Shown: positions 1 to 53,242 of the stretch, piece by piece
Layout: every line of letters begins with the position of its first letter
Position numbering within the stretch: position 1 is the stretch's first letter
Sequence record: KY608966
DNA: 53,242 bases
Direction: 5' to 3' (one strand)
Origin: Escherichia phage CF2
Notes under the pieces: model-generated
The model's input: only the letters and a program-made list of their open reading frames with translations
What the model was told of the DNA's origin: nothing
Database searches by the model: none
Position numbers and translations under genes: made by a program

Positions 1-304
1 AAAAAAATTTACGCCGGCGAAAAATAATAAAAAACCGGATTGATAAATAAATCTGTAGACGTTTACACGACCTTTATATAGATGTTATAATAACTATCTA
101 AAGTCCAGCAAAGGTATTGTAATGAATATACAACAGGAAGTACAAGCTGAATTTGATTATGTTGATGGCATGTTGTATCGTAAACATAGCCACGGTAACG
201 TCAAGCAAGGCGATAAATTTGGTACCGTAGTACCAGCAGGATACATTGAAGGCTTTTTCAAAAATAAGAAGACGTCTTTGCACGTTCTTGTCTGGCAATG
301 GCAC
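1..304. repeat. Direct terminal redundancy, left copy (identical to 52939-53242)
   Basis: Exact match of window start to window end (offset 52938); carries a promoter and the first 183 nt of the HNH gene. Confidence 0.9.
62..91 (+). promoter_or_regulatory. sigma70-type promoter (TTTACA-N18-TATAAT) upstream of HNH endonuclease gene
   Basis: Near-consensus -35 and -10 hexamers about 30 nt upstream of the ATG at 122. Confidence 0.5.
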
Positions 305-622
305 AATGGTGAAATACCGGAAGGTTATGTAGTAGACCACAAGGACCGCAATAAACTCAATTGTAAAATTGATAACTTACGCCTTGCTACAGCTAGCCAG
401 AATCAAGCTAATCGTGGGGTTAATTATAATAGTACAACAGGCGTCAAAGGTTTGCAGGTAACAACACAGCGTGGTTATACTTATTATGCTGCTAAGATAA
501 CTGTCAACGGTAAAAGATTGAGAAAAACCTTTAAATATACGGAAGAAGGCAAAGAATTAGCTATTGCCTGGCTTCAAGAACAACGTCAAAAATTACACGG
601 AGAATTTGCTTGTGATAACTAG
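122..622 (+). CDS. HNH homing endonuclease with AP2-like DNA-binding region
   Basis: 166-aa ORF; motif DHKDRNKLNCKIDNLRLATASQNQAN typical of the HNH_3 family. Confidence 0.8.
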   Translation: MNIQQEVQAEFDYVDGMLYRKHSHGNVKQGDKFGTVVPAGYIEGFFKNKKTSLHVLVWQWHNGEIPEGYVVDHKDRNKLNCKIDNLRLATASQNQANRGVNYNSTTGVKGLQVTTQRGYTYYAAKITVNGKRLRKTFKYTEEGKELAIAWLQEQRQKLHGEFACDN

Positions 623-662
623 AGCGTCAATTAGAGCGAAAGGACAGAACTTTGAGCGCAAA

Positions 663-1052
663 ATGGCTAAGAAGTTCAATAGCTCGTTTGGATTAACTGT
701 TGAGCGCAATCTTCAACAGTCTATTAATGGCGGGGATGACTTGCTGGGTGTACCGTTTTTCAGTGTTGAACTGAAGAAGCACAATACTAAGTCTATCGGA
801 ACATGGTGGAGACAGTGTGCGGCATCGGCAAAGGCTCAGAACAAGATGCCAGTGCTTATATACGAACTACCAAGAAAACAGCCTACCGTGGTGATGAATA
901 AGGCTGATGTGATTGACTGTTTTCCAAGTGGCACGACTTTTAACGAGGCATCGAACCGCCTCTTTGTGGGTCTGGTAGAATTAACATGGGAACAATTTTG
1001 CCGGGTCTACAACTATTACGTTGCGCCCGGCACTCAATATCACGTCAATTAA
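663..1052 (+). CDS. Putative VRR-NUC-like PD-(D/E)xK nuclease
   Basis: ORF 564-1052 is called from a TTG; first ATG at 663; motif GGDDLLGVPFFSVELKK resembles the VRR-NUC PDL...fvEvK signature. Confidence 0.45.
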   Translation: MAKKFNSSFGLTVERNLQQSINGGDDLLGVPFFSVELKKHNTKSIGTWWRQCAASAKAQNKMPVLIYELPRKQPTVVMNKADVIDCFPSGTTFNEASNRLFVGLVELTWEQFCRVYNYYVAPGTQYHVN

Positions 1053-1234
1053 TCTTGTTTCAGCTCGTTACAAATAACACGCTGATTTTTGGCGGGGATA
1101 ATACCAAGATTCAGTAGGGTGTATGGACTATCAGCGACGCATTGTTCAACGGTAGTCCATTCAGGTTTGGATTCAACAATTTCGTAATTGCAGTCGTGAG
1201 TTGCTATACATGTTGCCAGGATTAAGCCAATCAC
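1049..1234 (-). CDS. Hypothetical small early protein (61 aa)
   Basis: ORF track; GTG start overlaps the stop of the upstream gene (GTGA). Confidence 0.5.
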   Translation of the reverse strand: MIGLILATCIATHDCNYEIVESKPEWTTVEQCVADSPYTLLNLGIIPAKNQRVICNELKQD

Positions 1235-1410
1235 AAGTAATCTCCATCAACCAGAAACTCAAACAATTGGTTGTAAACGTTGCAACCTTTAGCGAAAGAG
1301 CTTTCAGCAGGTTTACCGTCGCGGACAATCATCATATACTCACCGCCATGGATGTCCACCCAGTATTGCATGCCACCTTTGACCGGATTACGTTGCAGAA
1401 ATTTAAACAT
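1231..1410 (-). CDS. Hypothetical small early protein (59 aa, MFKFLQRNPVKGG...)
   Basis: Hand-translated; below the ORF-track length cutoff; ATG overlaps upstream stop as TAATG; SD-like GGAGTCAGGAG upstream. Confidence 0.45.
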   Translation of the reverse strand: MFKFLQRNPVKGGMQYWVDIHGGEYMMIVRDGKPAESSFAKGCNVYNQLFEFLVDGDYL

Positions 1411-1655
1411 TATTTACTCCTGACTCCAAGTTTATTCAATAGCCACACTGTCATGTCAACCCAGGTTAACGGTACAGTTTTCGGGGGTTGATAATCCCAG
1501 CAGCTTGCAGTTCTTTGTATTTCTGCTTGGCGCCGCTCCGCTTCGCGTAATACCGCATCGTCAGAAGTGCCGGCAGAAAAAAGATCGGTAACACCAGATA
1601 AATCGCGTTGATTAACACGTCGAGCAATGTCATATAAATCATCCTTAGAAAACAT
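1410..1655 (-). CDS. Hypothetical early protein (81 aa); an alternative embedded frame exists
   Basis: 81-codon ORF, stop coupled to next gene via TAATG; no obvious SD; overlapping frame 1466-1633 has a better SD. Confidence 0.4.
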   Translation of the reverse strand: MFSKDDLYDIARRVNQRDLSGVTDLFSAGTSDDAVLREAERRQAEIQRTASCWDYQPPKTVPLTWVDMTVWLLNKLGVRSK

Positions 1656-1770
1656 AAGCCAATACCATAAGAATTATCAGAAAGATCCCAACCAGCTTCC
1701 TCATAGCCCGACCTTCAGCATATGCAGGATTCACAACAGAATACTCAACAACATGTTTACAGCGGACCAT
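1645..1770 (-). CDS. Hypothetical small membrane protein (41 aa, MVRCKHVVEYS...LVGIFLIILMVLAYVF)
   Basis: Hand-translated; GGAGG 5 nt upstream of ATG; C-terminal hydrophobic helix. Confidence 0.35.
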   Translation of the reverse strand: MVRCKHVVEYSVVNPAYAEGRAMRKLVGIFLIILMVLAYVF

Positions 1771-1831
1771 AAGGCCTCCACTTGTGGGTTAATTCAATCA
1801 TGAGGACTTTTGGCAAATCCTCATTGTTGAA

Positions 1832-2032
1832 TCACTCAATCATTATCTGTACTACTATTATACACTCTTTATTGAAGCGGGTAAACACCTTTCCACCATT
1901 GGTGCGTTTAGCTCCGGACTTTAGAGCTGACTGGCACCAGACATGCCACTCCTCAACTGTCAAGAATTTTTGCTCAGCTTTGGGTGGTAGTCCATTGGCA
2001 AGGTCTACCGTAGTAAATTTGACTAGTGGCAT
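1832..2032 (-). CDS. Hypothetical early protein
   Basis: ORF track; ATG overlaps upstream stop (TGATG). Confidence 0.5.
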   Translation of the reverse strand: MPLVKFTTVDLANGLPPKAEQKFLTVEEWHVWCQSALKSGAKRTNGGKVFTRFNKECIIVVQIMIE

Positions 2033-2421
2033 CACTTGACCTCAAATTTTGACTCGTCATATTCCGGATCAGTCACGTCCCGGGTCGCACAATTTTTGAT
2101 TGCATCCCAGTAACGTTGGGCATCATCGCCATCGACATAAACTGTCCAGTGGCCGTAACCACCTTCAAATCTGTCCCAGGCTTGTTCCCAGACTTTGCCA
2201 TCTTCCAGCTTGTACCAAGTTGGACGACTGTCAAACTCGCGGATTGGATGGTACCCCATCAAAGGATTCATCAGGTCAATAATGTCTTCCCGACTAATCT
2301 CCTGGTTCTCCCACAACACCGTCATGAATTGCTCAAACTTGAAGGCGTTTGGCAGAATTTTGATGACTTCACCATCACAATATACGGTATAGGTGCCATC
2401 TTCGCATTTTGCACTGTACAT
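2032..2421 (-). CDS. Hypothetical early protein (129 aa from internal ATG)
   Basis: ORF track 2032-2454; internal ATG at 2421 is preceded by AGGAGAGAGAAAC; the upstream ATG lies inside the conserved leader element. Confidence 0.6.
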   Translation of the reverse strand: MYSAKCEDGTYTVYCDGEVIKILPNAFKFEQFMTVLWENQEISREDIIDLMNPLMGYHPIREFDSRPTWYKLEDGKVWEQAWDRFEGGYGHWTVYVDGDDAQRYWDAIKNCATRDVTDPEYDESKFEVK

Positions 2422-2440
2422 GTTTCTCTCTCCTATTGAT

Positions 2441-2492
2441 ATAATTTCAATCATGAACTATCACAACTTTGGATAGTTCATTGTTGAAACTA
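2441..2492 (-). promoter_or_regulatory. Conserved early-operon stem-loop/leader element, copy a
   Basis: 10-bp arms ATGAACTATC/GATAGTTCAT flanked by TTTCAA/TTGAAA, followed on the mRNA strand by GATTGAAATTAT and SD AGGAGAGA. Confidence 0.4.
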
Positions 2493-2663
2493 TACTAACT
2501 TTGTTGCGATCTGAATTGTCAGCCGGAAGTCTTCCATCAAGTTATCAAACTCTTTGGAACCGCCAACCGCATCAGATATTTGGTCTTTCACAATTTGGGC
2601 ATTTGATTCCAGTAATTCAATCAGGTGCGCCAATTCGTCTTCAGTCAATTTCAGATCTTTCAT
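2490..2663 (-). CDS. Hypothetical small acidic early protein (57 aa)
   Basis: ATG at 2663 with SD GGTGGA; overlaps upstream stop. Confidence 0.55.
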   Translation of the reverse strand: MKDLKLTEDELAHLIELLESNAQIVKDQISDAVGGSKEFDNLMEDFRLTIQIATKLV

Positions 2664-2917
2664 AATGCATCCACCCAAGCCATAACTTTTGCCAGTCTTA
2701 CAACGTCTTCATGGTCCCGCTCGCCATCAGAAAATTCGCTGGCGATGATACCCATAATTGACGCCAGATTCATGTTGATGATGTAGGCGTGTTGGCGCAC
2801 TTCATCAATTCCTGAATCTATCACCAGTTCCGCAAATTCTTGTGAACCTTCATCCCATTCAGCCCAATACTGCTCAGCATAAAAGTCCAGTTCTTTTTTC
2901 ATCTCAATATCAGTCAT
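2660..2917 (-). CDS. Hypothetical acidic early protein (85 aa)
   Basis: ORF track; SD GAGGAG upstream of ATG. Confidence 0.6.
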   Translation of the reverse strand: MTDIEMKKELDFYAEQYWAEWDEGSQEFAELVIDSGIDEVRQHAYIINMNLASIMGIIASEFSDGERDHEDVVRLAKVMAWVDAL

Positions 2918-2922
2918 TTTGA

Positions 2923-3078
2923 TTACTCCTCAGAACCTGAAAATTTGTCGTCAATGGCTTCAACAATATAATCAAGAGTTGAAGTGTGAGAACTATCAGA
3001 AAAAGTGCCCATCTTCTCTAACTCAATCATCATATCCCGCAAGGCCATCGCCTGGTCTTTGGTCAGTTTGATTTTAAG
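2923..3078 (-). CDS. Hypothetical small early protein (51 aa from internal ATG)
   Basis: ORF track 2923-3123 starts at GTG inside hairpin; ATG at 3078 follows AGGAGAGAAAC. Confidence 0.5.
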   Translation of the reverse strand, partial: LKIKLTKDQAMALRDMMIELEKMGTFSDSSHTSTLDYIVEAIDDKFSGSEE

Positions 3079-3102
3079 CATGTTTCTCTCCTGTTGATTG
3101 TG

Positions 3103-3150
3103 AATAATTTCAATTGATGGCACTACTTGAGTGCCATCTCAAAAATTACT
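3103..3150 (-). promoter_or_regulatory. Conserved early-operon stem-loop/leader element, copy b
   Basis: 9-bp arms GATGGCACT/AGTGCCATC; followed on the mRNA strand by AATTGAAATTATT and SD AGGAGAGA. Confidence 0.4.
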
Positions 3151-3718
3151 CTTCAGTAGTTTCTTGTTCTTCAATTTCAGGTTTTTCTTCAGCTTCAGGT
3201 TTTTTGCCTGTTACTGATTTGCCGTCAGTCACTTTACCAGATTTTACATCATTACGGTAGTATGACATATATGACTGGATAACACGTTTTGCTCTAATAT
3301 CATCCGCTTCCATTCCGCAAGCTTTCATCGCATCAGCGAGTGCCAATTTGGAATCTTCTTTATCCATCAAGTTGTAATCTTTGAACACCAGATAGCAAGT
3401 ATCTTTAGTTGATGGACCAGATGACGATTTGCGAGAGCCACCAGCAGATGCTCGTGTTGTCGCAACTTTGACTTCTTCAACTTCCAGTTGGTTCAGCTCG
3501 TCAAACAAAGCCTTCACCAGCACTTCTTTAGAGTCTTTGACACTTACAGAACTTTCATCATTAAGCGACTTAATCATCTTAATGATCTGGTTATTGGCAA
3601 AGTACTGAAGACTATCCATCTGCACTACAATAGTGCCAAGACTTTCAGTAGTCAGACCAGATTTCACAGACTCGACAGAAAAAGCGGAAGTCAGGTAAAC
3701 GTAGTTGATAGTTGTCAT
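3146..3718 (-). CDS. Hypothetical early protein (190 aa) with acidic Glu/Lys-rich C-terminus
   Basis: ORF track; SD GAGGA upstream of ATG. Confidence 0.65.
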   Translation of the reverse strand: MTTINYVYLTSAFSVESVKSGLTTESLGTIVVQMDSLQYFANNQIIKMIKSLNDESSVSVKDSKEVLVKALFDELNQLEVEEVKVATTRASAGGSRKSSSGPSTKDTCYLVFKDYNLMDKEDSKLALADAMKACGMEADDIRAKRVIQSYMSYYRNDVKSGKVTDGKSVTGKKPEAEEKPEIEEQETTEE

Positions 3719-3769
3719 TTGATGTATCCTCGTTGATAGAATTTTTGATAGGTGTCAATCCTTGACAAG

Positions 3770-3815
3770 TAATTCCAATCATGACAACTTTTATCAAGTT
3801 GTCATTGTTGGAAAT
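3770..3815 (-). promoter_or_regulatory. Conserved early-operon stem-loop/leader element, copy c
   Basis: 10-bp arms ATGACAACTT/AAGTTGTCAT flanked by TTTCCAACA and GATTGGAATTA. Confidence 0.4.
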
Positions 3816-4117
3816 TACTTCGCGCTTGCGTTTTCAACAGCTTGTACGACTTTCAACAAATGCCTGAAGTCATCATGATAAACTTCATTAAAGCCATCTG
3901 CCGCAAAGTTTTCGCCAATTAAGATCAGTCTTTCGCGGACCAAGTCAATCAAGAGTTTATTGTCAGTTATTTCAGCACCTGTAATAAGTTCAACAAATAA
4001 TTGCTGTACGTTATCATAACAGATGTTGCTTTCAATACACACTTGGCGCATGTCTTCAACTATTGACATGATTGTGACTTGCATTTCTACGTCAGAAGTG
4101 ATGTTATTCAGTTTCAT
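3815..4117 (-). CDS. Hypothetical acidic early protein (100 aa)
   Basis: ORF track; SD AAGG upstream; first gene of the leftward early operon. Confidence 0.65.
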   Translation of the reverse strand: MKLNNITSDVEMQVTIMSIVEDMRQVCIESNICYDNVQQLFVELITGAEITDNKLLIDLVRERLILIGENFAADGFNEVYHDDFRHLLKVVQAVENASAK

Positions 4118-4140
4118 AATAGTTACCTTTGTATTAGTTT

Positions 4141-4190
4141 CCAGGCGTGACTACTGATACCAATAGTCACTGGTTGAAACTATTACTAGT
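4141..4190 (-). promoter_or_regulatory. Early-operon 5' leader stem-loop, copy d
   Basis: Imperfect palindrome CCAGGCGTGACTACTGATACCAATAGTCACTGG, then TTGAAACTATTACT as in copy a. Confidence 0.35.
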
Positions 4191-4333
4191 GTTACTATCA
4201 ACAAGAAACATGTTACCAAATTGTTAAAGAGCGGTCTGGTACTATTCGACCAGGTAAAGTTATTATTTGCGCATCTTGACGACACGCGCCAGACAAGACG
4301 CTTGACACATTCATCATTCGTCTTGATGTAATA

Positions 4334-4362
4334 ATTATAGGCCAGTCAATCAATGTTGTACA
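4334..4362 (-). promoter_or_regulatory. Candidate leftward early promoter (TGTACA-N17-TATAAT)
   Basis: Reverse complement of ATTATA at 4334-4339 and TGTACA at 4357-4362; weak -35. Confidence 0.3.
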
Positions 4363-4459
4363 TAAAAGAATTGCAAGTTTATGCAAGTTTTTAGAAATGA
4401 TAATCACTTGCGATTGAGAGTGGTTCTCGTATGCAATTGATATAGTTTCACATGTAATT

Positions 4460-4534
4460 ACTCAATCCAAAATGGTCGGCAGGGGTTATAATCACATAGG
4501 GGTGCCACTTAAAGGAGCCGGCGAAATTATTTCT
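4460..4534. repeat. ~75-bp dispersed repeat, copy R1
   Basis: TCAATCCAAAATGGTCGGCAGGGG...AGGGGTGCCAC...AGGAGCCGGCGAAATT; shares many anchored blocks with R2. Confidence 0.6.
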
Positions 4535-4596
4535 AAAAATATAATTTCAATCTGAATTATAGACGCTTTGTGTTATAACGGCCGAAGTAGTTCATA

Positions 4597-4650
4597 CGGT
4601 AATTGTATCAATCGCAATAGTTACCAGGGTAATCGTTTCAATCGAAATAG
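4597..4650. repeat. Imperfect tandem repeat (2 x 24 bp)
   Basis: CGGTAATTGTATCAATCGCAATAG vs GGGTAATCGTTTCAATCGAAATAG, 20/24 identical, 6 bp apart. Confidence 0.6.
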
Positions 4651-4709
4651 GTGCGGCGGGGGGTAATTTCGCAGGGGTGCTACCTGCCAGGAGCCAGCGG
4701 AATTTTTTT
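4633..4709. repeat. ~75-bp dispersed repeat, copy R2
   Basis: TTCAATCGAAATAGGTGCGGCGGGGGG...AGGGGTGCTAC...AGGAGCCAGCGGAATTTTTTT. Confidence 0.6.
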
Positions 4710-4858
4710 ATTTTTTGGTATTTTCTCCTTATCAGGACCAATCATCATCAGAGTAACACGGCAGGAGCTAACCTTTTGCTTATCACAATAATAAGTGAAG
4801 CCCCTCTAAAATTTTTTTATATTTTTCGGAAATTGTGTAGACACTCACTAAAAAGTGG

Positions 4859-4887
4859 TGTACTTTCTCTCCTCCACGCGCTATCAT
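4859..4887 (+). promoter_or_regulatory. Candidate rightward promoter (TGTACT-N17-TATCAT)
   Basis: Hexamers at the expected spacing ~50 nt upstream of the first rightward gene. Confidence 0.3.
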
Positions 4888-4937
4888 TAATGTGAATCAT
4901 CAAACGGCCTCACGGTCTCCTACTTGTGGGTAACATT

Positions 4938-5423
4938 ATGAAAATTGTTCAATTAGAGCCATATCCGCCTCAATTGGCTATCGTTTGCAGCGAAAAAGAG
5001 CACGAAGAGCTCCAAAAACTGATGGATTTGCCTGATTTTGGCAACTGGAATGACCGGGAAACACGTAATGCATCTACCTTTACATTCTCTCGCGTTAACT
5101 ATCCGTACCTGTTAATCGTCGTCGAACTGTACCACCCGGACGACCTGAAGTACAACACCATTTCCCACGAAGGCATTCACGTAATGTCATCGCTGATGAA
5201 CTATGTAGGGCTTAAATACGACCCAGAAAACGATGAATGGTACGCATATCAGCATGATTTCATCGTAAATGCCATTTGTAAGGCCCATGACGAGTATATA
5301 GAGCGCCAAAAAACGCCAAAAACTAAGCCAAAAATCGAAACAGGTAACCATCCTGCTATACTGCCACAAGACGTAATGAACTCGCTTTTGACTGACACTA
5401 CTGGGGACTTTTTAGGTGATTAA
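4938..5423 (+). CDS. Hypothetical protein with HExxH motif (possible zincin-like metallopeptidase)
   Basis: ORF 4926-5423 starts at GTG; first ATG at 4938; motif ISHEGIHVM. Confidence 0.55.
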   Translation: MKIVQLEPYPPQLAIVCSEKEHEELQKLMDLPDFGNWNDRETRNASTFTFSRVNYPYLLIVVELYHPDDLKYNTISHEGIHVMSSLMNYVGLKYDPENDEWYAYQHDFIVNAICKAHDEYIERQKTPKTKPKIETGNHPAILPQDVMNSLLTDTTGDFLGD

Positions 5424-6090
5424 TATAATCTTCGCAATGGGCCAAAATGGGGAATTCGGGTTGTCCCCGGAGTTTATGAAGCATCAGGTTGACTCGTGTA
5501 AGACCATGGAAGAGGTCCGTGCGCTTCCTAAATCGGGTCTACCCTGGAAATGTCCGTCAGACATGCTCTTTTTCAGGACTATGACTAATTCAGTTGCGAC
5601 AGAACCAGGCTATAATGCATATCAGCAACTACGTGGACAGTTCCCAAATGACCAGTTGCGAAACATGATAGCAGATGTAACGGTAAAAATGGTAGGGCAT
5701 AGTGTATTGTTAGCCGGTCGTAACACGTATATGACTATGAGTCTGCCTATGTCAGCCCACAGAATACTGCTGCCGGTATCTCGCCAGATTATGGCTTCAG
5801 AAGGCTACAATAATTTGGGTGAGATGGCAGCAGACCTTGAATCCAGAGGTACTGACGTCTGGATTGTAGGTGGTGCCGAATTGATACTTTCGGCCCTTGA
5901 AGAGCATGCAAAAGACTTACTCCGTATCGACAACATGTTTATCAGTACAATCAAGCAATCAGGTCCAAGTGATATTTTAATGGATCGTAGCAAATTAATG
6001 ATGTACATTGATAGCGACTTCACATATAATGATGAATATGTTGATAACAAACAAGTTCTGATACAACGGTATAGGAGTTTACACAAATGA
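5416..6090 (+). CDS. Dihydrofolate reductase, divergent with insertions
   Basis: IIFAMGQNGEFG...GLPWKCPSDMLFF...VLLAGRNTY...DVWIVGGAELI align to DHFR blocks; GTG start overlaps upstream stop. Confidence 0.6.
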   Translation: MINIIFAMGQNGEFGLSPEFMKHQVDSCKTMEEVRALPKSGLPWKCPSDMLFFRTMTNSVATEPGYNAYQQLRGQFPNDQLRNMIADVTVKMVGHSVLLAGRNTYMTMSLPMSAHRILLPVSRQIMASEGYNNLGEMAADLESRGTDVWIVGGAELILSALEEHAKDLLRIDNMFISTIKQSGPSDILMDRSKLMMYIDSDFTYNDEYVDNKQVLIQRYRSLHK

Positions 6091-6593
6091 ACATCATAAT
6101 CGAGGGTCCCGATAATGCAGGAAAAAGTACACTTATTGAGTTCCTTAAATCTCGTACTGGCCGCAATGTTATTCATAATACTGTTGATAAGGACCCCGAA
6201 TCGGTCATGGCTAAACAGGCCAAAGAAAACGCGTTGGAAGGCGATTGCATTTATGATCGTAGCGCTGTTATATCTGAGTATATCTATTGCCTGGTTCTTC
6301 AACGTACGCCTGTCATCAATATTAATGTATCACATGTAGCAGATATGTGCGACAACGCCATCGTTATCTTTTGTATGCCGCCTGTTGAAAAGGTACTGGC
6401 AACTACAAAAGACGAAATGCCTGGTGTTGTGGAAAATCTTGAGGCGTTATACAATCAGTATGACAACCTCATTGACGAGCTGGTTATGATGAGTAAGCAG
6501 TTCTTCATCTATGACTGGACTGTTGAAGAAGACGGTCCTGAAGCAGTTCTAGAATACATCAACGAACGTATTAATAAGGAGTGGAACAAATGA
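6087..6593 (+). CDS. Thymidylate-kinase-like dNMP kinase
   Basis: P-loop IIEGPDNAGKST resembles the thymidylate kinase IEGxxGxGKST signature; SD AGGAG 9 nt upstream. Confidence 0.75.
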   Translation: MNIIIEGPDNAGKSTLIEFLKSRTGRNVIHNTVDKDPESVMAKQAKENALEGDCIYDRSAVISEYIYCLVLQRTPVININVSHVADMCDNAIVIFCMPPVEKVLATTKDEMPGVVENLEALYNQYDNLIDELVMMSKQFFIYDWTVEEDGPEAVLEYINERINKEWNK

Positions 6594-7309
6594 GCCCAGT
6601 ATACAATAGCACAATTACACTGTCAGCAACCGTAGGAGACGTCAACAAGACTGTTACTGTGGGTTCAACTAACCCGAACCTGTCAGGCGAAGACCTGCTG
6701 CGCCTGGCCAAACGTGCTCTTGAAGATAACGAAGTGACTGGTACTGAAGGCGTCAGCATCGAAATTAACGTCGAAGGATGTCCGCACAGCATCAGTATTG
6801 CTACCTCTTCATTGCCGGATGATGAAACTCGTGAACAGCTGGAGACAGACAAGTTCAACGACGAGCTGGAATATCGCACTGGTGAGATGTTCAGCAATGC
6901 GTTAAACTGGTATCTGTGCAAAGCTTCAGGCTACACCGGTGCTCCTATGTCAGACCGTATGTTAGCTGATATGTCAGCACGTGAAATTGCTAAAGGCTGG
7001 GCGCATGTACAGATGCTACAGGAGCGTATCTGCAAACTGGAAAGCTGCAATAAAGATGCGTCTGAGCTTATTACTGCCTATAAGCGACAGATTAACGACC
7101 TGCAGCAACTAATGGGCAAACGCGCTGAAGAATATGAGGCTGAGATTCGTAGCCTTAACGGTACAGCTGTTGCTAACAACCGTGCTTTCAGCGAAGAGCG
7201 TAAAGCGCTTATCGCCCAGCGTGACGCTGAAAAACGTCGTGCAGACGACCTGGCAGACCGTCTCAACTTTATCCGTAAGCATATGGATGCTATGGAAGGG
7301 GTAATCTGA
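6590..7309 (+). CDS. Hypothetical protein with coiled-coil C-terminus
   Basis: ATG at 6590 overlaps the upstream stop (ATGA); SD AAGGAG. Confidence 0.65.
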   Translation: MSPVYNSTITLSATVGDVNKTVTVGSTNPNLSGEDLLRLAKRALEDNEVTGTEGVSIEINVEGCPHSISIATSSLPDDETREQLETDKFNDELEYRTGEMFSNALNWYLCKASGYTGAPMSDRMLADMSAREIAKGWAHVQMLQERICKLESCNKDASELITAYKRQINDLQQLMGKRAEEYEAEIRSLNGTAVANNRAFSEERKALIAQRDAEKRRADDLADRLNFIRKHMDAMEGVI

Positions 7310-7599
7310 TGGACCTGTTCGATATGGTCGAACATCCTGAAGTAAACAGCTTGGCGGAAGCTAAGCCTTTTAGCTGGGATGAATTCGTAGCAGGCAAACC
7401 TGCTGTAACCCACAACGGGCAGATTGCATATTACGGAGGCCATAGCGAACATCCGATGTGCACTCACCTGTACAACGCTATCACAACCATATCCGACGAA
7501 AACGTTATTAAATACGGAAAAGATGTAATGCCTTTTCTTGTAGATGAGCGCGGTTACTTCGAAGGTAAATGGTTCCCGTTTCTGGTAGAAATGGCCTAA
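7309..7599 (+). CDS. Hypothetical protein (96 aa)
   Basis: ORF track; ATG overlaps upstream TGA; SD GGAAGGGG. Confidence 0.6.
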   Translation: MDLFDMVEHPEVNSLAEAKPFSWDEFVAGKPAVTHNGQIAYYGGHSEHPMCTHLYNAITTISDENVIKYGKDVMPFLVDERGYFEGKWFPFLVEMA

Positions 7600-7715
7600 A
7601 AACCGGATAAATATAAAGGCGTCTAAGCTAGTTCTTCATCTATATAAGCTACTTATTCGCCTTTCTACTGTAGACTTTCTCATCATCTCTCTAGACACTT
7701 CATTTTTATATTCTG

Positions 7716-7744
7716 TTTACTTACTTCGCGTAACTCGTTATAAT
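7716..7744 (+). promoter_or_regulatory. sigma70-type promoter (TTTACT-N17-TATAAT) for the packaging/head genes
   Basis: Hexamers at 7716-7721 and 7739-7744. Confidence 0.55.
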
Positions 7745-7776
7745 CCCGACTATCCGGATTAACGAGGACGATACCA

Positions 7777-8067
7777 ATGGCAAAACCGAAAAAAACCCGT
7801 GAGGCAACAGAAGAGCTGTTGGCCACTATGCGACGTATCCAACTGGACCCGTTGGAAGTTATGCAACGAGCTATCATCCTTGCTGAACGTGAAGACGACT
7901 ATAAAGCAATGATGGATGGTGCGCTTGGTGTTATGCCGTACATGTATCCTAAGCTGAAAGAGTCCGTTGTTAAAGCTGACATCGACCAGAACTTGTCTGG
8001 TAACGGCGTCAACCTGAATATTACAATCGGTGACCAGAAAGTGGTAGACGTTACTGAGGAAGAGTAA
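7777..8067 (+). CDS. Putative terminase small subunit
   Basis: 96-aa ORF immediately upstream of the large terminase; assignment is positional. Confidence 0.4.
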   Translation: MAKPKKTREATEELLATMRRIQLDPLEVMQRAIILAEREDDYKAMMDGALGVMPYMYPKLKESVVKADIDQNLSGNGVNLNITIGDQKVVDVTEEE

Positions 8068-8070
8068 TAA

Positions 8071-9519
8071 ATGAACCTTGACTTTCACCTGCATGACAGA
8101 CAAGGTGCCGCTCTGCAGTCTCAGGCAACTGAGATTCTGTACGGTGGCGCCGCTGGTGGTGGTAAGTCTCACCTTATGCGTGTAATGTCAATTATCATGT
8201 GCTGCATGATACCTGACTTGCAGATTTACCTTTTCCGCCGAAACTATAACGACCTTACGGCTAACCACATGGTTGGCCCCACAAGTTATCCTGCCTTGCT
8301 GGATGGTATGTGCAAAGCTGGCAAGTGCAAGATTAACTACTCGAGCAACACGATTAAATTCTGGAACGGTGCGAACATCAAACTCTGTCACCTCCAGTAC
8401 GAAAAAGATATTTATACCTACCAGGGTGCGGAGATTCACGTTCTGCTGATGGATGAGCTTACTCACTTCACAGAAACGATGTACCGCTTCTTGCGTAACC
8501 GTGTCCGACTCGGTGCTCTTAAAGTCCCTGAGAACTTTTTCCGGCCACTACCACTCATCTTTTGTGGGTCAAACCCCGGTGGTGTTGGTCACAACTGGGT
8601 TAAGCGTACTTTCGTAACTGCTGCTCCTCCGATGAAAATCGTTAAGCAGGATAAACGCGAAGGCGGTATGGCTCGTCAGTACATTCCGGCTAAGATGACT
8701 GATAACCCTACGCTGATGGAAAACGACCCTGACTACGGTGACCGTCTTGAAGGTCTTGGCGACCCGGCGCTTGTTGCGGCGATGAAAGAGGGTGACTGGG
8801 ATATTGTTGCAGGTGGTGCACTAGACGACGTATGGTCAACTAAGTGCATTCTGCCGCGTATGCGTATTCCTAAAGGCTGGACTATCGAACGTTCTCTTGA
8901 CTGGGGATCTACTCACCCGTTCTCTGTTGGTATCTGGGCTATTGCAAATGGTGCCTCGCTTACAGACGACGAAGGCAATGAGTACTTTATTCCGCGTGGT
9001 TCAATTATACGTATAGCTGAATGGTATGGGTGCTCTGAAAAAGAAGCTAACAGGGGTATTAAGCTATCTGCTGCCGAAGTCGCTCAAGGTGTTCTTCGCC
9101 TACAGGAAAATCTGCAGGCTGGTGGCTGGATTCAAAGCAACGTTAATCCTGGTCCGGCAGATAGTCAGATTTATGCGTGCAAAGAAAAAGACGTTGAGAC
9201 TATCGCGAAAAAAATGGAAGACGAAGGCGTAACCTGGGTCAAGGCCGACAAGTCGCAAGGTTCGAGAATAAATGGCTTAGAGCTATTCCGTCAGCTTCTG
9301 AAAAATGTTAAGATGGACGAAACGGAAAAGCCGGGCATTTATTTCATGGAAAACTGTCCAGCAGCCATAAACACGTTGCCGGTTCTGCCGCGTGACAAGA
9401 ACAACACGGAAGATGTCGACACGAACTCTGAAGACCACGTATACGATGATTGTCGTTACATGGTGTTGCGTGGCATCAACCGTTATACTACCAAGCTCAA
9501 AATAAATATGGGACGGTAA
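8071..9519 (+). CDS. terL: Terminase large subunit
   Basis: 482 aa; Walker A GGAAGGGKS near N-terminus; position before portal. Confidence 0.85.
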   Translation: MNLDFHLHDRQGAALQSQATEILYGGAAGGGKSHLMRVMSIIMCCMIPDLQIYLFRRNYNDLTANHMVGPTSYPALLDGMCKAGKCKINYSSNTIKFWNGANIKLCHLQYEKDIYTYQGAEIHVLLMDELTHFTETMYRFLRNRVRLGALKVPENFFRPLPLIFCGSNPGGVGHNWVKRTFVTAAPPMKIVKQDKREGGMARQYIPAKMTDNPTLMENDPDYGDRLEGLGDPALVAAMKEGDWDIVAGGALDDVWSTKCILPRMRIPKGWTIERSLDWGSTHPFSVGIWAIANGASLTDDEGNEYFIPRGSIIRIAEWYGCSEKEANRGIKLSAAEVAQGVLRLQENLQAGGWIQSNVNPGPADSQIYACKEKDVETIAKKMEDEGVTWVKADKSQGSRINGLELFRQLLKNVKMDETEKPGIYFMENCPAAINTLPVLPRDKNNTEDVDTNSEDHVYDDCRYMVLRGINRYTTKLKINMGR

Positions 9520-9520
9520 A

Positions 9521-11083
9521 ATGTCGATAACCCCAAGCAGCACGCCGAACGTCGGATACCAGCGTCCTGAGCTGACTAAGAACGCTGGTAAGTACCGAAT
9601 GATTAAGGACTGCATCGAGGGTCAGGAAGCTGTTAAAGCACGCGGTGATTTCTACTTGCCCCGTCCTGACCCTACGAACTGCACAGAAGAAAACATGATG
9701 CGGTACAATTCGTACTTGCGTCGCGCTGTGTTCTACAACGTACTACAGCGAACTCTTTCGGGTATGACTGGTCTGGTATTCCAGCAGCAGCCTGAGATGT
9801 TGATGCCTGACGATATGGAAGTGCTGAAAGTAAATATCGACGGCGCAGGCATTGGCGCTATTCAGCAAATGCGTAAGTGCTTCAAGTCTGTTCTGGCTTT
9901 TGGTCGCGCAGGTCTGCTGACTGACTTCCCTAAAGCACGTATCGGTGAGTTTGGCGAGTCCATTGGCTTTACCCGTAAAGAGCTGATGGACGGAGATGTA
10001 CAGCCGACTGTAACGCTGTATATGCCATGGCAGATTATAAACTGGCGGGAAGAGTATCGCAATGGTAAAGTGATGCTCACTCAAGTTGTCATTTGCGAAC
10101 AGATACCGGGGGTTACTGATGGCTTTCAGCAAGACTACACACCCGTGTGGCGTCACCTTTACCTGGATGAAGAAGGCAATTGCAACCAGTCTTTGTGGGT
10201 CAATAAGGGCGACAAGAATGCGCAGAACGTCTCCGGTGGTGCGTTGTATGTCACACAAGAAAATGTTGTCTTACGCGACTCCAATGGCTTACCGTTGAAG
10301 TTTATTCCGTTCCAGTTTATTGGTTCTGAAACAAACAGCGCTGAGATTGACCCTCCGCCGATGTACGACTTAGCTGTGCTTAATATTGCACACTACCGTA
10401 ACTCTGCTGACTACGAAGAGTCATGCTTCGTAACAGGTCAACCCACAGTATGGGCGTCTGGTCTTACTGAGGCATGGGTTGAAGATGTTCTGAAGGGTGA
10501 ACTGCGACTCGGTTCGTTTGGTGGTATTCCGCTGCCGGCTAACGCCGCTGTAGGTATTATTCAGACCAACCCTAACACCCAGCCGTTTGAAGCGATGAAG
10601 CAAAAAGAAGCGCAGATGATTGCAATCGGTGCTCGACTGATTCGTGAGAATGGTAAGGTAGAACGACGCGAAGTTGAGATTAAGAATGAAGCGGCGTCTG
10701 AAGCTTCGCTTATCGTAACTGTTGCGCAGAACGTTGAAGCTGCTTATCGTAAGGCAATCGAATGGTGTGGCCTGTTCTACGGACACCATAAAGAAGAAAT
10801 TACGATTAACCTCAGCTACAACTTTATCTATAGCCAGTTGACTTATCAAGAACGTCAGCAGCTGGTTAACGAATGGATTGCCGGTGCTATCACGTTTAGT
10901 GAGATGCGTAGCAATCTTAAACAGGCTGGCATTGCTAAGCTCACCGACGAAGAAGCCAAGAAGCTAATTGATGAAGAGCTGGCTGAACGCGATGCGCGTG
11001 AGGTAGCAAAAGAAGCAGAAAAGAACGCTCAAGCAGCTAAGAACAGCGATGGGCAGGAAAATAATCCAGAAAAAACTGAATAA
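9521..11083 (+). CDS. Portal protein
   Basis: 520 aa, directly after terL, acidic C-terminus; assignment by size and synteny. Confidence 0.75.
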   Translation: MSITPSSTPNVGYQRPELTKNAGKYRMIKDCIEGQEAVKARGDFYLPRPDPTNCTEENMMRYNSYLRRAVFYNVLQRTLSGMTGLVFQQQPEMLMPDDMEVLKVNIDGAGIGAIQQMRKCFKSVLAFGRAGLLTDFPKARIGEFGESIGFTRKELMDGDVQPTVTLYMPWQIINWREEYRNGKVMLTQVVICEQIPGVTDGFQQDYTPVWRHLYLDEEGNCNQSLWVNKGDKNAQNVSGGALYVTQENVVLRDSNGLPLKFIPFQFIGSETNSAEIDPPPMYDLAVLNIAHYRNSADYEESCFVTGQPTVWASGLTEAWVEDVLKGELRLGSFGGIPLPANAAVGIIQTNPNTQPFEAMKQKEAQMIAIGARLIRENGKVERREVEIKNEAASEASLIVTVAQNVEAAYRKAIEWCGLFYGHHKEEITINLSYNFIYSQLTYQERQQLVNEWIAGAITFSEMRSNLKQAGIAKLTDEEAKKLIDEELAERDAREVAKEAEKNAQAAKNSDGQENNPEKTE

Positions 11084-11088
11084 AGCTA

Positions 11089-11117
11089 TTTACTTTCGGT
11101 TTACCTGGCTATATAAT
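11089..11117 (+). promoter_or_regulatory. sigma70-type promoter (TTTACT-N17-TATAAT) before scaffold/capsid genes
   Basis: Hexamers at 11089-11094 and 11112-11117. Confidence 0.55.
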
Positions 11118-11260
11118 CCTTCATGTCAACCGCGCAACAGCCGGCCACGAGAGTCTGCAGGGCTCAGTGGATTTCGGATGGCTGGCTGCGCGGTTTGACC
11201 CAAACCTGTTCGGAGCCCACTTGAGTGGATTGAGCCCCTCTCATATAGGATTGTAAAATT

Positions 11261-11974
11261 ATGGCACTTAAAACAGTTGTAACTGACCTTAACGAAGTTG
11301 ATGAAGGCTTCCGTGGCCTGTATATCAAAGACGACGCGTCCGGTGCGTTTCGTTTGGATGTTGAACCAGACGAAAAAACGCTGAAAGAATTAGAAGACCT
11401 GCGCAAAGAAAAACAGCGTATGGAGCAGCACACCAAAAAACTTCTCGAAGAGAAGAAAAAAGAAGCTGAACGTGCTCGCCTCGCTGAAGAAGAACGCGCA
11501 CGTCGTGAGCGTGATGTTGAATCTCTTGAGCGTTCAATCAAAGAGAAGCATCAGGCTGAACTTGAACAGTATACCAGTCGTCAGGCACAGCTGCAAGCAC
11601 AGCTGGAAGCGCAGATGGTTGATAACATCGCGTTGAACCTGGCTAACCAACTCTCTGACACCCCGGCATTAATTATGCCACACATCAAGGCCCGACTGCG
11701 CGCTCAGGAAATTGATGGTAAGTGGCGTACTATCGTCGTGGATGTTATGGGTAACCCGACTGCTACAACGCCAGATGAGCTAGTGGAGCATATGCGCGCT
11801 GATAAGCAGTTTGCACCTCTTGTGCGTGGAACCAAGGCTGGCGGTGGCGGTGCCAACGGCGGCGGAGCTAATCCTGGTGGGAACGGCGGTGGCGAACAGC
11901 ACACTTTCGGGGGCGGGGATGACCGCATAGCACGTGCTCGTGCTAAAATCCAAAACACACAATGGGGCAAATAA
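11261..11974 (+). CDS. Putative scaffolding protein
   Basis: 237 aa, highly charged coiled-coil (EEKKKEAERARLAEEERARRER), Gly-rich tail; between portal and capsid. Confidence 0.55.
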   Translation: MALKTVVTDLNEVDEGFRGLYIKDDASGAFRLDVEPDEKTLKELEDLRKEKQRMEQHTKKLLEEKKKEAERARLAEEERARRERDVESLERSIKEKHQAELEQYTSRQAQLQAQLEAQMVDNIALNLANQLSDTPALIMPHIKARLRAQEIDGKWRTIVVDVMGNPTATTPDELVEHMRADKQFAPLVRGTKAGGGGANGGGANPGGNGGGEQHTFGGGDDRIARARAKIQNTQWGK

Positions 11975-11977
11975 GTT

Positions 11978-12955
11978 ATGTCACTGTATATTTTTAACGA
12001 ACAAGTACGTTCTACCGCCACCGAACTGGTCGACCAGGACGTACAGAAGTTCAACGAAGCTTCTGCAGGTACCCTTATCCTGGGTAACCAGTACGTAATT
12101 GGTGATTACGTTGAGCAGGCAATGTGGCAGCTGGTTGACGGCATCGCTACTCGCCGTAATGCTTACGCAGGCACCAACAAAGTTGATGCACAGACTCTGG
12201 GTCAGATTCTGGACCGCTCTGTTAAAATCGACGGCCGTGTTGGTCCTCTGAACATTACCGGTACCATGATGCGTCGCATCGGTGCAGGTGATACTGAACC
12301 AGCAGCTGTTGTTGCTGCACAGGCTTCTGCTGCAATGTTCCAGGATTACCTGAACACCACTGCTGCATGTCTGGTAGCTGCTATCGGTGCAAACGCTGAT
12401 GTTGTTCTGGACGTAACTTCAGGCTCCGGTGCTGCTGCAAACATCACCATGCAGAACCTGAACAAAGTCAACGCGAAGATGGGTGACCGTTCTCAGCAGA
12501 TTCGTGCGTACATCATGCACTCTACTGCGTTCCACTCCCTCATCGACCAGGCTATCAACAATACAGAACACCTGTTCCAGATTGGTGACCTGAACGTGTA
12601 CAAAGACTTCCTGGGTCGTCGTTATGTCGTTTCCGACATCCCAGCTCTGGTTGATGGCGCCGGTGCTTCCGCTAAGTACCGCACTCTGGGTCTGACCCCG
12701 TCTGCTGCAATCGTTCAGGTCGGCGGCCTGTACGATATGGTTACCTCCGAGCAAACCGGTGGTGAAAACATCCTGCGTCAGATGCAGGGTGAATACGACT
12801 TCAACGTGTCGCTGAAAGGCTACAGCTGGGTCGGTCACAAAGCTGGTCAGTCTCCGACTGATGAAGACCTGGCTGCTCAGGCGTCCTGGTCTAAAGTTGC
12901 GACTTCCAACAAAGACACCGCTGGTGTTATGCTGCTGGCTAAGTCTGCAATCTAA
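11978..12955 (+). CDS. Major capsid protein
   Basis: 325 aa, follows scaffold, followed by a strong terminator; synteny and composition only. Confidence 0.7.
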   Translation: MSLYIFNEQVRSTATELVDQDVQKFNEASAGTLILGNQYVIGDYVEQAMWQLVDGIATRRNAYAGTNKVDAQTLGQILDRSVKIDGRVGPLNITGTMMRRIGAGDTEPAAVVAAQASAAMFQDYLNTTAACLVAAIGANADVVLDVTSGSGAAANITMQNLNKVNAKMGDRSQQIRAYIMHSTAFHSLIDQAINNTEHLFQIGDLNVYKDFLGRRYVVSDIPALVDGAGASAKYRTLGLTPSAAIVQVGGLYDMVTSEQTGGENILRQMQGEYDFNVSLKGYSWVGHKAGQSPTDEDLAAQASWSKVATSNKDTAGVMLLAKSAI

Positions 12956-12975
12956 CCCACAAACGGGACTAACAA

Positions 12976-13008
12976 AAGGCGAGCTGACGAGCTCGCCTTT
13001 TTTTATTT
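12976..13008 (+). terminator. Rho-independent terminator after the capsid gene
   Basis: GGCGAGC/GCTCGCC stem followed by TTTTTTTTATTT. Confidence 0.7.
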
Positions 13009-13034
13009 ACACGTATAAAGTTCTGGTATATAAT
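13006..13034 (+). promoter_or_regulatory. Consensus sigma70 promoter (TTTACA-N17-TATAAT)
   Basis: Hexamers at 13006-13011 and 13029-13034, upstream of the gene at 13061. Confidence 0.6.
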
Positions 13035-13060
13035 CGGACTAAACTTGCTGGAGGCTTTCT

Positions 13061-13561
13061 ATGGCATACACACTTGTTGTGGAAGACGGTTCAATTGTTC
13101 CGGGTGCTAACTCGTATGTTAGCACTGCAGAAGTTGATGAGTTTATCACTAACGAAGGTATTCTCATTCAACCAGGAACTGACCCGTACTACCAAGCTGC
13201 CAAAGCAGCTATCCGACTTGATAACCAGTTTAACTGGCTAGGTCGTAAGGTCAGCAAAACACAGAGCATGGCTTGGCCCCGTACTGGCCTCGGTGCATGT
13301 AATGTTGACATCGCTGAGTCTGTAATTCCGCGAGAAGTTAAGCTGGCACAGCTTTATATGATGGCCAGTGTATTGAGCTACGACGGTGAAGAAGGTGTGC
13401 GTAGCGACCAGGCCTTGCGCCGTAAGAAAGTTGGTAACCTGGAGATTGAATACTTCGACTCCAAATCAGGCGTTACCGGTGCAACTGACCTTTGGACGTC
13501 AGACGTCAAGGCCATGCTCAAGCACCTTGTGGGTGCGTCCCTGAGAACGCGGAGAGTATAA
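13061..13561 (+). CDS. Putative head-tail adaptor / head completion protein
   Basis: 166 aa, first gene after capsid; positional. Confidence 0.4.
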   Translation: MAYTLVVEDGSIVPGANSYVSTAEVDEFITNEGILIQPGTDPYYQAAKAAIRLDNQFNWLGRKVSKTQSMAWPRTGLGACNVDIAESVIPREVKLAQLYMMASVLSYDGEEGVRSDQALRRKKVGNLEIEYFDSKSGVTGATDLWTSDVKAMLKHLVGASLRTRRV

Positions 13562-14049
13562 TGATTCGCATACGCCTTGAACGTCGCGACAAACAAAAGT
13601 TCGAGTTCACCTACCGTGCCTTTAAGTCGTTTGAAGGTCAAGGCGTATCAGTAGGTGTTCATCCAGAGCACAACATACGTATAAATCCCAGGGACCGTAT
13701 AACAAACGCCGAGCTAGCAATGGTGCATGAGTACGGTCTTAACGGTCTGCCAGAACGAAGCTTTCTTCGTAGTGCTGTTGGTGGCAGGGGTAAAGGCCGA
13801 CAGGCAATAAACAAAGCTTTCCGCGATAATGTACCTGCTGTTCTCAGAGGAAGCATGACTGCGCATGAGCTTAACGACAAAATAGGTCGTATGCTTGTTG
13901 ACGCTGTTCACGACAGAATGGACAGTGACGTGCCACCTCCTAACACCGAGCTGACAGAAGAACGCAAACGCGGGCCAGGTACGCTTAGAGAATCTATGCA
14001 GTTGTATGATTCGATAGGGTACAAAGTTGGCAGAAACTGGAGGCTATAA
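13560..14049 (+). CDS. Putative neck / head-tail joining protein
   Basis: ATG at 13560 overlaps upstream stop; ORF track 13492 start is upstream of that. Confidence 0.4.
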
Positions 14050-14426
14050 TGCTCAAGATAACTTCGCTAATGAAGGATAAAACCTTTGTAGCATTAACAG
14101 ATGTTCTTCTCCGAAATGATTCACGCTTACCAAACGGCGACTTCGAAGACGAATATACAGCTGCAAAGTATCTGTGTAACATTCAACCTGGTGCAGCTAC
14201 TAACCAGCCTAACCTGTTGACTAAAGACGATGGCGAGCATGAGTTCCCACGTATTGCGATATACTGTGGACAAGAACTAAAGCTCGGAGACTTCGTTATA
14301 TACGAAGACCAGCCATACCGTGTATTCCGTATCGACCCATGGAGTCGTCATGGCCACTACTACGTTACAGCAATTCTCCATAAAGGACCTCAGGGAGCTC
14401 GTTCAGAAGCTTTTAACATTACCTGA
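14049..14426 (+). CDS. Hypothetical virion protein (125 aa)
   Basis: ORF track; in the morphogenesis block. Confidence 0.5.
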   Translation: MLKITSLMKDKTFVALTDVLLRNDSRLPNGDFEDEYTAAKYLCNIQPGAATNQPNLLTKDDGEHEFPRIAIYCGQELKLGDFVIYEDQPYRVFRIDPWSRHGHYYVTAILHKGPQGARSEAFNIT

Positions 14427-14877
14427 CGGTGCATGCATTATTGGTGAAGAGTCTGGTACAGTTGATGGTACGCCGTATGTTTATCTGCGTCCTGGTGATG
14501 CTTATGACTTCGGACCTCCTAGAACCAGACAAGGCTCTGACGGCTTTGAGTACGTCAGCAAGCCAATGATGACAGCTGTACGTATTACAGCTGTCGGTAA
14601 GAATGCTGCTGAGCTAATGCGTAAGCTACACATAGCGCTGGGTAGTTCACCAGCTAAGCAGTTTAACCGTTTACGGCATTATGCAATAACCAAAATATCG
14701 AAGATTGATAATGTCGGTGGTGCTATTGGTGCAGGCTATGCTCAGAAGTCAATGCTGACTGTTGATATTAGCTATGTGCATAAAGTTAAAATTGAGCAAC
14801 CGTACATCTACAAGGTTGACATCACTTGTATGGATGACAACGGTAACAAAGCGACTGGTACAGTAGAGGAACCGTAA
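14350..14877 (+). CDS. Hypothetical virion protein (start uncertain: GTG 14320 or ATG 14350)
   Basis: ORF track 14320-14877; overlaps upstream gene by 76 nt if ATG 14350 is used. Confidence 0.45.
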   Translation: MATTTLQQFSIKDLRELVQKLLTLPDGACIIGEESGTVDGTPYVYLRPGDAYDFGPPRTRQGSDGFEYVSKPMMTAVRITAVGKNAAELMRKLHIALGSSPAKQFNRLRHYAITKISKIDNVGGAIGAGYAQKSMLTVDISYVHKVKIEQPYIYKVDITCMDDNGNKATGTVEEP

Positions 14878-15500
14878 TGGCAACTGAAGTAGACCCGGAA
14901 CTGCAAGCGCAGCTGGATAAGCTAACCACTGCTGTCCAGCTCATTCATGACTTCGGTATGTCAGGCGACCCAAACATCCCTAACCCGGAAGGCGGTGTCA
15001 TACGCACACTCGAAGGCATTAACGCTGCAATCAACGAAGCTATACCAAACTTTGAAAACGCTAACGAAGCTGCTATCCAGGCGCGTGCTGCTCGTGACGC
15101 GGCTATTGCAGCCAAAGAAGCTGCAGAAACGGCAGCTGAACAGGCCACAGTAGCTTCGACGTCAGCAATCTATGAGTACGGCAACGTTGCAAGTGCAGCT
15201 ACAGTGACTATACCAGCTGCGTCTAAAACAATTGTCAGCCTTACTCTTAACCAGCCAAACACCGTAATTAATATCGGTGGTGTATCTGACCCGTCTACTG
15301 TTGCGCGTCAGATTACTATTGCTATTAAGCAAGGCACTGGTTCTAACAAGGTGACTTCTTGGGATCCAAGAATAAAATGGGCCAACAACAGGAAGCCCGT
15401 TCTGTCATTCCTTGTGGGTTACACAGATGTTGTTACGTTGCTGACCTTTGACTCAGGCGCAACTTGGATGGGTTTCTTTAACGGTGGATGGATTAAATAA
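14877..15500 (+). CDS. Hypothetical structural protein with Ala-rich coiled-coil (207 aa)
   Basis: ORF track; SD AGAGGA upstream. Confidence 0.55.
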   Translation: MATEVDPELQAQLDKLTTAVQLIHDFGMSGDPNIPNPEGGVIRTLEGINAAINEAIPNFENANEAAIQARAARDAAIAAKEAAETAAEQATVASTSAIYEYGNVASAATVTIPAASKTIVSLTLNQPNTVINIGGVSDPSTVARQITIAIKQGTGSNKVTSWDPRIKWANNRKPVLSFLVGYTDVVTLLTFDSGATWMGFFNGGWIK

Positions 15501-18457
15501 TGCACACGATGTTGCTTAAAGACGGATCAGACCATCGAGCTAATGTCGAAAGCCTTATCGAAGGTCACCACCATTTTCTTGAGCGCAATACTGGCAGAAC
15601 TGACGACGCTACGCGTCAGCACTATATCTTCAATCCAGAAGGAGTAGTGTCGAACAACCGCCATTTTATTGCACACACCATGATGGAGTATCAACCTAAC
15701 GGTGATGCTCCGTCTGAAAGTCAGTCGCTGCTAATACTCGGCGAAATTCACGCGTACCTTGCTACTAAGGAACAGCGGTACCTTGACAAAGCAATTGAGT
15801 ACTTCAATGCTTACGTCAAGTACTATTACGAGGGGGACCCAATCCCTGATACTCCTCGTCGCTGGATCGCTAACTGGCTTTGTAATGGCAAAGAGCCTGT
15901 GCTAGCCAGCTTCCCAATCAACCCTGATTCACCAACACAAGGCGGCTATAAAAATGTGCCAGTTAAATTTGTTAACGGCAAAGCACAAATCCCTCATGGT
16001 TCTCCTTTCTGGGGCGAGTACCTGGATGTTGCTACTTGGGCCCACAGGGGACACATGGCTTGGCCTGCTATTAATGGTGGTGTCCGTGTTATTAAAAATA
16101 AAGTTGACTGGGACGATATTTACAACAATTATCGCATCACTACCATGCCAGCTGACCCGTGGAATCAGTTAGCCTGGATTGACTGGCCGAGGTATCTGGG
16201 TGAACCAAGCTACACTGTGGACTGGTCAGCAGCTGAACCTCCTGTACATCTCATCGAGTATATTGTTGCATGGACCAATAACAAGATTGGTGTTCTACCT
16301 GGCAAAAACGATGAGCTATGGGGAGGCGAGATTCTTGAGACTGGACTGCCTGACTCTCGCAGAGGTGAGATTCAGCTACGTGACCATACTATCAACGGTG
16401 TGTACCTGCTTAACTATGCTGTTAAGCTTCCTGTTGAACATGGTGGTTATTTGCTTAAGCGAAATGAAGTATGGCACAACAGACCGGTAAACGTTCCATT
16501 GTACGGCGAGCTTCAACGCGGTAATGCTGCTGATGCTGAGTTGTGGTTCTGTGACTGCTGCTATATGCTGTGGCGAATTACTAACGAGCAAAAGTATTAC
16601 AACGCTTGGCAAGCTGTCCTGTTTACACTGGAGGAGTATATTGACATCGATAAACAAGACCAGTTCTTCCGACAAGACACTCACGCGTCGTCTCCGTTTA
16701 CTGATGGCATCTCTTATGATTGGTCTTATCCTGAACTGGCACAAGCTATATATTCACGTGATGAAAATGGTTATATAGTTCTACGTCAGAACGAAAAAGC
16801 TCAATCATCTCTGGAGCAGCAGGCTGTATGGTTTAAGTGTAAGCCAACAGCTAAGATACGTACAGAAGTTGGTGGCAAAGATGATGCTGGTCAGAATATC
16901 AGTGTCAAGGTGGAAATGTACATGAACCGTGAAAAGGTTGACGTCGAGCAAAACATCTATCGTTTTGTCACACAGCTACCTGCTCTTGGTGCTTCACCTG
17001 CTAACTACGACATTCCATTAAGCGATTTTGTCGCAGGTACTAAGCCAGATGGTTCTGAGTATATCTTAGCTGATATTCGTTCATCCACTGACTATGGCAA
17101 TGCCACTACTGCAGTGTCTTACCGTACTGACATACTTGACAACAGACGTGGCAACACTGTCCGTATGACAATACCGGATAGTTCGTCAGGTGCCATTATA
17201 GGCTTTTGGCTACTGGAATCTTCCCAGGCACCTTTAAACTCGCTGACGTATACTTCTACAGGTCCGTTGTGCATCAAAGTAACTGACGCGCAAGGCTGGA
17301 GTTGGGTACGTGATTTACCTGCCGCACCAGGATGGGTAACTCAGCAGATTCGCACCTGGGAGTTCAGGCTGGCGTCATACCAGGAAAACACAGGTACACC
17401 ACCAGCTAGCCCACAATTCGGCGAGATTAAGCAGTTCTCGTTTGTACTGCCTGACGGCGTTAATACGTCGACAAGTATTAGCTGGTACTGTGTGAATGAT
17501 GTTCCGCCTCGCTATAACTGGCCAATTGGTTATACGATTAAGTATCGTCTTACTTTCTCGGCTGATAACCCGTACACAGCTAGGCTTGGCGACTGTACTG
17601 TGCTGGACTATGAGAATGATAACCTTGCTTACACGCCAGGTGTTATTCCGTTCTCCAACATTTATAACCCTGATTCTAAGCAGTTCGATGGTTGGCACGG
17701 TATACCTTACCCTGGCTATCAGTATCCGTTTGTCTTTACGCATGACGATACTGCAGCAGGTACAATCAGGCTGAACAACATGGTTAACTTTTTGTACGAT
17801 TCTCAGCAATGGTACTATAAGAAGTTCGGTCAGCTAGGTCCTGGTGCATCTGCTTTTATCTGGAACCGTTGGGATAACTTTAAATACGGTGTACCTGATA
17901 CGTTTACCATGTATCACTGGGGTAATGGTAGTGCATGGTCAGGTTACCAGCCTCGTGCTTACTTCTCCGCAGCACGTGGATGGTATGAGCTAGTAAACCG
18001 TGGTAAGCCGGTTCCGAGTAAGCTTATTGCTTATGTGGATAACTGGTCAAAATGGTTGCTTGACTTCATGGAAAGGTCAGGAGGTGTGTCGCCTTCTAAC
18101 TTCCCACAAGAAGGTGTTGCTCTGCCAGTCCCTTCAGACTTCACAGGTCACATGTGCGGGCTATGGCTTGCTGGTGCAGCTATGTCAGCCCTTTGTGGGT
18201 CAACAGTATCAGGACTGGATAAGCTGATGGACATGCTTGTCAATGAGCTGGAAGACCATTACGACATAACTGGTATTCCGGGGCATGTAATGGATGGTGG
18301 TTGGTCACCAGCGTTACGCCTTGAAACTGGTTCAGGACCTGAAAGCAACGCCATGTACTATGGTTTTTACTCTGGCGAAATATTACGAGGGTTGGGCTTA
18401 TACCTGCTGTACAAAAACAAAGGGGCTAAAGCAGATATTTATGATTTAGGCCCGTAA
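15500..18457 (+). CDS. Large virion-associated protein (985 aa), possibly with a carbohydrate-active domain
   Basis: Longest ORF; aromatic- and Trp-rich; domain guess is by eye only. Confidence 0.8.
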   Translation: MHTMLLKDGSDHRANVESLIEGHHHFLERNTGRTDDATRQHYIFNPEGVVSNNRHFIAHTMMEYQPNGDAPSESQSLLILGEIHAYLATKEQRYLDKAIEYFNAYVKYYYEGDPIPDTPRRWIANWLCNGKEPVLASFPINPDSPTQGGYKNVPVKFVNGKAQIPHGSPFWGEYLDVATWAHRGHMAWPAINGGVRVIKNKVDWDDIYNNYRITTMPADPWNQLAWIDWPRYLGEPSYTVDWSAAEPPVHLIEYIVAWTNNKIGVLPGKNDELWGGEILETGLPDSRRGEIQLRDHTINGVYLLNYAVKLPVEHGGYLLKRNEVWHNRPVNVPLYGELQRGNAADAELWFCDCCYMLWRITNEQKYYNAWQAVLFTLEEYIDIDKQDQFFRQDTHASSPFTDGISYDWSYPELAQAIYSRDENGYIVLRQNEKAQSSLEQQAVWFKCKPTAKIRTEVGGKDDAGQNISVKVEMYMNREKVDVEQNIYRFVTQLPALGASPANYDIPLSDFVAGTKPDGSEYILADIRSSTDYGNATTAVSYRTDILDNRRGNTVRMTIPDSSSGAIIGFWLLESSQAPLNSLTYTSTGPLCIKVTDAQGWSWVRDLPAAPGWVTQQIRTWEFRLASYQENTGTPPASPQFGEIKQFSFVLPDGVNTSTSISWYCVNDVPPRYNWPIGYTIKYRLTFSADNPYTARLGDCTVLDYENDNLAYTPGVIPFSNIYNPDSKQFDGWHGIPYPGYQYPFVFTHDDTAAGTIRLNNMVNFLYDSQQWYYKKFGQLGPGASAFIWNRWDNFKYGVPDTFTMYHWGNGSAWSGYQPRAYFSAARGWYELVNRGKPVPSKLIAYVDNWSKWLLDFMERSGGVSPSNFPQEGVALPVPSDFTGHMCGLWLAGAAMSALCGSTVSGLDKLMDMLVNELEDHYDITGIPGHVMDGGWSPALRLETGSGPESNAMYYGFYSGEILRGLGLYLLYKNKGAKADIYDLGP

Positions 18458-18463
18458 CCACTA

Positions 18464-18492
18464 TTTACTTAACCGAGGCGCCAGCCTATAAT
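18464..18492 (+). promoter_or_regulatory. sigma70-type promoter (TTTACT-N17-TATAAT) with the -10 inside a hairpin
   Basis: Hexamers at 18464-18469 and 18487-18492; inverted repeat GCGCCAGC/GCTGGCGC flanks the -10. Confidence 0.55.
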
Positions 18493-18524
18493 AAGCTGGC
18501 GCACCCAATAAGAGGATTCTCCAG

Positions 18525-19163
18525 ATGGCAAATCGTACTACAGCCAACCGTCCTGTTAAAGACGCAGACCTGCGTCAAGAGTCGGTTACTCAGTTCCCGT
18601 TATCCAAGCCAACCAAGCTTGACGAGAACGGAAAATTCATTCCAACCCCAGTTACCGGTGTAACTGCTACACCTAAGGCTAAGTCAATTGCTGTTGGTGA
18701 GTTTACAACTCTGTCAGCAGCAGTAGCCCCGGTAGACGCGGACGACGTTACTGTATTGTGGGAAAGCAATGCGCCTGACAAAGCCACTGTTGATGGTTCA
18801 GGTCGTGTTCAGGGTATTAAAGTTGGTTCAGCAACTATTACTGCTAAATCCAAGCTTGACCCTTCCAAAACCGATACTGTAGCAATTACGGTAACTGCTC
18901 CGCCTGTAGCCGTCACTGGTGTTACGTTAGCGCCTAAGTCGCCAAGTGTTGTAGTAGGCTCTACTGTACAGCTGACTGCAACTGTACTGCCTGCTGGCGC
19001 TACTAACAAAGCTGTTACCTACGAATCAAACGACCAGGCTAAAGCTACCGTTAGTGCAACTGGTCTGGTTACCGGTAAAGCAGCTGGTGTCGTCACCATC
19101 ACTGTCAAAACAGCTGATGGCAGCTTCACTGACACCGCGTCAGTAACTGTTACTGCTGAGTAA
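18525..19163 (+). CDS. Ig-like (BIG2) domain virion protein
   Basis: Repeats of the pattern VTYESN..KATV..TGLVTG..AG..TITVKT. Confidence 0.75.
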   Translation: MANRTTANRPVKDADLRQESVTQFPLSKPTKLDENGKFIPTPVTGVTATPKAKSIAVGEFTTLSAAVAPVDADDVTVLWESNAPDKATVDGSGRVQGIKVGSATITAKSKLDPSKTDTVAITVTAPPVAVTGVTLAPKSPSVVVGSTVQLTATVLPAGATNKAVTYESNDQAKATVSATGLVTGKAAGVVTITVKTADGSFTDTASVTVTAE

Positions 19164-19174
19164 GGAGCTGATTG

Positions 19175-21304
19175 ATGTCGCTTCCACTTAATGAGGTTGT
19201 CGACGTCCAGTTCAGTAAGAGCAACGGGGGTAAAGGTTTTACCCCCAATGTTCCGCTGGAAGGTATAATGCTTTCCAACTACGAGTACTCAATCGTCGCG
19301 GGTGATGACCCTGTTCAGCTAGTTGTGCGTTACATTCCAACCAACGCTACTGAGCGTGGTATGGCATGGAAATCTAGCGACCCGGACGTTATCACTGTTG
19401 ATGAGCTCGGATTTGTGAAGCCACTGGCGGAAGGTGTTGCATACGTGACTGGTACGTCTGTTGACGGCGGTTATACAGTACGGGCAAAGTTTAACATTGC
19501 TCGGGCACCTATCCTTGTTGAATCTGTTACAGTGTCTCCCACAAGTGTGACACTTGAAGAGGGCAAGACTCAACGCCTGACATACACCTATTTACCTGCT
19601 AACGCAGATAATCCTGATTTCTACTGGATTTCAGATGATGAGTCTGTTGCTGTCGTTAGCGACAACGGGCTTGTCACTGCCATTGGAGATGGCGAAACAA
19701 CTGTAAACGTACAGTACGGTGTTGACAGCTCTATATTCGATAGCTGTACAGTAACTGTTATTCCTCCTGTTGTGCACGTTACAGGAGTCGAGTTTCTTAC
19801 TCAGTCACCTCTTAACGTTAATATCGGAAGCACAGCTGGTACTAGTATTCGTATATCGCCAGAAGATGCCACTGACAAAACAGTGACATACGAAAGCAAT
19901 GCACCTACTATAGCAACTGTGGACACTGACGGAAATGTTACTGGTATTGTAGCTGGTAATGCCACTGTTACTGTTAAGACGAATGACGGTGATAAGACTG
20001 ACACTCTTGACATTATAGTCAGGGTGCCTGCTGTAAATGTTACCGGTGTAAGTATTGACGAAGGCGATACAGCTTCCATGGAAGTTGGTGACACTCTTCA
20101 GCTACATGCCACTGTGACTCCTGAAAATGCTACTGACCCATCTGTTGTATGGAGTGCTCCTGTATCAGAAGTTGCGTCTGTTACTGAAGCTGGTTTGGTA
20201 ACCGCTAACGCTGCAGGCTTAATTGATGTTACTGTTATCACTAATGACGGGAACTTTACAGATAGAATCGAGGTTAAAGTTACAGACCCTAGCATCGCAG
20301 TTACGGATGTTGCATGGGCTCCTGACTCTCCGACTAAAGTAAGCGCTGGCCATCAGGTGCAGACTAAAATTGTTATAACACCTGACAACGCAACCAATAA
20401 AAAAGTCAGTTACAATAGCTCAAATCCTGACGCTGTTACTGTTGACACTAACGGAGTTATATACGGTCAATCTCCTGGAACTTCGACTATTACAGTTACA
20501 ACAGACGACGGTGGACTTGAGGCTTCATTTGTAGCTACTTGCACGGAGGTGGCTGTTATTACACCAGATGGTCTTGGTGGTATCCCAATTGGTGGTACTC
20601 AGCAGCTCACTTATACTGTTAGTCCGTCTGACGCTGAGCTGACTAATATTCGTTATGAGTCTGCTGACCCAGCTATTGCAACTGTTGATTCGTCTGGCGT
20701 TGTAACTGGTGTTGCTAGCGGCGGATGTAACATCTGGATTTACGCAACTAGCAATGGCGCTGACATTAGTGCAGCCACTTGGGCACAAATCTCTGAGAAG
20801 GTACAGGTATATCCTCAGTACGCCGAATGGCTTGTGGGTAACACCAAACAGCTTGATGTTGAGATTTATCCGTCGGACTCTAAGAGCGTTACCGTTACTT
20901 ATGAATCGTCAAATGACGCTATCATTAGTATAGATGCAAATGGTTTGATGACTGCTAAGTCTGAAGGTTCAGCAACTATTACTGCTAACGTTGTGATGAA
21001 CGGTGTTGCTGCGTCTGGTACAACATCTCCTTACGTGTCTGAGCTTTCTGTTACTACTGATTCGCTGCCTGCACTTACTGTTGGCAACACGCAGCAGCTG
21101 GTTGTAACTGTTAGACCTGAATACGCTAAGACAGACCCAGGCTATAACATTCAGTATACAACTACAGACGATACTGTCGCTACTGTAAGTACTACCGGTG
21201 TTATTACTGGCGTTGGTAACGGTGGATGTCGTATTGGTGCCACAGTAACTGTGAGAAATGCTACAGCGTCGGACAGCTCTTATCAGTCCGTCGATGCAGC
21301 ATAA
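19175..21304 (+). CDS. Multi-BIG2-repeat virion surface protein (709 aa)
   Basis: At least 7 tandem Ig-like modules; ATG at 19175 with SD AAGGAG (track start 19172 is TTG). Confidence 0.75.
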   Translation: MSLPLNEVVDVQFSKSNGGKGFTPNVPLEGIMLSNYEYSIVAGDDPVQLVVRYIPTNATERGMAWKSSDPDVITVDELGFVKPLAEGVAYVTGTSVDGGYTVRAKFNIARAPILVESVTVSPTSVTLEEGKTQRLTYTYLPANADNPDFYWISDDESVAVVSDNGLVTAIGDGETTVNVQYGVDSSIFDSCTVTVIPPVVHVTGVEFLTQSPLNVNIGSTAGTSIRISPEDATDKTVTYESNAPTIATVDTDGNVTGIVAGNATVTVKTNDGDKTDTLDIIVRVPAVNVTGVSIDEGDTASMEVGDTLQLHATVTPENATDPSVVWSAPVSEVASVTEAGLVTANAAGLIDVTVITNDGNFTDRIEVKVTDPSIAVTDVAWAPDSPTKVSAGHQVQTKIVITPDNATNKKVSYNSSNPDAVTVDTNGVIYGQSPGTSTITVTTDDGGLEASFVATCTEVAVITPDGLGGIPIGGTQQLTYTVSPSDAELTNIRYESADPAIATVDSSGVVTGVASGGCNIWIYATSNGADISAATWAQISEKVQVYPQYAEWLVGNTKQLDVEIYPSDSKSVTVTYESSNDAIISIDANGLMTAKSEGSATITANVVMNGVAASGTTSPYVSELSVTTDSLPALTVGNTQQLVVTVRPEYAKTDPGYNIQYTTTDDTVATVSTTGVITGVGNGGCRIGATVTVRNATASDSSYQSVDAA

Positions 21305-21329
21305 AAATTAATTAACTTTGCACTGGCCA

Positions 21330-21358
21330 TTTACTTGGTTAAACTTACTGAGTATAAT
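21330..21358 (+). promoter_or_regulatory. sigma70-type promoter (TTTACT-N17-TATAAT) for the tail genes
   Basis: Hexamers at 21330-21335 and 21353-21358, enclosed by inverted repeat GGCCAT/ATGGCC. Confidence 0.55.
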
Positions 21359-21390
21359 GGCCGGAAAGTCCACCCAAGAGGTAAACAAAA

Positions 21391-22530
21391 ATGCCGTTGA
21401 ATGTAAACCAGATTGTAAACGTTCAACTGAACAACACTCCAACTGGTATCAGCAAAGGTGACTTCGGTAAGCTGGCTCTTTTAACTCAGGACCCTGGCAC
21501 TGCTTTTCCTGACAGCGACAACGGACACTATGTTGAAATCGGCAGCTACTCTGAAGCCGAGTCTTATTGGGGTACTGGTTCAGTTGTACTTGGCGCGCTG
21601 AAGATTTTCTTTGCACAATCTCCGCGTCCTCGTTCAGTAGTTATCGCCTCATGGAGCAACACCTCTACTCTGGATGCGGCTATTAAAGCATTCAACGATG
21701 TGTATCCTGACTGGTATGTTCTGCGTCCGCTTCCGCCTACTGGCGAGCTGTCTGACGATGACATCAGTTTGCTGGCGTCAACTGTTGCTGCTTACGATAA
21801 AAAACGTTGCAGCTACACTACCACTAAAGCAACTCATATTGAAAACAGCGACTCCAACCCGATTAAAGTTCTGGCTGGTAAAGGCTACAACAATATGTGG
21901 CTTCAGTACGATAAGAACAACCAACACTATGCAGACATTTCTGCTATGGCGCGTGCTCTGTCTGTTAACTTCTCTGGTAACCGCACTACGATTACCATGA
22001 AGTTCAAACAAGAGCCTGGTATTACACCGAACAACACTTTAACGCTCACTGAAGCTAACAAGTGTAAAGCGCTGGGTATTAACTGGTACACCTACTACAG
22101 CACCTTTGCTATGCTTGCAGAAGGTACTGTCCTCGGTACGTCCAAGCCGCCGCGCTTCTGGGATGAAGTACATGGTCTCGACTGGTTCTGTAACGCTGTC
22201 CAGACTTATGTCTTCAACTCAATCGCTACGTCACCCACGAAGGTGCCGCAGACGAACAAAGGTCACGAGCGCCTTACCGGTGCTGCAGCTGTTGCTTGTC
22301 AGCAGGCTGTCGACAACGGCTTGGTTGCACCTGGTATCTGGTACGGTGATGAGTTTGGTACACTGTCTTATGGTGACCGACTCGAAACAGGTTTCTACAT
22401 CTACATCCCTGACGTAGATGACCAGCCTCTGGATGAGCGTGAAGCTCGTCAGGCCGTTGTAATGCAAATCGCGATTAAGCTGGCTGGTGCAATCCACTCC
22501 AGCGACATCCTGATTAACTTCACTCGCTAA
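21391..22530 (+). CDS. Putative tail sheath protein
   Basis: 379 aa, first gene of tail block, followed by tube-sized and chaperone-sized ORFs and tape measure. Confidence 0.55.
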   Translation: MPLNVNQIVNVQLNNTPTGISKGDFGKLALLTQDPGTAFPDSDNGHYVEIGSYSEAESYWGTGSVVLGALKIFFAQSPRPRSVVIASWSNTSTLDAAIKAFNDVYPDWYVLRPLPPTGELSDDDISLLASTVAAYDKKRCSYTTTKATHIENSDSNPIKVLAGKGYNNMWLQYDKNNQHYADISAMARALSVNFSGNRTTITMKFKQEPGITPNNTLTLTEANKCKALGINWYTYYSTFAMLAEGTVLGTSKPPRFWDEVHGLDWFCNAVQTYVFNSIATSPTKVPQTNKGHERLTGAAAVACQQAVDNGLVAPGIWYGDEFGTLSYGDRLETGFYIYIPDVDDQPLDEREARQAVVMQIAIKLAGAIHSSDILINFTR

Positions 22531-22541
22531 GGAGCAGATCA

Positions 22542-22973
22542 ATGATCATCGATTCTTCTGAATGCGTGTTGAGCCTGAATGGTGTTCAGCTGTCCGACTG
22601 GGCAGACGGTGCCGATGTCATTGACGTGCAATGGGTGGACCCGGCTTCCACCTATCTTGCAGGTGCAGATGGCAATGGCATTCAGATTATGAACCCGTCC
22701 AAAGCCATTAAGCTAACTATCAAGGTTAAGCAAAATGGTCCGGATGCCAAATGGCTTAACGACCAGTACAACCTGCAGCGTAACAACATTCGTGGATTCG
22801 TCCCGTTTGTGCTGCAAGCCAAAGACCTGCTAAACCAGGATTTGGCATGGGGTAAAAAAGGTTACTTTACCGATGGTTCCCCGTGGACTCGCGGTAACGG
22901 CCATAACCCGACTACCTTCGCTATTGTGTTCCACCAAGGTGGTATGCAGTTGACTGAAGGCTTTGACCAGTAA
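22542..22973 (+). CDS. Putative tail tube protein
   Basis: 143 aa between sheath and chaperone. Confidence 0.5.
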   Translation: MIIDSSECVLSLNGVQLSDWADGADVIDVQWVDPASTYLAGADGNGIQIMNPSKAIKLTIKVKQNGPDAKWLNDQYNLQRNNIRGFVPFVLQAKDLLNQDLAWGKKGYFTDGSPWTRGNGHNPTTFAIVFHQGGMQLTEGFDQ

Positions 22974-22991
22974 CAATAGAGGAAAGCACAA

Positions 22992-23420
22992 ATGACTGAG
23001 CCCAAATCATTTGACATCGACGACGTAACGTACAACATGACACTCGCAAACGCGCTACAAGCCTGGACAGTTCTGAAAAAAGCAGGTAAGCTGTTCAAAG
23101 GCATTGGCAACGCGGACATTGTGGGTAAAGACGGCAAAGTGGACGGTAAGAAAGCAATGCTGGTCCTGTTGGACGCTGTTCTGGAGAACGCAGGTTCTGA
23201 CGAGATGACAGCTATTGAGGAACTAATCTTCCGCAATACTGTTGTTGTAGTTGATGGCAAACCGCGTAAGCTGTCTGACTGTAAAGACCAACACTTCAAC
23301 GCACATCGTAGCCATATCTTCGGTGTGCTCAAGGAGGGATTGGTGTATCAGTTCGCGGATTTTTTCAAAGGGAATGGCCTGTCAGGTCTAGCGGGTCTAG
23401 CCACGCCCTTGACGAAATAA
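22992..23420 (+). CDS. Tail assembly chaperone (short form)
   Basis: 142 aa immediately upstream of tape measure. Confidence 0.5.
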   Translation: MTEPKSFDIDDVTYNMTLANALQAWTVLKKAGKLFKGIGNADIVGKDGKVDGKKAMLVLLDAVLENAGSDEMTAIEELIFRNTVVVVDGKPRKLSDCKDQHFNAHRSHIFGVLKEGLVYQFADFFKGNGLSGLAGLATPLTK

Positions 23421-23602
23421 AACGCAAGCAACAGTCAGGGACGCAAGAAACTGACTGGTTCGTTTGGCTTCCTATTCTCAAGGGTCATGTGACCCTTGCA
23501 GAATTAAAGTCGTCATACAGCTTGTGTGATTTGTGCGACCTGCATATTGCTATTCTGGACTATGCCGAGTTAGAGGAAATCCATGGCGACCATAATCGAT
23601 AG
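22992..23602 (+). CDS. Tail assembly chaperone, predicted -1 frameshift long form
   Basis: Heptamer T_TTT_TTC at 23360-23366; -1 frame open 79 codons to TAG at 23600-23602. Confidence 0.4.
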
Positions 23603-25265
23603 CTTTCTGGTAACGCTTGAGAGTAAAGCTGATAGTTCTGGCTTTGACCTCTTCGACCAGCTGTCCCGCCGTTTTGTGATTACCCTCGGCGATGTGATCA
23701 ATCTTGCTGAGCGTGCCGCTGGTGCGCTTGGTAAGATGTTTGCGCCTGCGTTAGAGGCTGACGTACTCGCCGCCAAGATTAAAGGCTTCGGCTACGACGT
23801 TGAGTCGACGTGGAAAACGCTGATGGATATGTCTCTGCAAATGGGTACACCATTCCAGGAGGCACTAGACGGCTTTACTAAACTTAAATCGTATGGCGTT
23901 GACCCGTTAAACGGTTCGCTACAAATGCTCAAAACAATCACTGCTGCAACAGGCGGTGATTTGGCACGTACCATTGTTGCGTATGGCCAGGCGTCTGCGA
24001 TGGGTTCATTGCAGGGCCAGGAAAAGAACCAGTTCATTAACGCCGGTGTTGACATCTGGGGCGCATTGTCCCGCTACACTGGTAAGAAGCTTGGCGAGCT
24101 TCAGGATATGATGCGGCAGAAGCAAATCACTGCCGACATACTGACTAGCGCGCTCAAACAAGAAGCCGAGCGTTTAAAACCAATTGCCCACGAAGTGTCT
24201 CAGACACTCAAAGCGCAGTTAACTAACCTGAGCACAATTTGGTATGCTGCTCGTTCTAAGATTGCCCAGACCAGAGTATGGGATGAGGTAACTAAAGGTG
24301 CGATAGGTATGGTTAAGTCACTCACAGCAGTGCTTAACGATACCACACTTACTGCGGCATTTAAAAAGTTCGACGAAGTTGTATTCAATACAATTGAAAA
24401 CGTAAAACGACTTATCTACGTTATCGGGGATAACTTCCCGTTAATGGTTGCGATAACCTCATACGCACTGCTGTCACTTATTCCCGTGCTGGCGGCGCTT
24501 ATTCCCTGGCTAGCTAAGGTCGGCAACGCCTTTGTGGGTTTAGCTACCAAAATGCTTATGAATCCGCTCACGTGGTTCGCACTGGCTATCGGCACAGTTG
24601 TTGCTGTACTCACTGACCTCGATGACGCTCTGGCAGGACGTGAGACAGTTGTTAAGTGGTCAAAAGATGTTGTAGCCGCATGGGGAATTGTCAAGCAGTA
24701 TATCGTAGTTATTGCAGACTTTATTCTGTCAATATTTGACGGTCGCTTATGGAACAAACTCGGTAACTGGTGGCAAGGTTTCCTTGTTGAAGTTAAGCAA
24801 GGCATAGAGCAGATAAAGCTTTGGTTGTCTGAAGCACTTTACCAGCTGCCTGGTGGTAAGTTCCTGATGGCGTTGTTTGGTAAGCTCGATTCTACACTGG
24901 GCTTTGCTGGCAACAAACTTGTGGCAGGCGCTGAAGCTACTGCTAATGCTGTATCACCTACAACTGAACGGGGCGGAAGCTTCTGGCGTAGGGCACTCAA
25001 CTGGTCTATGCGTAACTTCAACCCTATTACAGGGGAGATGACAGCTGGAGGCCAGGCTATGCAGTCAGCTATAAATACAGCTAAGCAAAACCAACAACAG
25101 AACGCAACTGTTATCCATCAGGACAATAGCGTTAAAGTTGATGCTACTATTACCGGTGTACAAAACCCACAAGAAGTAGGTCGTGAGGTCAACGACCAGG
25201 TCAAACAGGCGCAGAAAGAGAATGCTACTGTAAGGGCTAACAACAAAACGGCGGTAACACAATGA
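23583..25265 (+). CDS. Tail tape measure protein
   Basis: 560 aa; hydrophobic central segments; Q-rich C-terminus; position after chaperone. Confidence 0.8.
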   Translation: MATIIDSFLVTLESKADSSGFDLFDQLSRRFVITLGDVINLAERAAGALGKMFAPALEADVLAAKIKGFGYDVESTWKTLMDMSLQMGTPFQEALDGFTKLKSYGVDPLNGSLQMLKTITAATGGDLARTIVAYGQASAMGSLQGQEKNQFINAGVDIWGALSRYTGKKLGELQDMMRQKQITADILTSALKQEAERLKPIAHEVSQTLKAQLTNLSTIWYAARSKIAQTRVWDEVTKGAIGMVKSLTAVLNDTTLTAAFKKFDEVVFNTIENVKRLIYVIGDNFPLMVAITSYALLSLIPVLAALIPWLAKVGNAFVGLATKMLMNPLTWFALAIGTVVAVLTDLDDALAGRETVVKWSKDVVAAWGIVKQYIVVIADFILSIFDGRLWNKLGNWWQGFLVEVKQGIEQIKLWLSEALYQLPGGKFLMALFGKLDSTLGFAGNKLVAGAEATANAVSPTTERGGSFWRRALNWSMRNFNPITGEMTAGGQAMQSAINTAKQNQQQNATVIHQDNSVKVDATITGVQNPQEVGREVNDQVKQAQKENATVRANNKTAVTQ

Positions 25266-26158
25266 GTGACATCTTTGCTGGAATTACTGATGCTGCCAAC
25301 GACTTGTACCAAGATGCCCGTGACAGACTCATGGGCGACGGTACAACCACCTTACGCTTCCGCAACTGCGGAGGCATTAAGATGGATGCTGTCACTAACG
25401 AAGAACATCAGTCTGACCTTGACATCGCTGACAACGAACTTGAGTCCGGGGCTAAGGCTTCGGACCATGCCGCTGTACAACCGAAAGTTATTACAGTCAC
25501 TGGCGTGGTAGTTGGTTATATCGACGAGTCAATTCAAGAGTCAACAATTAAGGATGTAACCGGTCTACGGTCTATGGATTTCTTGGATGATATTCAGCTT
25601 CCACAGGTAGTGTCTACTGTCCTCGAAGGAACAAGGGACTTTGCTGTTAACAAGCTAGTCTCATTCATAGACTGGGGCGGTTTAGACGCCACCATTTCAC
25701 GCTCTTTAGTTCCATGGCTTCCTGACTTTAGTATAGCTGAACAACTTAAGTCTTCGGACAACATGAGGATTGAACAGGTATACCGTACACTGCTGGATTT
25801 ACAGAAAAACGTTATTTACTGTGACGTTGATACTGGTATCTTCAAGTATACGAATATGCTTTTGAAGTCTGTTCGTGTTGTGCAGGAGAAAGATGGTTCA
25901 GCTACGTTTACCCTTACGTTCCGTGAAGTCATTGAAGTACCGATTGTAGTTACAAACGCTGTAGCCGCTAAGTCGACAGGTCGCCCTGCTAATAACGGCA
26001 CTAAGAAAAGCGGACGTGCACAAGGTCAGGGTGATGCCACCAGTAAGAAGGACATAAACACAACTACACCGATTAGCGAGAAACGTGTAAACGATAACCG
26101 CGGTTTTGGTGTAACGCTCGGTGACATGTTTGGTTTTAACTTACGAGGCATATTCTGA
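25262..26158 (+). CDS. Tail/baseplate protein (298 aa)
   Basis: ORF track; start overlaps tape-measure stop. Confidence 0.5.
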   Translation: MSDIFAGITDAANDLYQDARDRLMGDGTTTLRFRNCGGIKMDAVTNEEHQSDLDIADNELESGAKASDHAAVQPKVITVTGVVVGYIDESIQESTIKDVTGLRSMDFLDDIQLPQVVSTVLEGTRDFAVNKLVSFIDWGGLDATISRSLVPWLPDFSIAEQLKSSDNMRIEQVYRTLLDLQKNVIYCDVDTGIFKYTNMLLKSVRVVQEKDGSATFTLTFREVIEVPIVVTNAVAAKSTGRPANNGTKKSGRAQGQGDATSKKDINTTTPISEKRVNDNRGFGVTLGDMFGFNLRGIF

Positions 26159-26550
26159 TGATATTTACCACAACTGCTTTCCTTGACATTATAGGTAATG
26201 ATGGTTCTGGTATTTACGACTTGGAACCTACCTCCGAAGGTAAGCAATCAATATCAATTTCTATCGCTGGATATACGTATAACATTGAGTTGTACTATAA
26301 CACGGTAGGTCAGCTCTGGCAGGCTACAGTGACTGACATATCAAGTAATGCTGTACTTTGTTCCAGTTATGCTTTACAATATGGGCGTATTGCTTTTGGT
26401 AACTGGGACACGCGTATAGCGTTGCTGGTAAGTGACAAATCCTCCAGCCGCATCGGTCCTATGACTACAGATGACATGGGAGGACGTTGCAGTGTCTACA
26501 TCGTCGACAAAACAGCCTACCCGTCAGTTTGGCCGCGCGTTAAAGCTTGA
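26158..26550 (+). CDS. Tail/baseplate protein (130 aa)
   Basis: ORF track; ATGA overlap with upstream stop. Confidence 0.45.
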   Translation: MIFTTTAFLDIIGNDGSGIYDLEPTSEGKQSISISIAGYTYNIELYYNTVGQLWQATVTDISSNAVLCSSYALQYGRIAFGNWDTRIALLVSDKSSSRIGPMTTDDMGGRCSVYIVDKTAYPSVWPRVKA

Positions 26551-27451
26551 GGTCAGCAACGGTAAAGATGAAGGCATAATCATCTCAAATCTTCGTGTTA
26601 CCTTTGACATTCAAAAGGGTAACACGAAGCATCCAAATAAAGCGACAATCACAGTGTTCAACTTGACTGAATCCAACCGTTATAAGTTGGCGTCAGGTAC
26701 CTGGGATTACGTCCGCCTCTCTGTGGGTTACGGTCTTGACAACATAGTTTATCGCTTGATATTCGAAGGCGATATTACTCGCGCTAATGACCAACGAAAC
26801 GGCCTTGATATTCAGACTGTTCTCGAATGTGGCGATGCCCGTAAGTCTTACAACGATGGCTTTGTTAATACGACGCTGGCCGCTGGCTCTACGTATGACA
26901 GTGTTGTTGACGTTTGCCTGGCTAGTATACCAAACGTTGAAGAAGGGTACGTCTGCCTTGACAGCAACAAACCAGCTTTCCTGAGAGCACGTACTCTGTT
27001 CGGACAAACGCACAGCATACTCGACCAGGTTGCTGCTGCCAACAAGGCTACCTGGTCTATACAAGACAATAAACTCAATATCATTCCTAACGACTCTGTT
27101 ACTGACTACGACGTTGTTGTGCTGTCAGAATCGTCTGGTATGATTGGTGCTCCTCGCGGCACAGACAAAGGTCTTGAGGTTACTTGCAACCTGAATCCTT
27201 CTCTGGCCATCGGTGGTCTTGTACAAGTAAATTCTATGTTTACACAGTACAACGGACAGTATAAAATCGACACTATAAGATTTCGGGGTGACAATAAACC
27301 GAAAGGACCGTGGCGTGCTGACTTGACGGTTCTCGGTGGACAGTTTGCTAAGAAAGTTCGTCGACTCAAGAAGCCACGCAAACTGTCGAAGATTGAGTAC
27401 GACTATGTTACTGAACCCGGTGTTGACCATACAGTAGGCGGAGGTAGCTGA
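26471..27451 (+). CDS. Putative baseplate hub protein (start uncertain, ATG 26471 or GTG 26492)
   Basis: 326 aa, precedes the spike-like gene. Confidence 0.45.
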   Translation: MTWEDVAVSTSSTKQPTRQFGRALKLEVSNGKDEGIIISNLRVTFDIQKGNTKHPNKATITVFNLTESNRYKLASGTWDYVRLSVGYGLDNIVYRLIFEGDITRANDQRNGLDIQTVLECGDARKSYNDGFVNTTLAAGSTYDSVVDVCLASIPNVEEGYVCLDSNKPAFLRARTLFGQTHSILDQVAAANKATWSIQDNKLNIIPNDSVTDYDVVVLSESSGMIGAPRGTDKGLEVTCNLNPSLAIGGLVQVNSMFTQYNGQYKIDTIRFRGDNKPKGPWRADLTVLGGQFAKKVRRLKKPRKLSKIEYDYVTEPGVDHTVGGGS

Positions 27452-28098
27452 TGTCAGCTATTGACTATAATACAGCAACACTTGATGAGGCAATTGAGGC
27501 TGCACTGTTTGCTGCAATGATTGGTAAGCGCCACTGTTTACCTGGCCGCATAGTATCGTTTAACAGCAACCTACAGACTGTTGTTGTTGAACCTATGGTC
27601 AGTGCTGAAAACGAAGATGGTTCAATGAGACCGCTACCACCAGCAGCTGATGTTCCTTTGTTCCAGCTAGGCGGTGGTGATTTTGTTATAACGCTTGAAC
27701 CAAAGAAAGGCGACCCGTGCTTACTTCTTGTTGCTGACAGATGTATTGACGTATGGTATGAGCTGGCTGAAAACGCTATACCAGGTGACTTCCGACAGAA
27801 CGACCTGTCAGACTGCTTCTGTCTTGTGGGCTTCAGACCTAAGCCTCTGAAGATAACAAACTGGATGGAAGGTGTAACTATCCGTAAGGTTGACGGAAGT
27901 CACTATATCAATATTAATAATGCTGGCAAGGTATCGATAAAGGCTACAGCAGTGGACTTGCTTGATACACCAACACTTAATGCACCAAACACAGAAGCCA
28001 AGTTTAAAGAAGTTGACATTGGCGGCGTTAAGATGTCCAAACACAGACACCAAGAAAACGGTGACGGTGGCGGTATTACTAATGGCCCGCAAAACTAG
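27451..28098 (+). CDS. Putative baseplate spike protein (gpV-like)
   Basis: 215 aa; LPGRIVSF...LGGGDFVITLEPKKGD resembles gpV-type spikes. Confidence 0.5.
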   Translation: MSAIDYNTATLDEAIEAALFAAMIGKRHCLPGRIVSFNSNLQTVVVEPMVSAENEDGSMRPLPPAADVPLFQLGGGDFVITLEPKKGDPCLLLVADRCIDVWYELAENAIPGDFRQNDLSDCFCLVGFRPKPLKITNWMEGVTIRKVDGSHYININNAGKVSIKATAVDLLDTPTLNAPNTEAKFKEVDIGGVKMSKHRHQENGDGGGITNGPQN

Positions 28099-28108
28099 GT
28101 AACCCACA

Positions 28109-28480
28109 ATGCGAACTAGACGACTCGATTCAAACTGGGACTGGAATTTTGGGCGTGGCAGACTTGACTACGCCGATACGTCTGAGTCCATTGAACAACG
28201 CATCGTGCAGATACTCCGCTGTTATACTATGGACTGGGTACATGACCTGGACTATGGCATTGACTGGTTCGGACTAATGGAGAAGCCTGTTCGATGGGCT
28301 GACCTGGAGGCTGCAATCAAGACAGCAATACTTGCGGAGTATGGAGTTAGTTCTATCGAGAGCTTTACCCTAAGCTTCGACCCTGACTCACGTCACGCTG
28401 TTTATTCGGTTGAGGTTAATGATATTTACCACAACACAACCTCTATTAACAGAAGTATTAATTTAACCGGAGAAAACTGA
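28109..28480 (+). CDS. Putative baseplate wedge protein (gpW/gp25-like)
   Basis: 123 aa, between spike-like and J-like genes. Confidence 0.4.
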   Translation: MRTRRLDSNWDWNFGRGRLDYADTSESIEQRIVQILRCYTMDWVHDLDYGIDWFGLMEKPVRWADLEAAIKTAILAEYGVSSIESFTLSFDPDSRHAVYSVEVNDIYHNTTSINRSINLTGEN

Positions 28481-29652
28481 TGGGCTCTGTAACTAGCACA
28501 GGCTATGTTCCCGTCAAGCTCGACGACTGGATCAGCAGATTCGAAACGCTTTTCCGTCGGGTGTATGGCGCGGATATTGATTTGTCAGCTAAGTCTGCTG
28601 ACGGACAAATGGTTGGTATTCTGGCGCAGATGTTTGCAGACCAGGACGAGCAAGTTGCAATTCTGTTTTCTATGCTTGACCCTAACCAGGCATCTGGTGT
28701 ATACGTAGACCAGTTCCTTGCCTACGTAGCGCTTCAGCGTAAAGGCGAGATGTCAACGCTGTTGACCAGGGTTAAGATTGAAGGTGACCGTAACACTATT
28801 ATACGTACTCCTTACTATGTAACTGACAGCTCGAATAACGTGTACCAGCTTAACTCCACTGTTGCGCTGGATGATAACGGTGTAGTCGAAACAAGCTTCA
28901 GTTCTGTTAAGACTGGCCGCTTTGTCGTACTTGCAAACGATGAGCTTAAACCACAGACCATCGTTTCTGGTGTGCGTAAAGTTACCAACATGCAAGTGTC
29001 GTCTGGCGGTGCGTCCACTGAGCTTGACTCTGAGGCTATAGACCGTGCGTATAACTCTTACGGCAAACCTGGCACGAACAGCTTAGACGGTATTGTTGCT
29101 GAGATTCGTCAGATGACTGATGTTATCGCTTGTAACGGTTACGAGAACGAAGAAGATACTCGGGACCCGTTAACTGGCTTACCTCCTCACAGTATGCAGA
29201 TTGTTGTGGATGGTGGTTCGCCTGCTGCTATTGCTGACTGTATCTTCCGTCGTAAGACTAATGGCTGTAAGCAGATTGGCACTGTGTCTTATCAGATTAC
29301 GGATAAGTCAGGTACACAGCGCACAATGAAATGGAGTCAGCCTACTTATGTTGAGGCTTATGCTTCACTTGTTGTAGCCCGTAAGGAACTGTTTACCGAC
29401 GTTTCCGAGGAACTTATTAAGAATGCTATTCTGTCCAAGGTATACAATATCGGTGAAGAGGTATCAACCTATGAACTTGGCCAGCTGATTCAAGAAGCGA
29501 ATGGCGTAAGCCCCAACTTCTACATCAAAACTTTCTTTGTGGGTAAATCAGCTAATCCGTCGACAGATACGATTCTGCGTATCACTGCTCTTGAGCGTGC
29601 AATATTCACTGCAGACCGTATCACTATTGCAGTGGTGAATGCTGATGGCTGA
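28480..29652 (+). CDS. Putative baseplate J-like protein
   Basis: 390 aa; position. Confidence 0.5.
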   Translation: MGSVTSTGYVPVKLDDWISRFETLFRRVYGADIDLSAKSADGQMVGILAQMFADQDEQVAILFSMLDPNQASGVYVDQFLAYVALQRKGEMSTLLTRVKIEGDRNTIIRTPYYVTDSSNNVYQLNSTVALDDNGVVETSFSSVKTGRFVVLANDELKPQTIVSGVRKVTNMQVSSGGASTELDSEAIDRAYNSYGKPGTNSLDGIVAEIRQMTDVIACNGYENEEDTRDPLTGLPPHSMQIVVDGGSPAAIADCIFRRKTNGCKQIGTVSYQITDKSGTQRTMKWSQPTYVEAYASLVVARKELFTDVSEELIKNAILSKVYNIGEEVSTYELGQLIQEANGVSPNFYIKTFFVGKSANPSTDTILRITALERAIFTADRITIAVVNADG

Positions 29653-30298
29653 ATATCATAAACTACTTATTCAACAGTACGCTGATAAGCCAAAAGCTGT
29701 TGCAACTATTAAGGGCTTCGATGATGCAATTCAGGGTATCTGGGACGGCGCCCAACAAGTTGTTGATAGCCTTAATATCGATAAAGCTTTCGGTAAAGGT
29801 CTTGATAATGTTGCAGCCCGCGTCGGCGCATCTCGTGTTCTCAAGAAAGGCGTAGACCGTAAGTTCTTCGGCTTTACCAACAAAGTACCAGATGTGCTTG
29901 GCTTCGGTGGTTCGTCTGGTAATAAAGGTGGCCCGTTCTATCGCTACGGTGCATCAGTATGGGACCCGGTAATTCTTGACGACATTGACCTGCGTACTTA
30001 CATCAAGATGAAAATCTGGAAGAACATGCAAGACGGTACTATGCCGTATCTAATTGACTTCCTGATTGAATTCTTCGGAATGAATAACTTCGTTATAACT
30101 GACAACGAAGATATGACAATGACTCTGGAGATATACAGTACTCTGACACCACTTAAGCAAGTGCTGATTCAGAACTACGATATACTTCCGCGCCCCACAG
30201 GGGTAAAGATTGAACTTAACACGAGCGTTGACGTTACGGATAGTCTGTACCGTTACGCTACTGTAAACTTACCAGCACAGGTGAATGTATATGGCTGA
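29639..30298 (+). CDS. Putative baseplate / tail-fibre attachment protein
   Basis: 219 aa between J-like gene and tail fibre. Confidence 0.4.
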   Translation: MLMAEYHKLLIQQYADKPKAVATIKGFDDAIQGIWDGAQQVVDSLNIDKAFGKGLDNVAARVGASRVLKKGVDRKFFGFTNKVPDVLGFGGSSGNKGGPFYRYGASVWDPVILDDIDLRTYIKMKIWKNMQDGTMPYLIDFLIEFFGMNNFVITDNEDMTMTLEIYSTLTPLKQVLIQNYDILPRPTGVKIELNTSVDVTDSLYRYATVNLPAQVNVYG

Positions 30299-31625
30299 TG
30301 TACAAACAAGACCCGACAACGACATCTTCGCCAGCTCCGCGGGTACTGGTGAACTGCTGCCGTTCGGTGACCTTGCTCGTGGCTGGGGTGCAACCCTTGG
30401 CTACTCGGAAGGTATTCCTCCGATGGAGTGGTTTAACTTTATCGGTAACCGTACTGACAAAGGTATCCACTACATCCTTCAGCAGGGTGTTGATATATGG
30501 GTAGAAACTGAGACCTACCCGGTTGGTGCACTGGTTAAAGTTAACGCCGACAATATGCTGTACCGTTGTCTGGTGCAGAACATTAATATGCCACCGTCTG
30601 CTAACCCTACTCAGTGGCGCCCTGTTCTCGACCTGACTGCGGCAACTGCTGCAGCACGACAGGTTGGTAAAGCCTCTGGTAACGTAATCCAGGTCGGTGC
30701 ATTTGGGCTAGGTGGCAACGCTGAGGTAGTTACTAATGCTAACAGCATTGTAAACGACGGTATCTACCAGCTTCCAGCGTCAGGTACTGGCGGACCTACT
30801 AACGGCGTTGAGACTGAGATTCTGCATATCAACTGGGATGCGAAAAACGCTTCACAGTGGGGACGCACCAAGGGTAAGCGCGTAATAGCCATGCGCGAGA
30901 AGGTTAATAATACCTGGGGCGGATGGTCATACTCTTACGGGCCTGATAATAAACCTACGGCATCTGAGCTGGGCATTAACCAGGACTTCATCCCTATGGA
31001 TGGTTCTGACTCAATCCGCGGCAACTTAGGTACTGTAGGCTGGTTACATATTGCACGTACTACTTCCGACTTGCTACGTGCTGCTAACTCCGCCGGTGTA
31101 GGTACTGTTGAGTATTCTGGTAACATCGCAGGCGGTACTGCTGTTCAGGAGTTGCTGACTTCAGTTTCTGTAGCGGCTAACAGTAATGTTGTCACTGCTG
31201 CTCGCTGGGGATCTGTGCCTATGTCGCACATCCAGCACATCCTTGTGGCTGGCGGTGCTACACAGATTAACATGGCAGTATGTCGCCCTGGTGGTATTGC
31301 CGACCGCCGTACAGTAGCTTTGCAGGTGGATGGCCTTAACAGCCGAGTAACTACCACAAATAGCTTTATTTTATGTGAGAATGGTGTTAGAGTATATTCA
31401 CCTAACAACCCGCAGCCTATCGATACTTCAGCCGGTAACGTTCGGGGTATTCGACTTGGCGCTCGTATTGCTGCTGGTGTATCCGAGTCAACGTTCTACC
31501 CTGGGCATGTAATGACTGGCTGGCGCTTCGGCAATAAGAAAGAGCTGCGCGGTGGTACATACTGGTCAGCGCCGTTACAGTATTATATCAACGGCACTTG
31601 GATTAACGTAAGCAACGTATCGTAA
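30285..31625 (+). CDS. Tail fibre protein
   Basis: 446 aa, Gly/Thr/Ala-rich, followed by two assembly-chaperone-like genes. Confidence 0.55.
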   Translation: MYMADVQTRPDNDIFASSAGTGELLPFGDLARGWGATLGYSEGIPPMEWFNFIGNRTDKGIHYILQQGVDIWVETETYPVGALVKVNADNMLYRCLVQNINMPPSANPTQWRPVLDLTAATAAARQVGKASGNVIQVGAFGLGGNAEVVTNANSIVNDGIYQLPASGTGGPTNGVETEILHINWDAKNASQWGRTKGKRVIAMREKVNNTWGGWSYSYGPDNKPTASELGINQDFIPMDGSDSIRGNLGTVGWLHIARTTSDLLRAANSAGVGTVEYSGNIAGGTAVQELLTSVSVAANSNVVTAARWGSVPMSHIQHILVAGGATQINMAVCRPGGIADRRTVALQVDGLNSRVTTTNSFILCENGVRVYSPNNPQPIDTSAGNVRGIRLGARIAAGVSESTFYPGHVMTGWRFGNKKELRGGTYWSAPLQYYINGTWINVSNVS

Positions 31626-31634
31626 AGGTTTATT

Positions 31635-32177
31635 ATGACTAAGCATAAGGTGTTCCGTAACTTTACCATGTACCATCCTGAGGTAACAGAAGAGAACGAG
31701 AACATTGTAAATGCTGGTGCAATCTTCCTCAAGGACGAGGAAGGTCGCGACTGGTACAATCTCGCAAAAGAGTTCGCTATCAAATACGAAGGCGCAACGT
31801 TCTTGCAGGTAGATAAGAACGGAGTTGTAATTGCCGCACATACCGACCCGACTATGTTCCATCCTGTGGGCTGCGATATGGTAGTAACATACGACCCGCC
31901 TTTCAACATCTTCGAGACTGTTGGCGAATGGCTGTTCGACGGTAAAGAGTTTACGCTTAACGCACCAATGATGAAGGAGATTGCTCGTGAGCGTAAAGAA
32001 CAAGCTCTGTCCATCGCTTCGTCCAAAGTCAGTGTTTTACGCGACACAGTTGATAGTGGCAATGCTACCGATGAAGAAAAAGAGCTATTTGCTAAATGGC
32101 GTGATTACAGGATTGCTGTCAATCGTCTTGACATTAACCTTGGTTCCGCTATGGTTGTTCCACCTATGCCGGAGTAA
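31635..32177 (+). CDS. Putative tail fibre assembly protein, paralogue 1
   Basis: 180 aa; shares F.NFT.Y.P...DW..LAKE...DPT..FPV.CD with the next ORF. Confidence 0.5.
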   Translation: MTKHKVFRNFTMYHPEVTEENENIVNAGAIFLKDEEGRDWYNLAKEFAIKYEGATFLQVDKNGVVIAAHTDPTMFHPVGCDMVVTYDPPFNIFETVGEWLFDGKEFTLNAPMMKEIARERKEQALSIASSKVSVLRDTVDSGNATDEEKELFAKWRDYRIAVNRLDINLGSAMVVPPMPE

Positions 32178-32180
32178 ACC

Positions 32181-32684
32181 ATGCAACTGTCATTTTTCAA
32201 CTTTACAGAATACAACCCACAAAGGACGGCGGAGACACTTCCGCTGATTAAGCAAGGCGTTGTATTCATCAAGGATAACAACGGTAATGACTGGCGCAAG
32301 CTGGCTAAAGAGCTGGCTAAGAATAAAGAGCTGGTTCATTACATTGTTGTGGACAAGTACAATGCTGTTGCCGCGTATGCTAACGATCCTACGCTACTGT
32401 TTCCTGTTAATTGCGATTTGCATATTGTTGAGTCTGTCCCTGTTGCTAAGTTTGCGGATTGCTATTACGAATGGTCGTACGTTAATGGCAAGTTTGTTAA
32501 GCACTCTGAACTGCAGAAGGTGATTGCAGAAGAACGCCTGCAGGAAGAACAGGCTTGGGTTGAAGGACAACTCGACACTGAAGAAGATGAGGAACGTATT
32601 ATCGCTCTCCATAAATTCCGTGCCGATTTGTTGCTGCTTGTTATGTCAGATGCGCCGCATATCGACTGGCCTGTACGACCGTAA
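32181..32684 (+). CDS. Putative tail fibre assembly protein, paralogue 2
   Basis: 167 aa; paralogue of 31635-32177. Confidence 0.5.
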   Translation: MQLSFFNFTEYNPQRTAETLPLIKQGVVFIKDNNGNDWRKLAKELAKNKELVHYIVVDKYNAVAAYANDPTLLFPVNCDLHIVESVPVAKFADCYYEWSYVNGKFVKHSELQKVIAEERLQEEQAWVEGQLDTEEDEERIIALHKFRADLLLLVMSDAPHIDWPVRP

Positions 32685-32723
32685 CTAATTGCTACCAGCA
32701 AGCTTGTGCAGTTGCTGGTAGTG

Positions 32724-32752
32724 TTTCTTTTACGCTTGAGTCGTGCTATAAT
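32724..32752 (+). promoter_or_regulatory. Candidate promoter (TTTCTT-N17-TATAAT) for the lysis cassette
   Basis: Consensus -10 at 32747-32752; weak -35. Confidence 0.35.
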
Positions 32753-32786
32753 CCACTCTGGGTATACAATAAACCGGAGATATGGG

Positions 32787-33047
32787 ATGTTTGACTACAA
32801 CGACAAGTCTTCCCTTATTGGCCAGTTTGTGGCTTGGGTAACAATAACAGTAAGTACTTTATCACTAAGTGATTGGGGTACTCTTATCGGTATACTCAGT
32901 TCCTTGGTGATGCTGATTGTTGTTACGTATAACCAAACACGGCGAACCAAAATTATGTCGGATTATTACAATCGTAAGAAGCCGATAGAGGATGAAGTCG
33001 CATCTAAAGAAGAGGTGTTGCGTGAGTCTGAAATCAGCAGCGACTAA
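32787..33047 (+). CDS. Holin (two-TM, pinholin-like)
   Basis: ATG at 32787 with SD GGAGA; two hydrophobic helices then charged C-terminus; immediately upstream of endolysin. Confidence 0.6.
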   Translation: MFDYNDKSSLIGQFVAWVTITVSTLSLSDWGTLIGILSSLVMLIVVTYNQTRRTKIMSDYYNRKKPIEDEVASKEEVLRESEISSD

Positions 33048-33060
33048 AGGAGGTTGCAGC

Positions 33061-33567
33061 GTGCTCGCTATCATCGGGCTTGTTCTGTCGATGACAAGTA
33101 CGCATGTACGTACTAATAAAGAAGGCCTTGAAATAATCGGTAATGCAGAAGGTTGTATGCGCAACCCGTATGTATGCCCTACTGGCTATTTAACAGTTGG
33201 CATTGGTAGCCGCATCTACAGCGATGAGCCCGCTGTACGGCGCGAAGGCTTGACAGACCAGGAGATTGCTGACCGCTGGGTCAAGAATATTCAAGAGGCC
33301 GAAAAATGTGTTAATGACTGGTTCCACGGTAAAGATATGAACACGAACCAGTTCAGTGCCATGACCTCTATGGTATTTAACCATGGTTGCACTAGACTCC
33401 GTAAGAACAAGGATGGTTCACCTACCAAAATATATACTGCTGCTCGTAAACAAAACTGGACTGAAATGTGTAACCGCATAACGGACTGGGATATGGGTGG
33501 TAAGTACAGGGGCTTGACAATACGTAAGCAAAAGGAAAAAGCGCTATGTCTAAAACCGGTGCAATAA
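33061..33567 (+). CDS. SAR endolysin (lysozyme-like muramidase)
   Basis: GTG at 33061 after SD AGGAGG; N-terminal weakly hydrophobic LAIIGLVLSMTS; lysozyme-like EGLEIIGNAEG...YLTVGIG. Confidence 0.65.
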   Translation: MLAIIGLVLSMTSTHVRTNKEGLEIIGNAEGCMRNPYVCPTGYLTVGIGSRIYSDEPAVRREGLTDQEIADRWVKNIQEAEKCVNDWFHGKDMNTNQFSAMTSMVFNHGCTRLRKNKDGSPTKIYTAARKQNWTEMCNRITDWDMGGKYRGLTIRKQKEKALCLKPVQ

Positions 33568-33875
33568 TTGCAGTTATTCTCGGCCTCGCCATTGTGTTCC
33601 TGTCTTTGTGGGTACGTGAGCTGAAAGGCGATATTACCGACCGCGACGGTATAATCAAACAGCTTAACAAGACTAATGGCGAGTTGTCTGCTGCTAATCA
33701 AACGCTGATTAATTCTGTAAAGGATGAACGTGAGGCCTCAGCCAAACGCGCCAGTAAGATAGCTGAACTTGAACAACAACTGCGTGATAAGAAGGGTAAA
33801 TATGACGAAGCGACAAAATATGATTCGTGCGCTAATACCGTTGCTCCTTCTGCCGTTCTTGAACTCATGCGCTGA
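33546..33875 (+). CDS. i-spanin (Rz-like)
   Basis: N-terminal TM helix then coiled-coil periplasmic domain. Confidence 0.6.
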   Translation: MSKTGAIIAVILGLAIVFLSLWVRELKGDITDRDGIIKQLNKTNGELSAANQTLINSVKDEREASAKRASKIAELEQQLRDKKGKYDEATKYDSCANTVAPSAVLELMR

Positions 33876-34077
33876 TAAGCCTGAAGTTGTTTATGTTGAC
33901 AGGGTAGTCAAGGTTTATCCGCCTGGTGCGTACCTGGTTAAATGCCATAAGCCTGAATTAACAGGTAACACCTGGAAGGCAATAGGTCAGTTAGCTATTG
34001 AACGTGGAACAGCTCTTGATGATTGTGCAGACAAGATGGACAGCATAATTAACTGGAGTAACAAAGGGGCCGAGTGA
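33802..34077 (+). CDS. o-spanin (Rz1-like lipoprotein), partly embedded in the i-spanin gene
   Basis: Signal peptide with lipobox-like LPFLNSC; start inside the Rz-like gene in another frame. Confidence 0.55.
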   Translation: MTKRQNMIRALIPLLLLPFLNSCADKPEVVYVDRVVKVYPPGAYLVKCHKPELTGNTWKAIGQLAIERGTALDDCADKMDSIINWSNKGAE

Positions 34078-34094
34078 TGGCCCCTTTATTTATT
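34064..34094. terminator. Bidirectional rho-independent terminator at the strand switch
   Basis: GGGGCC/GGCCCC hairpin flanked by a T-run on each strand. Confidence 0.6.
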
Positions 34095-34317
34095 AGCGTT
34101 TTCCTTTCAGCTCGTTATACTGCGCACATGCAGCACACAGCACTGTACCGGGTAAAAGCTGACGTCGTTTTTCTTCAATGTCTTCCCCACACTGGTAGCA
34201 CGTCAGCGGGCTTACTCCGGTGTATCTTACTCTGTTCGATAGTGCTGCGTCCCGGGCAACTTGTTCAGCTTCAGAAGCCATATCAGTAATGTCCGATGTG
34301 CGCATAGTCTCAATCAT
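34093..34317 (-). CDS. TraR/DksA-family C4 zinc-finger protein
   Basis: 74 aa; CYQC...(17)...CAAC spacing typical of TraR/DksA C-terminal zinc fingers. Confidence 0.6.
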   Translation of the reverse strand: MIETMRTSDITDMASEAEQVARDAALSNRVRYTGVSPLTCYQCGEDIEEKRRQLLPGTVLCAACAQYNELKGKR

Positions 34318-34592
34318 TATTTTCCCTCTTCTTCACAATACAGGGTTTCTAATTCATCGCATAGCTGTTGCGTCCAGTAATCATCCTCGCCACGTATCTG
34401 GAAGCACAGCACAGGAATATCCTGTCGTAAAATATCGCTCTTGTAAATCTTTTTGGCAACAGCTTCTGGTTCTTCCTGGAATATCTTCATAAACCAGTCC
34501 AGTCCTGACGTACAGCCTGAGGCGTCTAGTATCTCCTTCGCCCTTAACTTAAGCGTTTCATCTGCCTCATACTCTAAACCTATCTTAGACAT
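34317..34592 (-). CDS. Hypothetical protein (91 aa)
   Basis: ORF track; SD AAAGG upstream. Confidence 0.55.
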   Translation of the reverse strand: MSKIGLEYEADETLKLRAKEILDASGCTSGLDWFMKIFQEEPEAVAKKIYKSDILRQDIPVLCFQIRGEDDYWTQQLCDELETLYCEEEGK

Positions 34593-34607
34593 ATTATAGA
34601 CCTTTAA

Positions 34608-36575
34608 TTAGTGTGCCTCTGCCCAGTTACTTTCTATCTTAGCATCAGTAAGAACAGGCACACGAAGCGGTAACACAGTTTCCATGACCCGTACGAAATC
34701 ATAGAATCCATCTTCTGCTTGCTTACCAGACGGTAGAGAGAAGTTAAGCTCATCGTGTACAGTCAGGCGAGGTACGCCAATAACGTCAAAGTAACCGTCT
34801 TCATACCCTTTCAGCATTGCAGACTTCATCTGGTCTGCTGACGACCCTTGCAGCACTCGGTTGATTGCCTTGTGGGTGTCTGCCAGTTTAATGTTCGGAC
34901 CGTACTCCTGACGTGCTTCTTCAAATGGCAAAGGCATCTTACCGAATCCACCACGCTTTGGAACCCATTTGTTGAACCATGTCTTCCGGCCCATAAAGGT
35001 TTCTACGTACCCCTGGCTATAACATAAATCTTCATAATGCTTCATGGTAGCACCAATGAATGGTGCACCCTGATGATACGCTTTCAGAACAGGTTCCGCT
35101 TCTTCAGGCGTCATTGCTAACTTACGGGCAAGAGCATTAAGCATCATGCCATACAACAAACCAAAGTTAATGGTCTTAGCCGGTTTACGCTCTATAACGT
35201 GACCTGAGGCTTCCTTGATAATATCGACCATAACATTGTGGTAATCTGCTTCCGGGTTAGCCGCGAAAATTGCTCGTAACTCATCAGCGCCCGGGCCGAC
35301 TGCAAAATGCGCCATGAATCGATATTCAATTTGGGCGTAGTCTGCTGATCCCCATCGGTGTCCGACATCCGGTACGAAACAAGCACGAAGGAGTGGTCCC
35401 AGTATTTTGTGTCGAGACGGTATATTCTGCAGATTAGGGTCAGATGAGCTAAACCGACCACTAACGGTTCCACCGTCATCACCGCGCATTTGATGGAATT
35501 GACCGTGAAGGAAGCCATTTGTATTCATCCCCAATATATAGCCACGAATAAACGTGGACTGGATTTTCTCATAAGACTTAATCTCAGACACCAGTTCCGC
35601 GAACGGATGGTGCAAGCCTGCTAAGAAGTCTGCCGTAAACGACGGATTGCCCGCCGCTGTTCTGAAGTACTCCAGACCTAAATGGTCAAATGCAAGAGCT
35701 AAGTCCGGACCTGAGTTAACGTTAATGTTAAAGCCAATCTGGTCTTTAATCTGCTGGTGCATTTTCCTTATTTCAGCGCTAAGCGTATCATCCGCTTCTT
35801 TTGCCTTGTCAAGGTCAACACGCACACCCGCAAAACGCATCTTAAGCATTAATGGAATGAGCTTGCACTCCATATAGAATACGTCTGTTAAACACCAGCG
35901 ACTTAACAAAGGCCACTGGGCTTTGATAATGTGTATTGGTAAGTCGGCGTCAGATTCAGCATAGTAACCCACAAGACGAGGAGGTGTTTTGTAGATGTAC
36001 TTTCTGGCTTCACCTGTTGGCTTACAGCCATAAGCATCTGAAATCCATTGGTACATCTCGGCTGAGTCTTTACCTTCGCCTACATACTTTCGTCCAAGTC
36101 CTTCAAGTGCAACACGCGCGCCTGGGTCAAGTAATGCTTCCGCGAATTGTACATCCATGCACAATCCTTTAACTTCCACGCCTTCTGCTGCAAGCCAGCC
36201 CAAGTCATATGTGATGTTAGCACCGACTTTAACTTGGTTAGGTCGCGAGAGTTCGAGCCGAAGCCAACCAAGTACTTCCTCAGCTGGAAGGTTATCCTCT
36301 TCGCCGAGCTCGTGTCTGATTGGGTAGTAAGCTTTGAAGCCGTTGTCCGTAGCGATACTAACTCCAACGATATGACCCTCCCTCCTGGCCCAACCACTAC
36401 CATTTGTATCCATCCCTGGGTCGTATGTTTCACAATCAAGACCGATAATCTTTGCAGAAGACAAGTCCGGGTAATGCGCGCGCGGCCGCCATCCAGTATC
36501 CCTGACGTACGGTATAGGACGGTTGATAGGTTTAACATTCTTTGCACCTTCGAAGCTATCGAATAAAAAGCTCAT
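34608..36575 (-). CDS. DNA polymerase I (family A) with 3'-5' exonuclease domain
   Basis: SSSDPNLQNIP, YAQIEYRFMAHFA, KTINFGLLYGM and VHDE match Pol A motifs; LDCET matches exo I. Confidence 0.9.
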   Translation of the reverse strand: MSFLFDSFEGAKNVKPINRPIPYVRDTGWRPRAHYPDLSSAKIIGLDCETYDPGMDTNGSGWARREGHIVGVSIATDNGFKAYYPIRHELGEEDNLPAEEVLGWLRLELSRPNQVKVGANITYDLGWLAAEGVEVKGLCMDVQFAEALLDPGARVALEGLGRKYVGEGKDSAEMYQWISDAYGCKPTGEARKYIYKTPPRLVGYYAESDADLPIHIIKAQWPLLSRWCLTDVFYMECKLIPLMLKMRFAGVRVDLDKAKEADDTLSAEIRKMHQQIKDQIGFNINVNSGPDLALAFDHLGLEYFRTAAGNPSFTADFLAGLHHPFAELVSEIKSYEKIQSTFIRGYILGMNTNGFLHGQFHQMRGDDGGTVSGRFSSSDPNLQNIPSRHKILGPLLRACFVPDVGHRWGSADYAQIEYRFMAHFAVGPGADELRAIFAANPEADYHNVMVDIIKEASGHVIERKPAKTINFGLLYGMMLNALARKLAMTPEEAEPVLKAYHQGAPFIGATMKHYEDLCYSQGYVETFMGRKTWFNKWVPKRGGFGKMPLPFEEARQEYGPNIKLADTHKAINRVLQGSSADQMKSAMLKGYEDGYFDVIGVPRLTVHDELNFSLPSGKQAEDGFYDFVRVMETVLPLRVPVLTDAKIESNWAEAH

Positions 36576-37570
36576 CAGTCCCCTCTCACATACGCAATTA
36601 CAACTGTACGAGTTGAGTTTTCCATTTTGAGCGCCTGACTACCCAGTCCTATTCTTTCCATGCCTTTAGCCAGTTTACTCATCTGACTAATAACACAGTT
36701 GAACGGTTTACTAAACTTAGTCGACTGGAACTTAATGTCGACGGACATCTTTGGAATAATCTTATCTGGTAAGTCTGCCTTTGCAGTTGACTCGCCTGTT
36801 ATCTCCAGAATAGCCTGACCTTCGTCGTACCCAGTAAGCTGGTCCATGACTTCCAGGAACTCAGGAGTGATGGCCTGCATATCCATTTCCATATTGAAGA
36901 ACTTCGATACGTCTGGCCATTTGGCTGCTAGTACCGGAGCATCCATCTGTACACCATCCGCAAAGCCGAAGAACATCTGGCCGCGGGCGTAACCTACACT
37001 TGTGGGTTCCATCTTCAGCTTAACCAGAGCCTCAAGCATTGGTTTGGCTATGGCACATTCAAATTCAAAATCTACATTCAACTTCTCGCGTATCATATAC
37101 TTACCGTTAGTTGCGTAAGCATAACCATCGCGCAGAAGTAAAGATGTTGCCCATATCTGCGGTGCTTCGTTAGGTACCCACTTGGCTAAGGCGGTTAATA
37201 CCGGGAGTAATTCGCCATGTGCTGAATACCAGTTGTTAACTGTAGCAAGCGGCGGTAATGGTTCATTAAGCGCTTGCATTCTTGTTTTAAGTACGCCTGC
37301 TGTGACTGTGAGGTTTCCAGCGGCTGTAATGTTAAAAGTAATCTGTTCAGTTCTTGCCGCATTAACGGCCTTACGAAATGATTCAGCATCCACTTGCAGG
37401 TCTGGGAATCCTTTACATGGCGCTCGTAGTAATACGTTCTTGTAGTATGAATGGATTGTTTCGTTTGCAATCCATATTTTACCCATAAGACCGCTATCAG
37501 TATACTTGATGGGACGAGCTTGTTGAACGGCAGTCTGTATTTGTTTGGTGTCATAGTTAAACTTGCTCAT
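36575..37570 (-). CDS. Hypothetical replication-module protein (331 aa)
   Basis: ORF track; ATGA overlap with polymerase start. Confidence 0.7.
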   Translation of the reverse strand: MSKFNYDTKQIQTAVQQARPIKYTDSGLMGKIWIANETIHSYYKNVLLRAPCKGFPDLQVDAESFRKAVNAARTEQITFNITAAGNLTVTAGVLKTRMQALNEPLPPLATVNNWYSAHGELLPVLTALAKWVPNEAPQIWATSLLLRDGYAYATNGKYMIREKLNVDFEFECAIAKPMLEALVKLKMEPTSVGYARGQMFFGFADGVQMDAPVLAAKWPDVSKFFNMEMDMQAITPEFLEVMDQLTGYDEGQAILEITGESTAKADLPDKIIPKMSVDIKFQSTKFSKPFNCVISQMSKLAKGMERIGLGSQALKMENSTRTVVIAYVRGD

Positions 37571-37594
37571 AATATAACGGGGCCGAAGCCCCGC
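37571..37594 (-). terminator. Intergenic GC hairpin with UUCG tetraloop (terminator/attenuator)
   Basis: CGGGGC-TTCG-GCCCCG followed by TTATATT on the minus strand. Confidence 0.4.
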
Positions 37595-37600
37595 TCCATC

Positions 37601-38485
37601 TTATACGGCCATTTGGAGTTTGATGTTCGGCATTGGTTTGTACTTCTCAACCATTGGCGCAACATCGGCAGGAGTGAAGTCAAATACTGACACGTCGTAA
37701 ATCGCGTTAATGTCAGGACGGCCTTCAAAGTTAGTGTCCAGGGTAGAATCAGAATTGCTTACGATACGTTGCAGGAAAATCTTTGCCGCGTCGATATGAT
37801 TCTGATAGATGTGATAATCACCCAGCGTAACAGTCATGTCGCCAACACCAGTGCCCAGCTCAGCAGCAATGGTAATCTGCAACATCTGATGAAGCAGGAT
37901 GTCATGTGGCAGACCAAGGATAACGTCCGCACTACGCATATGGAACATCAGCTCTAATTCATTACGGTTGTTAATGAACAGCTGAAAACCATGGTAACAA
38001 GGCGGAAGGGCCATGGCGTCCATCTCTTGTGGGTTCCATGCCGTAATGTATGCCCGGCGGTCAGTAGGCTTAACCTTCAACGTTTCAATAACGTCTTTAA
38101 GCTGGTTAGTAAGAACACCATTCTTATAGAAAGGCTTAACCCATTGTACGCCGTATACAGGACCTAAGTCACGGTTGTCTGGTGTACCCCAACGTTTGTT
38201 TGCGTCTTGCAGGTTACCTTCCCACCAGTTGCAGCCAAAGCCTTTGAGCGTGTCGACGTTTGAAATGCCGTTTATAAAGCAATAGAGCTCAGCAGCAACA
38301 GCTTTGATGTTAACAGGTTTAAACACAGGCACCATCAGTTTGTTGTCGTTGAAAGCCAGCTTAAATGCTGTACCAAAACAACGGCGGGTACCAACACCTG
38401 TACGGTCTACAACATCCTCACCTTTACGCAGGATAAAAGAAATGATGTCGCTGTAAAGAGAATCGATAGTGCTGTATGTTTTCAT
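37601..38485 (-). CDS. Thymidylate-synthase-family pyrimidine C5 transferase with Asp at the substrate-specifying position
   Basis: DRTGVGT, DLGPVYGVQW, ALPPCYHGFQ and RSADVILGLPHD align to ThyA; LPFN of ThyA is LPHD here. Confidence 0.8.
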   Translation of the reverse strand: MKTYSTIDSLYSDIISFILRKGEDVVDRTGVGTRRCFGTAFKLAFNDNKLMVPVFKPVNIKAVAAELYCFINGISNVDTLKGFGCNWWEGNLQDANKRWGTPDNRDLGPVYGVQWVKPFYKNGVLTNQLKDVIETLKVKPTDRRAYITAWNPQEMDAMALPPCYHGFQLFINNRNELELMFHMRSADVILGLPHDILLHQMLQITIAAELGTGVGDMTVTLGDYHIYQNHIDAAKIFLQRIVSNSDSTLDTNFEGRPDINAIYDVSVFDFTPADVAPMVEKYKPMPNIKLQMAV

Positions 38486-39078
38486 TAAAACAGTTCCTTT
38501 TGAGCCGGGTTAACGTGTGCGTCGATGATTGCCTGGATGTCAGGTGCTTTCCATCCCTCAGGCTTAACAATATCCTGACCGGACTTATGCTTGCTGTTGC
38601 TTGCATCAGGCTTAGCGCGTTCTTTCGCCATGTTAGCAGCCTGTACCGCATCCCATGCTGCGTCAAGTGGCCAGTTGTTGTTTGCACACCAGGTAATCAG
38701 GTGGATAATTAACTGGGCCAGACGGTCGCAATGAGTGTCTTCAGTATCCTTAACGTATACAATAAGGCCATCAGCATCGAAACGGTCCATAAATCCGCAT
38801 GGCGTAGTTAACAGAATCGGATACTCAAATTCGTTGGTGAACCATGCGGTCTGGTCATACAGGTATAACGTACCTGCAGCAATGTAAATTAAATCTACAA
38901 TACCGTCTAAGAAGCCAGCTTTGTCGCCGTCCTTCTTAGCTTGTTTAATTTCTTCCATCTCCTCAATAAGACGGTCGTAACGAAGCTTGAACTCAGGTTT
39001 ACCGCCTTGACTAACAGGCTTGAGGTCAAACTTCTCATGAAAAGCGGTAACGCCTGCAGCAATTTTACTGAATCGCAT
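38485..39078 (-). CDS. MazG-like all-alpha NTP pyrophosphohydrolase (candidate dCTPase/dUTPase)
   Basis: LRYDRLIEEMEEI...DGIVDLIY resembles the MazG/HisE E..E..E...D motif; stop overlaps the downstream ATG. Confidence 0.6.
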   Translation of the reverse strand: MRFSKIAAGVTAFHEKFDLKPVSQGGKPEFKLRYDRLIEEMEEIKQAKKDGDKAGFLDGIVDLIYIAAGTLYLYDQTAWFTNEFEYPILLTTPCGFMDRFDADGLIVYVKDTEDTHCDRLAQLIIHLITWCANNNWPLDAAWDAVQAANMAKERAKPDASNSKHKSGQDIVKPEGWKAPDIQAIIDAHVNPAQKELF

Positions 39079-39463
39079 TTCGTAACTCCTTACAAACAGT
39101 TTCGATAAACTTACGTTTAATTTCTGTAGACCAGATAATATGACGAGCCTGTTCTAAAGTGTCCCAACGTTCTTTACCCACAGGAAAGGGAACAATGAAA
39201 AGGCCGGTACGGGATATGCGCTTGATAAACGGGAATTTACAGCGCATGGTTGTTTCAAACTTGATAAAGTTTGTTTGCACATCGCGTGTAAACTTGACCT
39301 TATCAAATTCATGTTCAAGAGTTTGAGCAATGTTGCATACTTCCTGGAAAGAAGATGCAGGCAAGTAATCTTCGCGGCCGACGGTGTTCACGTAGTCGAT
39401 TTGGCCTTCTAGCCGAAGTATCCAAATCCTGTAATAAGCTTCAGCAACACGTTGTAGGTTCAT
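39065..39463 (-). CDS. Hypothetical protein (132 aa)
   Basis: ORF track; SD AGAGGAGAGA upstream. Confidence 0.6.
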   Translation of the reverse strand: MNLQRVAEAYYRIWILRLEGQIDYVNTVGREDYLPASSFQEVCNIAQTLEHEFDKVKFTRDVQTNFIKFETTMRCKFPFIKRISRTGLFIVPFPVGKERWDTLEQARHIIWSTEIKRKFIETVCKELRNAIQ

Positions 39464-39489
39464 TGTATCTCTCCTCTAAAAGATAACTT

Positions 39490-39518
39490 ATTATACCACA
39501 TCACTCTCTAGTGGTAAA
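39490..39518 (-). promoter_or_regulatory. sigma70-type promoter (TTTACC-N17-TATAAT), leftward
   Basis: Reverse complements at 39513-39518 and 39490-39495. Confidence 0.55.
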
Positions 39519-39534
39519 GCACTTTTTACGCTTC

Positions 39535-39575
39535 TGGTAAAAATAAAAAGGACCAGCGTTAACTGGTCCTTTTGG
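39535..39575 (-). terminator. Strong rho-independent terminator (functional mainly on minus strand)
   Basis: AGGACCAG-CGTTAA-CTGGTCCT hairpin with TTTTTATTTTT after it on the minus strand. Confidence 0.7.
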
Positions 39576-39579
39576 CAGG

Positions 39580-40140
39580 GTGGCGTAAGGAGATACAAGG
39601 CATCGTAACTATGCAACCAGGCAGCGCATATGAGATTGGCCAAAAGATTTACCATTTTAATCCCCGCGACGAGACGAAAAGGAGGTGTCATCTAGTAGCC
39701 AATCACATATGCGTTACTTGCTGTGTGCTCTCACCGCGGAAAGTATAGAGCGTTGCACTTATCACACCGATGGAGTGGCAAAAGCACACAGCAAGTACAA
39801 CCTTAGTTGTGGTGTCTTAGCACCTGAGTTATTGTGGATAACCTGCACCCGACGGGTGTCAAAAAGATACGCCAAAACACCACAACTAAAATTGTGACCG
39901 CCGTCTACACCAGGCGCCTGGGGTCAAGGTAGCGAGCCAATACCCTTTTCAGCGTCGGAGGAATCGAACCTCACACATCACGGCTTTTACCAAATCTCGG
40001 TCAGCGAGCAGAATTGAACTGCATTCACTGGACACCCTCACTGTTTCAACACACCAGGCTTAATTGATTGTTGATAAGAAGAGAGATGTAAGGATGTCCA
40101 TTGAATGCACCTCCGTAGAGGTGCGTTCAGATCAGCGCTA
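39580..40140 (-). other. ~560-nt structured non-coding region (candidate ncRNA, 3' UTR element or origin)
   Basis: No credible ORF; 15-bp inverted repeat 39715-39729/39783-39797; 13-bp inverted repeat 39803-39815/39877-39889; palindrome CCAGGCGCCTGG at 39910-39921. Confidence 0.3.
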
Positions 40141-40608
40141 TTATTCAGCAACTTCTTCGTTGTCGCCTTCGATCGCGCCAGCCAGTTTAGCAGCTTCAGC
40201 TTTAGCAGCTTCTGCTTTCTGGCGAGCTTTTTCAGCTTTCTCTTCAGCTTTGCGAATCTGCTCAGCAGCTTTCGCTTCGGCTTTTTCAGCTTTGATGCGA
40301 GCACGCTCTTCAGCTTTACGCTGTTTTTCAGCGGCTTTAGCAGCATCGCGTTCTGCTTTAGCGGTATCAACACGCTTAGCCAGAACTTTACCAGTGGCTT
40401 TACGCCAGTAGGTCAGCTGGGAAGAAACAGTACCACGGGACATTTCGGTAGTGGCAACAACTTCGTCCATAACGTCAGAGCTGGACTTGCCTTCTTCATG
40501 GGCTTTATCAGCCAGGTCCCATACGTAACGTGCGCCAGTACCAGCTGCCGGATACAGTACGCCGTTAACTTCTTCTTTACCAGTTACAAAAGTCAGTTTC
40601 TCACTCAT
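40141..40608 (-). CDS. Protein with Ala/Glu/Lys-repeat C-terminal tail (possible nucleic-acid-binding protein)
   Basis: ATG at 40608 with SD GAGGAA; C-terminus is KAEKAEAKAAE-type repeats; own promoter upstream. Confidence 0.7.
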   Translation of the reverse strand: MSEKLTFVTGKEEVNGVLYPAAGTGARYVWDLADKAHEEGKSSSDVMDEVVATTEMSRGTVSSQLTYWRKATGKVLAKRVDTAKAERDAAKAAEKQRKAEERARIKAEKAEAKAAEQIRKAEEKAEKARQKAEAAKAEAAKLAGAIEGDNEEVAE

Positions 40609-40656
40609 AATTTTTTCCTCGTCTACAGGGCTTAATGTTTGTTCGTTACGTGAGTT

Positions 40657-40685
40657 AATATACGTCATTTAAAAGAGTGTGTAAA
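40657..40685 (-). promoter_or_regulatory. sigma70-type promoter (TTTACA-N17-TATATT), leftward
   Basis: Reverse complements at 40680-40685 and 40657-40662. Confidence 0.5.
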
Positions 40686-40714
40686 CACCTTTTTTAAACT
40701 TTTTTCATTAGTGT

Positions 40715-40936
40715 CTAGAAAGGCACATCATAGTCAAAAAGTTTACATCCGGAAGACAGGACTGCCGGCGGTGGTGTTTTGCCTCCGGATAACAGGCAAC
40801 CTCCTGCCTGAAAACTACGGCAGTTTGCACAGCTCATATCCTGCAAGTATATAATAAGCTGTCGGCGAACATGCCGTGGTAAAGCTTTAGCCTGGGTTGC
40901 TACCCGTTCAAATAGTTCTCTGTCATCGAGCGCCAT
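40715..40936 (-). CDS. Hypothetical Cys-rich protein (73 aa)
   Basis: ORF track; overlaps helicase stop by 14 nt. Confidence 0.5.
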   Translation of the reverse strand: MALDDRELFERVATQAKALPRHVRRQLIIYLQDMSCANCRSFQAGGCLLSGGKTPPPAVLSSGCKLFDYDVPF

Positions 40937-42593
40937 AGCCGTTTCCCCAGTCGTAGTTCATGATTTGTGGGTAGGGTCGTTTAATCCATACCTTGATGCG
41001 CTTAGGAATAGCCAGCTCACCCTTACGGCGGATAAACTCATCGCATGTTTCAGGCGGTTCTGTTCCTGCAGCATTACGCCACCAGGCGTCTGCCATTTGC
41101 TTAGCATTACCATGGGCCTCTATATTTACCCATGTTGTATACACTTCCAGGTTTGAGTAGTACACAACCTTTATACTGTCAGGTCGTCCCTGCTTCTGGA
41201 ATAAAGAATAGTTTACCAGCGTAACATCTTTATCCACAACACGAAGCTGACCGTTAGTCATTACCTCTTCTTCTGATGAAGTGAAGGCAATAGCAGGTCC
41301 GTTAACTGTAAACTCAAACTCATGCCCGCACATCGGATATACACCATTCTCGTCTGGCGTACTTCCTTTAGCCGGATGCTTACACGTACGAGCAGCATAG
41401 CCACTTACCTGGTGACAGATAGGACACTCTTTACCGCCAGGTGTTTTCTCTGACCGTTTCTTTTTCTTCTTACCAAGACGTGGCGGAACAGCCGGGTCGT
41501 CAATAGGTCCAAGGTCAATGGTGTTAGACGTGAAGTCCATAACAAGACAGTCATGCTTGCCAGGCGCTGTACGTAATCCTCGACCGAGTATCTGCACCCA
41601 CAAAGCAACAGACGTGGACGGGCGCAAGATGCCGAGCATATCAATTTCAGGATAGTCAAATCCTGTCGTCAATACGCTTACGTTTACACAGACCCGTGCT
41701 CGTCCGCTTGTAAACTCTTCCAGTGCGGCTTCACGTTCTTTCTTTGTAAGACCGCCATGCACAACTACAGTCTGCCAACCTCGCAGATTAAACTCGTCTG
41801 CTATGTTGTGGGCGTGCTCAACACTTGTGGCAAATACAAGAACGTGGTTCCTGTCTTTACCGTAGTGCATCATCTCACGAATAGCCGCGACTGTTATACT
41901 ATGTTGGTTGGCTACCTTCTCAAGCTCTGACGGTATGTAGTCACCCATCCTTTCACCAACATTACTGGTGTCAATCTTGGTTAACACTTTCTTGTTGACC
42001 AGGCGTGACAGGAAGCCTTCATTTACCAACCTGGTGAATGCGTCAGGTGTTGTAAGGTCATAGCATATGTCGGTAAATATACCACAGTCCAGCAAGTGAC
42101 CACCTGCAAGGCGATATGGAGTTGCTGTGAGTCCTGTTACCTTTACCTTAGGATTAAGCTCTTTGAAGTGAGCAATAACCTTACGGTATGTTGTTTCAGA
42201 CTTCTCAGGAACAAGATGGGCTTCGTCAATGAATATAAGATTAAACTTACCTGCTTCTTCCAGGTTCTTAATAATTGACTGTACCGATGCTACAACGATA
42301 CGGCCTGAAAAGTCTTTATGTCCTGCACCTGAAGAGTAGATTGATACTGGTGCTTGTGGCCAGTGACGAACAATTGCTTTGGCGTCTTGTTCAACCAGCT
42401 CCTTGACGTGAGTCAGTATAAGAATACGCTGACGGGGATAGCTGGTAAGAATATCCTTCATCAGCATACCAAGCACAGGTGATTTGCCTGAACCTGTTGG
42501 CATGACAATAAGTGGGTTACCACTATAAGAATTGAAGTACGACCACCAAGCTGTGACCGCTTCTTGTTGATACCAGCGAGCTTCAAAAGCCAT
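40923..42593 (-). CDS. SF2 DEAH-box DNA helicase with C-terminal zinc-finger region
   Basis: Walker A PTGSGKS, Walker B FIDEAH, C-terminal CPICH...C..H. Confidence 0.85.
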   Translation of the reverse strand: MAFEARWYQQEAVTAWWSYFNSYSGNPLIVMPTGSGKSPVLGMLMKDILTSYPRQRILILTHVKELVEQDAKAIVRHWPQAPVSIYSSGAGHKDFSGRIVVASVQSIIKNLEEAGKFNLIFIDEAHLVPEKSETTYRKVIAHFKELNPKVKVTGLTATPYRLAGGHLLDCGIFTDICYDLTTPDAFTRLVNEGFLSRLVNKKVLTKIDTSNVGERMGDYIPSELEKVANQHSITVAAIREMMHYGKDRNHVLVFATSVEHAHNIADEFNLRGWQTVVVHGGLTKKEREAALEEFTSGRARVCVNVSVLTTGFDYPEIDMLGILRPSTSVALWVQILGRGLRTAPGKHDCLVMDFTSNTIDLGPIDDPAVPPRLGKKKKKRSEKTPGGKECPICHQVSGYAARTCKHPAKGSTPDENGVYPMCGHEFEFTVNGPAIAFTSSEEEVMTNGQLRVVDKDVTLVNYSLFQKQGRPDSIKVVYYSNLEVYTTWVNIEAHGNAKQMADAWWRNAAGTEPPETCDEFIRRKGELAIPKRIKVWIKRPYPQIMNYDWGNGYGAR

Positions 42594-42619
42594 TTAACGT
42601 CTCCTCATTAACTTCATAT

Positions 42620-42648
42620 ATTATACCACTTCCTTGTGGTGATGTATA
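42620..42648 (-). promoter_or_regulatory. Candidate promoter (TATACA-N17-TATAAT), leftward
   Basis: Reverse complements at 42643-42648 and 42620-42625. Confidence 0.4.
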
Positions 42649-42651
42649 CTT

Positions 42652-43530
42652 TTATTTTAAGGAAAGTTTAACGGGCTCCTCATCCTGTGGGAAGACATCA
42701 GCAGGGCGATACTCATCGCAAGCCGCTAATTGCTCTTCGATTGTTTCGAGCTCTTTCTGGTGCTTGTTGCAATACCACACTTTGCCCTGAAGCGGTTTAC
42801 TGTAATGGCAGGTTCTGCAGTTCCTGTCGGGCATTGCTCCTTTGTGGCACAAGTGGTGGTACTCACACATTCCTGGCTTGCACTCCCACCAGATAGGCGA
42901 TTCAGAAATCTTCGGCATATCCAAACCAGATTCCGCATATACAACAGCCTCCGCTTTACTCAGTTGTATGTCGCTTTCCAGTAAGTCAATCTCGACCACT
43001 TCAAAATACATCTCGTCGGTGTTCTTGTTGATTGCAATATACACAGCTTGGTTCAGCTTAAGCTTCCGCATGTATACCTGCATCTGGGCGTAGTGTACCG
43101 GCTTACTTGCTTTAACAGACTTGAGCTTGACTAACTCTTTAAACGACTTATCGCCATGCGTCTTGAATTCAGCAAGTGCCCATACGCCTTTGTATTTGAT
43201 CACACAGTCACAAGACCCAGAGAAAATGCCATTGAATTCATGTATGCGCCATTGCTTACCAGTCTTAGGATTGACGTCCAGCACTTCGTCACATACGGAA
43301 CGAAGCCATTTTATAATTCTGCTTTCTTCAAGGTTACCGCGTTCAAACAGACGAAGTTGCTTAGCTGTAAACTTCTCCTTGAACGACCAATGCAGAACGT
43401 GCCAAAGATAGCGATAGCAGTTGTGTCCTATCTGCGATGCTCCAAGATGCCCGCGTCGTTCTTCTCTTTCGTGGGCTTCGACTATCTTGATGTCAATACG
43501 TTTCTGCAGGTCGTCAAACGGACTGGACAT
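42652..43530 (-). CDS. PD-(D/E)xK exonuclease (RecB/Cas4-like) with C-terminal Cys cluster
   Basis: ATG at 43530 with SD GAGGAG; HLGASQIGHNCYRYLW and AEFKT nuclease-like motifs. Confidence 0.6.
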   Translation of the reverse strand: MSSPFDDLQKRIDIKIVEAHEREERRGHLGASQIGHNCYRYLWHVLHWSFKEKFTAKQLRLFERGNLEESRIIKWLRSVCDEVLDVNPKTGKQWRIHEFNGIFSGSCDCVIKYKGVWALAEFKTHGDKSFKELVKLKSVKASKPVHYAQMQVYMRKLKLNQAVYIAINKNTDEMYFEVVEIDLLESDIQLSKAEAVVYAESGLDMPKISESPIWWECKPGMCEYHHLCHKGAMPDRNCRTCHYSKPLQGKVWYCNKHQKELETIEEQLAACDEYRPADVFPQDEEPVKLSLK

Positions 43531-43999
43531 TGTTAAACTCCTCAACACTGAATTCATCGTACACAATATTATGTGCCCACAAATGAGCGACGGCATTTGC
43601 CATGCTATCCTTCCATTTGGATTGTGAAGCTGTATGTGCCAATGCAACTACACGTACCAGGTTAAGGTTGGCTATCAGCATGTCAGCACAATGTTCGCAC
43701 GGCGGGTAGGTTATGTAGATGGTAACAGGGCCTAAAGAAGGAGTGTCTAACTCACTCCTTATGTTAGCTAAGGTGTTTATCTCGCTATGAATAGTTAGAG
43801 CGTTCTTGAGGCTATTAGGCACTATTCTTATAGAGTCTAACTGCGTAGGCAGACCGTTATATCCAGTGGAAATAATACGCTTGTTCTGGTCCACAAGAAC
43901 GCTACCGACTTGACGTTTCGGGTCCTTCGACCAGCTTGCAACTTCACAAGCTATGCGCATAAACCGCCTGTCCCACTTGTCCATCTTCTTCTTTTGCAT
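43514..43999 (-). CDS. dCMP deaminase
   Basis: Zinc-binding HSE and PCEHCA motifs; 161 aa; N-terminus typical of ComEB-like deaminases. Confidence 0.8.
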   Translation of the reverse strand: MQKKKMDKWDRRFMRIACEVASWSKDPKRQVGSVLVDQNKRIISTGYNGLPTQLDSIRIVPNSLKNALTIHSEINTLANIRSELDTPSLGPVTIYITYPPCEHCADMLIANLNLVRVVALAHTASQSKWKDSMANAVAHLWAHNIVYDEFSVEEFNNVQSV

Positions 44000-44014
44000 G
44001 GTAGTCTCCGTATA

Positions 44015-44040
44015 CGAAAATAGGGGCCGAAGCCCCTATT
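44015..44040 (-). terminator. Intergenic GC hairpin with UUCG tetraloop (terminator/attenuator)
   Basis: AGGGGC-TTCG-GCCCCT followed by ATTTT on the minus strand. Confidence 0.4.
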
Positions 44041-44060
44041 GAATATCTACTCGGCAGGGA

Positions 44061-44606
44061 TTATTCTTCCCAAGGAGCTGCTGCACCGTCATCAGCACCA
44101 GGTGCCGTTGCAGTAGCACTCGCCTTCGTTGAAGTACCCGCACCTGCACCTACTTTCTTCGTCGTCGATGCAGTTGCTTGAGAATGACCACCTACTGCAG
44201 TAGTTGCTTCAGTTGACGCTTTGTATTCGCGAATATCGTTCTGCGGGTCATACTCACCAGTCTTGTCAACACGAACACCGACTTTACCAGCTACGATACG
44301 GTTTTCCAGCAGATCAGTAGAAGTCAGTTCGACAATACCCAGTGCACGACACAGCGCAGACAGTTTGCGATGACCGATTTCAACAGCTTGTGCATTAGGG
44401 TTGGAGTAGGTAATCATGTCAAATACAACACGGTTAGCGAACTCACCTTCCTGCACTTTCAGACGCAGGGACAGGTAAGAACCAGTGCCTGCTTTAGTCG
44501 GCTTCAGCTCAACCTCTTCAATCATGAAGTTGTACCAGCCTTTCGGGATCGGGTCAAAAGACTGTTGCGGTTCGACGGTAGAGCTGTTGAAGTTTAATTC
44601 AGCCAT
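44061..44606 (-). CDS. Putative ssDNA-binding protein
   Basis: 181 aa; Gly/Ala/Thr-rich linker and acidic C-terminal tail (...DDGAAAPWEE); adjacent to Sak4-like ATPase. Confidence 0.45.
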   Translation of the reverse strand: MAELNFNSSTVEPQQSFDPIPKGWYNFMIEEVELKPTKAGTGSYLSLRLKVQEGEFANRVVFDMITYSNPNAQAVEIGHRKLSALCRALGIVELTSTDLLENRIVAGKVGVRVDKTGEYDPQNDIREYKASTEATTAVGGHSQATASTTKKVGAGAGTSTKASATATAPGADDGAAAPWEE

Positions 44607-44678
44607 TGTTTGGTATCCTGTTTAAGTTTAATTTAATTTCGTTTAACGCTTTACCGGCAGCGTTCGGCCGTGATGCTT

Positions 44679-44708
44679 ATTATACGCCACTTTTTATCAT
44701 GGCGTAAA
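44679..44708 (-). promoter_or_regulatory. sigma70-type promoter (TTTACG-N18-TATAAT), leftward
   Basis: Reverse complements at 44703-44708 and 44679-44684. Confidence 0.5.
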
Positions 44709-44713
44709 CACTT

Positions 44714-45598
44714 TTATTCGCTGGTTCCTTTCTCAGCTTGAGCGGCTTTCTTCGCCATCCAAGCTTGGTGCTTCTCTTTCGATTCGTCTGAACCGATTTT
44801 AGTAAGCTGCACGTTCGGGTCTTCGTTCTGCATCTGTTCTGCAGCTCGACCTGTCAGAAGCAGGTAACTGTCTGACTCCGGATGGTAGTACCACAGCTGG
44901 TAAGGATGATAGCCTTGTAGCTTATCATAAATCCAACCAAGATCTGCAGGTTCACGTGCATCCAGCTCACGACCTGGTGCGTTACGGCACTTAGCTTCCC
45001 ATTGGTAGTCAGGCTGGGTCTGGATGTAGCGCTCGCTGTTACCGTTGGCGTCAGGCGCAGTCATACGTAAAGCAAGCACCGCATCCATCAGGTACGGCAA
45101 CTGCTTAGGTAGCTGTTGGCCAGGCATAAGAGGTGAGTACAGCATTGCACCAGTAACCTCGTCCTTGTTCTTCTCAAGCTTGCACAAGTATGCAACGCTG
45201 AAAGGCAGGTCACGGAACTGACGCATGATGTACATCATCTTGTCGTTGGTGTTACCATACGCCTGTCGTTTGTCATTAACCTGCGACTTCTCATAGTCCA
45301 GACAAACTTCAGCCACATCTGACAGCGAATCGAAAATCAGATGTTCATACTTCTGCGCATCCTTACTTTCGGTAAGCCATTTGTACAACGCCAGAATGTC
45401 GTTGAACGTATTGATTGGTGTAGAGTCGATGTCAGCATCTGCAATCGACATCAAACCGCCTTCAGCGTTAATAACAAGAACCTTATCGTGAGGCAAGGTC
45501 TTAGCCAGGCTGGTTTTACCAACACCTGATGCGCCGTAAATAGCGACCTTAGGTCGCTTATTTTCTACGGCTTGTTTAGTAGATACAATCTGAACCAT
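44714..45598 (-). CDS. Sak4-like RecA-type ATPase
   Basis: P-loop VAIYGASGVGKTS then VLVINAEGG. Confidence 0.7.
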   Translation of the reverse strand: MVQIVSTKQAVENKRPKVAIYGASGVGKTSLAKTLPHDKVLVINAEGGLMSIADADIDSTPINTFNDILALYKWLTESKDAQKYEHLIFDSLSDVAEVCLDYEKSQVNDKRQAYGNTNDKMMYIMRQFRDLPFSVAYLCKLEKNKDEVTGAMLYSPLMPGQQLPKQLPYLMDAVLALRMTAPDANGNSERYIQTQPDYQWEAKCRNAPGRELDAREPADLGWIYDKLQGYHPYQLWYYHPESDSYLLLTGRAAEQMQNEDPNVQLTKIGSDESKEKHQAWMAKKAAQAEKGTSE

Positions 45599-45828
45599 TA
45601 GTGATAGTCCTCATAAAGTGATTCTTCATCGCAGTACATACGATAAAGAGCTTCTTCGGCTTCTTCCAGGGTGTCAAACTCCTCGCCACAGACGGAGTAT
45701 TTTGTGGGTTCATCGAATGACTCGACGATGTGCCAGTCATGATGAATACCGTATGTCCACAAGTCGCAGTCGTCTTTTGCAACAAGCTTACGTGTGGAAC
45801 GAAATTGTGCTAGAGTATTGATGCTCAT
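45598..45828 (-). CDS. Hypothetical acidic protein (76 aa)
   Basis: ATG at 45828 follows AGGAGAGAGAAT; ORF track calls upstream 45867. Confidence 0.5.
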   Translation of the reverse strand: MSINTLAQFRSTRKLVAKDDCDLWTYGIHHDWHIVESFDEPTKYSVCGEEFDTLEEAEEALYRMYCDEESLYEDYH

Positions 45829-45888
45829 ATTCTCTCTCCTCATGTGTATAGATGTATTATACACCACTTACATGGGGTAAGTACACTA

Positions 45889-46335
45889 CTATTTTACACT
45901 AACAGCTTGACACGATAGCCGCGACAAACCGAGGTTGGCTATGACGCCATCGAGCAATACTCCTGCATGTTCTTCGTTGTATGCTTCTACCCACAAAGGG
46001 ATGGTGACGCCCTTCAGATGGTCGCTATACACGTTGAACCTATATACCTGTTTGTGTGCTTTGTCAACACGTACAACAGTAAGGTTACCATCTTCGTAAG
46101 GAGGAAGCTCAACGCCTTTCTTACTCCAGAAGTTACGGAACTCAGCACTATTAACAATGCCGTGTACAACACGTTCTGTAAGCTCTGTTTTGAGGTCAGC
46201 ACGTGCCTTTGTACTGATAAAGAAACGACAAGAGAAGAAAGCATTGACGTTTAACACATCAACCGCGTACACAACGTTATGCTCTTCAGCAGTTGGTGCT
46301 TTATAAACAATATATTTAGTTTTGAACAGGTCCAT
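45889..46335 (-). CDS. Hypothetical protein (148 aa)
   Basis: ORF track 45889-46371 starts at GTG; ATG at 46335. Confidence 0.55.
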   Translation of the reverse strand: MDLFKTKYIVYKAPTAEEHNVVYAVDVLNVNAFFSCRFFISTKARADLKTELTERVVHGIVNSAEFRNFWSKKGVELPPYEDGNLTVVRVDKAHKQVYRFNVYSDHLKGVTIPLWVEAYNEEHAGVLLDGVIANLGLSRLSCQAVSVK

Positions 46336-46383
46336 AGTACTCTCCAGGGAGGAAGACTGGCGGGCTTGCACCCGCCTAAGTTA

Positions 46384-47289
46384 TTACAGCAGTTCTGCTT
46401 TCAGGGCAGCGATACCATCAAGCAATGCTTTGATGTCCGGATTAGACGCTGCCAGGTCTGCAACAACAGACTGGCGACGACGTTCCAGCTCTTTCTCAAC
46501 TTCCAGGTCGAGGCGTGCTGACGCTTCACGCAGTAAGTCTTCAACCTGCTGACGACGCTGATACTTGTTAAAGTCAGGCACATCAACCAGCCATTTGAGA
46601 GTTGCAGTGTTGTAGCCAGAAGTATTGGCTGCACTTACAGACACAACATCAACAAGCTTGGTACCGTTAAGCTCCGGATAATTAACATTGCGAACGTCAA
46701 CAACAGCTTTGTCACCTACACTTACTTTGCCGATGTACTTGTAAGTGTACACACGACCATTCGGTTCAAACTTAACACCTACAAACTTCAGTTTGTCGTC
46801 AGCAATAACTTCTTCCTCAACTTTGAAGCTGATTGCAGTGTTCTTGACAGGTGCAGCCGCTTTGAGCTTAGCAACCATGTACTGTTCGGAATGAGACGGA
46901 CGGCACAGACGGAAGACGTCTTCATTGTAGGTCAGCCAGTTACCGGTCTCATCCACGCATGCAATCTGATTAGTGCCATCCAGTGAACGAACACCAGGGC
47001 GATTCTTCTCAACACGATACAGCTTACCTTCTTTCAGGTTAGCGTAAGAACGGCGAGCGATACCCCAGTTGTGTTTTTCAGATTCGTACTTAGCGAAACG
47101 ATCAACGCTGAAGTTCTGCTTCAGACCACGGTCGTCAATTACCCATAAGTTATCGTAAGCACCGCCGAAAGAACCCAGGTTGGCATACACTTTGCCCTGC
47201 GTCAACAGGGAAGTGTTTCCCTCGTCAACACAGATAACAAAACCCAGAGCTTCGTGTGCTTTACCGCTGCGGTCAAATACTGTAGTCAT
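46384..47289 (-). CDS. Hypothetical protein (301 aa)
   Basis: ORF track; SD AAGGAA upstream. Confidence 0.7.
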   Translation of the reverse strand: MTTVFDRSGKAHEALGFVICVDEGNTSLLTQGKVYANLGSFGGAYDNLWVIDDRGLKQNFSVDRFAKYESEKHNWGIARRSYANLKEGKLYRVEKNRPGVRSLDGTNQIACVDETGNWLTYNEDVFRLCRPSHSEQYMVAKLKAAAPVKNTAISFKVEEEVIADDKLKFVGVKFEPNGRVYTYKYIGKVSVGDKAVVDVRNVNYPELNGTKLVDVVSVSAANTSGYNTATLKWLVDVPDFNKYQRRQQVEDLLREASARLDLEVEKELERRRQSVVADLAASNPDIKALLDGIAALKAELL

Positions 47290-47403
47290 TTCTTGTTTCC
47301 TTGTATACCAGTTTGATTGTATGCCAGAGTTATTCCCTGCGCATGTGCTTTATTGCTTAACCGTTAAAGACATTATATCATTAGTGAGTGGTGACGTACA
47401 CAC

Positions 47404-47694
47404 TTATTTTAAGGCAGAAGTGCAAATAGCATCACACAAACAATAATGAGCACGGTCGTAGTCTTCAAACAAGAACACTTCGCCATTGGCGACAACTTCA
47501 TTACTGTTGACCTGCAGGCTAATACCTGAATGCAGAAGCACATCCATAGCCTGGTCCTTATTCTTGTACGGGTCCCAAATAAGCTGGAAGCCTGACCCAC
47601 AAAGGAGACATCCCTTGAGCTCCGGAAGAGTTGACTCCTTCACAGTCACATTACAAATCTTAGCCAGTTTAGCACGAGAATCGAGAGTACTCAT
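47404..47694 (-). CDS. Hypothetical Cys-containing protein (96 aa)
   Basis: ORF track; ATGA overlap with upstream gene. Confidence 0.55.
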   Translation of the reverse strand: MSTLDSRAKLAKICNVTVKESTLPELKGCLLCGSGFQLIWDPYKNKDQAMDVLLHSGISLQVNSNEVVANGEVFLFEDYDRAHYCLCDAICTSALK

Positions 47695-47981
47695 TTACGT
47701 TTACCTTTACGTTTGTGTAGCGGAGTATATGTTTTCTTTGACACGCCAAACATGGCCGCATATGTACCGACTTCTTTCTTTGTTGGCTTATCCACAATCT
47801 CGTCAATCACGATTAAGTCATGGTTGATATTGCGAAAGACTTCAGCCGCTCTTTTCTCAACAGGAGTAAAGTCAATAACCAGCTCTTTGCCTATCAGGCT
47901 TTCTTTGAACTTGTCAAACAGCCATTTGTCTCGCGGACCAGGATTGCCCATAAACATAACACGCATCTGCTTATTGTCCAT
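47691..47981 (-). CDS. Hypothetical basic protein (96 aa)
   Basis: ORF track. Confidence 0.55.
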   Translation of the reverse strand: MDNKQMRVMFMGNPGPRDKWLFDKFKESLIGKELVIDFTPVEKRAAEVFRNINHDLIVIDEIVDKPTKKEVGTYAAMFGVSKKTYTPLHKRKGKRK

Positions 47982-48049
47982 GGATGATATACCCCGTTAT
48001 TTGTGTTGCCAGGTACAAGCCGTATACCACACACCCAACGAGTATGGCA

Positions 48050-48388
48050 TCAAGAATCAGATGAGCTATCTTCACGTTTGACCTCCGGAAGTAATGAGTT
48101 ATCAACCTTGATCAGTACGTTACGGCTGTTAACCACTTCCAGGCTGGTGCCATCCTTTTTGTGGGTTACACGAATAAATGCAACACCCTCAGCCTGTGCC
48201 TGCTCGATAGCTTTATCCAGCACAACATTATCCTGTACCATATGGCGTACGCGAGGAAGGATATTGCAAAGAGGTTCCATCTCATCCATTCCTGCAGTAC
48301 GCATGACTGACTTGAGAATGCCAAGATGATGCTTATAACGGTCTTCAAGATTATACTTCTTGCTGTTATGCTTTAGTTCTGATGCCAT
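48050..48388 (-). CDS. Hypothetical protein (112 aa)
   Basis: ATG at 48388 with SD GGAGA; ORF track start is 48400. Confidence 0.55.
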   Translation of the reverse strand: MASELKHNSKKYNLEDRYKHHLGILKSVMRTAGMDEMEPLCNILPRVRHMVQDNVVLDKAIEQAQAEGVAFIRVTHKKDGTSLEVVNSRNVLIKVDNSLLPEVKREDSSSDS

Positions 48389-48432
48389 GTAAGTCTCCAA
48401 AAGTTAAGGGGCTTGAGCTAAGCCCCGTTTAA

Positions 48433-48882
48433 TTACTCGGCTTCTTCCGTAGCTGCCGGGGTGAATGTTACAGTCGGAATACCAGGCGAGGTCTTCACAA
48501 CAGGGTCGACGATAGCCAGTTGTTCTGGTGTCAGGTTACGGTATGCAGTAACTGACATTTCATATTTGGTTTTAAACAGCTTGGCAACAACAGTCTTCGG
48601 TAACTTCTTCATTACGTCAGGCACAAGCTTCTGGTCTAGTGAGCGGTTAACCTTCTGCTCAACCTTGAGTTTACCAGGTACGCCATGCAGGCTAAACTCA
48701 ACCGTTTGTGTACCTTCTTTACCACGATTGATAATCATGTCACGTTCAAGACGTGCTTTAATGGTCCGGCGCAACGTCTCCTGGTCAGCTTTCGCTTGTG
48801 CCATCCAGCGGTTCAGATTCGCCAGCTTGTCGTACAGCTGTTCCGTGTCCATCGATTCCAGTTCTTGTGGGTTCAATGCCAT
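48433..48882 (-). CDS. Hypothetical protein (149 aa)
   Basis: ATG at 48882 with SD GAGGAA; ORF track start is 48921. Confidence 0.55.
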   Translation of the reverse strand: MALNPQELESMDTEQLYDKLANLNRWMAQAKADQETLRRTIKARLERDMIINRGKEGTQTVEFSLHGVPGKLKVEQKVNRSLDQKLVPDVMKKLPKTVVAKLFKTKYEMSVTAYRNLTPEQLAIVDPVVKTSPGIPTVTFTPAATEEAE

Positions 48883-49153
48883 CAGTTGTTTCCTCAGGTT
48901 GCATGTGCATAGTTGCACCAATTAGTAGACAATAGTTATTGAACATTGTACGTAGTGCCTGGCCCGCAACAATATCCGTTATGTCTATTATACCACTTTT
49001 AGTGGTGACGCGTAAAGCTTTTTCTTTCTTTGTTTTTTCCACGAATGCAATGCTGATGATTTCTTCCGCATGAATTACGTGGATAGTACCTGCAAACTCA
49101 CCAGTCTTAGCTGGTGCCTGGTACACTAACGACATAGACGGTTGGTTACTCAC
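48785..49153 (-). CDS. Hypothetical protein; 3' boundary uncertain
   Basis: GTG start after SD AGGAG; 3' end overlaps the next gene in another frame. Confidence 0.35.
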   Translation of the reverse strand: MSNQPSMSLVYQAPAKTGEFAGTIHVIHAEEIISIAFVEKTKKEKALRVTTKSGIIDITDIVAGQALRTMFNNYCLLIGATMHMQPEETTDGIEPTRTGIDGHGTAVRQAGESEPLDGTSES

Positions 49154-49163
49154 TTAATTACTC

Positions 49164-49601
49164 CTATTTATATAAGTCCATCCAGTTACGATACTCATCA
49201 TAGAACCGGTCAAACTCGTTTTTGGTGAGTGCAATAGCAACACCATTTACCAGATGCATGGTTCTTGTTTTGATGTTGACATACATGACGTTGCTGTACG
49301 GGAACAAGCTACCGTCATTGTCAGTGAAGTAAGTCGGTGTAATATGAAGCGCATCGCGCAATGCAACCAGCGCTTCAACAGCTTCTGCATGACCGTCACG
49401 GCGGAATGTCATACAAGGCGGTGCACCGTCTTCGTCCTGGGTACCGCGCAAAGTAAGGTACACAGTTTCAGCAACATCATTGTGTACGACTACGCTGATG
49501 TCAACGATGTCACTGGTACGGAAAGTAACAAAGTGCTGTACAATTACCTGTTCGTCGGTATTAGGACTGACGCCCTGAAAGGTCTTGAGTGTGTGAAACA
49601 T
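49164..49601 (-). CDS. Hypothetical protein (145 aa), first gene of leftward replication operon
   Basis: ATG at 49601 with SD AAGGAGA; ORF track start 49685 lies in the promoter. Confidence 0.55.
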   Translation of the reverse strand: MFHTLKTFQGVSPNTDEQVIVQHFVTFRTSDIVDISVVVHNDVAETVYLTLRGTQDEDGAPPCMTFRRDGHAEAVEALVALRDALHITPTYFTDNDGSLFPYSNVMYVNIKTRTMHLVNGVAIALTKNEFDRFYDEYRNWMDLYK

Positions 49602-49632
49602 TGGTTGTATCTCCTTAACAGAATGTAAGTCT

Positions 49633-49661
49633 ATTATGTATATAAAGGAGGGGAAAGTAAA
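49633..49661 (-). promoter_or_regulatory. sigma70-type promoter (TTTACT-N17-CATAAT) driving the leftward replication operon
   Basis: Reverse complements at 49656-49661 and 49633-49638; divergent from promoter at 49695. Confidence 0.5.
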
Positions 49662-49694
49662 TAGATATAAATGTATAAAATACATAAAAGTCTA

Positions 49695-49724
49695 TTTACT
49701 CTGGTTTAATAACGTGTATATAAT
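49695..49724 (+). promoter_or_regulatory. sigma70-type promoter (TTTACT-N18-TATAAT), rightward
   Basis: Hexamers at 49695-49700 and 49719-49724. Confidence 0.55.
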
Positions 49725-49754
49725 GAGAGCCTCACAAACAAGAGGAGAGACTCA

Positions 49755-50087
49755 ATGATAAAGCCAAAACTGTTGCGGCATATTCGCAACGGTATTAAGC
49801 TACTCGCCGAAGGCAATGAATATGCCTGCAAGCAACGCGGTATTACAAAAGTCGGCCTGTTCAATAAAGAGTTACCGACTCGCTACTTTACCAAATCACC
49901 ATTAACACTCGTACCTGCAGCGGAGTATTATAAAGACCCCGAAGCAGCTCGGGCTAAAATCAAGGAAGGTCTTGACCGACTTGTAGAGGAAGGCTATTTG
50001 ACAGTACGTCAACACACTGAATCATCTTATTACTACAAGCCAACTTCTAAGGTAACCAGCAATGACAATGACGAGTCAGCCGAGTGA
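49755..50087 (+). CDS. Hypothetical protein (110 aa)
   Basis: ORF track; SD AGAGGAGAGA upstream. Confidence 0.55.
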   Translation: MIKPKLLRHIRNGIKLLAEGNEYACKQRGITKVGLFNKELPTRYFTKSPLTLVPAAEYYKDPEAARAKIKEGLDRLVEEGYLTVRQHTESSYYYKPTSKVTSNDNDESAE

Positions 50088-52596
50088 TATTCTCGGTCTG
50101 AAATACTTTAAGCCAGAAGGGATTCCACAAGTCTTCAAAGATATGAAGCGCTGGGCTATTTTTGAGCTGACGTACGAAGACGAGACTCTCGAAGTTCAAT
50201 CCAAACCTAAGAAACCTGCAAGAGCGCCATCAGGCCGTTCCTTCAGCACAACAGTGCCTGAAGAGTGGATGACTTTCGACGACGCCCTGACACGTTGTAT
50301 CCGCAATCGTGAAATGAAGATTAAAGCTGTACAGGGTAACATCACCTTTGTGCCGGCTTTGATTGTTCCTCGCCAGTGGTACTTTGTTGACCTGGACAAC
50401 CATGAAGATAATCCAGACATTGAAGCTACCCACAAAGCGATAATTGAGGGTACCCGTGGTGCTTATGCAGAGACGTCAATCTCTGGCAAAGGTCAACACA
50501 TCGCAATCCCTTTACCCTGGACCGCAGCAACATCTAAAGAGAAAGACGACCAGCTGGACATCAAAATCCAGAAGGCTGAGATGTTCCTGGTAATGACAGG
50601 CAATGTGTTGAGTGAGTTCAATGCTAATCCTGTTTCAGCCCGTGAATGGCATGCAGCAATTGAGAAGTTCTTTCTTGAATCAAGCGCACCTGATATTGAT
50701 GTTGAGTTTGAGCAAGACGAAGACCGTGGCGAAGAGTATGACAAAGAGCTGTACGAACAGTTAGCCGACAATACTCGCTGGGCCTTAGAACACTATCTGA
50801 ATGAACATGCACCAGACGGTGTTGGTGTGAGTAATGACGGTTCCGAACGTTTAAGCCGCATACTCAAAGACTTGCTTCGTGTAACCCGTAACTATGAAGT
50901 TACACAACGCATCTTCATGGCCAGCAAAGCTGCAGCATACGAAGGTCGCAGACCAAGCCGACACAACTTGTCTGTTGACAAGTACCACCAGTGGTTCAGC
51001 CGTGTTGGTAAGACTGTGCTGAAAGAGATGCAACGTGACGGCTTATTCGTTAAGACCAAGTTTGCTCTTGACATCAACAAAGAGTTAGCCAAGAATTCAG
51101 GTGTCTCCCTGGCTGAGAACGTTGAGTTCAAGGTCAACGACGACATTCTGCCTTCTGATGTATTCGTCAGGACGGCTCCGTCCGGGTTTAAACGGCTTAT
51201 TGCTGAGATACAGGATAACATATCTCCGGCTAACAGGGTTAACGACTATGCAATCGGCACAGCTCTTAACATACTGAGCAACTGCGCCGGTCGCAAGTAT
51301 GTTTGTCCAGTAGGCGGTCATGCTAACTTCCTGGTAACCAACATCATTCTTGTGGGTGGTTCATCAATCGGTAAATCCCTGTATACCGAAATGTTCCCAC
51401 AAATCCAGGCAAGTGTGCCAGACACATCGCCTATCAGCCTTAACCGTATCCCAAGGGAACAGACTTTTGCAACCAGGACGTTTGCTGAACTGATGTCCAA
51501 CCCGTCATACCATTCAGTCCAGTTGTTCTACCCTGAATTTGGTCTGGCTTTAGGTTCAGGCTTACGCATGAATCCTAACAACCCGGACAACTTTCAGAAA
51601 GCTCTGATGGACGCTTCAACCAAGCGTAAGGTTGGCGGTATACTGACAGGTATCAAACGTGCTAATGCTGACAATGATGTCAAGACAGTAAGCGAACCGT
51701 GTTACTCTATCCTGGGTGACTCCACTCAAGAGCTTATCCTTGACAACACCCGGAAGCAAGACTTCTCAAGTGGCTTTTTGCCCCGCTTCCTGTTCATCCC
51801 GAACTACGAACGAGCGGAGTTTGCCAAACCTGAGAAGGTAGGACGTCGCCAGCAGATTCGCCGTACGTCCTTTTCAAAGGAGCTGATTGAGAAGCTGGAA
51901 GCAATCGCTTATGTGAATGCTATCCCGCCTAACGGTAAACTAAGGCACGACCCGATTCCTATTTACGATGAGTCGGACGATGATGACTTCCTGTACGAGT
52001 ACCAGTGCAATATTAATGACATGCGCCAGTATTACAGGGACAACGAAGTAGCATCTGCCTTTGTGGGCCGAATGGGTGAGTATGTATTCAATATAGCAGC
52101 ACTGATTGGCTTACTCGACAACTGGGATGCTCCTGTAATGACCAGGGACAACATCGAATGGGCTTACAAATACGTTCTTCGTTGTATAACCGCCTGGGTC
52201 AATAACACAAGCAGAATAGTCGCACCTCCGACTACCAACGCTGAAGTAGTTGACGGCTTCCTCAAAGTCTACAGGGACATTTTGGCCCTTTACGCCAAAA
52301 GCGGATGGAACGGTATTGTTAAGCATTATCCTGAGGGTGTTGTGAGAAGTATTCGAGAAGAACACCTCCAGATGAATGGTTTAAGCATATATGCTATTCG
52401 TCAATCTTTAAGCTGGTTTAAATCAAATTATGGTTTTAATATCACGGCTAATAATAAAGTCATTGACGGAATGCTACAGGACATGATTGACCAGGACTAT
52501 TTAGCGGTTCAAATATATAAGCCCACAAGAGGCCGAACTGCTAACATTTACTGCCTGACAGAGCGAGGATATGACACTGCTAAGAAACTAAAATAA
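50062..52596 (+). CDS. Primase-helicase (PrimPol-like N-terminal domain fused to a P-loop NTPase/helicase)
   Basis: 844 aa; N-terminal RWAIFEL...WMTFDDA...YFVDLDNH resembles the prim-pol fold; Walker A VGGSSIGKS. Confidence 0.75.
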   Translation: MTMTSQPSDILGLKYFKPEGIPQVFKDMKRWAIFELTYEDETLEVQSKPKKPARAPSGRSFSTTVPEEWMTFDDALTRCIRNREMKIKAVQGNITFVPALIVPRQWYFVDLDNHEDNPDIEATHKAIIEGTRGAYAETSISGKGQHIAIPLPWTAATSKEKDDQLDIKIQKAEMFLVMTGNVLSEFNANPVSAREWHAAIEKFFLESSAPDIDVEFEQDEDRGEEYDKELYEQLADNTRWALEHYLNEHAPDGVGVSNDGSERLSRILKDLLRVTRNYEVTQRIFMASKAAAYEGRRPSRHNLSVDKYHQWFSRVGKTVLKEMQRDGLFVKTKFALDINKELAKNSGVSLAENVEFKVNDDILPSDVFVRTAPSGFKRLIAEIQDNISPANRVNDYAIGTALNILSNCAGRKYVCPVGGHANFLVTNIILVGGSSIGKSLYTEMFPQIQASVPDTSPISLNRIPREQTFATRTFAELMSNPSYHSVQLFYPEFGLALGSGLRMNPNNPDNFQKALMDASTKRKVGGILTGIKRANADNDVKTVSEPCYSILGDSTQELILDNTRKQDFSSGFLPRFLFIPNYERAEFAKPEKVGRRQQIRRTSFSKELIEKLEAIAYVNAIPPNGKLRHDPIPIYDESDDDDFLYEYQCNINDMRQYYRDNEVASAFVGRMGEYVFNIAALIGLLDNWDAPVMTRDNIEWAYKYVLRCITAWVNNTSRIVAPPTTNAEVVDGFLKVYRDILALYAKSGWNGIVKHYPEGVVRSIREEHLQMNGLSIYAIRQSLSWFKSNYGFNITANNKVIDGMLQDMIDQDYLAVQIYKPTRGRTANIYCLTERGYDTAKKLK

Positions 52597-52606
52597 GTAA
52601 GTAAAT

Positions 52607-52650
52607 CAAGGGCTTGGGTAATTGTAAAAATCCTAAGCCCTTATTTTTTA
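52607..52650 (+). terminator. Rho-independent terminator after the primase-helicase gene
   Basis: 11-bp stem AAGGGCTTGGG/CCTAAGCCCTT with one G-U pair, 13-nt loop, then ATTTTTT. Confidence 0.7.
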
Positions 52651-52813
52651 AGCTTATTTTACAAACTGATTAATATTTAAACTATAATTAAATATATGGG
52701 CTATAAGAGTATGATTTTATTACTCTTTTACTAACCATAATATATGGGCTCCTTATAAAAGATTAAGGGGGTAAAAAAGGGGGATACAAGACCCGGATAA
52801 AAGGGGGTATATA

Positions 52814-52856
52814 TTTATTTATTATTATTATTATTATTATATATTATTAATTATAT
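52814..52856. repeat. AT-rich tract with (ATT)n microsatellite
   Basis: TTTATTTATTATTATTATTATTATTAT within a ~290-bp AT-rich non-coding stretch next to the terminal repeat. Confidence 0.7.
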
Positions 52857-52938
52857 TAGAAGTAATAAAAACAGCTACTTAGAGGCGTCTATATGTATGA
52901 TCCGGTTTATCTCTTTATTAATATCAGAACCGGATGAA

Positions 52939-53242
52939 AAAAAAATTTACGCCGGCGAAAAATAATAAAAAACCGGATTGATAAATAAATCTGTAGACGT
53001 TTACACGACCTTTATATAGATGTTATAATAACTATCTAAAGTCCAGCAAAGGTATTGTAATGAATATACAACAGGAAGTACAAGCTGAATTTGATTATGT
53101 TGATGGCATGTTGTATCGTAAACATAGCCACGGTAACGTCAAGCAAGGCGATAAATTTGGTACCGTAGTACCAGCAGGATACATTGAAGGCTTTTTCAAA
53201 AATAAGAAGACGTCTTTGCACGTTCTTGTCTGGCAATGGCAC
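52939..53242. repeat. Direct terminal redundancy, right copy (identical to 1-304)
   Basis: Exact duplicate of the window start; cut by the window end. Confidence 0.9.
53060..53242 (+). CDS. Second copy of the 5' end of the HNH endonuclease gene within the terminal repeat (truncated by window end)
   Basis: Identical to 122-304. Confidence 0.5.
   Translation, partial: MNIQQEVQAEFDYVDGMLYRKHSHGNVKQGDKFGTVVPAGYIEGFFKNKKTSLHVLVWQWH

What the first reader, a model, noticed from the sequence alone, without database searches (positions are those of the whole stretch)
1..53242. Whole genome uses host-type sigma70 promoters with a preferred TTTAC(T/A) -35 box and encodes a TraR/DksA-like protein but no RNA polymerase
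At least eight sites match TTTAC(T/A/C/G)-N17/18-TATAAT (7716, 11089, 13006, 18464, 21330, 39490, 44679, 49695), including before late structural genes. No single-subunit RNA polymerase or sigma factor gene is visible. The -35 hexamer differs consistently from TTGACA, which could reflect a host preference or a phage-directed specificity change. The TraR/DksA-like protein (34093-34317) binds the RNA polymerase secondary channel in other systems and could be the temporal regulator.
Basis: partly seen in the sequence, partly recalled or inferred. Interest (0 to 1): 0.45.

Follow-up and report, generated by a model that had tools for sequence, protein, structure and literature searches.

The report
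T4-style host promoters in Rosemountvirus
This Salmonella/E. coli phage has no RNA polymerase of its own and runs its genes from about 19 strong host-type promoters of the kind known from phage T4 early genes; most of this was already published for close relatives, but the odd T in place of G in the -35 box tracks with chemically modified cytosine in the phage DNA, which is a new and testable idea.

Summary
TTTACN-N17/18-TATAAT occurs 12 times against 0.07 expected (11 unique sites; two lie in a 304-bp terminal repeat). A relaxed scan gives about 18 gene-proximal, co-oriented promoters with a T-N-TAC -35, plus one extended -10 promoter before the holin. None uses TTGAC. The window is a Rosemountvirus (98% to Salmonella phage BP63). 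In four diverged relatives the orthologous promoters keep the -35 core (144/144) and the -10 (213/216), while spacers drift to 64% identity. No RNA polymerase, sigma factor, anti-sigma factor or ADP-ribosyltransferase was found. The 74-aa protein is a TraR homologue with DxxDxA and a C4 zinc finger.

The architecture matches T4 early promoters (A-rich UP-like region, GTTTAC, GTGG-TATAAT). "Host preference" is refuted, because E. coli phages RB49, RB43 and T5 keep G at -33.

New here: the clade's "thymidylate synthase" carries Asp at the pyrimidine-specificity residue, like T4 dCMP hydroxymethylase. T at -33 co-occurs with such enzymes in all nine genomes that have one; three of four genomes lacking one prefer TTGAC, and KVP40 was uninformative. 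TraR-like proteins more likely shut down host rRNA promoters than switch on late genes.

The parts
62..91 (+). Promoter TTTACA-N18-TATAAT (TGn present) upstream of the HNH endonuclease ORF and RusA. Lies in the terminal redundancy and is repeated at 53000-53029.
1857..1885 (-). Promoter (G)TTTACC-N17-TATAAT inside the 3' end of a small early ORF, 87 nt upstream of the next early gene.
   Evidence: conserved in ZCSE2
4334..4362 (-). Promoter TGTACA-N17-TATAAT, the leftward member of the divergent control region 4118-4937.
4859..4887 (+). Promoter AAAAAGTGG-TGTACT-N17-TATCAT for the nucleotide-metabolism operon. Identical core in all five lineages.
7716..7744 (+). Promoter TTTACT-N17-TATAAT before the terminase operon. 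GC-rich discriminator; embedded in inverted repeat 7734-7766.
11089..11117 (+). Promoter cTA-TTTACT-N17-TATAAT before the scaffold and major capsid genes.
12974..13001 (+). Rho-independent terminator after the major capsid gene. Its T-run runs into the next -35; compensatory changes in relatives.
13006..13034 (+). Promoter TTTACA-N17-TATAAT before the head-tail adaptor operon.
18464..18492 (+). Promoter TTTACT-N17-TATAAT before the Ig-domain structural genes. The -10 sits in the loop of covarying inverted repeat 18478-18502.
21330..21358 (+). Promoter TTTACT-N17-TATAAT before the tail sheath gene. Bracketed by inverted repeat 21323-21364.
32744..32752 (+). Extended -10 promoter candidate TGCTATAAT before the holin/lysis cassette, directly after a covarying terminator hairpin (~32691-32731). 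The only candidate without T-N-TAC at proper spacing.
   Evidence: conserved in ZCSE2
34063..34087 (.). Bidirectional terminator between the convergent lysis operon and replication operon.
34093..34317 (-). TraR/DksA-family protein, 74 aa, with DxxDxA (D9, D12, A14) and C4 zinc finger (C40, C43, C61, C64). Last gene of the replication operon, translationally coupled (TAATG) to the upstream ORF.
37601..38485 (-). ThyA homologue annotated as thymidylate synthase, with Asp195 at the pyrimidine-specificity position (PHD instead of PFN). Candidate dCMP C5-modifying enzyme.
39490..39518 (-). Promoter AAAAAGTGC-TTTACC-N17-(TGG)TATAAT, preceded by terminator 39546-39573.
40657..40685 (-). Promoter AAAAAAGGTG-TTTACA-N17-TATATT (TGTACA in relatives).
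42620..42648 (-). Promoter AAAAG-TATACA-N17-(TGG)TATAAT before the helicase. Spacer TCACCACAAGGAAGTGG is 15/17 identical to a T4 early promoter spacer.
44679..44708 (-). Promoter AAAAGTG-TTTACG-N18-TATAAT before the SSB gene.
45856..45885 (-). Promoter TGTACT-N18-TATAAT.
47372..47400 (-). Promoter AATAAGTG-TGTACG-N17-(TGA)TATAAT.
48987..49016 (-). Promoter AAAAAGC-TTTACG-N18-(TGG)TATAAT.
49633..49661 (-). Promoter TCTA-TTTACT-N17-CATAAT, the leftward member of a symmetric divergent pair.
49695..49724 (+). Promoter TCTA-TTTACT-N18-TATAAT before g75 and the primase gene, the rightward member of the divergent pair.

Best explanation
The window is a Rosemountvirus-type virulent myophage that transcribes all its modules with unmodified host RNA polymerase-sigma70. 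It does so from about 19 strong promoters of the T4-early type: an A-rich proximal UP-like tract at about -45 to -40, (G)T(T/G)TAC as the -35 element, a 17-18 bp spacer often ending in GTGG/TGn, and a consensus TATAAT. It encodes no RNA polymerase or sigma factor. The invariant T in place of G at -33 is a selected, clade-wide feature. It is not a host preference. It co-occurs with C5-modified cytosine DNA, as it does in T4, RB69 and 44RR. The TraR homologue, made from the replication operon, most probably binds the polymerase secondary channel and shuts down host rRNA and r-protein promoters, releasing polymerase for the phage promoters. It probably does not act as a dedicated late-gene activator. 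Shown here: the motif, its statistics, its placement and its conservation; the absence of detectable RNAP or sigma homologues; and the TraR family features. Inferred: use by host holoenzyme, the role of TraR, and the link to DNA modification.
For: Motif statistics and placement: 12 matches vs 0.07 expected, and about 18 co-oriented sites 27-217 nt upstream of gene starts. Clade-wide use: TTTAC and TGTAC are the top 5-mers 16-18 nt upstream of TATAAT in six genomes, with zero TTGAC. Purifying selection: -35 core 144/144 and -10 213/216 identical across orthologues, against spacer 64% and flanks about 50%. T4 likeness: the published T4 consensus is GTTTAC at -36 to -31 with an A-rich -40 to -44 and a GT-rich stretch 5' of -12 (PMC1524935), and T4 early promoters are used by unmodified host polymerase (PMC2988021). 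My own count on T4 1-50 kb gives TTTAC 6, GTTTA 6, TTGAC 0, with a near-identical spacer. Host holoenzyme recognises TTTACA (lacP, PMC2613000). No RNAP, sigma, anti-sigma or ART domain in Pfam or PHROGs, and the same conclusion was published for S144 (PMC7432712). TraR: Pfam 6e-10, PHROG 54, PDB TraR 6N57 at 1.3e-6, DxxDxA and C4 conserved in four orthologues. Phage TraR homologues inhibit rrnB P1 and require DxxDxA, and lambda promoters are barely activated (PMC9239242). Modification link: the ThyA homologue has Asp at the N177-equivalent position, invariant in the clade and aligned with T4 gp42 D179. S144 DNA is cut only by the AT-only-site enzymes SspI and PacI, and fHy-Eco03 DNA only by ScaI. 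TTTAC is enriched and TTGAC is near or only modestly above background in all nine genomes with such an enzyme (JS98 is mixed, 8 vs 5). TTGAC is enriched in three of the four T4-type genomes without one, KVP40 gives no signal, and T5 uses TTGCT.
Against: There are no transcription start-site or expression data for any clade member, so every promoter is a prediction. Structural-gene promoters look as constitutive as early ones, so the model does not explain timing. About 30 small ORFs belong to clade-specific families of unknown function, and any of them could be an RNA polymerase modifier. The TraR-like protein has a 6-residue N-terminal extension, and its DxxDxA lies 2-3 residues closer to the zinc finger than in TraR. 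It scores below the NCBIfam TraR-subfamily cut-off (52.7 vs 59.7 bits), and its orthologue was not flagged as toxic in a cloning screen. The modification correlation is confounded within T4-type phages, because motA, alc and denB co-distribute with gene 42. It rests on few independent lineages. JS98 is mixed and KVP40 is uninformative. The C at -31 stays invariant, so any effect of modified cytosine would have to be position-specific.
Confidence: 0.7

Rival explanations
1. The TraR-like protein is the temporal switch. As it accumulates from the replication operon, it directly and differentially changes initiation at phage promoters, activating or de-repressing the structural-gene promoters. 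This is the reading of the first reader and of the S144 authors.
For: Structural-module promoters form a distinguishable sub-class. They have GC-richer discriminators (about 4.4/7 vs 2.1/7, P about 0.003, conserved across lineages), lack the A-tract/GTG upstream element, and have 'cTA' before TTTACT. Discriminator composition is what DksA/TraR-type factors sense (own knowledge; PMC9239242 describes the kinetic classes). T5 early and late sigma70 promoters also differ mainly in the discriminator and respond to an RNAP-binding phage protein (PMC7472727). The gene position, last in the replication operon, fits a delayed product.
Against: GC-rich discriminators are characteristic of promoters that TraR/DksA inhibit, not activate, so the expected sign is wrong for a late activator. 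Lambda Orf73 activated lambda pL only 1.4-fold and left pR and pR' unaffected (PMC9239242). TraR homologues are described there as accessory, not essential. No experiment exists for this clade.
Confidence: 0.2
2. The T at -33 is simply strength tuning or lineage history. With a perfect -10, a UP-like tract and often TGn, a perfect TTGACA would bind too tightly and slow promoter escape. Each phage lineage has therefore fixed its own one-mismatch -35 variant, and TTTAC has nothing to do with DNA chemistry.
For: T5, which also depends entirely on host sigma70, uses a different single-variant -35, TTGCT (18 of 78 perfect -10 sites). So lineage-specific near-consensus variants are the norm. TTTACA is a functional -35 on ordinary DNA (lacP, PMC2613000). 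T is, from my own knowledge of promoter compilations, the second most common base at that position. Paralogous promoters share spacer motifs (TCACCAC...AAGTGG), which suggests spread by duplication.
Against: This does not predict why the mismatch falls on the same base in unrelated lineages (T-even phages, 44RR and the Rosemount clade). It does not predict why that base tracks gene-42-type enzymes while RB49, RB43, Aeh1 and T5 keep G. It also does not explain why position 2 is free (T42/G23/A2) while position 3 never reverts in 67 of 68 orthologous sites.
Confidence: 0.3
3. A phage-encoded or co-injected factor re-targets the host polymerase to T-N-TAC, by sigma appropriation, ADP-ribosylation of the alpha subunit as proposed for T4 Alt, or a cryptic sigma. 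Under this reading the motif is a phage-specific promoter, not a plain sigma70 promoter.
For: The conservation profile differs from that of E. coli sigma70 promoters: position 2 is free and position 3 T is invariant. In T4 the -33 T was linked to Alt-modified polymerase (PMC1524935). About 30 orphan ORFs are uncharacterised. One early-region orthologue (fHy-Eco03 Gp05) is toxic to E. coli.
Against: No ART, MotA, AsiA, sigma or anti-sigma domain is detected. The same motif drives the presumed first-expressed genes, which must be read before any phage protein is made. RB49 and Aeh1 carry alt-like genes yet prefer G (PMC1524935). The spacing and the -10 are canonical, and a TTTACA -35 is used by unmodified holoenzyme at lacP (PMC2613000).
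Confidence: 0.07

Closest known systems
Bacteriophage T4 early promoters ('UP/-35/TGn/-10' promoters; consensus GTTTAC at -36 to -31)
   Same: T in place of G at -33, frequent G at -36, an A-rich tract at about -45 to -40, a GT-rich/TGn stretch before a consensus TATAAT, and 17-18 bp spacing (PMC1524935, PMC2988021). One spacer is 15/17 identical to a T4 promoter spacer. Both phages have a gp42-type Asp enzyme and restriction-resistant DNA.
   Different: In T4 this class serves only early genes, and middle and late genes use MotA/AsiA and gp55. Here the same -35/-10 type precedes replication, nucleotide-metabolism and structural operons, and no MotA, AsiA, gp55 or Alt homologue is detectable. 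TGTAC/TATAC variants are common here (7-12 per genome) and rare in T4-type genomes (1-3). The two phages are otherwise unrelated (family A DNA polymerase, a different virion module).
lacP / lacUV5-type sigma70 promoters (-35 TTTACA, 18-bp spacer)
   Same: An identical -35 hexamer and spacing class. lacP -35 TTTACA with an 18-bp spacer is documented in PMC2613000. That lacUV5 pairs it with TATAAT and is activator-independent is from my own knowledge. This shows that no phage factor is needed in principle.
   Different: A single host promoter, not a genome-wide class, and without the UP-like A-tract/GTG element.
F-plasmid TraR and phage TraR homologues (lambda Orf73, P2 Orf82, VP882 Orf61, VHML Orf8)
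   Same: A length of about 73 aa, an N-terminal DxxDxA, a C4 zinc finger and a C-terminal helix region. The best solved-structure match is RNAP-bound TraR (PMC9239242).
   Different: Encoded by a strictly virulent myophage, at the end of a replication operon rather than in a lysogeny or transfer region. It has a 6-residue N-terminal extension (a similar extension was suggested to lower the activity of VHML Orf8), and the motif lies 2-3 residues closer to the zinc finger. It falls below the NCBIfam subfamily cut-off. Function is untested.
Phage S144 / Loughboroughvirus description (Gambino et al. 2020, PMC7432712) and the BP63 RefSeq annotation
   Same: The same gene order. The same statements: no RNAP, 18 host-type promoters, and a DksA C4-type protein proposed to direct late transcription. 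BP63's record annotates at least nine of these promoters and the 'DksA-like zinc-finger protein'.
   Different: Neither source notes the T-N-TAC specificity, the T4-early resemblance or the promoter sub-classes. S144 DNA was shown to be cytosine-modified, but no gene was identified, and the ThyA homologue was read as an ordinary thymidylate synthase.
Bacteriophage T5 transcription (all classes by host sigma70; early and late promoters differ in the discriminator; RNAP-binding gpT5.026)
   Same: A virulent phage that depends wholly on host holoenzyme. Promoter classes are distinguished by the discriminator rather than by the -35/-10 elements (PMC7472727).
   Different: T5's -35 is TTGCT(T/A), with G at the third position. 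No homologue of gpT5.026 was identified here, and T5 has a true thymidylate synthase (GLPFN).

Membership tests
sigma70 -35/-10 promoter class | -10 hexamer close to TATAAT, with A at position 2 and T at position 6 | tested here: met
   15 of 18 T-N-TAC sites have a perfect TATAAT (counting the terminal-repeat pair once); the others are TATCAT, TATATT and CATAAT. 213/216 identical across orthologues.
sigma70 -35/-10 promoter class | -35 hexamer related to TTGACA, 17 +/- 1 bp upstream | tested here: met
   The spacer is 17 or 18 bp in all sites. The -35 matches TTGACA at 3-5 of 6 positions, but never at the G.
sigma70 -35/-10 promoter class | Placement upstream of, and co-oriented with, transcription units | tested here: met
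   Every site is co-oriented with a gene start 27-217 nt downstream. Most are intergenic, and several directly follow terminators.
sigma70 -35/-10 promoter class | Initiation by host Esigma70 at the predicted start sites | not testable with these tools
   No start-site or transcriptome data were found for the clade.
T4-type early promoter | GTTTAC at -36 to -31 (T, not G, at -33) | tested here: met
   T at -33 in all sites and in 67 of 68 orthologous sites. G at -36 in 9 of 18 window sites, and A in most structural-gene sites. The T4 genome gives the same 5-mer enrichment.
T4-type early promoter | A-rich UP-like region at about -40 to -44 | tested here: met
   Columns -9 to -5 relative to the -35 are 57-67% A over 67 sequences. 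The signal is strong in replication and nucleotide-metabolism promoters (5-7 A of 9) and weak in structural ones (0-5).
T4-type early promoter | GT-rich/TGn stretch immediately 5' of the -10 | tested here: inconclusive
   TGn is present at 6 of 18 T-N-TAC sites, and GTGG before TATAAT at several minus-strand sites. It is absent from most structural-gene sites.
T4-type early promoter | Restricted to immediate-early genes, with later classes using MotA/AsiA or gp55 | tested here: not met
   The same promoter type precedes the terminase, capsid, tail and sheath operons. No MotA, AsiA or gp55 homologue was found. So it works like a T4 early promoter but is not part of a T4-like three-class programme.
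TraR family (DksA/TraR C4 zinc-finger secondary-channel regulators) | C4 zinc finger of the dksA/traR type | tested here: met
   Pfam PF01258, 39.3 bits (cut-off 24.9), E=6e-10. C40, C43, C61 and C64 are invariant.
TraR family (DksA/TraR C4 zinc-finger secondary-channel regulators) | N-terminal DxxDxA motif (critical for function per PMC9239242) | tested here: met
   D9-I-T-D12-M-A14 in the window protein. SD(I/V)(T/N/S)DMA is conserved in all four orthologues. Caveat: a 6-residue N-terminal extension and a different register to the zinc finger.
TraR family (DksA/TraR C4 zinc-finger secondary-channel regulators) | Overall similarity to TraR above curated family thresholds | tested here: inconclusive
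   PDB TraR (6N57) E=1.3e-6 over residues 25-72, and PHROG 54 at 2.9e-18. NCBIfam TIGR02419 gives 52.7 bits, below the cut-off of 59.7, and the TraR equivalog gives 32.7 against 108.
TraR family (DksA/TraR C4 zinc-finger secondary-channel regulators) | TraR-like fold (N-helix, globular zinc domain, C-helix) | tested here: inconclusive
   The single-sequence AlphaFold2 model has mean pLDDT 62. Helices at 16-26 and 62-72 are predicted, but confidence is too low for a fold search.
TraR family (DksA/TraR C4 zinc-finger secondary-channel regulators) | Binds RNA polymerase and inhibits rRNA promoters without ppGpp | not testable with these tools
   Requires biochemistry. The orthologue was not flagged as toxic in the fHy-Eco03 cloning screen.
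dCMP-specific ThyA homologues (T4 gp42-type deoxycytidylate C5-modifying enzymes) | Asp at the position of E. coli ThyA Asn177 (determinant of pyrimidine specificity; Hardy & Nalivaika 1992 and Graves et al. 1992, as cited in PMC13326640) | tested here: met
   The window protein has RSADVILGLPHD against RSADLFLGVPFN in thymidylate synthase. Asp195 is invariant in five clade members and aligns with T4 gp42 GFRND.
dCMP-specific ThyA homologues (T4 gp42-type deoxycytidylate C5-modifying enzymes) | Modified cytosine in virion DNA | not testable with these tools
   Published for relatives only: S144 DNA is cut only by SspI and PacI, and fHy-Eco03 DNA only by ScaI. The chemical identity is unknown. 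D169 is retained, so by the criterion of PMC13326640 the enzyme is not a 5-hydroxy-dCMP synthase. L143 is also retained, which hints at a methyl product.

The most novel reading that the evidence does not exclude
The T-for-G replacement at -33 of the -35 hexamer is an adaptation of sigma70 promoters to DNA in which every cytosine carries a C5 substituent. A G:C pair at -33 would place the modified cytosine on the template strand in the major-groove surface read by sigma region 4.2. Phages with such DNA (T-evens, RB69, 44RR and, independently, the Rosemount/Loughborough clade) have therefore converged on (G)TTTAC, whereas relatives and other coliphages with ordinary cytosine keep TTGAC or TTGCT. 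The clade's mis-annotated 'thymidylate synthase' (Asp at the Asn177 position) would be the enzyme that makes the modified dCMP. This would replace the older explanation that links -33 T to T4 Alt ADP-ribosylation.
Probability: 0.3. Interest if true: 0.65.

Novelty: new member of a known kind. Interest (0 to 1): 0.42.

Why it matters
Host-type promoters, the lack of a phage polymerase and a DksA/TraR-type protein are already annotated for BP63 and discussed for S144.

What the analysis adds is threefold. First, the promoters are specifically of the T4-early type and are kept by strong purifying selection across at least five lineages infecting Salmonella, E. coli, Klebsiella and Erwinia. This gives a ready promoter model for annotating and engineering these therapy-candidate phages. 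Second, it shows a virulent phage that appears to run early and late modules from one promoter type, with only discriminator and upstream-element differences. That makes it a compact system for asking how timing is achieved without sigma switching, and what a TraR homologue does in a lytic phage. Third, it offers a candidate gene for the unexplained cytosine modification reported in two genera, and a cross-family correlation suggesting that DNA base modification shapes promoter sequence. If confirmed, that correlation would revise the standard account of why T4 early promoters deviate from consensus.

Tried and rejected
- **RNAP candidate.** I checked the 844-aa ORF at 50062-52596 because of its size. 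It is a primase (PHROG 3022, E=8e-187; weak DUF3987).
- **Co-injected modifier.** I checked the 985-aa virion protein as a possible Alt-like factor. It is a tail protein family member with no enzymatic domain.
- **Generic scan.** The sigma70 consensus scan adds no credible TTGACA-type promoters and is barely above shuffled expectation.
- **k-mer avoidance.** Genome-wide avoidance of TTGAC (for example for restriction avoidance) is rejected: 199 observed vs 192 expected.
- **GC content.** It does not explain T vs G at -33: the groups overlap (34-46% vs 40-43%).
- **Alt explanation.** It is weakened, because no ART is present here while alt-like genes are present in the G-preferring RB49 and Aeh1 (PMC1524935).
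- **RNA genes.** There are no tRNA or Rfam families in the long intergenic gaps.
- **TraR fold.** The single-sequence AlphaFold2 model was too poor (pLDDT 62) for a fold search. Alignments containing loci sequences cannot be submitted to the predictor.
- **Further replicate.** Searching for another independent lineage with the Asp-type enzyme failed. Outside the clade the nearest homologues are ordinary thymidylate synthases at 40% identity or less.
- **KVP40 and JS98.** KVP40 gave no usable -35 signal and JS98 gave a mixed one.
- **Pseudo-protein scan.** My concatenated scan produced artefactual 'Serglycin' hits from the GS linkers, which I ignored. One pack (baseplate, lysis, TraR, g52) was not included in it. 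TraR, g52 and one baseplate ORF were scanned separately, and the rest rely on homology-based annotation in BP63.
- **Site at 2440-2445(+).** The TATAAT there is not conserved in relatives and is rejected as a promoter.

Full report
**Identity of the window.** A 12-kb segment is 96-98% identical to about 40 Salmonella and Escherichia phages of the genus Rosemountvirus, best to Salmonella phage BP63. The first 300+ bases are repeated at the right end, so the promoter at 62 and the one at 53000 are one element counted twice. In the relative fHy-Eco03 the physical terminal repeat is 3.7 kb and holds the whole left early block. The 304-bp redundancy here may therefore be an assembly overlap and not the true terminal repeat. 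I transferred the gene map from BP63 by tblastn. It comprises a leftward block of small early ORFs (1052-4117). A rightward nucleotide-metabolism, packaging, virion and lysis block follows (4938-34077), then a leftward replication block (49601-34093) and a rightward g75-primase unit.

**The observation.** TTTACN-N17/18-TATAAT matches 12 times against 0.07 expected from shuffles. Four matches had been missed. Listing all 47 TATAAT hexamers with their upstream sequence shows no TTGAC at 16-19 bp from any of them. It also reveals further minus-strand sites with TGTAC or TATAC. A scan allowing one mismatch per element, annotated against the gene map, gives about 18 credible sites. All are co-oriented with a gene start 27-217 nt downstream, and nearly all are intergenic. 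The independent consensus scanner ranks the same sites at the top. Its TTGACA hits all have poor -10 hexamers and lie inside genes, and its overall counts barely exceed shuffled expectation. TTGAC is not depleted genome-wide (199 observed, 192 expected). One further candidate, TGCTATAAT at 32744-32752 before the holin, is an extended -10 promoter. It follows a terminator hairpin that covaries in ZCSE2.

**Conservation.** I fetched four diverged relatives: ZCSE2 (Loughboroughvirus), KE25, fHy-Eco03 and Erwinia phage SOI901, with portal identity of 76-86%. In every genome the 5-mers most often found 16-18 bp upstream of TATAAT are TTTAC and TGTAC, and TTGAC scores zero. I located orthologous promoters by aligning their flanks, not by the motif. 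In those sites T-N-TAC is present in 67 of 68 cases. Position 2 is T42/G23/A2, and position 6 is unconstrained. In 36 pairwise comparisons the -35 core is identical at 144/144 positions and the -10 at 213/216. By contrast the spacer is 64% identical, the discriminator 63% and the flanks about 50%. This is purifying selection on the T at -33, not mere shared ancestry.

**What the motif is.** The replication and nucleotide-metabolism promoters read A-tract, G(T/G)G, T(T/G)TAC, a 17-18 bp spacer often ending in GTGG, then TATAAT. Nolan et al. describe the T4 early promoter as GTTTAC at -36 to -31 with an A-rich -40 to -44 and a GT-rich stretch 5' of -12 (PMC1524935). Hinton's review calls these UP/-35/TGn/-10 promoters, used by unmodified host polymerase immediately after infection (PMC2988021). 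Applying my 5-mer count to T4 bases 1-50,000 gives TTTAC 6, GTTTA 6 and TTGAC 0. One T4 promoter (TTTACT TTACCACAAGGATGTGG TATAAT) shares 15 of 17 spacer bases with the window's helicase promoter. Host sigma70 holoenzyme recognises TTTACA as the lacP -35 (PMC2613000). So the promoters work like T4 early promoters. They are not part of a T4-like programme, because the same type also precedes the terminase, capsid, adaptor, Ig-protein and sheath operons.

**No phage polymerase or sigma factor.**
- Pfam scans of the large ORFs, and of about 55 non-structural and minor structural ORFs (scanned as concatenated pseudo-proteins), found no RNA polymerase, sigma, anti-sigma, MotA/AsiA or ADP-ribosyltransferase domain.
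- PHROGs scans of 40 individual ORFs put nearly all hypothetical proteins into clade-specific families of unknown function.
- The 844-aa ORF is a primase, and the 985-aa ORF belongs to a tail-protein family.
- The S144 paper reached the same conclusion. It predicted 18 host-type promoters and proposed that the DksA C4-type protein controls later genes (PMC7432712).
- BP63's RefSeq record annotates at least nine promoters 'similar to TTGACA(N15-18)TATAAT with 2bp mismatch' and a 'DksA-like zinc-finger protein'.

**The TraR-like protein.** It matches Pfam zf-dskA_traR (E=6e-10), PHROG 54 and, among solved structures, RNAP-bound F-plasmid TraR (E=1.3e-6). The higher-ranked C2H2 finger hits reflect cysteine spacing and composition, not homology. 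It has DxxDxA (D9, D12, A14) and four invariant cysteines, all conserved in four orthologues. It differs from TraR by a 6-residue N-terminal extension and a shifted register, and it falls just under the NCBIfam TraR-subfamily cut-off. The gene is the last in the replication operon and overlaps the upstream stop codon (TAATG). A bidirectional terminator follows it. Gopalkrishnan et al. showed that five phage TraR homologues bind RNA polymerase and inhibit rrnB P1 and r-protein promoters, and that they need the DxxDxA aspartates. Lambda Orf73 raises phage yield about fourfold while activating lambda pL only 1.4-fold (PMC9239242). The best-supported role is therefore redistribution of host polymerase, not a late-gene switch. 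In a cloning screen the fHy-Eco03 orthologue was not flagged as toxic.

**Promoter sub-classes.** The five structural-module promoters have GC-richer discriminators than the other thirteen (mean about 4.4 vs 2.1 G+C in 7 nt). Mann-Whitney P is about 0.003-0.005, both in the window and for lineage means. They mostly lack the A-tract/GTG element and carry 'cTA' before TTTACT. Several sit inside inverted repeats that covary between relatives. T5 offers a parallel: its sigma70-dependent early and late promoters differ mainly in the discriminator (PMC7472727). This is the only sequence feature I found that could underlie timing, and it remains unexplained.

**Why T at -33.** Two papers report that DNA of clade members resists restriction. 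S144 DNA is cut only by SspI and PacI, whose sites contain only A and T, and the authors concluded that cytosine is modified but found no gene. fHy-Eco03 DNA is cut only by ScaI among 10 enzymes used; eight are named in the paper's methods. The clade's only ThyA homologue, annotated as thymidylate synthase, reads RSADVILGLPHD where thymidylate synthases read RSADLFLGVPFN. The Asp is invariant in five clade members and aligns with Asp179 of T4 dCMP hydroxymethylase. That position determines pyrimidine specificity (Hardy & Nalivaika 1992; Graves et al. 1992; Liu & Santi, as cited in PMC13326640). By the diagnostics of Lee et al. 2026, the retained D169 argues against a 5-hydroxy-dCMP synthase, and the retained L143 hints at a methyl product. 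Outside the clade the nearest homologues are ordinary synthases at 40% identity or less.

**The cross-phage comparison.** Nolan et al. noted that RB49, RB43 and Aeh1 prefer G at -33, unlike T4. Petrov et al. list gene 42 in the T-evens, RB69, JS98 and 44RR, but not in those three (PMC2993671). I counted TTTAC and TTGAC 16-18 bp upstream of -10 hexamers with one mismatch or fewer, in 40-50 kb of each genome. Expected values are in brackets.
- **Enzyme present:** window 17 (2.0) / 0 (2.2); ZCSE2 12 / 0; SOI901 17 / 0; KE25 14 / 4; fHy-Eco03 16 / 2; T4 17 (7.0) / 2 (3.6); RB69 9 (4.0) / 2; 44RR 9 (1.8) / 2.
- **Enzyme absent:** RB49 2 / 34 (2.7); RB43 3 / 11 (1.5); Aeh1 7 / 11 (2.4).
- **Less clear cases:** JS98 favours T less cleanly, and KVP40 is uninformative.
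- **Control:** T5 has a true synthase (GLPFN) and total dependence on host sigma70. It uses TTGCT, with G at the third position and no TTTAC.

RB49, RB43, T5 and T4 all infect E. coli, so host preference is excluded. Base composition does not separate the groups either.

**Caveats on the comparison.** Within T4-type phages, motA, alc and denB co-distribute with gene 42, so the correlation is confounded there. The Rosemount clade, which has no detectable MotA, AsiA or Alt, is the one independent case that isolates cytosine modification. The mechanistic suggestion is that a modified template-strand cytosine at -33 interferes with reading by sigma region 4.2. This is my inference from remembered structural work and is untested. 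A plain strength-tuning explanation remains about equally likely.

**Verdict.** The motif is a new instance of a known promoter type, and the TraR-like protein is a new member of a known family. The added value lies in three things: the promoter model, the discriminator sub-classes, and the candidate modification enzyme with its possible link to promoter sequence.

Noticed in passing
window 37601-38485 (-): The gene annotated across the clade as thymidylate synthase has Asp (PHD) where true synthases have the dUMP-specifying Asn (PFN). The Asp is invariant in five clade members and aligns with Asp179 of T4 dCMP hydroxymethylase. It is a candidate for the unexplained cytosine modification reported for S144 and fHy-Eco03. 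L143 and D169 are retained, so it may methylate rather than hydroxylate.
   Followed up: yes
window promoters; L002-L005, L008-L016: Across 14 phage genomes, T vs G at the third -35 position tracks presence of a gp42-type dCMP-modifying enzyme, not the host. Nine enzyme-positive genomes favour TTTAC. RB49, RB43 and Aeh1 favour TTGAC, and T5 favours TTGCT. KVP40 is uninformative and JS98 is mixed.
   Followed up: partly
window 7745-7751, 11118-11124, 13035-13041, 18493-18499, 21359-21365: Structural-module promoters have GC-rich discriminators (about 4.4/7 vs 2.1/7 elsewhere, P about 0.003), conserved across lineages, and mostly lack the upstream A-tract/GTG element. This is a possible basis for timing, as in T5.
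   Followed up: partly
window 18478-18502; 7734-7766; 21323-21364: Late promoters are embedded in inverted repeats whose arms covary between relatives (for example GCGCCAGC..GCTGGCGC, CTGCCAGC..GCTGGCA and GTGCCTGC..GCAGGCAC). The -10 lies in the loop or stem. These may be RNA processing or stability hairpins in read-through transcripts, or operators.
   Followed up: no
window 49633-49724 (centre ~49671-49685): The divergent promoter pair is symmetric. Both -35 regions read TCTATTTACT, facing away from a central AT-rich palindrome ATGTATaaaATACAT that is partly conserved in relatives. This is a possible regulator binding site.
   Followed up: no
window 42620-42648 vs T4 (L008) around 2429: The spacer of the helicase promoter (TCACCACAAGGAAGTGG) is 15/17 identical to that of a T4 early promoter (TTACCACAAGGATGTGG). 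Several early promoters here share TCACCAC...AAGTGG, an inverted CCAC..GTGG within the spacer.
   Followed up: no
window ~2453-2481: A hairpin, ATGAACTATC-N9-GATAGTTCAT, lies between two small early ORFs and is conserved in BP63, ZCSE2, SOI901 and fHy-Eco03, although the flanking sequence diverges. Its function is unknown.
   Followed up: no
window 122-622 (+): A 166-aa HNH_3 homing endonuclease ORF lies just inside the left end, upstream of RusA. It has no counterpart among BP63's annotated genes.
   Followed up: partly
window 1-304 and 52939-53242: The terminal redundancy is only 304 bp, whereas fHy-Eco03 has a 3.7-kb direct terminal repeat covering the whole left early block, and S144's ends map to the gap corresponding to ~4118-4937. 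The window's ends may be an assembly overlap and not the physical termini.
   Followed up: no
window 39656-40140: A 485-bp stretch has no annotated gene, tRNA or Rfam hit, at the position where Erwinia phage SOI901 carries tRNA-Gln and tRNA-Pro.
   Followed up: partly
window 8000-20000 (PP583539.1): A record named 'Listeria phage 220426122051' (host Listeria monocytogenes) is 97% identical over 12 kb to this Salmonella/E. coli phage group. The host assignment is probably a contaminant or a mislabel.
   Followed up: no
window 12974-13034; ~32691-32752; 39518-39573: Terminator-promoter cassettes. A strong hairpin with a T-run is followed at once by a promoter (the T-run merges into the -35 at 13006), and the stems show compensatory changes in relatives.
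   Followed up: partly

What the first reader, a model, noticed from the sequence alone, without database searches (positions are those of the whole stretch)
2421..4200. A conserved stem-loop plus leader element recurs before genes of the leftward early operon
At least four intergenic sites (2441-2492, 3103-3150, 3770-3815, 4141-4190) share one architecture on the mRNA strand: stop codon, TTTC(C)AACA, a 9-10-bp perfect hairpin with variable sequence, GATTG(A/G)AATTA, then a purine-rich SD (AGGAGAGAGAAAC) and ATG. Stem sequence varies while structure and flanks are kept, as expected for a selected RNA structure; the GATTGAAATTAT flank also occurs at 4540-4551. None has a U-tract, so they are unlikely to be plain terminators; RNase III-type processing sites, translational operators or anti-termination sites are candidates.
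Basis: seen in the sequence. Interest (0 to 1): 0.55.

Follow-up and report, generated by a model that had tools for sequence, protein, structure and literature searches.

The report
T7-style RNA processing hairpins between early genes
Between the small early genes of this Salmonella/E. coli phage sits a conserved two-storey RNA hairpin that closely resembles the host RNase III cutting sites of phage T7, and the same hairpins mark the points where related phages have swapped, lost or gained genes.

Summary
The window is a BP63-like Rosemountvirus. There are five copies, including a missed one at 1790-1834. All lie on the mRNA strand of the leftward operon and nowhere else in the 53 kb. Across five phage lineages the helix covaries strongly (98% paired, 15/18 pairs with double changes) and is more stable on the sense strand in 21/22 variants. 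Geometry, intercistronic placement, stop codon in the lower stem, lack of a U-tract and an exact boxA in the leader all parallel the phage T7 early RNase III sites. Best explanation (about 0.55, cleavage not shown): host RNase III processing sites that cut the early polycistronic mRNA into stable, insulated segments. They are not terminators, not promoter cassettes and not the anti-termination signal. Gene swaps, deletions and insertions among relatives have their ends at these elements. This is a new member of a known kind, of moderate interest.

The parts
4334..4362 (-). Candidate sigma-70 promoter of the leftward operon (TGTACA-17-TATAAT)
   Evidence: Best minus-strand promoter-like match in 1-6000 (10/12), upstream of boxA. 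Consensus match only; the transcription start is not mapped.
4221..4232 (-). boxA (GCTCTTTAACAA) in the operon leader; presumed NusB/NusE-type anti-termination signal
   Evidence: Only exact match in the window. Present exactly once, in operon orientation and about 52 nt upstream of the first hairpin, in every relative's locus, and also in the T7 early leader at nt 813-824.
4131..4186 (-). Site 4 (leader copy): lower stem 4176-4182/4135-4141, 5x5 internal loop, upper stem 4161-4170/4147-4156 (one U.G), loop 4157-4160. The extended imperfect arms reach 4200 and 4117 (SD/AUG of gA).
   Evidence: Fold -31.2 kcal/mol, z -4.3; model hit E 0.015; 38-nt inverted-repeat arms; conserved in relatives.
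3767..3820 (-). Site 3 (gA-gB spacer): lower stem includes the UAA stop of gA; internal loop CA 3806-3807 / GA 3779-3780; upper stem 3796-3805/3781-3790; loop 3791-3795
   Evidence: Fold z -5.4; model E 4e-13; perfect 10-bp hairpin.
3102..3151 (-). Site 2 (gB-gC spacer), variant class: lower stem 3142-3151/3102-3111 (includes UAA), 3x4 internal loop UGA/AAUU, upper stem 3130-3138/3116-3124, loop 3125-3129
   Evidence: Fold z -3.5. Geometry almost identical to T7 R0.5. In Loughboroughvirus the upper stem is wholly replaced with pairing kept.
2435..2499 (-). Site 1 (gE-gF spacer): lower stem of 12 bp or more includes the UAG stop; CA 2482-2483 / GA 2451-2452; upper stem 2472-2481/2453-2462; loop 2463-2471
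   Evidence: Fold z -5.4. Model 44.9 bits, E 2e-8, although not in the seed. The Erwinia phage ortholog carries a compensatory A-U to U-A change.
1790..1834 (-).
   Evidence: Exact flank-pattern match; fold z -3.7; model E 4e-13.
3079..3115 (-). 3' arm, SD and ATG joint after site 2. It is homologous to the joint after site 1 (2419-2452) and is a substrate for inter-element recombination.
   Evidence: In emiel, SPLA11 and AV127 the crossover that deletes gC-gE lies in the 22-38 nt shared by these two joints.

Best explanation
The elements are intercistronic RNA processing signals of the phage T7 type. The leftward operon is transcribed by host RNA polymerase as one long early mRNA from a sigma-70-like promoter, with a boxA in the leader to keep the polymerase elongating. 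In the leader and in each gap between non-overlapping genes, the RNA folds into a quasi-continuous helix of about two turns. The helix has a built-in defect (a C.A/A.G 2x2 loop, or a 3x4 or 5x5 loop) about 10-11 bp below the apical loop. Host RNase III binds this helix and cuts at or next to the defect, probably on the 3' side only. This leaves the upstream segment capped by a protective 3' hairpin and releases the downstream segment with a short leader and a free SD. The operon would thus be cut into five segments (gA; gB; gC-gE; gF-gG; gH-gK) whose stability and translation are insulated from their neighbours.

Because each joint is similar in sequence (stop codon, lower arm, then lower arm, SD, ATG), the joints also act as homologous recombination points where gene modules are exchanged.

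Shown here: the structure, its covariation, its strand, placement and geometry, the T7 parallels, and the recombination joints. Inferred: that RNase III is the enzyme, the position of the cut, and the effects on stability and translation.
For: 1. Each site folds into the two-tier helix, z -3.5 to -5.4. All 22 distinct relatives' copies fold the same way without constraints.
2. Covariation over 22 distinct copies from 12 loci in five lineages: 98% of cells paired against 73.5% shuffled, 15/18 pairs with changes on both sides, score 0.655 against 0.10 or less for slid registers, 0/500 shuffles. There are also whole-stem replacements at orthologous sites.
3. RNA level and sense strand: 31 G.U pairs, sense more stable in 21/22 copies (mean -3.4 kcal/mol). 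Antisense model scores are 20-40 bits lower.
4. Geometry is constrained while sequence is free: upper stem 9-12 bp (mode 10), then a defect, then a lower stem, 18-24 bp in all. Published E. coli RNase III rules are about two helical turns, at least 11 bp between cut and loop, and an internal loop that restricts cleavage to one strand and leaves a protective 3' hairpin.
5. T7 early intergenic spacers fold the same way. R0.5 is 8 bp / 4x5 / 10 bp / loop 5; window site 2 is 10 / 3x4 / 9 / 5. T7 also has the stop codon in the lower stem and a conserved 3' junction, CCUUUAUGAUUGA, against UCAUGAUUGAA here.
6. The leader order is the same as in T7: promoter, exact boxA, two-tier hairpin, first gene.
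7. All four operon gaps longer than 10 nt, plus the leader, carry an element, and there are none elsewhere in 53 kb.
8. T7 R0.5 and R1.1 are documented to insulate flanking cistrons, which fits elements that travel with shuffled modules.
Against: There are no cleavage data, no transcript-end data and no rnc host phenotype for any phage of this group.

The model finds no match in T7, so the resemblance is architectural and not homology.

The proximal/distal-box test is inconclusive. If the register is set by the internal loop, the common AUGA/UCAU class fits (pb position 2 = U:A, position 1 = G:C), but the AGUG-type stems put a G:C at the inhibitory position 2. Validated in vivo sites often miss the consensus anyway.

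The sequence conservation of the internal loop and adjacent pairs is tighter than RNase III is known to need, which could mean a different, sequence-specific protein.

A 2x2 loop might allow cuts on both strands, which would destabilise the upstream RNA rather than protect it.

One relative (renfri) has lost site 2 altogether, so single sites are dispensable. The same is true of the T7 sites (my own recollection).
Confidence: 0.55

Rival explanations
1. Passive stabiliser hairpins. The helices are not cleaved but block 3'-to-5' exonucleases, as REP elements do in E. coli operons, giving differential stability to upstream segments after RNase E cuts elsewhere.
For: Stable hairpins (-20 to -31 kcal/mol) directly after stop codons and without a U-tract. 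Sense-strand specific.
Against: Any stable hairpin would do for this purpose. It does not explain the helix defect conserved at a fixed 9-12 bp from the loop, the conserved CA/GA loop, the covarying lower stem, or the copy in the leader upstream of the first gene, where there is no upstream cistron to protect.
Confidence: 0.15
2. Binding sites for a sequence-specific RNA-binding protein or nuclease other than RNase III, phage-encoded or host. The protein would recognise the CA/GA internal loop and its neighbouring pairs, for example as a translational operator or a dedicated processing enzyme.
For: The internal loop and flanking pairs (CAA-CA-AUG / CAU-GA-UUG) are far more conserved than the rest. 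At site 4 the extended helix reaches the SD/AUG of gA. The operon encodes ten ORFans with no recognisable domain, any of which could be such a protein.
Against: No candidate protein has been identified. In sites 1, 2, 3 and 5 the SD lies outside the helix. Variant classes with quite different loops (3x4 UGA/AAUU, 5x5, 1x1) occupy equivalent positions, which argues for shape recognition rather than sequence recognition.
Confidence: 0.12
3. PeSL-like transcriptional cassettes, as in T4-type phages: each element would be a terminator plus an early promoter that restarts transcription for the next module.
For: Same placement between small ORFan genes, and the same evolutionary behaviour: indels and module swaps end at the elements. 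PhagePromoter marked two of the homologous spacers in phage S144.
Against: No -35/-10 pair recurs at a fixed position in the elements. The scan finds promoter-like hits only sporadically and in different registers. There is no U-tract or G+C-rich stem. The S144 promoters are unvalidated software predictions. Strong covariation of a 20-bp helix with G.U pairs is not expected for a promoter.
Confidence: 0.05
4. DNA-level elements: palindromes that act as cruciforms or recombination/protein-binding sites, with the RNA structure incidental.
For: They are imperfect palindromes and are demonstrably recombination joints.
Against: G.U pairs, which would be A.C mismatches on the other strand, make the sense strand more stable in 21/22 variants. 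Upper-stem sequence and loop length vary freely, so there is no fixed duplex site for a protein. The observed crossovers need only the shared 22-38 nt of ordinary homology.
Confidence: 0.05
5. Anti-termination (nut/put-like) or RNA polymerase pause signals.
For: The operon does appear to use anti-termination, given boxA in the leader.
Against: boxA is a separate single element at 4221-4232. The hairpins are much longer than a boxB hairpin (my own recollection of boxB: about 5 bp with a purine-rich pentaloop), carry no boxA, and recur after every module rather than once per operon.
Confidence: 0.03

Closest known systems
Phage T7 early RNase III processing sites (R0.3, R0.5, R1, R1.1, R1.3)
   Same: Located in the leader and between cistrons of an early polycistronic mRNA made by host RNA polymerase. 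Two-tier helix with a 9-10-bp upper stem, an internal loop and a lower stem of about 8 bp. Stop codon of the upstream gene in the lower stem. No U-tract. Sequence conserved around the loop and free at the top of the stem. 3' junction ...AUGAUUGA... in both. An exact boxA upstream of the first site.
   Different: No detectable homology (no model hit in T7). The internal loop here is usually a symmetric 2x2 (C.A/A.G) rather than the asymmetric 4x5 of T7. The stems are A/U-rich. The host phage is an unrelated myovirus of about 52 kb with no phage RNA polymerase. Cleavage is undemonstrated.
PeSL (promoter-early stem-loop) cassettes of T4-type phages
   Same: Short repeated regulatory elements between small, variable early genes. 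Recombination between copies produces deletions, insertions and module swaps between close relatives.
   Different: PeSLs are defined as a sigma-70 early promoter plus a terminator stem-loop. Here there is no recurring promoter and no terminator features. The conserved part is an RNA helix with covariation.
Lambda N-leader and sib RNase III sites (my own recollection)
   Same: RNase III hairpins in phage mRNAs that control translation or stability. boxA-linked early transcription.
   Different: The lambda sites are single and gene-specific, not a repeated intercistronic family. Lambda boxA works with boxB and the N protein, and neither is evident here.
Bacterial REP/BIME intergenic palindromes (my own recollection)
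   Same: Repeated imperfect palindromes in intercistronic regions that can stabilise upstream mRNA.
   Different: REP copies share stem sequence. Here the upper stems are unrelated and only the geometry and the base of the helix are kept.

Membership tests
Bacterial RNase III hairpin substrates of the T7 early type | Quasi-continuous double helix of about two turns (about 20-22 bp) | tested here: met
   18-24 helical positions in all five window sites and in all 22 distinct relatives' copies. Criterion taken from PMC1540722.
Bacterial RNase III hairpin substrates of the T7 early type | Internal loop or bulge at the target site, about 11 bp from the apical loop, which restricts cleavage to one strand | tested here: met
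   A helix defect always follows an upper stem of 9-12 bp (mode 10). The defect is 2x2 CA/GA, or 1x1, 3x4, 4x3 or 5x5. T7 sites fold with 9-10-bp upper stems.
Bacterial RNase III hairpin substrates of the T7 early type | Intercistronic or leader position in a polycistronic transcript, not followed by a U-tract | tested here: met
   All four gaps longer than 10 nt, plus the leader. No terminator-like hit at any site.
Bacterial RNase III hairpin substrates of the T7 early type | No inhibitory G:C pairs at proximal-box positions 2 and 4; favourable distal box | tested here: inconclusive
   The register is unknown without a mapped cut. With position 4 taken as the A.G mismatch, the AUGA, AAGU and GUGA classes pass (U:A or A:U at position 2), but the AGUG class has G:C there (rules). 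The distal box UA/UG is not conserved. In vivo sites often miss the consensus.
Bacterial RNase III hairpin substrates of the T7 early type | Cleavage by RNase III in vitro, or rnc-dependent ends in vivo | not testable with these tools
   No transcript-end or rnc data were found for this phage group.
PeSL cassettes (T4-type phages) | Contains a strong sigma-70-type early promoter | tested here: not met
   No -35/-10 pair recurs at a common position. Hits are isolated and in different registers. Definition.
PeSL cassettes (T4-type phages) | The stem-loop acts as a transcription terminator | tested here: not met
   A/U-rich stems with no U-tract, and the terminator scan finds nothing at the sites. 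Actual termination cannot be measured here.
PeSL cassettes (T4-type phages) | Copies are end points of indels and module swaps between close relatives | tested here: met
   gA swap, gC-gE deletion, SE13 module insertion, KE24 insertion ending in a truncated element, and relocation of the gB module.
nut/rrn-type anti-termination sites | boxA sequence (GCTCTTTAACAA-like) within the element | tested here: not met
   boxA occurs once, in the leader at 4221-4232, and not in the hairpin elements.
Intrinsic (Rho-independent) terminators | G+C-rich stem followed by a U-tract | tested here: not met
   Element G+C is 0.25-0.42 and there is no T run. Classic terminators with A/T tracts exist elsewhere in the window, for example 12974-13001 and 39546-39573.

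The most novel reading that the evidence does not exclude
The elements are portable 'stop codon, processing hairpin, SD' joints that do two jobs. As RNA they are cut by RNase III (or a dedicated factor), so each ORFan module is expressed independently of its neighbours. As DNA their shared arms are the homologous joints at which modules are exchanged within and between phage genera. They would be an RNA-processing counterpart of the promoter/terminator PeSL cassettes of T4-type phages, and an explanation of how early 'host-takeover' gene sets can be shuffled without disturbing expression.
Probability: 0.35. Interest if true: 0.6.

Novelty: new member of a known kind. Interest (0 to 1): 0.47.

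Why it matters
RNase III processing of early mRNA is textbook for T7 but has been documented for few other phage groups. Here an unrelated group of myoviruses used in Salmonella and E. coli biocontrol (Rosemountvirus, Loughboroughvirus and allies) shows the same design, apparently arrived at independently. It has clean covariation and a clear prediction of where the cuts should fall.

If confirmed, this would give:
- a set of short, sequence-diverse natural insulator parts for synthetic operons, in the way T7 R0.5 and R1.1 are already used;
- a correct transcript map for phages whose records currently carry only software-predicted promoters in these spacers;
- a concrete mechanism linking RNA processing sites to the modular shuffling of early ORFan genes.

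Tried and rejected
1. MAFFT alignment of the copies failed because the upper stems are unrelated. I seeded a covariance model with equal-length copies. One seed (the fHy-Eco03 copy) was artificially lengthened by one A.T pair to fit. It was used only for searching, and no covariation count includes it.
2. A scan of metagenome contigs for the two flanks at the right spacing gave 120 or more hits, but none of the 80 fetched loci has a structured element. These are chance matches, so the scan says nothing about distribution.
3. A viral-contig pattern scan found only the same phage group.
4. Rfam: nothing meaningful in 1-6000.
5. Pfam on ten operon proteins: no domains, so no candidate RNA-binding partner.
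6. The promoters annotated in the S144 record coincide with two spacers but are PhagePromoter predictions, so they are rejected as evidence.
7. Host-factor and genome papers on these phages do not mention rnc, hairpins or processing.
8. The proximal/distal-box test is inconclusive without a mapped cut.
9. The 4540-4551 motif is not a copy.
10. The T7 cleavage coordinates (890, 1468, 5887) are from my memory of Dunn and Studier 1983. All three fall on the same U of UAU|GAU in the sequences, but I could not verify them in a held paper.
Full report
**Context.** The window is a member of the BP63-like Salmonella/E. coli myophages (genus Rosemountvirus, about 52 kb). Sixty-one phage records match the first 6 kb, most at 90-99% identity. 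The finding lies in a leftward (minus-strand) operon of eleven small ORFs running from 4117 to about 1049, here called gA to gK. None has a Pfam domain. Relatives' records annotate these genes as hypothetical and do not annotate the hairpins. The only regulatory annotation in a relative (phage S144) is a set of PhagePromoter predictions, and that paper never mentions hairpins.

**Observation check.**
- Perfect hairpins of 9-10 bp at 2453-2481, 3116-3138 and 3781-3805 are the only intergenic perfect hairpins of 9 bp or more in the 53 kb that lack an A/T tract. One further 9-bp hairpin (3557-3586) lies inside gB, and a 10-bp one at 14571-14595 was not examined. The others of that size that I looked at are classic AAAA...TTTT terminators.
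- No site is followed by a U-tract, and the terminator scan finds nothing at them.
- Sites 2 and 4 depart from the stated flank consensus. The AGGAGAGA-type SD follows only sites 1 and 2. The extra GATTGAAATTA at 4542-4552 is part of a different local hairpin and is not a copy.

**Anatomy.** The key correction is that the two 'conserved flanks' are complementary to each other. Folding each whole spacer as RNA gives the same two-tier helix at all five sites:
- a lower stem of 8-12 bp whose 5' arm contains the stop codon of the upstream gene;
- an internal loop (2x2, 5'-CA/5'-GA, in sites 1, 3 and 5; 3x4 in site 2; 5x5 in site 4);
- a perfect or near-perfect upper stem of 9-10 bp;
- a loop of 4-9 nt.

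The total is 18-24 helical positions, with energies of -22 to -31 kcal/mol and z-scores of -3.5 to -5.4. All four gaps longer than 10 nt in the operon carry one element, and the fifth is in the leader before gA. The other gene junctions overlap. At site 4 the extended arms (38 nt, 74% complementary) reach the SD and AUG of gA.

**Statistics and distribution in the window.** I built a covariance model with the explicit two-tier structure from four equal-length copies, one of them artificially padded by one base pair and used for searching only. Run with filters off over both strands of the whole window, it scores only the operon sites:
- sites 3 and 5: E 4e-13;
- site 1 (not in the seed): 44.9 bits, E 2e-8;
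- site 4: E 0.015;
- site 2: weak (E 4.3), because its internal loop differs.

Antisense scores are 20-40 bits lower. Eighty metagenome loci that contain both flanks at the right spacing by chance give no model hit, which shows that the model needs the helix.

**Comparative evidence.** The element is present in the homologous operon of every relative examined: other Rosemountviruses, Loughboroughvirus (S144, ZCSE2, SE4), fHy-Eco03, Erwinia phage SOI901, vB_SE1_KM and an IMG/VR contig. The neighbouring protein gB is only 62-70% identical in the distant ones.
- Upper stems at different sites, and sometimes at the same site, are unrelated in sequence. Examples are ATGAACTATC, AGTGATTATC, GTGACAATTA, AAGTCTCCA, ATGCGGTAT and AAGTCCTTGC. 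Site 2's GATGGCACT is replaced by CAGACCTCT in Loughboroughvirus.
- The geometry is nevertheless kept: an upper stem of 9-12 bp (mode 10), then a helix defect, then the lower stem.
- On 22 distinct sense-strand copies, 98% of cells are paired (shuffled 73.5%), 15 of 18 pairs change on both sides, and the covariation score is 0.655 against 0.10 or less for any slid register. No shuffle out of 500 reaches the observed values. The caveat is that this alignment is fitted to the model.
- Each of the 22 copies also folds into the two-tier structure on its own. There are 31 G.U pairs, and the sense strand is the more stable in 21 of 22 (mean difference -3.4 kcal/mol).

This is a selected RNA structure on the mRNA strand, not a DNA palindrome.

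**Comparison with T7.** The T7 early intergenic spacers, which hold its RNase III sites, fold into the same design. R0.5 is an 8-bp lower stem, a 4x5 loop, a 10-bp upper stem and a 5-nt loop. Window site 2 is 10 bp, 3x4, 9 bp and 5 nt. In T7 too, the upstream stop codon lies in the lower stem, the sequence is conserved around the loop and free at the top, and the 3' junction reads CCUUUAUGAUUGA, against UCAUGAUUGAA here. From my memory of Dunn and Studier 1983, the T7 cuts are at nt 890, 1468 and 5887. All three fall after the same U of UAU|GAU in those sequences. I could not verify this in a held paper, although R0.5 and R1.1 are confirmed there as efficient early-region RNase III sites that insulate flanking cistrons. 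The model finds nothing in T7, so this is convergence of design and not homology.

**boxA.** The leader of this operon has an exact GCTCTTTAACAA at 4221-4232, the only exact copy in the window. It is present once, in the same orientation and about 52 nt before the first hairpin, in every relative. It is also in T7 at nt 813-824, between the A promoters and R0.3. Both phages therefore have the order promoter, boxA, two-tier hairpin, first early gene.

**Fit to published RNase III rules.** E. coli RNase III substrates typically span two helical turns. At least 11 bp are needed between the cut and the loop. Internal loops restrict cleavage to one strand and leave a 3' hairpin that protects against exonucleases. 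G:C pairs at proximal-box positions 2 and 4 are inhibitory. The helix length and the defect at 10-11 bp fit. If position 4 is the A.G mismatch, the common AUGA/UCAU base of the upper stem gives A:U, U:A and G:C at positions 3, 2 and 1, close to T7's A:U, A:U, G:C. The AGUG-type stems, however, would put a G:C at position 2. Without a mapped cut the register is unknown, and validated in vivo sites often miss the consensus, so this test is inconclusive.

**Recombination joints.** Alignment break points between the window and ten Rosemountvirus relatives mostly fall at an element or its attached SD-ATG leader.
- gA is replaced by other genes exactly from its ATG to the start of site 3 in six genomes.
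- gC-gE are deleted in emiel, SPLA11 and AV127 by a crossover within the 22-38 nt shared by the joints after sites 2 and 1.
- SE13 carries a 345-bp insertion at site 5 that is a complete module (its own CA/GA hairpin, SD and a 101-aa ORF). The same module is present at that place in Loughboroughvirus.
- KE24's extra gene ends in a truncated site-3-type element.
- Between genera, the gB-plus-hairpin module sits either before gC or after gG.
- Exceptions are three breaks in the fragmentary SPHG1 record.

Counted as independent events the numbers are small, roughly 5 of 8, while elements plus margins occupy about 13% of the operon. This is suggestive, not proven. Renfri has lost site 2 through a deletion of about 100 nt that fuses gB to gC, so single sites are dispensable.

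**Interpretation.** The best-supported reading (about 0.55) is T7-type RNase III processing sites that cut the early polycistronic RNA into stable, insulated segments. The shared joints incidentally serve as homologous recombination points.

Rivals:
- Uncleaved exonuclease barriers (0.15). This does not explain the fixed-distance defect, the covarying lower stem or the leader copy.
- A sequence-specific binding protein or other nuclease (0.12). The tight conservation of the CA/GA loop favours it, but the variety of loop classes and the lack of a candidate protein count against it.
- PeSL-like promoter/terminator cassettes (0.05). There is no recurring promoter and there are no terminator features.
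- DNA-level palindromes (0.05). The strand asymmetry counts against them.
- Anti-termination signals (0.03). boxA is a separate element.

**Novelty.** Nothing in the papers that mention these genera describes the elements, and Rfam has no matching family. The kind of element, RNase III sites between phage early genes, is well known from T7, so this is a new member of a known kind. The added points of interest are the very clean covariation and the link to modular gene shuffling. Cleavage itself remains to be shown.

Noticed in passing
window 4221-4232 (-): Exact rrn/lambda-type boxA (GCTCTTTAACAA) in the operon leader. It is conserved once per genome in all relatives examined and also present in the T7 early leader (nt 813-824). 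Including the following bases, the match to T7 is GCTCTTTAACAATYTGGTAA.
   Followed up: yes
window 4233-4925: The non-coding region of about 800 bp (4118-4925) between the divergent operons has its own repeats, which lie upstream of boxA: a tandem 30-nt pair (4583-4642), units spaced about 176 nt apart (4477-4532 and 4654-4708), several GATTGA-N-ATTAC motifs, and an A/T hairpin at 4523-4548. These could be an origin, operators or promoters. Their function is unknown.
   Followed up: partly
window 4232 / 4233 boundary: In many Rosemountvirus relatives, homology to the window begins exactly at boxA (4232). The promoter-side sequence upstream is replaced, so the promoter region is itself a swapped module.
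   Followed up: partly
L014 (phage fHy-Eco03) 2206-5904: In fHy-Eco03 the whole small-gene operon lies inside a 3,699-bp direct terminal repeat determined with PhageTerm. Records of the BP63 group, and possibly this window, may lack an equivalent repeat only because of how they were assembled.
   Followed up: no
window 4117-4200 (-): The extended arms of site 4 (38 nt, 74% complementary) pair the SD and AUG of gA with upstream leader sequence. Processing or unfolding here could control gA translation.
   Followed up: partly
window 1857-1885 (-): A good sigma-70-like site (TTTACC-17-TATAAT, 10/12) lies inside the 3' end of gG, about 20 nt upstream of site 5. It is a possible internal promoter.
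   Followed up: no
window 3146-3230 (-); L141 1850-1880: The 3' end of gB encodes an acidic repeat (KPEAEEKPEIEEQE), which is annotated as a repeat_region in relatives. In phage renfri a deletion between this repeat and codon 2 of gC removes site 2 and the start of gC.
   Followed up: partly
window 12974-13001, 19226-19246, 34063-34087, 39546-39573, 44019-44040: Perfect 9-12-bp G+C-containing hairpins flanked by A and T runs. They look like bidirectional intrinsic terminators and are of a different kind from the operon hairpins.
   Followed up: no
hit H60, PP583539.1: A record named 'Listeria phage 220426122051' is about 91% identical to these Salmonella/E. coli phages over the operon. The host label looks doubtful.
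   Followed up: no

What the first reader, a model, noticed from the sequence alone, without database searches (positions are those of the whole stretch)
4120..4925. An ~800-bp repeat-rich non-coding control region between the divergent early operons
No convincing gene lies here (two ORF-track entries look spurious). It contains two ~75-bp related elements (4460-4534 and 4633-4709) sharing ordered blocks (TCAATC.AAA.TNGGT.CGGC.GGGG ... AGGGGTGC.AC ... AGGAGCC.GCG.AATT), an imperfect 24-bp tandem repeat (4597-4650), two direct CTTGAC motifs (4276-4307) and T-rich tracts. Candidate functions are iterons of an origin, binding sites for a phage regulator, or small RNA genes.
Basis: seen in the sequence. 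Interest (0 to 1): 0.55.

Follow-up and report, generated by a model that had tools for sequence, protein, structure and literature searches.

The report
Phage genome-end signal, duplicated in tandem
This non-coding stretch of a Salmonella/E. coli myophage holds the right edge of a 4.7-kb terminal repeat (one physical end of the packaged DNA), and its two related 75-bp elements are most likely DNA signals for cutting and packaging the genome, not small RNA genes.

Summary
The window is a circularly closed assembly of a Rosemountvirus-like myophage. The 820-bp gap (4118-4937) is truly non-coding and lies between divergent early operons.

The two related elements are real: E1 (4455-4545) and E2 (4631-4722) share 55 of 80 aligned positions (z about 8.6). 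Both occur in every relative examined, across several lineages.

In three relatives with determined termini (fHy-Eco03, vB_SalM_Sz, AEV23), the long direct terminal repeat ends inside E2. In window coordinates that is ...CAGGAGCC|AGCGGAATTTTTTT at 4695|4696. The repeat starts at ...TTTACGCC|GGCGAAAAA (15|16), so it spans 16-4695.

- The left site, read on the opposite strand, is the third-best genome-wide match to the E profile, after E1 and E2 themselves.
- E1 carries the 10-mer GCCGGCGAAA, which occurs only there and at the left boundary.
- Five 15-bp-phased boxes (4583-4657) precede E2.
- E1 and E2 show no conserved or unusually stable fold, no Rfam match, and no DnaA or IHF boxes.

Best reading: a packaging and end-formation signal of a long-repeat phage, embedded among early promoters. 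The boundary assignment is strong. Terminase reading of the modules, and E1's role, are inferred. Moderately interesting; a new member of a known kind.

The parts
16..4695 (.). Inferred long direct terminal repeat (4680 bp), present once in this collapsed circular assembly
   Evidence: The boundaries were transferred by exact homology from vB_SalM_Sz (4263-bp exact repeat in the deposited record) and from fHy-Eco03 (3699 bp by PhageTerm plus restriction digest). The S144 homologous boundaries are 3915 bp apart, the same length reported by PhageTerm for its close relative AEV23.
1..42 (+). Left boundary site: A-tract, TTTACGCC|GGCGAAAAATAATAAAAAA, then CCGGATTG. The cut is at 15|16, and the same sequence recurs at 52939-52980 (cut 52953|52954).
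   Evidence: It is homologous to position 1 of the fHy-Eco03 and Sz records. The core sCC|GGCG is conserved in all eight lineages compared; only Sz has ACGCT|GGCG. On the minus strand it is the third-best genome-wide hit of the E profile, E=0.12.
4148..4171 (.). Palindrome GTGACTA-N10-TAGTCAC just upstream of the leftward operon start; an operator or a 5'-UTR hairpin
   Evidence: It is conserved in all relatives. The fHy-Eco03, SE1_KM and SOI901 lineages carry a compensatory change (GAGACTA...TAGTCTC).
4334..4362 (-). Leftward early promoter candidate, TGTACA-17-TATAAT
   Evidence: It matches the consensus at 10 of 12 positions. The TTGTACA and -10 region are conserved in the 13-genome alignment.
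4403..4446 (+). Highly conserved block CACTTGCGATTGAGAGTGGTTCTCGTATGCAATTGATATAGTT. It includes an extended -10-like TGATATAGT and is the upstream part of the E1 unit.
   Evidence: ATTGATATAGT is invariant in all 14 genomes. It aligns with the box region in front of E2.
4455..4545 (+). E1: a G-rich body (4470-4519) plus the core AGGAGCC|GGCGAAATT (4513-4528; predicted cut 4519|4520) plus an A/T-rich tail
   Evidence: It is present in all 14 genomes and in the metagenomic and Logan loci that cover the site. GCCGGCGAAA occurs only here and at the left boundary in 52.9 kb, against 0.07 expected. It resembles the left site in direct orientation, 119 of 184. One Logan contig starts exactly at GGCGAAATT.
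4583..4657 (+). Array of five 15-nt-phased boxes, consensus (C/G)GnA(A/G)TnG(T/G)T, directly in front of E2's G-run
   Evidence: Autocorrelation gives lag 15 z=4.5 and lag 30 z=7.1. The register is conserved in Loughboroughvirus, KE25 and SOI901 and is weaker in fHy-Eco03 and SE1_KM.
4631..4722 (+). E2: a G-rich body (4644-4695), the core AGGAGCC|AGCGGAATT (4689-4704; repeat boundary at 4695|4696) and an outward T-tract (4703-4718)
   Evidence: The Sz repeat ends ...CCTGCCAGGAGCC and fHy-Eco03's ends ...TTTAAGCCCC at the homologous column. The LPSEYT record ends 7 nt past the cut. The reverse complement of the left site matches E2 at 122 of 184 positions over eight lineages, against 80 of 184 for the forward reading.
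4808..4887 (+). Rightward early promoter region: A/T-rich UP-like tract, TAGACA (4838-4843), a 17-nt spacer, TACTTT (4861-4866), and an alternative -10 TATCAT (4882-4887)
   Evidence: TAGACA and TAAAAAGTGGTGTACTTT are invariant in 14 genomes. It lies outside the terminal repeat.
4938..5423 (+). First gene of the rightward operon (161 aa; called 'putative Ku protein' in the S144 record)
   Evidence: It matches PHROG 1365 (unknown function) with no Pfam hit and no meaningful PDB match (five chance-level hits). The Ku label comes from the S144 annotation only.
7777..8067 (+). Candidate small terminase subunit (96 aa), 3 nt upstream of the large subunit gene
   Evidence: The support is its position, 64-81% conservation across lineages, and the name 'Terminase small subunit' given by one automated source. 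The AlphaFold model has low confidence (pLDDT 58.6): three helices followed by beta strands. No family match was found.
8071..9519 (+). Large terminase subunit
   Evidence: It matches PHROG 979 and PHROG 2 (terminase large subunit) and weakly matches Pfam Terminase_6N. It is 95.6% identical to the AEV23 protein.

Best explanation
The gap is the junction between the long direct terminal repeat (16-4695) and the unique part of the genome. It carries the DNA signals that make the right-hand end of the packaged chromosome, interleaved with divergent early promoters.

Shown:
- The right repeat boundary, and hence one physical end of virion DNA, falls between CC and AGC at 4695|4696 inside E2.
- The left boundary at 15|16 has the same GC-rich quasi-palindromic core (sCC|rGCG), with an A/T-tract on the side facing away from the repeat. 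The two ends therefore carry one signal in inverted orientation.

Inferred:
- Terminase (large subunit 8071-9519, with a specificity partner, candidate 7777-8067) docks on the five phased boxes and the G-rich body just inside the repeat, then cuts at the E2 core.
- The inverted left site is cut the same way.
- A concatemer junction holds only one repeat copy. The 4.7 kb between the two cuts must therefore be duplicated, or alternate genomes are lost. Duplication could work by nicks on opposite strands at the two inverted sites followed by strand-displacement synthesis, as in the classical Watson/T7 scheme.
- E1 is a second copy of body plus core, 176 bp inside the repeat. Its core equals the left site in direct orientation. 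It probably acts as an auxiliary binding or cutting module. Its exact role is open.
For: Termini:
- fHy-Eco03's annotated left terminal repeat (1-3699, from PhageTerm plus restriction digest) ends inside the E2 homologue and starts at the left-site homologue.
- The vB_SalM_Sz record carries an exact 4263-bp repeat with the same two boundaries.
- The S144 homologous sites are 3915 bp apart, the length PhageTerm gave for its relative AEV23.
- S144 restriction mapping places a physical end in this gap.
- The LPSEYT record breaks 7 nt from the cut.

Signal symmetry:
- The E profile's third-best genome hit, after E1 and E2, is the left boundary on the minus strand.
- The reverse complement of the left site matches E2 at 122 of 184 positions, against 80 of 184 for the forward reading, in all eight lineages. 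Some variants are lineage-specific and shared: Sz has CC|AGCG at both sites, and fHy-Eco03 has CC|GGCAA at both.
- GCCGGCGAAA is unique to the left site and E1. fHy-Eco03's left site and E1 share the GGCGCAA variant.

Constraint at the DNA level:
- E1, E2 and the box register are kept across Rosemountvirus, Loughboroughvirus, the fHy-Eco03 and SE1_KM lineage, KE25, SOI901 and metagenomic relatives.
- The neighbouring protein drops to 37% identity over the same range.
- TerL and the TerS candidate are likewise highly conserved.

Against RNA.
Against: - No reads exist for this phage, so the boundary is transferred by homology.
- How the Sz termini were determined is not documented in what I could read.
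- No protein-DNA interaction was tested.
- The TerS assignment is weak (pLDDT 58.6, no family hit).
- The E2 core is more degenerate than the E1 core (AGCGGA, GACGGA, GGCAAA), which is odd for the site that is actually cut.
- Much of the similarity between the reversed left site and E2 comes from the A/T tracts.
- The body and boxes could serve another protein, such as a regulator or initiator, and merely sit next to the cut.
- Contig ends in public assemblies are mixed: one falls exactly at E1, two near 4638 and one near 4790.
Confidence: 0.6

Rival explanations
1. The phased boxes and the E bodies are binding sites for a phage or host transcription regulator that controls the divergent early promoters, for example the early-to-middle switch. 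Their position next to the repeat boundary would then be incidental.
For: The gap holds several conserved promoter-like elements pointing both ways. A conserved palindrome with a compensatory change lies at 4148-4171. Arrays in 15-nt register are typical protein-binding arrays.
Against: The array and E2 lie about 180-250 nt upstream of the rightward promoter and about 250-350 nt from the leftward one. The cut falls at a fixed place inside E2 in three lineages. The core is repeated, inverted, at the other repeat boundary 4.7 kb away, where there is no comparable promoter pair. No regulator gene has been identified.
Confidence: 0.15
2. The region is a replication origin. The five phased boxes would be iterons for an initiator, and the adjacent T-rich tract would be the unwinding element.
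For: It has the iteron-plus-A/T-tract architecture. The cumulative GC-skew minimum lies at about 3-5 kb. It is promoter-rich, as transcription-activated origins are.
Against: The skew minimum coincides with the switch of coding strand, so it is not independent evidence. There are no DnaA or IHF boxes, and no initiator gene is recognised nearby. A more origin-like element lies elsewhere: G5TA boxes plus about 50 nt of pure A/T at 52767-52860, next to the primase gene. The origin idea also does not explain why the cut core recurs at the left boundary.
Confidence: 0.12
3. E1 and E2 are small RNA genes or terminator-like RNA elements transcribed rightwards from the -10-like elements in front of them.
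For: The invariant extended -10-like TGATATAGT sits about 10 nt before E1. Both elements end in T-rich runs. E1 has a 6-bp closing stem GTCGGC...GCCGGC in most genomes.
Against: No Rfam match comes near a gathering score. RNAalifold finds no structure for E2 or for E1 and E2 together, and the E1 stem is broken in the fHy-Eco03-type lineages. Folding-energy z-scores run from -0.4 to +1.2 as RNA on both strands. No terminator-like site is predicted in E1 or E2. The -10-like element before E2 is not conserved.
Confidence: 0.06

Closest known systems
T7/T3 concatemer-junction packaging signals (pacB recognition element with the pacCL and pacCR cleavage sites). Cited from my own knowledge of Chung & Hinkle 1990 and Hashimoto & Fujisawa 1992; not retrieved here.
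   Same: Genomes are unit-length with exact direct terminal repeats. Cuts at both repeat boundaries are sequence-specific. There is an asymmetric extra recognition element near one end. The single repeat copy at a junction must be duplicated.
   Different: The repeat is 160-230 bp in T7 and T3, against 3.7-4.7 kb here. T7 processing depends on phage RNA polymerase, and no phage RNA polymerase is reported for this group (PMC7432712). There is no sequence similarity. The tandem duplicated module and the 15-nt box array are not T7 features as far as I know.
Long-terminal-repeat phages (T5, SPO1-like Bacillus phages)
   Same: They have kilobase-scale repeats carrying small early genes, with exact position-specific ends. 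In B. cereus SPO1-like phages the two termini share an inverted heptamer (5'-AGGTTTT...AAAACCT-3'), which those authors took as the terminase recognition or cleavage site (PMC5418689). That parallels the inverted core plus A/T-tract seen here.
   Different: The phages and terminal sequences are unrelated. No duplicated internal copy or phased box array is reported in that paper.
Lambda cos (cosQ-cosN-cosB). Cited from my own knowledge.
   Same: A quasi-palindromic nicking site is flanked on one side by several repeated protein-binding sites for the small terminase subunit, and a separate upstream element is needed for the terminating cut. E1 could play a cosQ-like role.
   Different: Lambda makes 12-nt cohesive ends, not a terminal repeat. 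Lambda uses IHF, and no IHF consensus site occurs here. There is no sequence similarity.
Published terminal repeats of relatives: fHy-Eco03 (PMC8145870), AEV23 (PMC12918118), and the physical end mapped in S144 (PMC7432712)
   Same: The boundaries are the same and are directly homologous to 15|16 and 4695|4696.
   Different: In the passages retrieved from those papers only repeat lengths or an approximate end position are given. The E1/E2 modules, box array, shared core and inverted arrangement did not appear there or in the library searches I ran.

Membership tests
Terminal-repeat boundary / terminase end-formation signal of a DTR phage | A physical end of virion DNA maps to the site | tested here: met
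   Met by homology, not for this phage itself. fHy-Eco03 termini come from PhageTerm plus digest; Sz has an exact 4263-bp repeat in its record; the AEV23 repeat length of 3915 bp equals the S144 site spacing; the S144 restriction map places an end here.
Terminal-repeat boundary / terminase end-formation signal of a DTR phage | A related sequence occurs at both repeat boundaries | tested here: met
   Both boundaries share the core sCC|rGCG plus an outward A/T-tract. The left site on the minus strand is the third-best genome-wide hit of the E profile. Identity is 122 of 184 inverted against 80 of 184 direct.
Terminal-repeat boundary / terminase end-formation signal of a DTR phage | The signal is conserved together with the packaging enzyme across relatives | tested here: met
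   E1, E2 and the left core are present in all lineages. TerL is 95.6% identical and the TerS candidate 64-81% identical across lineages.
Terminal-repeat boundary / terminase end-formation signal of a DTR phage | Terminase binds and cleaves the sequence | not testable with these tools
   This needs biochemistry or genetics.
Structured small RNA / cis-regulatory RNA | A conserved secondary structure supported by covariation or unusual stability | tested here: not met
   RNAalifold gives about 0 kcal/mol for E2 and for E1 and E2 together. Shuffle z-scores run from -0.4 to +1.2.
Structured small RNA / cis-regulatory RNA | A match to a described RNA family | tested here: not met
   The best Rfam hits score 15-21 bits against gathering scores of 36-249, and none lies over E1 or E2.
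Structured small RNA / cis-regulatory RNA | Its own promoter and terminator | tested here: inconclusive
   A conserved -10-like TGATATAGT precedes E1, but the element before E2 is not conserved. No terminator-like site was predicted.
Iteron-type replication origin | Three or more direct repeats at regular spacing next to an A/T-rich unwinding element | tested here: met
   Five boxes stand in 15-nt register. A T-tract lies at 4703-4718.
Iteron-type replication origin | Initiator or host factor sites (DnaA, IHF) or an adjacent initiator gene | tested here: not met
   No DnaA or IHF consensus site occurs in 4100-4940. The neighbouring genes have no initiator-like family match.
Iteron-type replication origin | Replication initiates here | not testable with these tools
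   GC skew is confounded by gene orientation.

The most novel reading that the evidence does not exclude
E1 and E2 together form a complete, nested short-repeat junction. E1 would be a left-type cut site (its core is identical to the left boundary, in direct orientation) and E2 a right-type cut site (inverted), 176 bp apart, which is the size of a T7 or T3 terminal repeat. The phage could then make two chromosome forms: a long 4.7-kb repeat starting from the distal left site, or a short 176-bp repeat starting from E1. Alternatively, the long repeat may have evolved from an ancestral short-repeat junction by recruiting a new left site 4.5 kb upstream, which captured the early-gene block into the repeat. 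Three hints point this way. One public contig begins exactly at E1's GGCGAAATT. The S144 authors inferred 'short direct repeat ends' in this gap. E1's core is better conserved than E2's.
Probability: 0.15. Interest if true: 0.65.

Novelty: new member of a known kind. Interest (0 to 1): 0.45.

Why it matters
- Annotation. About 50 deposited genomes of this phage group are opened at arbitrary points, and most lack the repeat. The cut sites given here let the true ends and the 3.7-4.7-kb repeat be placed by sequence alone. That changes genome length, gene copy number (all early genes in 16-4695 are diploid in the virion) and the order in which DNA enters the cell.
- Packaging biology. Signals for long-repeat phages are poorly defined. 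A compact, conserved, testable signal set in easily grown Salmonella and E. coli phages used for biocontrol would allow direct tests. The set comprises a core, an outward A/T-tract, a G-rich body, a phased box array and a duplicated module. The tests would address how kilobase repeats are cut and duplicated.
- Scanning lesson. Repeat-rich 'control regions' in circularly assembled phage genomes may be collapsed chromosome ends.

Tried and rejected
- tRNA or tmRNA: none in the window.
- Rfam at a permissive threshold: only chance-level snoRNA- and miRNA-like hits.
- Structured RNA: rejected after RNAalifold on 11-23 distinct copies and shuffle controls.
- Coding: rejected for the three gap ORFs.
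- 24-bp tandem repeat: replaced by 15/30-nt phasing.
- CTTGAC pair: present but in a non-conserved, replaced segment.
- Further E copies elsewhere: none. Only the left-site core appears as a weak inverted hit.
- G-quadruplex idea: dropped, because the second G-run of E1 is CCGG in several lineages.
- Host-factor sites (IHF, DnaA, Fis-like): none in the region.
- 'Ku-like' label of the adjacent gene: not reproduced by Pfam, NCBIfam or PDB sequence searches.
- TerS candidate: the structure prediction was too uncertain (pLDDT 58.6) to justify a fold search.
- Termini of a more distant TerL relative (Providencia phage Kokobel2): the record is opened inside a gene and was uninformative.
- Literature search for the T7 pacB signal: returned PacBio papers only.
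- Contig ends in public assemblies as a proxy for physical ends: too few and mixed.
- AEV23's own record could not be used to verify its 3915-bp repeat, because the record carries extra redundancy.
Full report
**What the window is.** The 806-bp finding matches about 60 phage records. It is 95-97.5% identical to Rosemountvirus-type Salmonella and E. coli myophages (SPLA2, ciri, BP63, UPF_BP2). It is about 73% identical to Loughboroughvirus (ZCSE2, S144, AEV23) and 71-77% over parts to fHy-Eco03, SE1_KM, KE25 and Erwinia phage SOI901. The window's first 304 bases repeat its last 304, so it is a circularly closed assembly with a unit length of 52,938 bp.

**Checking the observation.**
- Gene content. 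The gap between the leftward ORF 3815-4117 and the rightward gene starting at ATG 4938 contains only short mechanical ORFs. When translated and compared with 12 relatives, they are interrupted by stops or align only in part outside the closest strains. The flanking 161-aa gene stays intact down to 37% identity. The gap is therefore non-coding, and parts of it are better conserved than the neighbouring protein.
- E1 and E2. The two elements share 55 of 80 aligned positions, with a score of 25 against -12 +/- 4.3 for shuffles. The similarity extends upstream to units of about 125 nt. A profile of 28 copies finds exactly two full copies in the genome.
- The tandem repeat. The '24-bp tandem repeat' is mis-sized. 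The 75 nt at 4583-4657 form five boxes in strict 15-nt register, with lag 15 z=4.5, lag 30 z=7.1 and lag 24 z=1.0.
- The CTTGAC motifs. They exist at 4275-4280 and 4301-4306 but lie in the one segment of the gap that is replaced by unrelated sequence even in close relatives.

**The decisive context: a chromosome end.**
- fHy-Eco03. Its record annotates a 'left terminal repeat region' 1-3699, and the match to the finding spans 3359-3919. Read at the sequence level, that repeat ends ...TTTAAGCCCC|GGCAAATTTTTT, inside the homologue of E2. It begins GGCGCAAAAAG..., preceded in the right-hand copy by ...GTTATTGCC. The paper says the termini were found with PhageTerm and confirmed by restriction digestion (PMC8145870).
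- vB_SalM_Sz. Its record (57,020 bp, linear) carries an exact 4263-bp repeat. It starts GGCGAAAAAAAT... and ends ...CCTGCCAGGAGCC, and the next unique bases are AGCGGAATTTTTTTATTTTTT. That right-hand junction sequence is identical to window 4695|4696.
- S144 and AEV23. In S144 the two homologous sites are 3915 bp apart. That is the repeat length PhageTerm gave for its close relative AEV23 (PMC12918118).
- Restriction mapping. [quoted passage not shown]
- LPSEYT. Its record breaks 7 nt past the same cut.

Transferred to the window, the repeat is 16-4695 (4680 bp). It is longer than in relatives, at least partly because of an HNH endonuclease gene at 122-622 that Sz lacks.

**Anatomy of the signals.**

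*Cores.* The three sites read as follows.
- Left boundary: ...GAAAAAAAAATTTACGCC|GGCGAAAAATAATAAAAAACCGGATTG
- E1: ...AGGAGCC|GGCGAAATTATTTCTAAAAAT
- E2: ...AGGAGCC|AGCGGAATTTTTTTATTTTTT

The 10-mer GCCGGCGAAA occurs only twice in the genome, at the left boundary and in E1, against 0.07 expected. The left core sCC|GGCG is conserved in all eight lineages compared; only Sz has ACGCT|GGCG.

*Orientation.* After E1 and E2 themselves, the best genome-wide match of the E profile is the left boundary on the minus strand (E=0.12). Anchored at the cut, the reverse complement of the left site matches E2 at 122 of 184 positions over eight lineages. The forward reading gives 80 of 184, and the inverted reading wins in every lineage. 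Some variants are lineage-specific and shared: Sz has CC|AGCG at both sites, and fHy-Eco03 has CC|GGCAA at both. The repeat is thus bracketed by one signal in inverted orientation: a GC-rich quasi-palindromic core with an A/T-tract pointing away from the repeat. E1 instead resembles the left site in direct orientation (119 of 184). fHy-Eco03's left site and E1 share the GGCGCAA variant.

*Right-end extras.* Only the right end has the 45-nt G-rich body (GGGGG-TAAT...CAC...GGTG...). The body occurs twice, once in E1 and once in E2. The five-box array occurs only in front of E2.

*G-runs.* Runs of five G are depleted genome-wide, 11 against about 40 expected. Five of the 11 lie beside the two boundaries.

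**Conservation.** E1 and E2 both occur, in the same order and spacing, in all 14 GenBank genomes aligned. Every Logan or ENA locus that spans the whole gap also carries both; three contigs that break inside the gap carry E2 only or neither. TerL is 95.6% identical between genera. The 96-aa protein encoded just upstream of TerL is 64-81% identical across lineages.

- RNA. No tRNA or tmRNA is present and no Rfam hit comes near threshold. RNAalifold finds only a 6-bp closing stem in E1, broken in the fHy-Eco03-type lineages, and nothing for E2 or for both together. Folding energies do not differ from shuffles as RNA or DNA on either strand. No terminator-like site is predicted.
- Origin. The boxes plus T-tract resemble iterons plus an unwinding element, and the cumulative GC skew is lowest at about 3-5 kb. 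That is also where the coding strand switches. There are no DnaA or IHF sites.
- Regulator sites. This is not excluded. The gap does hold conserved promoter-like elements: leftward TGTACA-17-TATAAT at 4362-4334, and rightward TAGACA-17-TACTTT at 4838-4866 with an UP-like A/T tract. It also holds a palindrome with a compensatory change at 4148-4171.

**How it most likely works.**

Shown: the right physical end of the chromosome lies inside E2, and the left end carries the same core in inverted orientation.

Inferred:
- Terminase, guided by a specificity subunit (candidate 7777-8067), docks on the box array and G-rich body and cuts at the E2 core. The candidate rests on its position, its conservation, one automated 'terminase small subunit' label and a low-confidence model of three helices plus beta strands.
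- The inverted left site is cut equivalently.
- A concatemer junction holds only one copy of the repeat. The 4.7 kb must therefore be duplicated, or alternate genomes are sacrificed. Inverted sites are what a strand-specific nickase would need for the opposite-strand nicks of the Watson/T7 duplication scheme. That scheme is cited from my own knowledge of the T7 literature.
- The complex recognition elements sit only at the right end. This fits either T7-style initiation at the right end with leftward packaging, or a lambda cosQ-like termination signal. I cannot tell which.
- E1's role is the weakest part. It may be an auxiliary docking site, a backup cut site or a remnant.

**Comparison with known systems.** See the Closest known systems and Membership tests section. 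The nearest functional analogues are three.
- The T7/T3 pacB and pacC signals.
- The inverted terminal heptamers of SPO1-like Bacillus phages (PMC5418689).
- Lambda cos.

There is no sequence homology to any of them. The terminal repeat itself is already published for relatives. The signal anatomy did not turn up in the passages retrieved from those papers or in my library searches.

**Caveats.**
- No reads for this phage were available.
- The method behind the Sz termini is unknown to me.
- A/T-tract composition inflates the inverted-site similarity.
- Contig ends in public assemblies are ambiguous: one falls exactly at the E1 cut, two near 4638 and one near 4790.

**Verdict.** Interest is moderate at 0.45, and the finding is a new member of a known kind.

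Noticed in passing
window 1-304 and 52939-53242: The window's two ends are identical over 304 nt. It is a circularly closed assembly in which the terminal repeat is collapsed to one copy.
   Followed up: yes
L030 (Logan ERR13361961_610), equivalent to window 4520 onward: A 1025-nt public contig carrying the exact 161-aa protein begins precisely at E1's predicted cut (GGCGAAATTATTT...). This is possibly a real left-type DNA end at E1, or possibly chance: one of four contig ends seen in the gap.
   Followed up: partly
L029 and L034, equivalent to window ~4637-4638: Two contigs from different samples and lineages both break within 1 nt of each other at the start of box 5 and E2, about 58 nt inside the repeat boundary. 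This is unexplained.
   Followed up: no
window 52767-52860: About 95-190 nt upstream of the left boundary and just after the primase gene lie three G5(T)A boxes followed by about 50 nt of pure A/T, including (ATT)n. This is conserved in AEV23. It looks more like an origin or unwinding element than anything in the finding.
   Followed up: no
window 52900-52980: The left cut is bracketed by CCGGAT-type motifs: ATCCGGTTT at 52900, AACCGGAT at 52929 and AACCGGATTG at 52971. As single-stranded DNA the region folds better than shuffles (z=-2.5). The downstream (G/C)(C/T)CGGATTG is conserved in nearly all lineages compared; SE1_KM has GTCGGTTTT.
   Followed up: partly
window 4148-4171: The palindrome GTGACTA-N10-TAGTCAC, immediately upstream of the leftward operon, has a compensatory double change (GAGACTA/TAGTCTC) in the fHy-Eco03, SE1_KM and SOI901 lineages. 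It is an operator or a 5'-UTR hairpin.
   Followed up: partly
window 122-622: An HNH endonuclease gene (Pfam HNH_3, E=3e-20) lies inside the terminal repeat and is absent from the homologous place in Sz. It is probably a homing endonuclease insertion, and it contributes to this phage's longer repeat.
   Followed up: partly
window 4236-4313: This segment is unrelated to the corresponding segment of even close relatives such as yarpen and zoltan, while both flanks align. It is a small mosaic replacement inside the gap. Both versions carry two TTGAC motifs about 25 nt apart.
   Followed up: no
whole window: Runs of five G (both strands) are about fourfold depleted, 11 against about 40 expected. 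The fHy-Eco03 paper reports DNA resistant to most restriction enzymes and suspects a modification. A link to a guanine modification is conceivable but untested.
   Followed up: no
window 4938-5423: The gene next to the chromosome end is labelled 'putative Ku protein' in the S144 record. Pfam, NCBIfam, PHROGs and PDB sequence searches here give no support for that label. It is only 37% identical between lineages, whereas the non-coding gap is about 73% identical.
   Followed up: partly
hit lists: A record named 'Listeria phage 220426122051' is 87.5% identical to this enterobacterial phage region. Copies of the 96-aa protein are also filed under Bacillus thuringiensis, Salmonella and E. coli assemblies. 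These are probably host mislabelling or phage carry-over in bacterial assemblies.
   Followed up: no

What the first reader, a model, noticed from the sequence alone, without database searches (positions are those of the whole stretch)
15500..18457. 985-aa virion protein in the head-tail block, possibly enzymatic
The largest gene sits between neck genes and the Ig-like proteins. It is aromatic- and Trp-rich with a His-rich N-terminal segment, a composition more typical of carbohydrate-active enzymes than of fibres. It could be a receptor-binding depolymerase or an ejected internal protein. The call is by eye only and tentative.
Basis: inference. Interest (0 to 1): 0.45.

Follow-up and report, generated by a model that had tools for sequence, protein, structure and literature searches.

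The report
Adaptor-mounted sugar-cleaving-type phage tail protein
The largest gene of this Salmonella/E. coli phage encodes a virion protein built around a sugar-cleaving enzyme fold, held on the particle by a small adaptor protein, and it is the best candidate for why related phages need bacterial cellulose to infect, although no enzyme activity has been tested.

The parts
15500..18457 (+). 985-aa gene: member of the phi92 gp141 / PHROG 2871 tail-protein family, with a six-hairpin glycosidase-fold core and two β-rich insertions
15536..15835 (+). Barrel segment 1 (aa 13-112): helices 13-29, 72-89 and 92-109; holds invariant D69, E73 and Q75 (family consensus TTEGQS; PSESQS in this protein)
   Evidence: DSSP of the model; invariant columns; 34 % of columns are at least 90 % conserved
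15836..16519 (+). β-rich insertion A (aa 113-340); carries a ~155-aa extra insert in M7 gp042 and in P0032/P0038/P0055
   Evidence: lower conservation, 18 % of columns at least 90 % conserved; 11 of the 31 SPLA2/SPLA11 differences fall at aa 200-249
16520..16651 (+). Barrel segment 2 (aa 341-384): helices 344-361 and 364-381; invariant D345 and E347 lie in the motif GNAADAE.WF (nt 16523-16546)
   Evidence: best hhalign local match to the BcsZ motif NSASDGD.WM, E=0.045
16652..17614 (+). β-rich insertion B (aa 385-705); its distal part (aa ~509-704, nt 17024-17611) is a mobile CBM-like β-sandwich
   Evidence: Foldseek domain hits to CBM11 (TM 0.52-0.54) and other CBMs (the aligned query residues are not reported, so assigning the CBM-like domain to aa ~509-704 is inference from the modularity below); PHROG 23426 hit at aa 520-701; duplicated in P0010/16/21/22; stand-alone copy in M7 gp040, E=2e-23
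17615..18454 (+). Barrel segment 3 (aa 706-985): helices 752-776, 816-833, 840-859, 883-899, 906-919 and 955-974; conserved Q817/R819, H884 and E960/R963 lie at helix N-termini
14877..15500 (+). 207-aa adaptor gene, translationally coupled (TAATG). N-terminal helices, a long helix (aa 59-97) and a C-terminal β-sandwich (aa 101-206) that is conserved upstream of every family member examined
12974..13034 (+). Terminator-like hairpin (12974-13001) followed by a promoter-like site (13006-13034); putative start of the neck-adaptor-enzyme transcription unit
   Evidence: consensus scan, 11/12 promoter match; equivalent promoter annotated in BP63. Consensus matches only
18464..18492 (+). Promoter-like site just after the stop codon; putative start of the next unit (Ig-like proteins)
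   Evidence: annotated in BP63 and S144

Best explanation
The gene encodes an external, virion-borne accessory protein that targets glycans. Its core is an (α/α)6 six-hairpin barrel of the kind used by inverting glycoside hydrolases (GH8/GH48-like). A conserved pocket is formed by residues at the N-termini of alternate barrel helices (E73, D345, E347, Q817/R819, H884, E960). Two β-rich insertions, one a mobile CBM-like β-sandwich, probably add polysaccharide binding. The protein is made together with the 207-aa adaptor encoded just upstream and is mounted by it. The adaptor has a lineage-specific N-terminus and coiled-coil-like helix that dock to the particle, and a conserved C-terminal β-sandwich that holds the enzyme. 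During infection the module binds, and probably cleaves, a conserved host exopolysaccharide. This gives primary adsorption or passage through the matrix, and the Mu-type tail fibre (30285-31625) then engages LPS. The best substrate candidate is bacterial (pEtN-)cellulose. Shown: the ORF, family membership, the fold, the conserved two-gene cassette, the fusions, and virion presence of the orthologue (published MS). Inferred: the adaptor-enzyme contact, the external location in this particular phage, catalysis (about 0.55), and cellulose as the target (about 0.3-0.35).
For: Family and virion: PHROG 2871 matches over the full length. There are 532 phage records with homologues, including phi92 gp141. 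S144 gp17 is 82 % identical and was detected with 25 peptides in virions; gp16 (the adaptor) was also detected.
Conserved pocket: invariant acidic and polar residues sit in the first 2-6 residues of alternate helices. The barrel segments are more conserved than the insertions. hhalign's best match to a BcsZ profile is GNAADAE.WF~NSASDGD.WM, and the relaxed colinear alignment puts TTEGQS on the catalytic TSEGQS. The catalytic residues of BcsZ were verified from PDB mutant entries.
Mounting: the adaptor gene lies directly upstream in Rosemountvirus, phi92, rV5, M7, T7-like Atoyac1 and an SU10-like podophage, with different N-terminal anchors (T7 tail-fibre N-domain; TSP1/gp66 N-domain). Fusions exist to P2 gpI inside a gpW-gpJ baseplate operon and to the NGR-binding RBP gp142.
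Cellulose: in a TraDIS screen, bcs insertions reduced susceptibility to Rosemountvirus SPLA2, whose orthologue is 98.2 % identical to the window protein. Erwinia phage M7 needs cellulose and carries the adaptor+enzyme cassette. Neither genome has a detectable GH5/GH48/GH8. The precedent is phage S6, which uses cellulose and carries a GH48 six-hairpin protein plus a GH5 cellulase. Salmonella has no NfrB, so NGR cannot be the target here.
Against: No curated GH family matches by sequence. This holds for Pfam on the whole protein, on the barrel with insertions excised, on 46 family members and on 10 remote relatives. NCBIfam and PDB sequence searches also find nothing.
hhalign E-values are only 0.03-0.11, with probabilities of about 1 %, and one run gave a different register.
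The GH8a catalytic-base Asp (YDAIR) has no acidic counterpart in the alignment.
I could not inspect model coordinates, so clustering of the conserved residues into one pocket is inferred from helix positions only.
Against cellulose: Rosemountvirus SPLA11 has a 96.9 %-identical orthologue but showed LPS hits, not bcs hits. phi92-like and rV5-like phages with homologues infect E. coli K-12; the K-12 strain W3110 is reported not to make cellulose, and I take this to hold for K-12 laboratory strains in general (own knowledge). Seoulviruses with a 47 %-identical homologue depend on O-antigen. The TraDIS and Δbcs phenotypes have not been mapped to any phage gene.
The site of attachment on the Rosemountvirus particle (baseplate or neck) is unknown. 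The gene sits in the neck operon, unlike in phi92, M7 and P2-like phages.
Confidence: 0.55

Rival explanations
1. Same architecture and mounting, but the barrel is a non-catalytic, lectin-like glycan-binding or purely structural module. On this view it is a receptor-binding or spacer protein that does not cleave anything.
Against: Acidic residues at the expected catalytic positions are invariant across 46 divergent members: E73, D345, E347 and E960. The barrel is the most conserved part. The top structural neighbours are hydrolases.
Confidence: 0.2
2. It is an active glycanase, but its substrate is another surface glycan (LPS core or O-antigen, colanic acid, PNAG or ECA) rather than cellulose. 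The cellulose dependence of SPLA2 and M7 would then be mediated by a different protein or be indirect.
Against: The family is 42-50 % identical across phages of Salmonella, Escherichia, Erwinia, Aeromonas and Klebsiella, and in contigs attributed to Pseudomonas and Acinetobacter. This argues against serotype-specific O-antigens or capsules, and against ECA or NGR, which those hosts do not all share (for NGR in Salmonella). No alternative cellulase was found in the two cellulose-dependent lineages.
Confidence: 0.2
3. It is an internal, ejected virion protein or a peptidoglycan-degrading enzyme used for cell-wall penetration.
For: The protein is large, present in virions and enzyme-like, and it is encoded away from the baseplate genes in this phage.
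Against: In a T7-like phage it follows a protein with the T7 tail-fibre N-terminal domain, after the internal-core genes. It is fused to baseplate gpI, to the external RBP gp142, to the Gp77 fibre-tail adaptor domain and to Big_2 arrays. It has no lysozyme or transglycosylase fold. The phage has its own central spike and endolysin.
Confidence: 0.03
4. It is a non-virion assembly factor, as some GenBank records imply with the label 'tail formation protein'.
For: Annotation only, in some records.
Against: The orthologue was detected in purified S144 virions with 33 % sequence coverage.
Confidence: 0.02

Closest known systems
phi92 gp141 (with gp140), rV5 gp042 (with gp043), PVP-SE1 gp050, S144 gp17 (with gp16): PHROG 2871 'tail protein'
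   Same: Full-length homologues (29-82 % identity), each with the same upstream adaptor gene. gp141 is listed as a putative glycosidase in a review citing Schwarzer 2012. Bas62 annotates its copy as 'lateral tail fiber protein with several glycosidase domains'. For S144 gp17, HHpred hinted at a hydrolase and the protein is in virions.
   Different: In phi92, rV5 and M7 the cassette lies in the baseplate/fibre module. Here and in S144 it closes the neck operon. No member has been characterised biochemically or placed in a cryo-EM map; the 2026 phi92 structure left fibres I and II unassigned and did not consider gp141.
Erwinia phage S6 gp094 (GH48) and gp095 (GH5 cellulase), with cellulose as first receptor
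   Same: A phage-borne (α/α)6 barrel glycosidase-type protein in a phage that needs host cellulose. GH48 is among the structural neighbours of the window protein.
   Different: S6 gp094 is a bona fide GH48 (Pfam 1.5e-198). The window family matches no GH HMM. hhalign against gp094 gives only E=0.031 and is unstable between runs, and BLAST finds nothing. S6 is an N4-like podovirus with no gp140-like adaptor detected.
GH8 / clan GH-M enzymes: BcsZ (3QXF), CelA (1CEM), CPF_2247 (3REN)
   Different: These are 330-400-aa periplasmic or secreted single-domain enzymes. The phage protein has about 550 aa of β-rich insertions inside the barrel, lacks the YDAxR base motif, and fails the Pfam GH8 model. 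From memory, it also fails the strict PROSITE GH8 signature.
Adaptor-mounted or branched tailspike systems (CBA120 TSP1-4, G7C gp66/gp63.1, K1-5/SP6 gp37-type adaptors)

Membership tests
phi92 gp141-like tail protein family (PHROG 2871) | Full-length sequence homology to family members | tested here: met
   PHROG 2871 E=0, aa 3-980; 42.6 % identity and 96 % coverage to phi92 gp141, with 520 records covering at least 80 % of the query; 254 representatives in the exhaustive search
phi92 gp141-like tail protein family (PHROG 2871) | Directly preceded by a gene with the gp140-like C-terminal β-sandwich domain | tested here: met
   BLASTP 3e-19 to 5e-34 against the upstream genes of phi92, Atoyac1, rV5, L008 and M7
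phi92 gp141-like tail protein family (PHROG 2871) | Component of the mature virion | not testable with these tools
   Literature only: S144 gp17 (82 % identical) was detected by ESI-MS/MS with 25 peptides
Glycoside hydrolase family 8 (Pfam PF01270, clan GH-M) | (α/α)6 barrel fold | tested here: met
Glycoside hydrolase family 8 (Pfam PF01270, clan GH-M) | Significant match to the family HMM or profile | tested here: not met
   No Pfam hit for the whole protein, the barrel-only construct, 46 members or 10 remote relatives; hhalign E=0.045-0.11, probability about 1 %
Glycoside hydrolase family 8 (Pfam PF01270, clan GH-M) | Catalytic acid Glu in an SEGQ-type motif, and the A-S-D-x-D motif on the next inner helix | tested here: inconclusive
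   E73 (TTEGQS consensus) and D345/E347 (AADAE.W) are invariant. They align with BcsZ E55 and D116/D118 only in a relaxed, statistically weak alignment. No 3-D superposition was possible
Glycoside hydrolase family 8 (Pfam PF01270, clan GH-M) | Catalytic base Asp of the YDAxR motif (GH8a) | tested here: not met
   The aligned position is non-acidic. BcsZ D243 was verified as the mutated residue in 7F82
Glycoside hydrolase family 8 (Pfam PF01270, clan GH-M) | Hydrolysis of β-1,4-glycans | not testable with these tools
   Requires an enzyme assay
Glycoside hydrolase family 48 (as in phage S6 gp094) | Match to PF02011 or to S6 gp094 | tested here: not met
   No Pfam hit; no tblastn hit; hhalign E=0.031 on one motif pair but not reproducible with the barrel-only profile. 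Fold similarity only
Trimeric β-helix tailspike depolymerases | Right-handed parallel β-helix catalytic domain | tested here: not met
Ejected internal virion proteins | Encoded among internal-core genes, or carrying a transglycosylase/lysozyme or membrane-spanning segment | tested here: not met
   In T7-like Atoyac1 it lies after internal virion protein D and the tail-fibre-domain adaptor. It has no such domains. It is fused to external baseplate and RBP modules
Adaptor-mounted tailspike systems | Separate adaptor protein with a virion-anchor domain and a docking domain | tested here: met
Adaptor-mounted tailspike systems | Physical adaptor-cargo complex on the particle | not testable with these tools
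   Needs co-purification, AF-multimer or cryo-EM. Only synteny, overlapping stop/start codons and co-detection in S144 virions are available

The most novel reading that the evidence does not exclude
The gp141-like proteins would be a previously unrecognised glycoside-hydrolase family, distantly GH8/GH48-like (clan GH-M), that acts as a phage-borne cellulose-binding cellulase. Mounted by a plug-in adaptor, it would be the missing phage determinant behind the cellulose dependence reported for Rosemountvirus SPLA2 on Salmonella and Kolesnikvirus M7 on Erwinia. It would be spread as a two-gene cassette across myoviruses and podoviruses (532 phage records). Its role would have gone unnoticed because the standard receptor screens use E. 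coli K-12, which (own knowledge; reported for W3110) makes no cellulose.
Probability: 0.3. Interest if true: 0.72.

Novelty: new member of a known kind. Interest (0 to 1): 0.5.

Why it matters
Virion-borne glycan-degrading proteins decide whether phages can reach cells inside capsules and biofilms, and they are sought as anti-biofilm enzymes. This family is widespread (phi92-, rV5-, phAPEC8-, FelixO1-related, jumbo, T7-like and SU10-like phages), unusually conserved, and still uncharacterised. Even the 2026 phi92 structure could not say which proteins form two of its three fibre sets. This analysis provides four things:
- a confident fold;
- a defined candidate active site (E73, D345, E347, E960) for mutagenesis;
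- a modular adaptor+enzyme picture that could be used for phage engineering;
- a concrete, cheap-to-test link to two published but unexplained cellulose-dependence phenotypes.
If the cellulose link holds, cellulose, a major Salmonella, E. coli and Erwinia biofilm polymer, would be a far more common phage receptor than is currently thought.

Tried and rejected
- Pfam, NCBIfam and PDB sequence searches on the whole protein found nothing usable. The only hit was an insignificant GH76 hairpin match.
- Excising the β-insertions to expose the barrel to Pfam gave no hits even at E up to 10.
- Scanning 46 members and 10 remote relatives for a bridging GH family gave only scattered sub-threshold GH47/127/76 hits.
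- hhalign against BcsZ with 2 sequences gave a different, insignificant register. With a 111-sequence BcsZ profile the expected motif register appeared, but only at E=0.045. I therefore do not file the protein under GH8.
- hhalign against S6 gp094 (GH48) gave E=0.031 and was not reproducible with the barrel-only profile. Rejected as evidence of membership.
- Full-length Foldseek hits (Cry toxins, Vip3, IBDV VP2, EngBF) have TM about 0.1 and reflect β-sandwich pieces only. Ignored.
- Comparing SPLA2 with SPLA11 to map the cellulose phenotype to a gene was uninformative, because both proteins are about 97 % identical.
- The P0043 C-terminal Big_2 extension against the window's Big_2 protein shows only generic repeat similarity. 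It is not used as a Rosetta-stone link.
- A search for an in-window paralogue of the adaptor N-terminus, to locate its docking partner, found nothing significant.
- The paper on Rosemountvirus SD286 'gp38' concerns a 123-aa protein, not this gene.
- The φTE and Bas63 cryo-EM papers gave no placement of a homologue.
- The Schwarzer 2012 and Knecht 2022 primary papers are not held in the library.
Full report
**Observation.** The window is a near-complete genome of a BP63-like Rosemountvirus. It is 98.7 % nucleotide-identical to Salmonella phage BP63 over the gene. It is the longest ORF in the window. The protein is rich in aromatic residues (W 3.65 %, Y 6.4 %, F 3.55 %) and has 8 His in its first 60 residues. 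Downstream lie two Big_2 Ig-like proteins, the sheath, the tube, the tape measure and a baseplate ending in a Mu-type tail fibre with two chaperones. Upstream lie head-tail connector genes and a neck/tail terminator. The immediate upstream gene (14877-15500, 207 aa) is not a neck gene but a fibre-like protein, and its TAA stop overlaps the ATG of the 985-aa gene (TAATG). Consensus scans suggest one transcription unit running from a promoter-like site at 13006-13034 to the end of the 985-aa gene, with the next promoter-like site at 18464-18492 (comparable features are annotated in BP63 and S144).

**Which family it belongs to.** Pfam, NCBIfam and a sequence search of the PDB find nothing. PHROGs matches the whole protein to phrog_2871, "tail protein". 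Homologues that are 45-50 % identical over the full length are abundant in metagenomes and prophages. A tblastn of GenBank phages finds 532 records. These include phi92 gp141 (42.6 % identity, 96 % coverage), rV5 gp042 (29 %), phAPEC8-like phages, phiEa21-4/M7-like Erwinia phages, 240-380-kb jumbo phages, and small podophages such as the T7-like Aeromonas phage Atoyac1, where the gene is annotated "glycosidase superfamily protein". An exhaustive HMMER scan of 1.84 billion representative proteins finds only 254 relatives at E up to 1e-3, so this is a compact family.

The literature already treats members as putative glycosidases. A review citing Schwarzer et al. 2012 lists gp141 as "glycosidase". 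BASEL phage Bas62 annotates its copy as a "lateral tail fiber protein with several glycosidase domains". For the sister-genus phage S144, the authors noted an HHpred hydrolase hint for ORF17 and detected gp17 (111 kDa, 25 peptides, 33 % coverage) and gp16 in purified virions. S144 gp17 is 82 % identical to the window protein, and gp16 is 77 % identical to the upstream 207-aa protein. No member has been assayed. The 2026 phi92 cryo-EM study could not assign two of the three fibre sets and did not consider gp141.

**Is it a member of a known GH family?** I tested this several ways, and the answer at sequence level is no. Pfam finds nothing in any of the following:
- the barrel after excising the insertions, even at E up to 10;
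- 46 individual family members, where only scattered insignificant GH47/127/76 hits appear;
- 10 of the most remote relatives, where the best hit is a sub-threshold GH76 match.

A family profile searched against PDB sequences gives only an E=0.069 hairpin match to a GH76.

By eye, the invariant motifs resemble the GH8 signatures. The family consensus TTEGQS (E73) resembles BcsZ TSEGQS (acid E55), and GNAADAE.WF (D345, E347) resembles NSASDGD.WM. I confirmed the BcsZ sequence and its catalytic residues from the PDB entries 3QXF, 3QXQ (E55Q) and 7F82 (D243A). hhalign against two BcsZ sequences gave a different, insignificant register (E=0.11). Against a 111-sequence BcsZ profile, the best local match was exactly the AADAE/ASDGD motif. 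A relaxed alignment was colinear and also paired the two Glu motifs, but with E=0.045 and a probability of about 1 %. The GH8a base (YDAIR) aligned to a non-acidic position. Against the bona fide GH48 of phage S6 (Pfam 1.5e-198), hhalign paired NAADAE...DKFFRQ with NAPDAE...DKYFRQ at E=0.031, but a barrel-only profile did not reproduce this.

I conclude that the protein is GH8/GH48-like in fold and has suggestive motifs, but it is not demonstrably a member of either family. What can be said positively is this. The residues invariant across 46 sequences that include phi92, rV5 and Atoyac1 members (E73, D345, E347, R819, E960), together with near-invariant Q817 and H884, all sit within the first 2-6 residues of alternate barrel helices. 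In six-hairpin glycosidases that is the face carrying the active site (established knowledge). The barrel segments are also markedly more conserved than the insertions. I had no access to model coordinates, so the clustering of these residues into one pocket is inferred, not shown.

**How it is mounted.** The upstream small gene is part of the unit. Its C-terminal ~100 residues are homologous to the gene directly upstream of the large gene in every context examined:
- phi92 gp140, 3e-19;
- rV5 gp043, 2e-17;
- Atoyac1_09, 4e-20;
- an SU10-like podophage contig, 5e-34;
- Erwinia phage M7 gp041, 8e-18.

Natural fusions point the same way. P0065 carries the P2 gpI baseplate domain at its N-terminus and sits in a gpW-gpJ-gpI operon. 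P0105 ends in the podophage GP4 fibre-tail adaptor domain. P0119 is fused to a segment 51 % identical to phi92 gp142. gp142 is the neighbour of gp141 and the identified NGR-glycan receptor-binding protein, with the GMSHY motif. All of this places the family on the outside of the tail and argues against an internal ejected protein. Where the adaptor docks on Rosemountvirus particles (baseplate or neck) cannot be decided here. The cassette lies in the neck operon in this phage, and I found no paralogue of the adaptor N-terminus in the window.

**What it may act on.** The family's conservation across phages of Salmonella, Escherichia, Erwinia, Cronobacter, Klebsiella, Vibrio and Aeromonas, and in contigs attributed to Pseudomonas and Acinetobacter, argues for a widely shared glycan rather than a serotype-specific one. 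Maffei et al. 2021 drew the same inference for the conserved part of the Vequintavirinae fibre locus. Two published host-genetics results then become relevant.

First, in a TraDIS screen of S. Typhimurium, insertions in yhjU/L/N/Q/R/S (cellulose synthesis) reduced susceptibility to the Rosemountvirus SPLA2. The authors proposed cellulose as its receptor and did not name a phage protein. The window protein is 98.2 % identical to the SPLA2 orthologue.

Second, Erwinia phages S6 and M7 require cellulose (Δbcs). S6 carries a GH48 protein and a verified GH5 cellulase. M7 has neither, but it carries the adaptor+enzyme cassette: gp041 and gp042, with gp042 46-58 % identical to the window protein. The window likewise has no detectable GH5/GH48/GH8. 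Salmonella has no NfrB, so the NGR glycan cannot be the target in Salmonella phages. The E. coli K-12 strain W3110 is reported not to make cellulose. I take this to hold for K-12 laboratory strains in general (own knowledge), so K-12-based receptor screens could not have seen a cellulose dependence.

The cellulose hypothesis is therefore attractive and testable, but it is circumstantial. SPLA11, with a 96.9 %-identical orthologue, gave LPS rather than bcs hits. Homologue-bearing phages plate on K-12. Seoulviruses with a homologue depend on O-antigen. No phenotype has been mapped to this gene.

**Verdict.** [quoted passage not shown] is right at the level of fold and orthology. "Ejected internal protein" is not supported. 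Catalysis remains unproven. The gene is a near-identical copy of known Rosemountvirus genes and a member of an already catalogued, already suspected, but uncharacterised family, so it is a new member of a known kind. This analysis adds a confident domain map, a candidate active site, the recognition of a portable adaptor+enzyme cassette with informative fusions, and a specific link to two unexplained cellulose-dependence phenotypes.

Noticed in passing
window 14877-18457 vs GenBank PP583539.1: A record named 'Listeria phage 220426122051' (host L. monocytogenes) is about 97 % nucleotide-identical to this Salmonella/E. coli Rosemountvirus. The host label looks doubtful and may reflect contamination or mislabelling.
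   Followed up: no
GenBank MG065676, MG065690, MG065655, MG065654 (hits H74, H110, H113, H114): Several 'Campylobacter phage' records (A116, A135, C2, C15) carry rV5-like E. coli phage tail genes that score like Vequintavirus records. The host and organism labels are probably wrong.
   Followed up: no
window 14877-15500: The adaptor gene is annotated 'diguanylate cyclase/phosphodiesterase (GGDEF & EAL domains)' in the swi3, IntR and BEC1-17 records. Pfam finds no GGDEF or EAL domain at E up to 0.1, and the model is a helix plus β-sandwich. The annotation appears unfounded.
   Followed up: partly
window 13061-13561: The gene called head-tail adaptor Ad1 by RefSeq/PHROG matches Pfam DnaT_2 ('putative DnaT-like ssDNA binding protein') at 2.3e-45 over its whole length. 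The name of that Pfam family may be misleading for phage connector proteins.
   Followed up: no
window 19172-21304: The 710-aa protein with eight Big_2 stretches varies in length. The SPLA11 orthologue is 622 aa and only 83 % identical, which makes it the most divergent structural protein between cellulose-dependent SPLA2 and LPS-dependent SPLA11. It is an alternative candidate for their phenotypic difference.
   Followed up: partly
L015 (Erwinia phage M7, NC_041978) 31143-31745; window 17024-17611: The β-sandwich at aa ~509-704 of the 985-aa protein also occurs as the C-terminus of a separate M7 tail protein, gp040 (30 % identity, E=2e-23). It is duplicated in tandem in homologues P0010/16/21/22, so it is a mobile CBM-like module.
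   Followed up: partly
L008 (SRR10874396 contig) 6691-11364: An SU10-like podophage encodes a single 1557-aa protein that fuses a gp141-like enzyme to a gp142-like NGR-binding domain (NCTSP_N + TIM barrel, GMSHY motif). In phi92 the two are neighbouring genes.
   Followed up: yes
P0337 (remote homologue, 996 aa): Its N-terminal ~105 residues give a sub-threshold match to Phage_min_tail, a lambda gpM-type minor tail protein (E=8.6e-5, 23 bits against a 39-bit cut-off). This may be another anchoring context, in a siphovirus-type tail tip.
   Followed up: no
window 28109-28480: A 2026 paper reports that a 123-aa 'gp38' of Rosemountvirus SD286 inhibits adsorption and may be an RBP. The only 123-aa structural ORF here is the gp25/sheath-initiator-like baseplate protein. 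If it is the same gene, the RBP assignment would be surprising.
   Followed up: no
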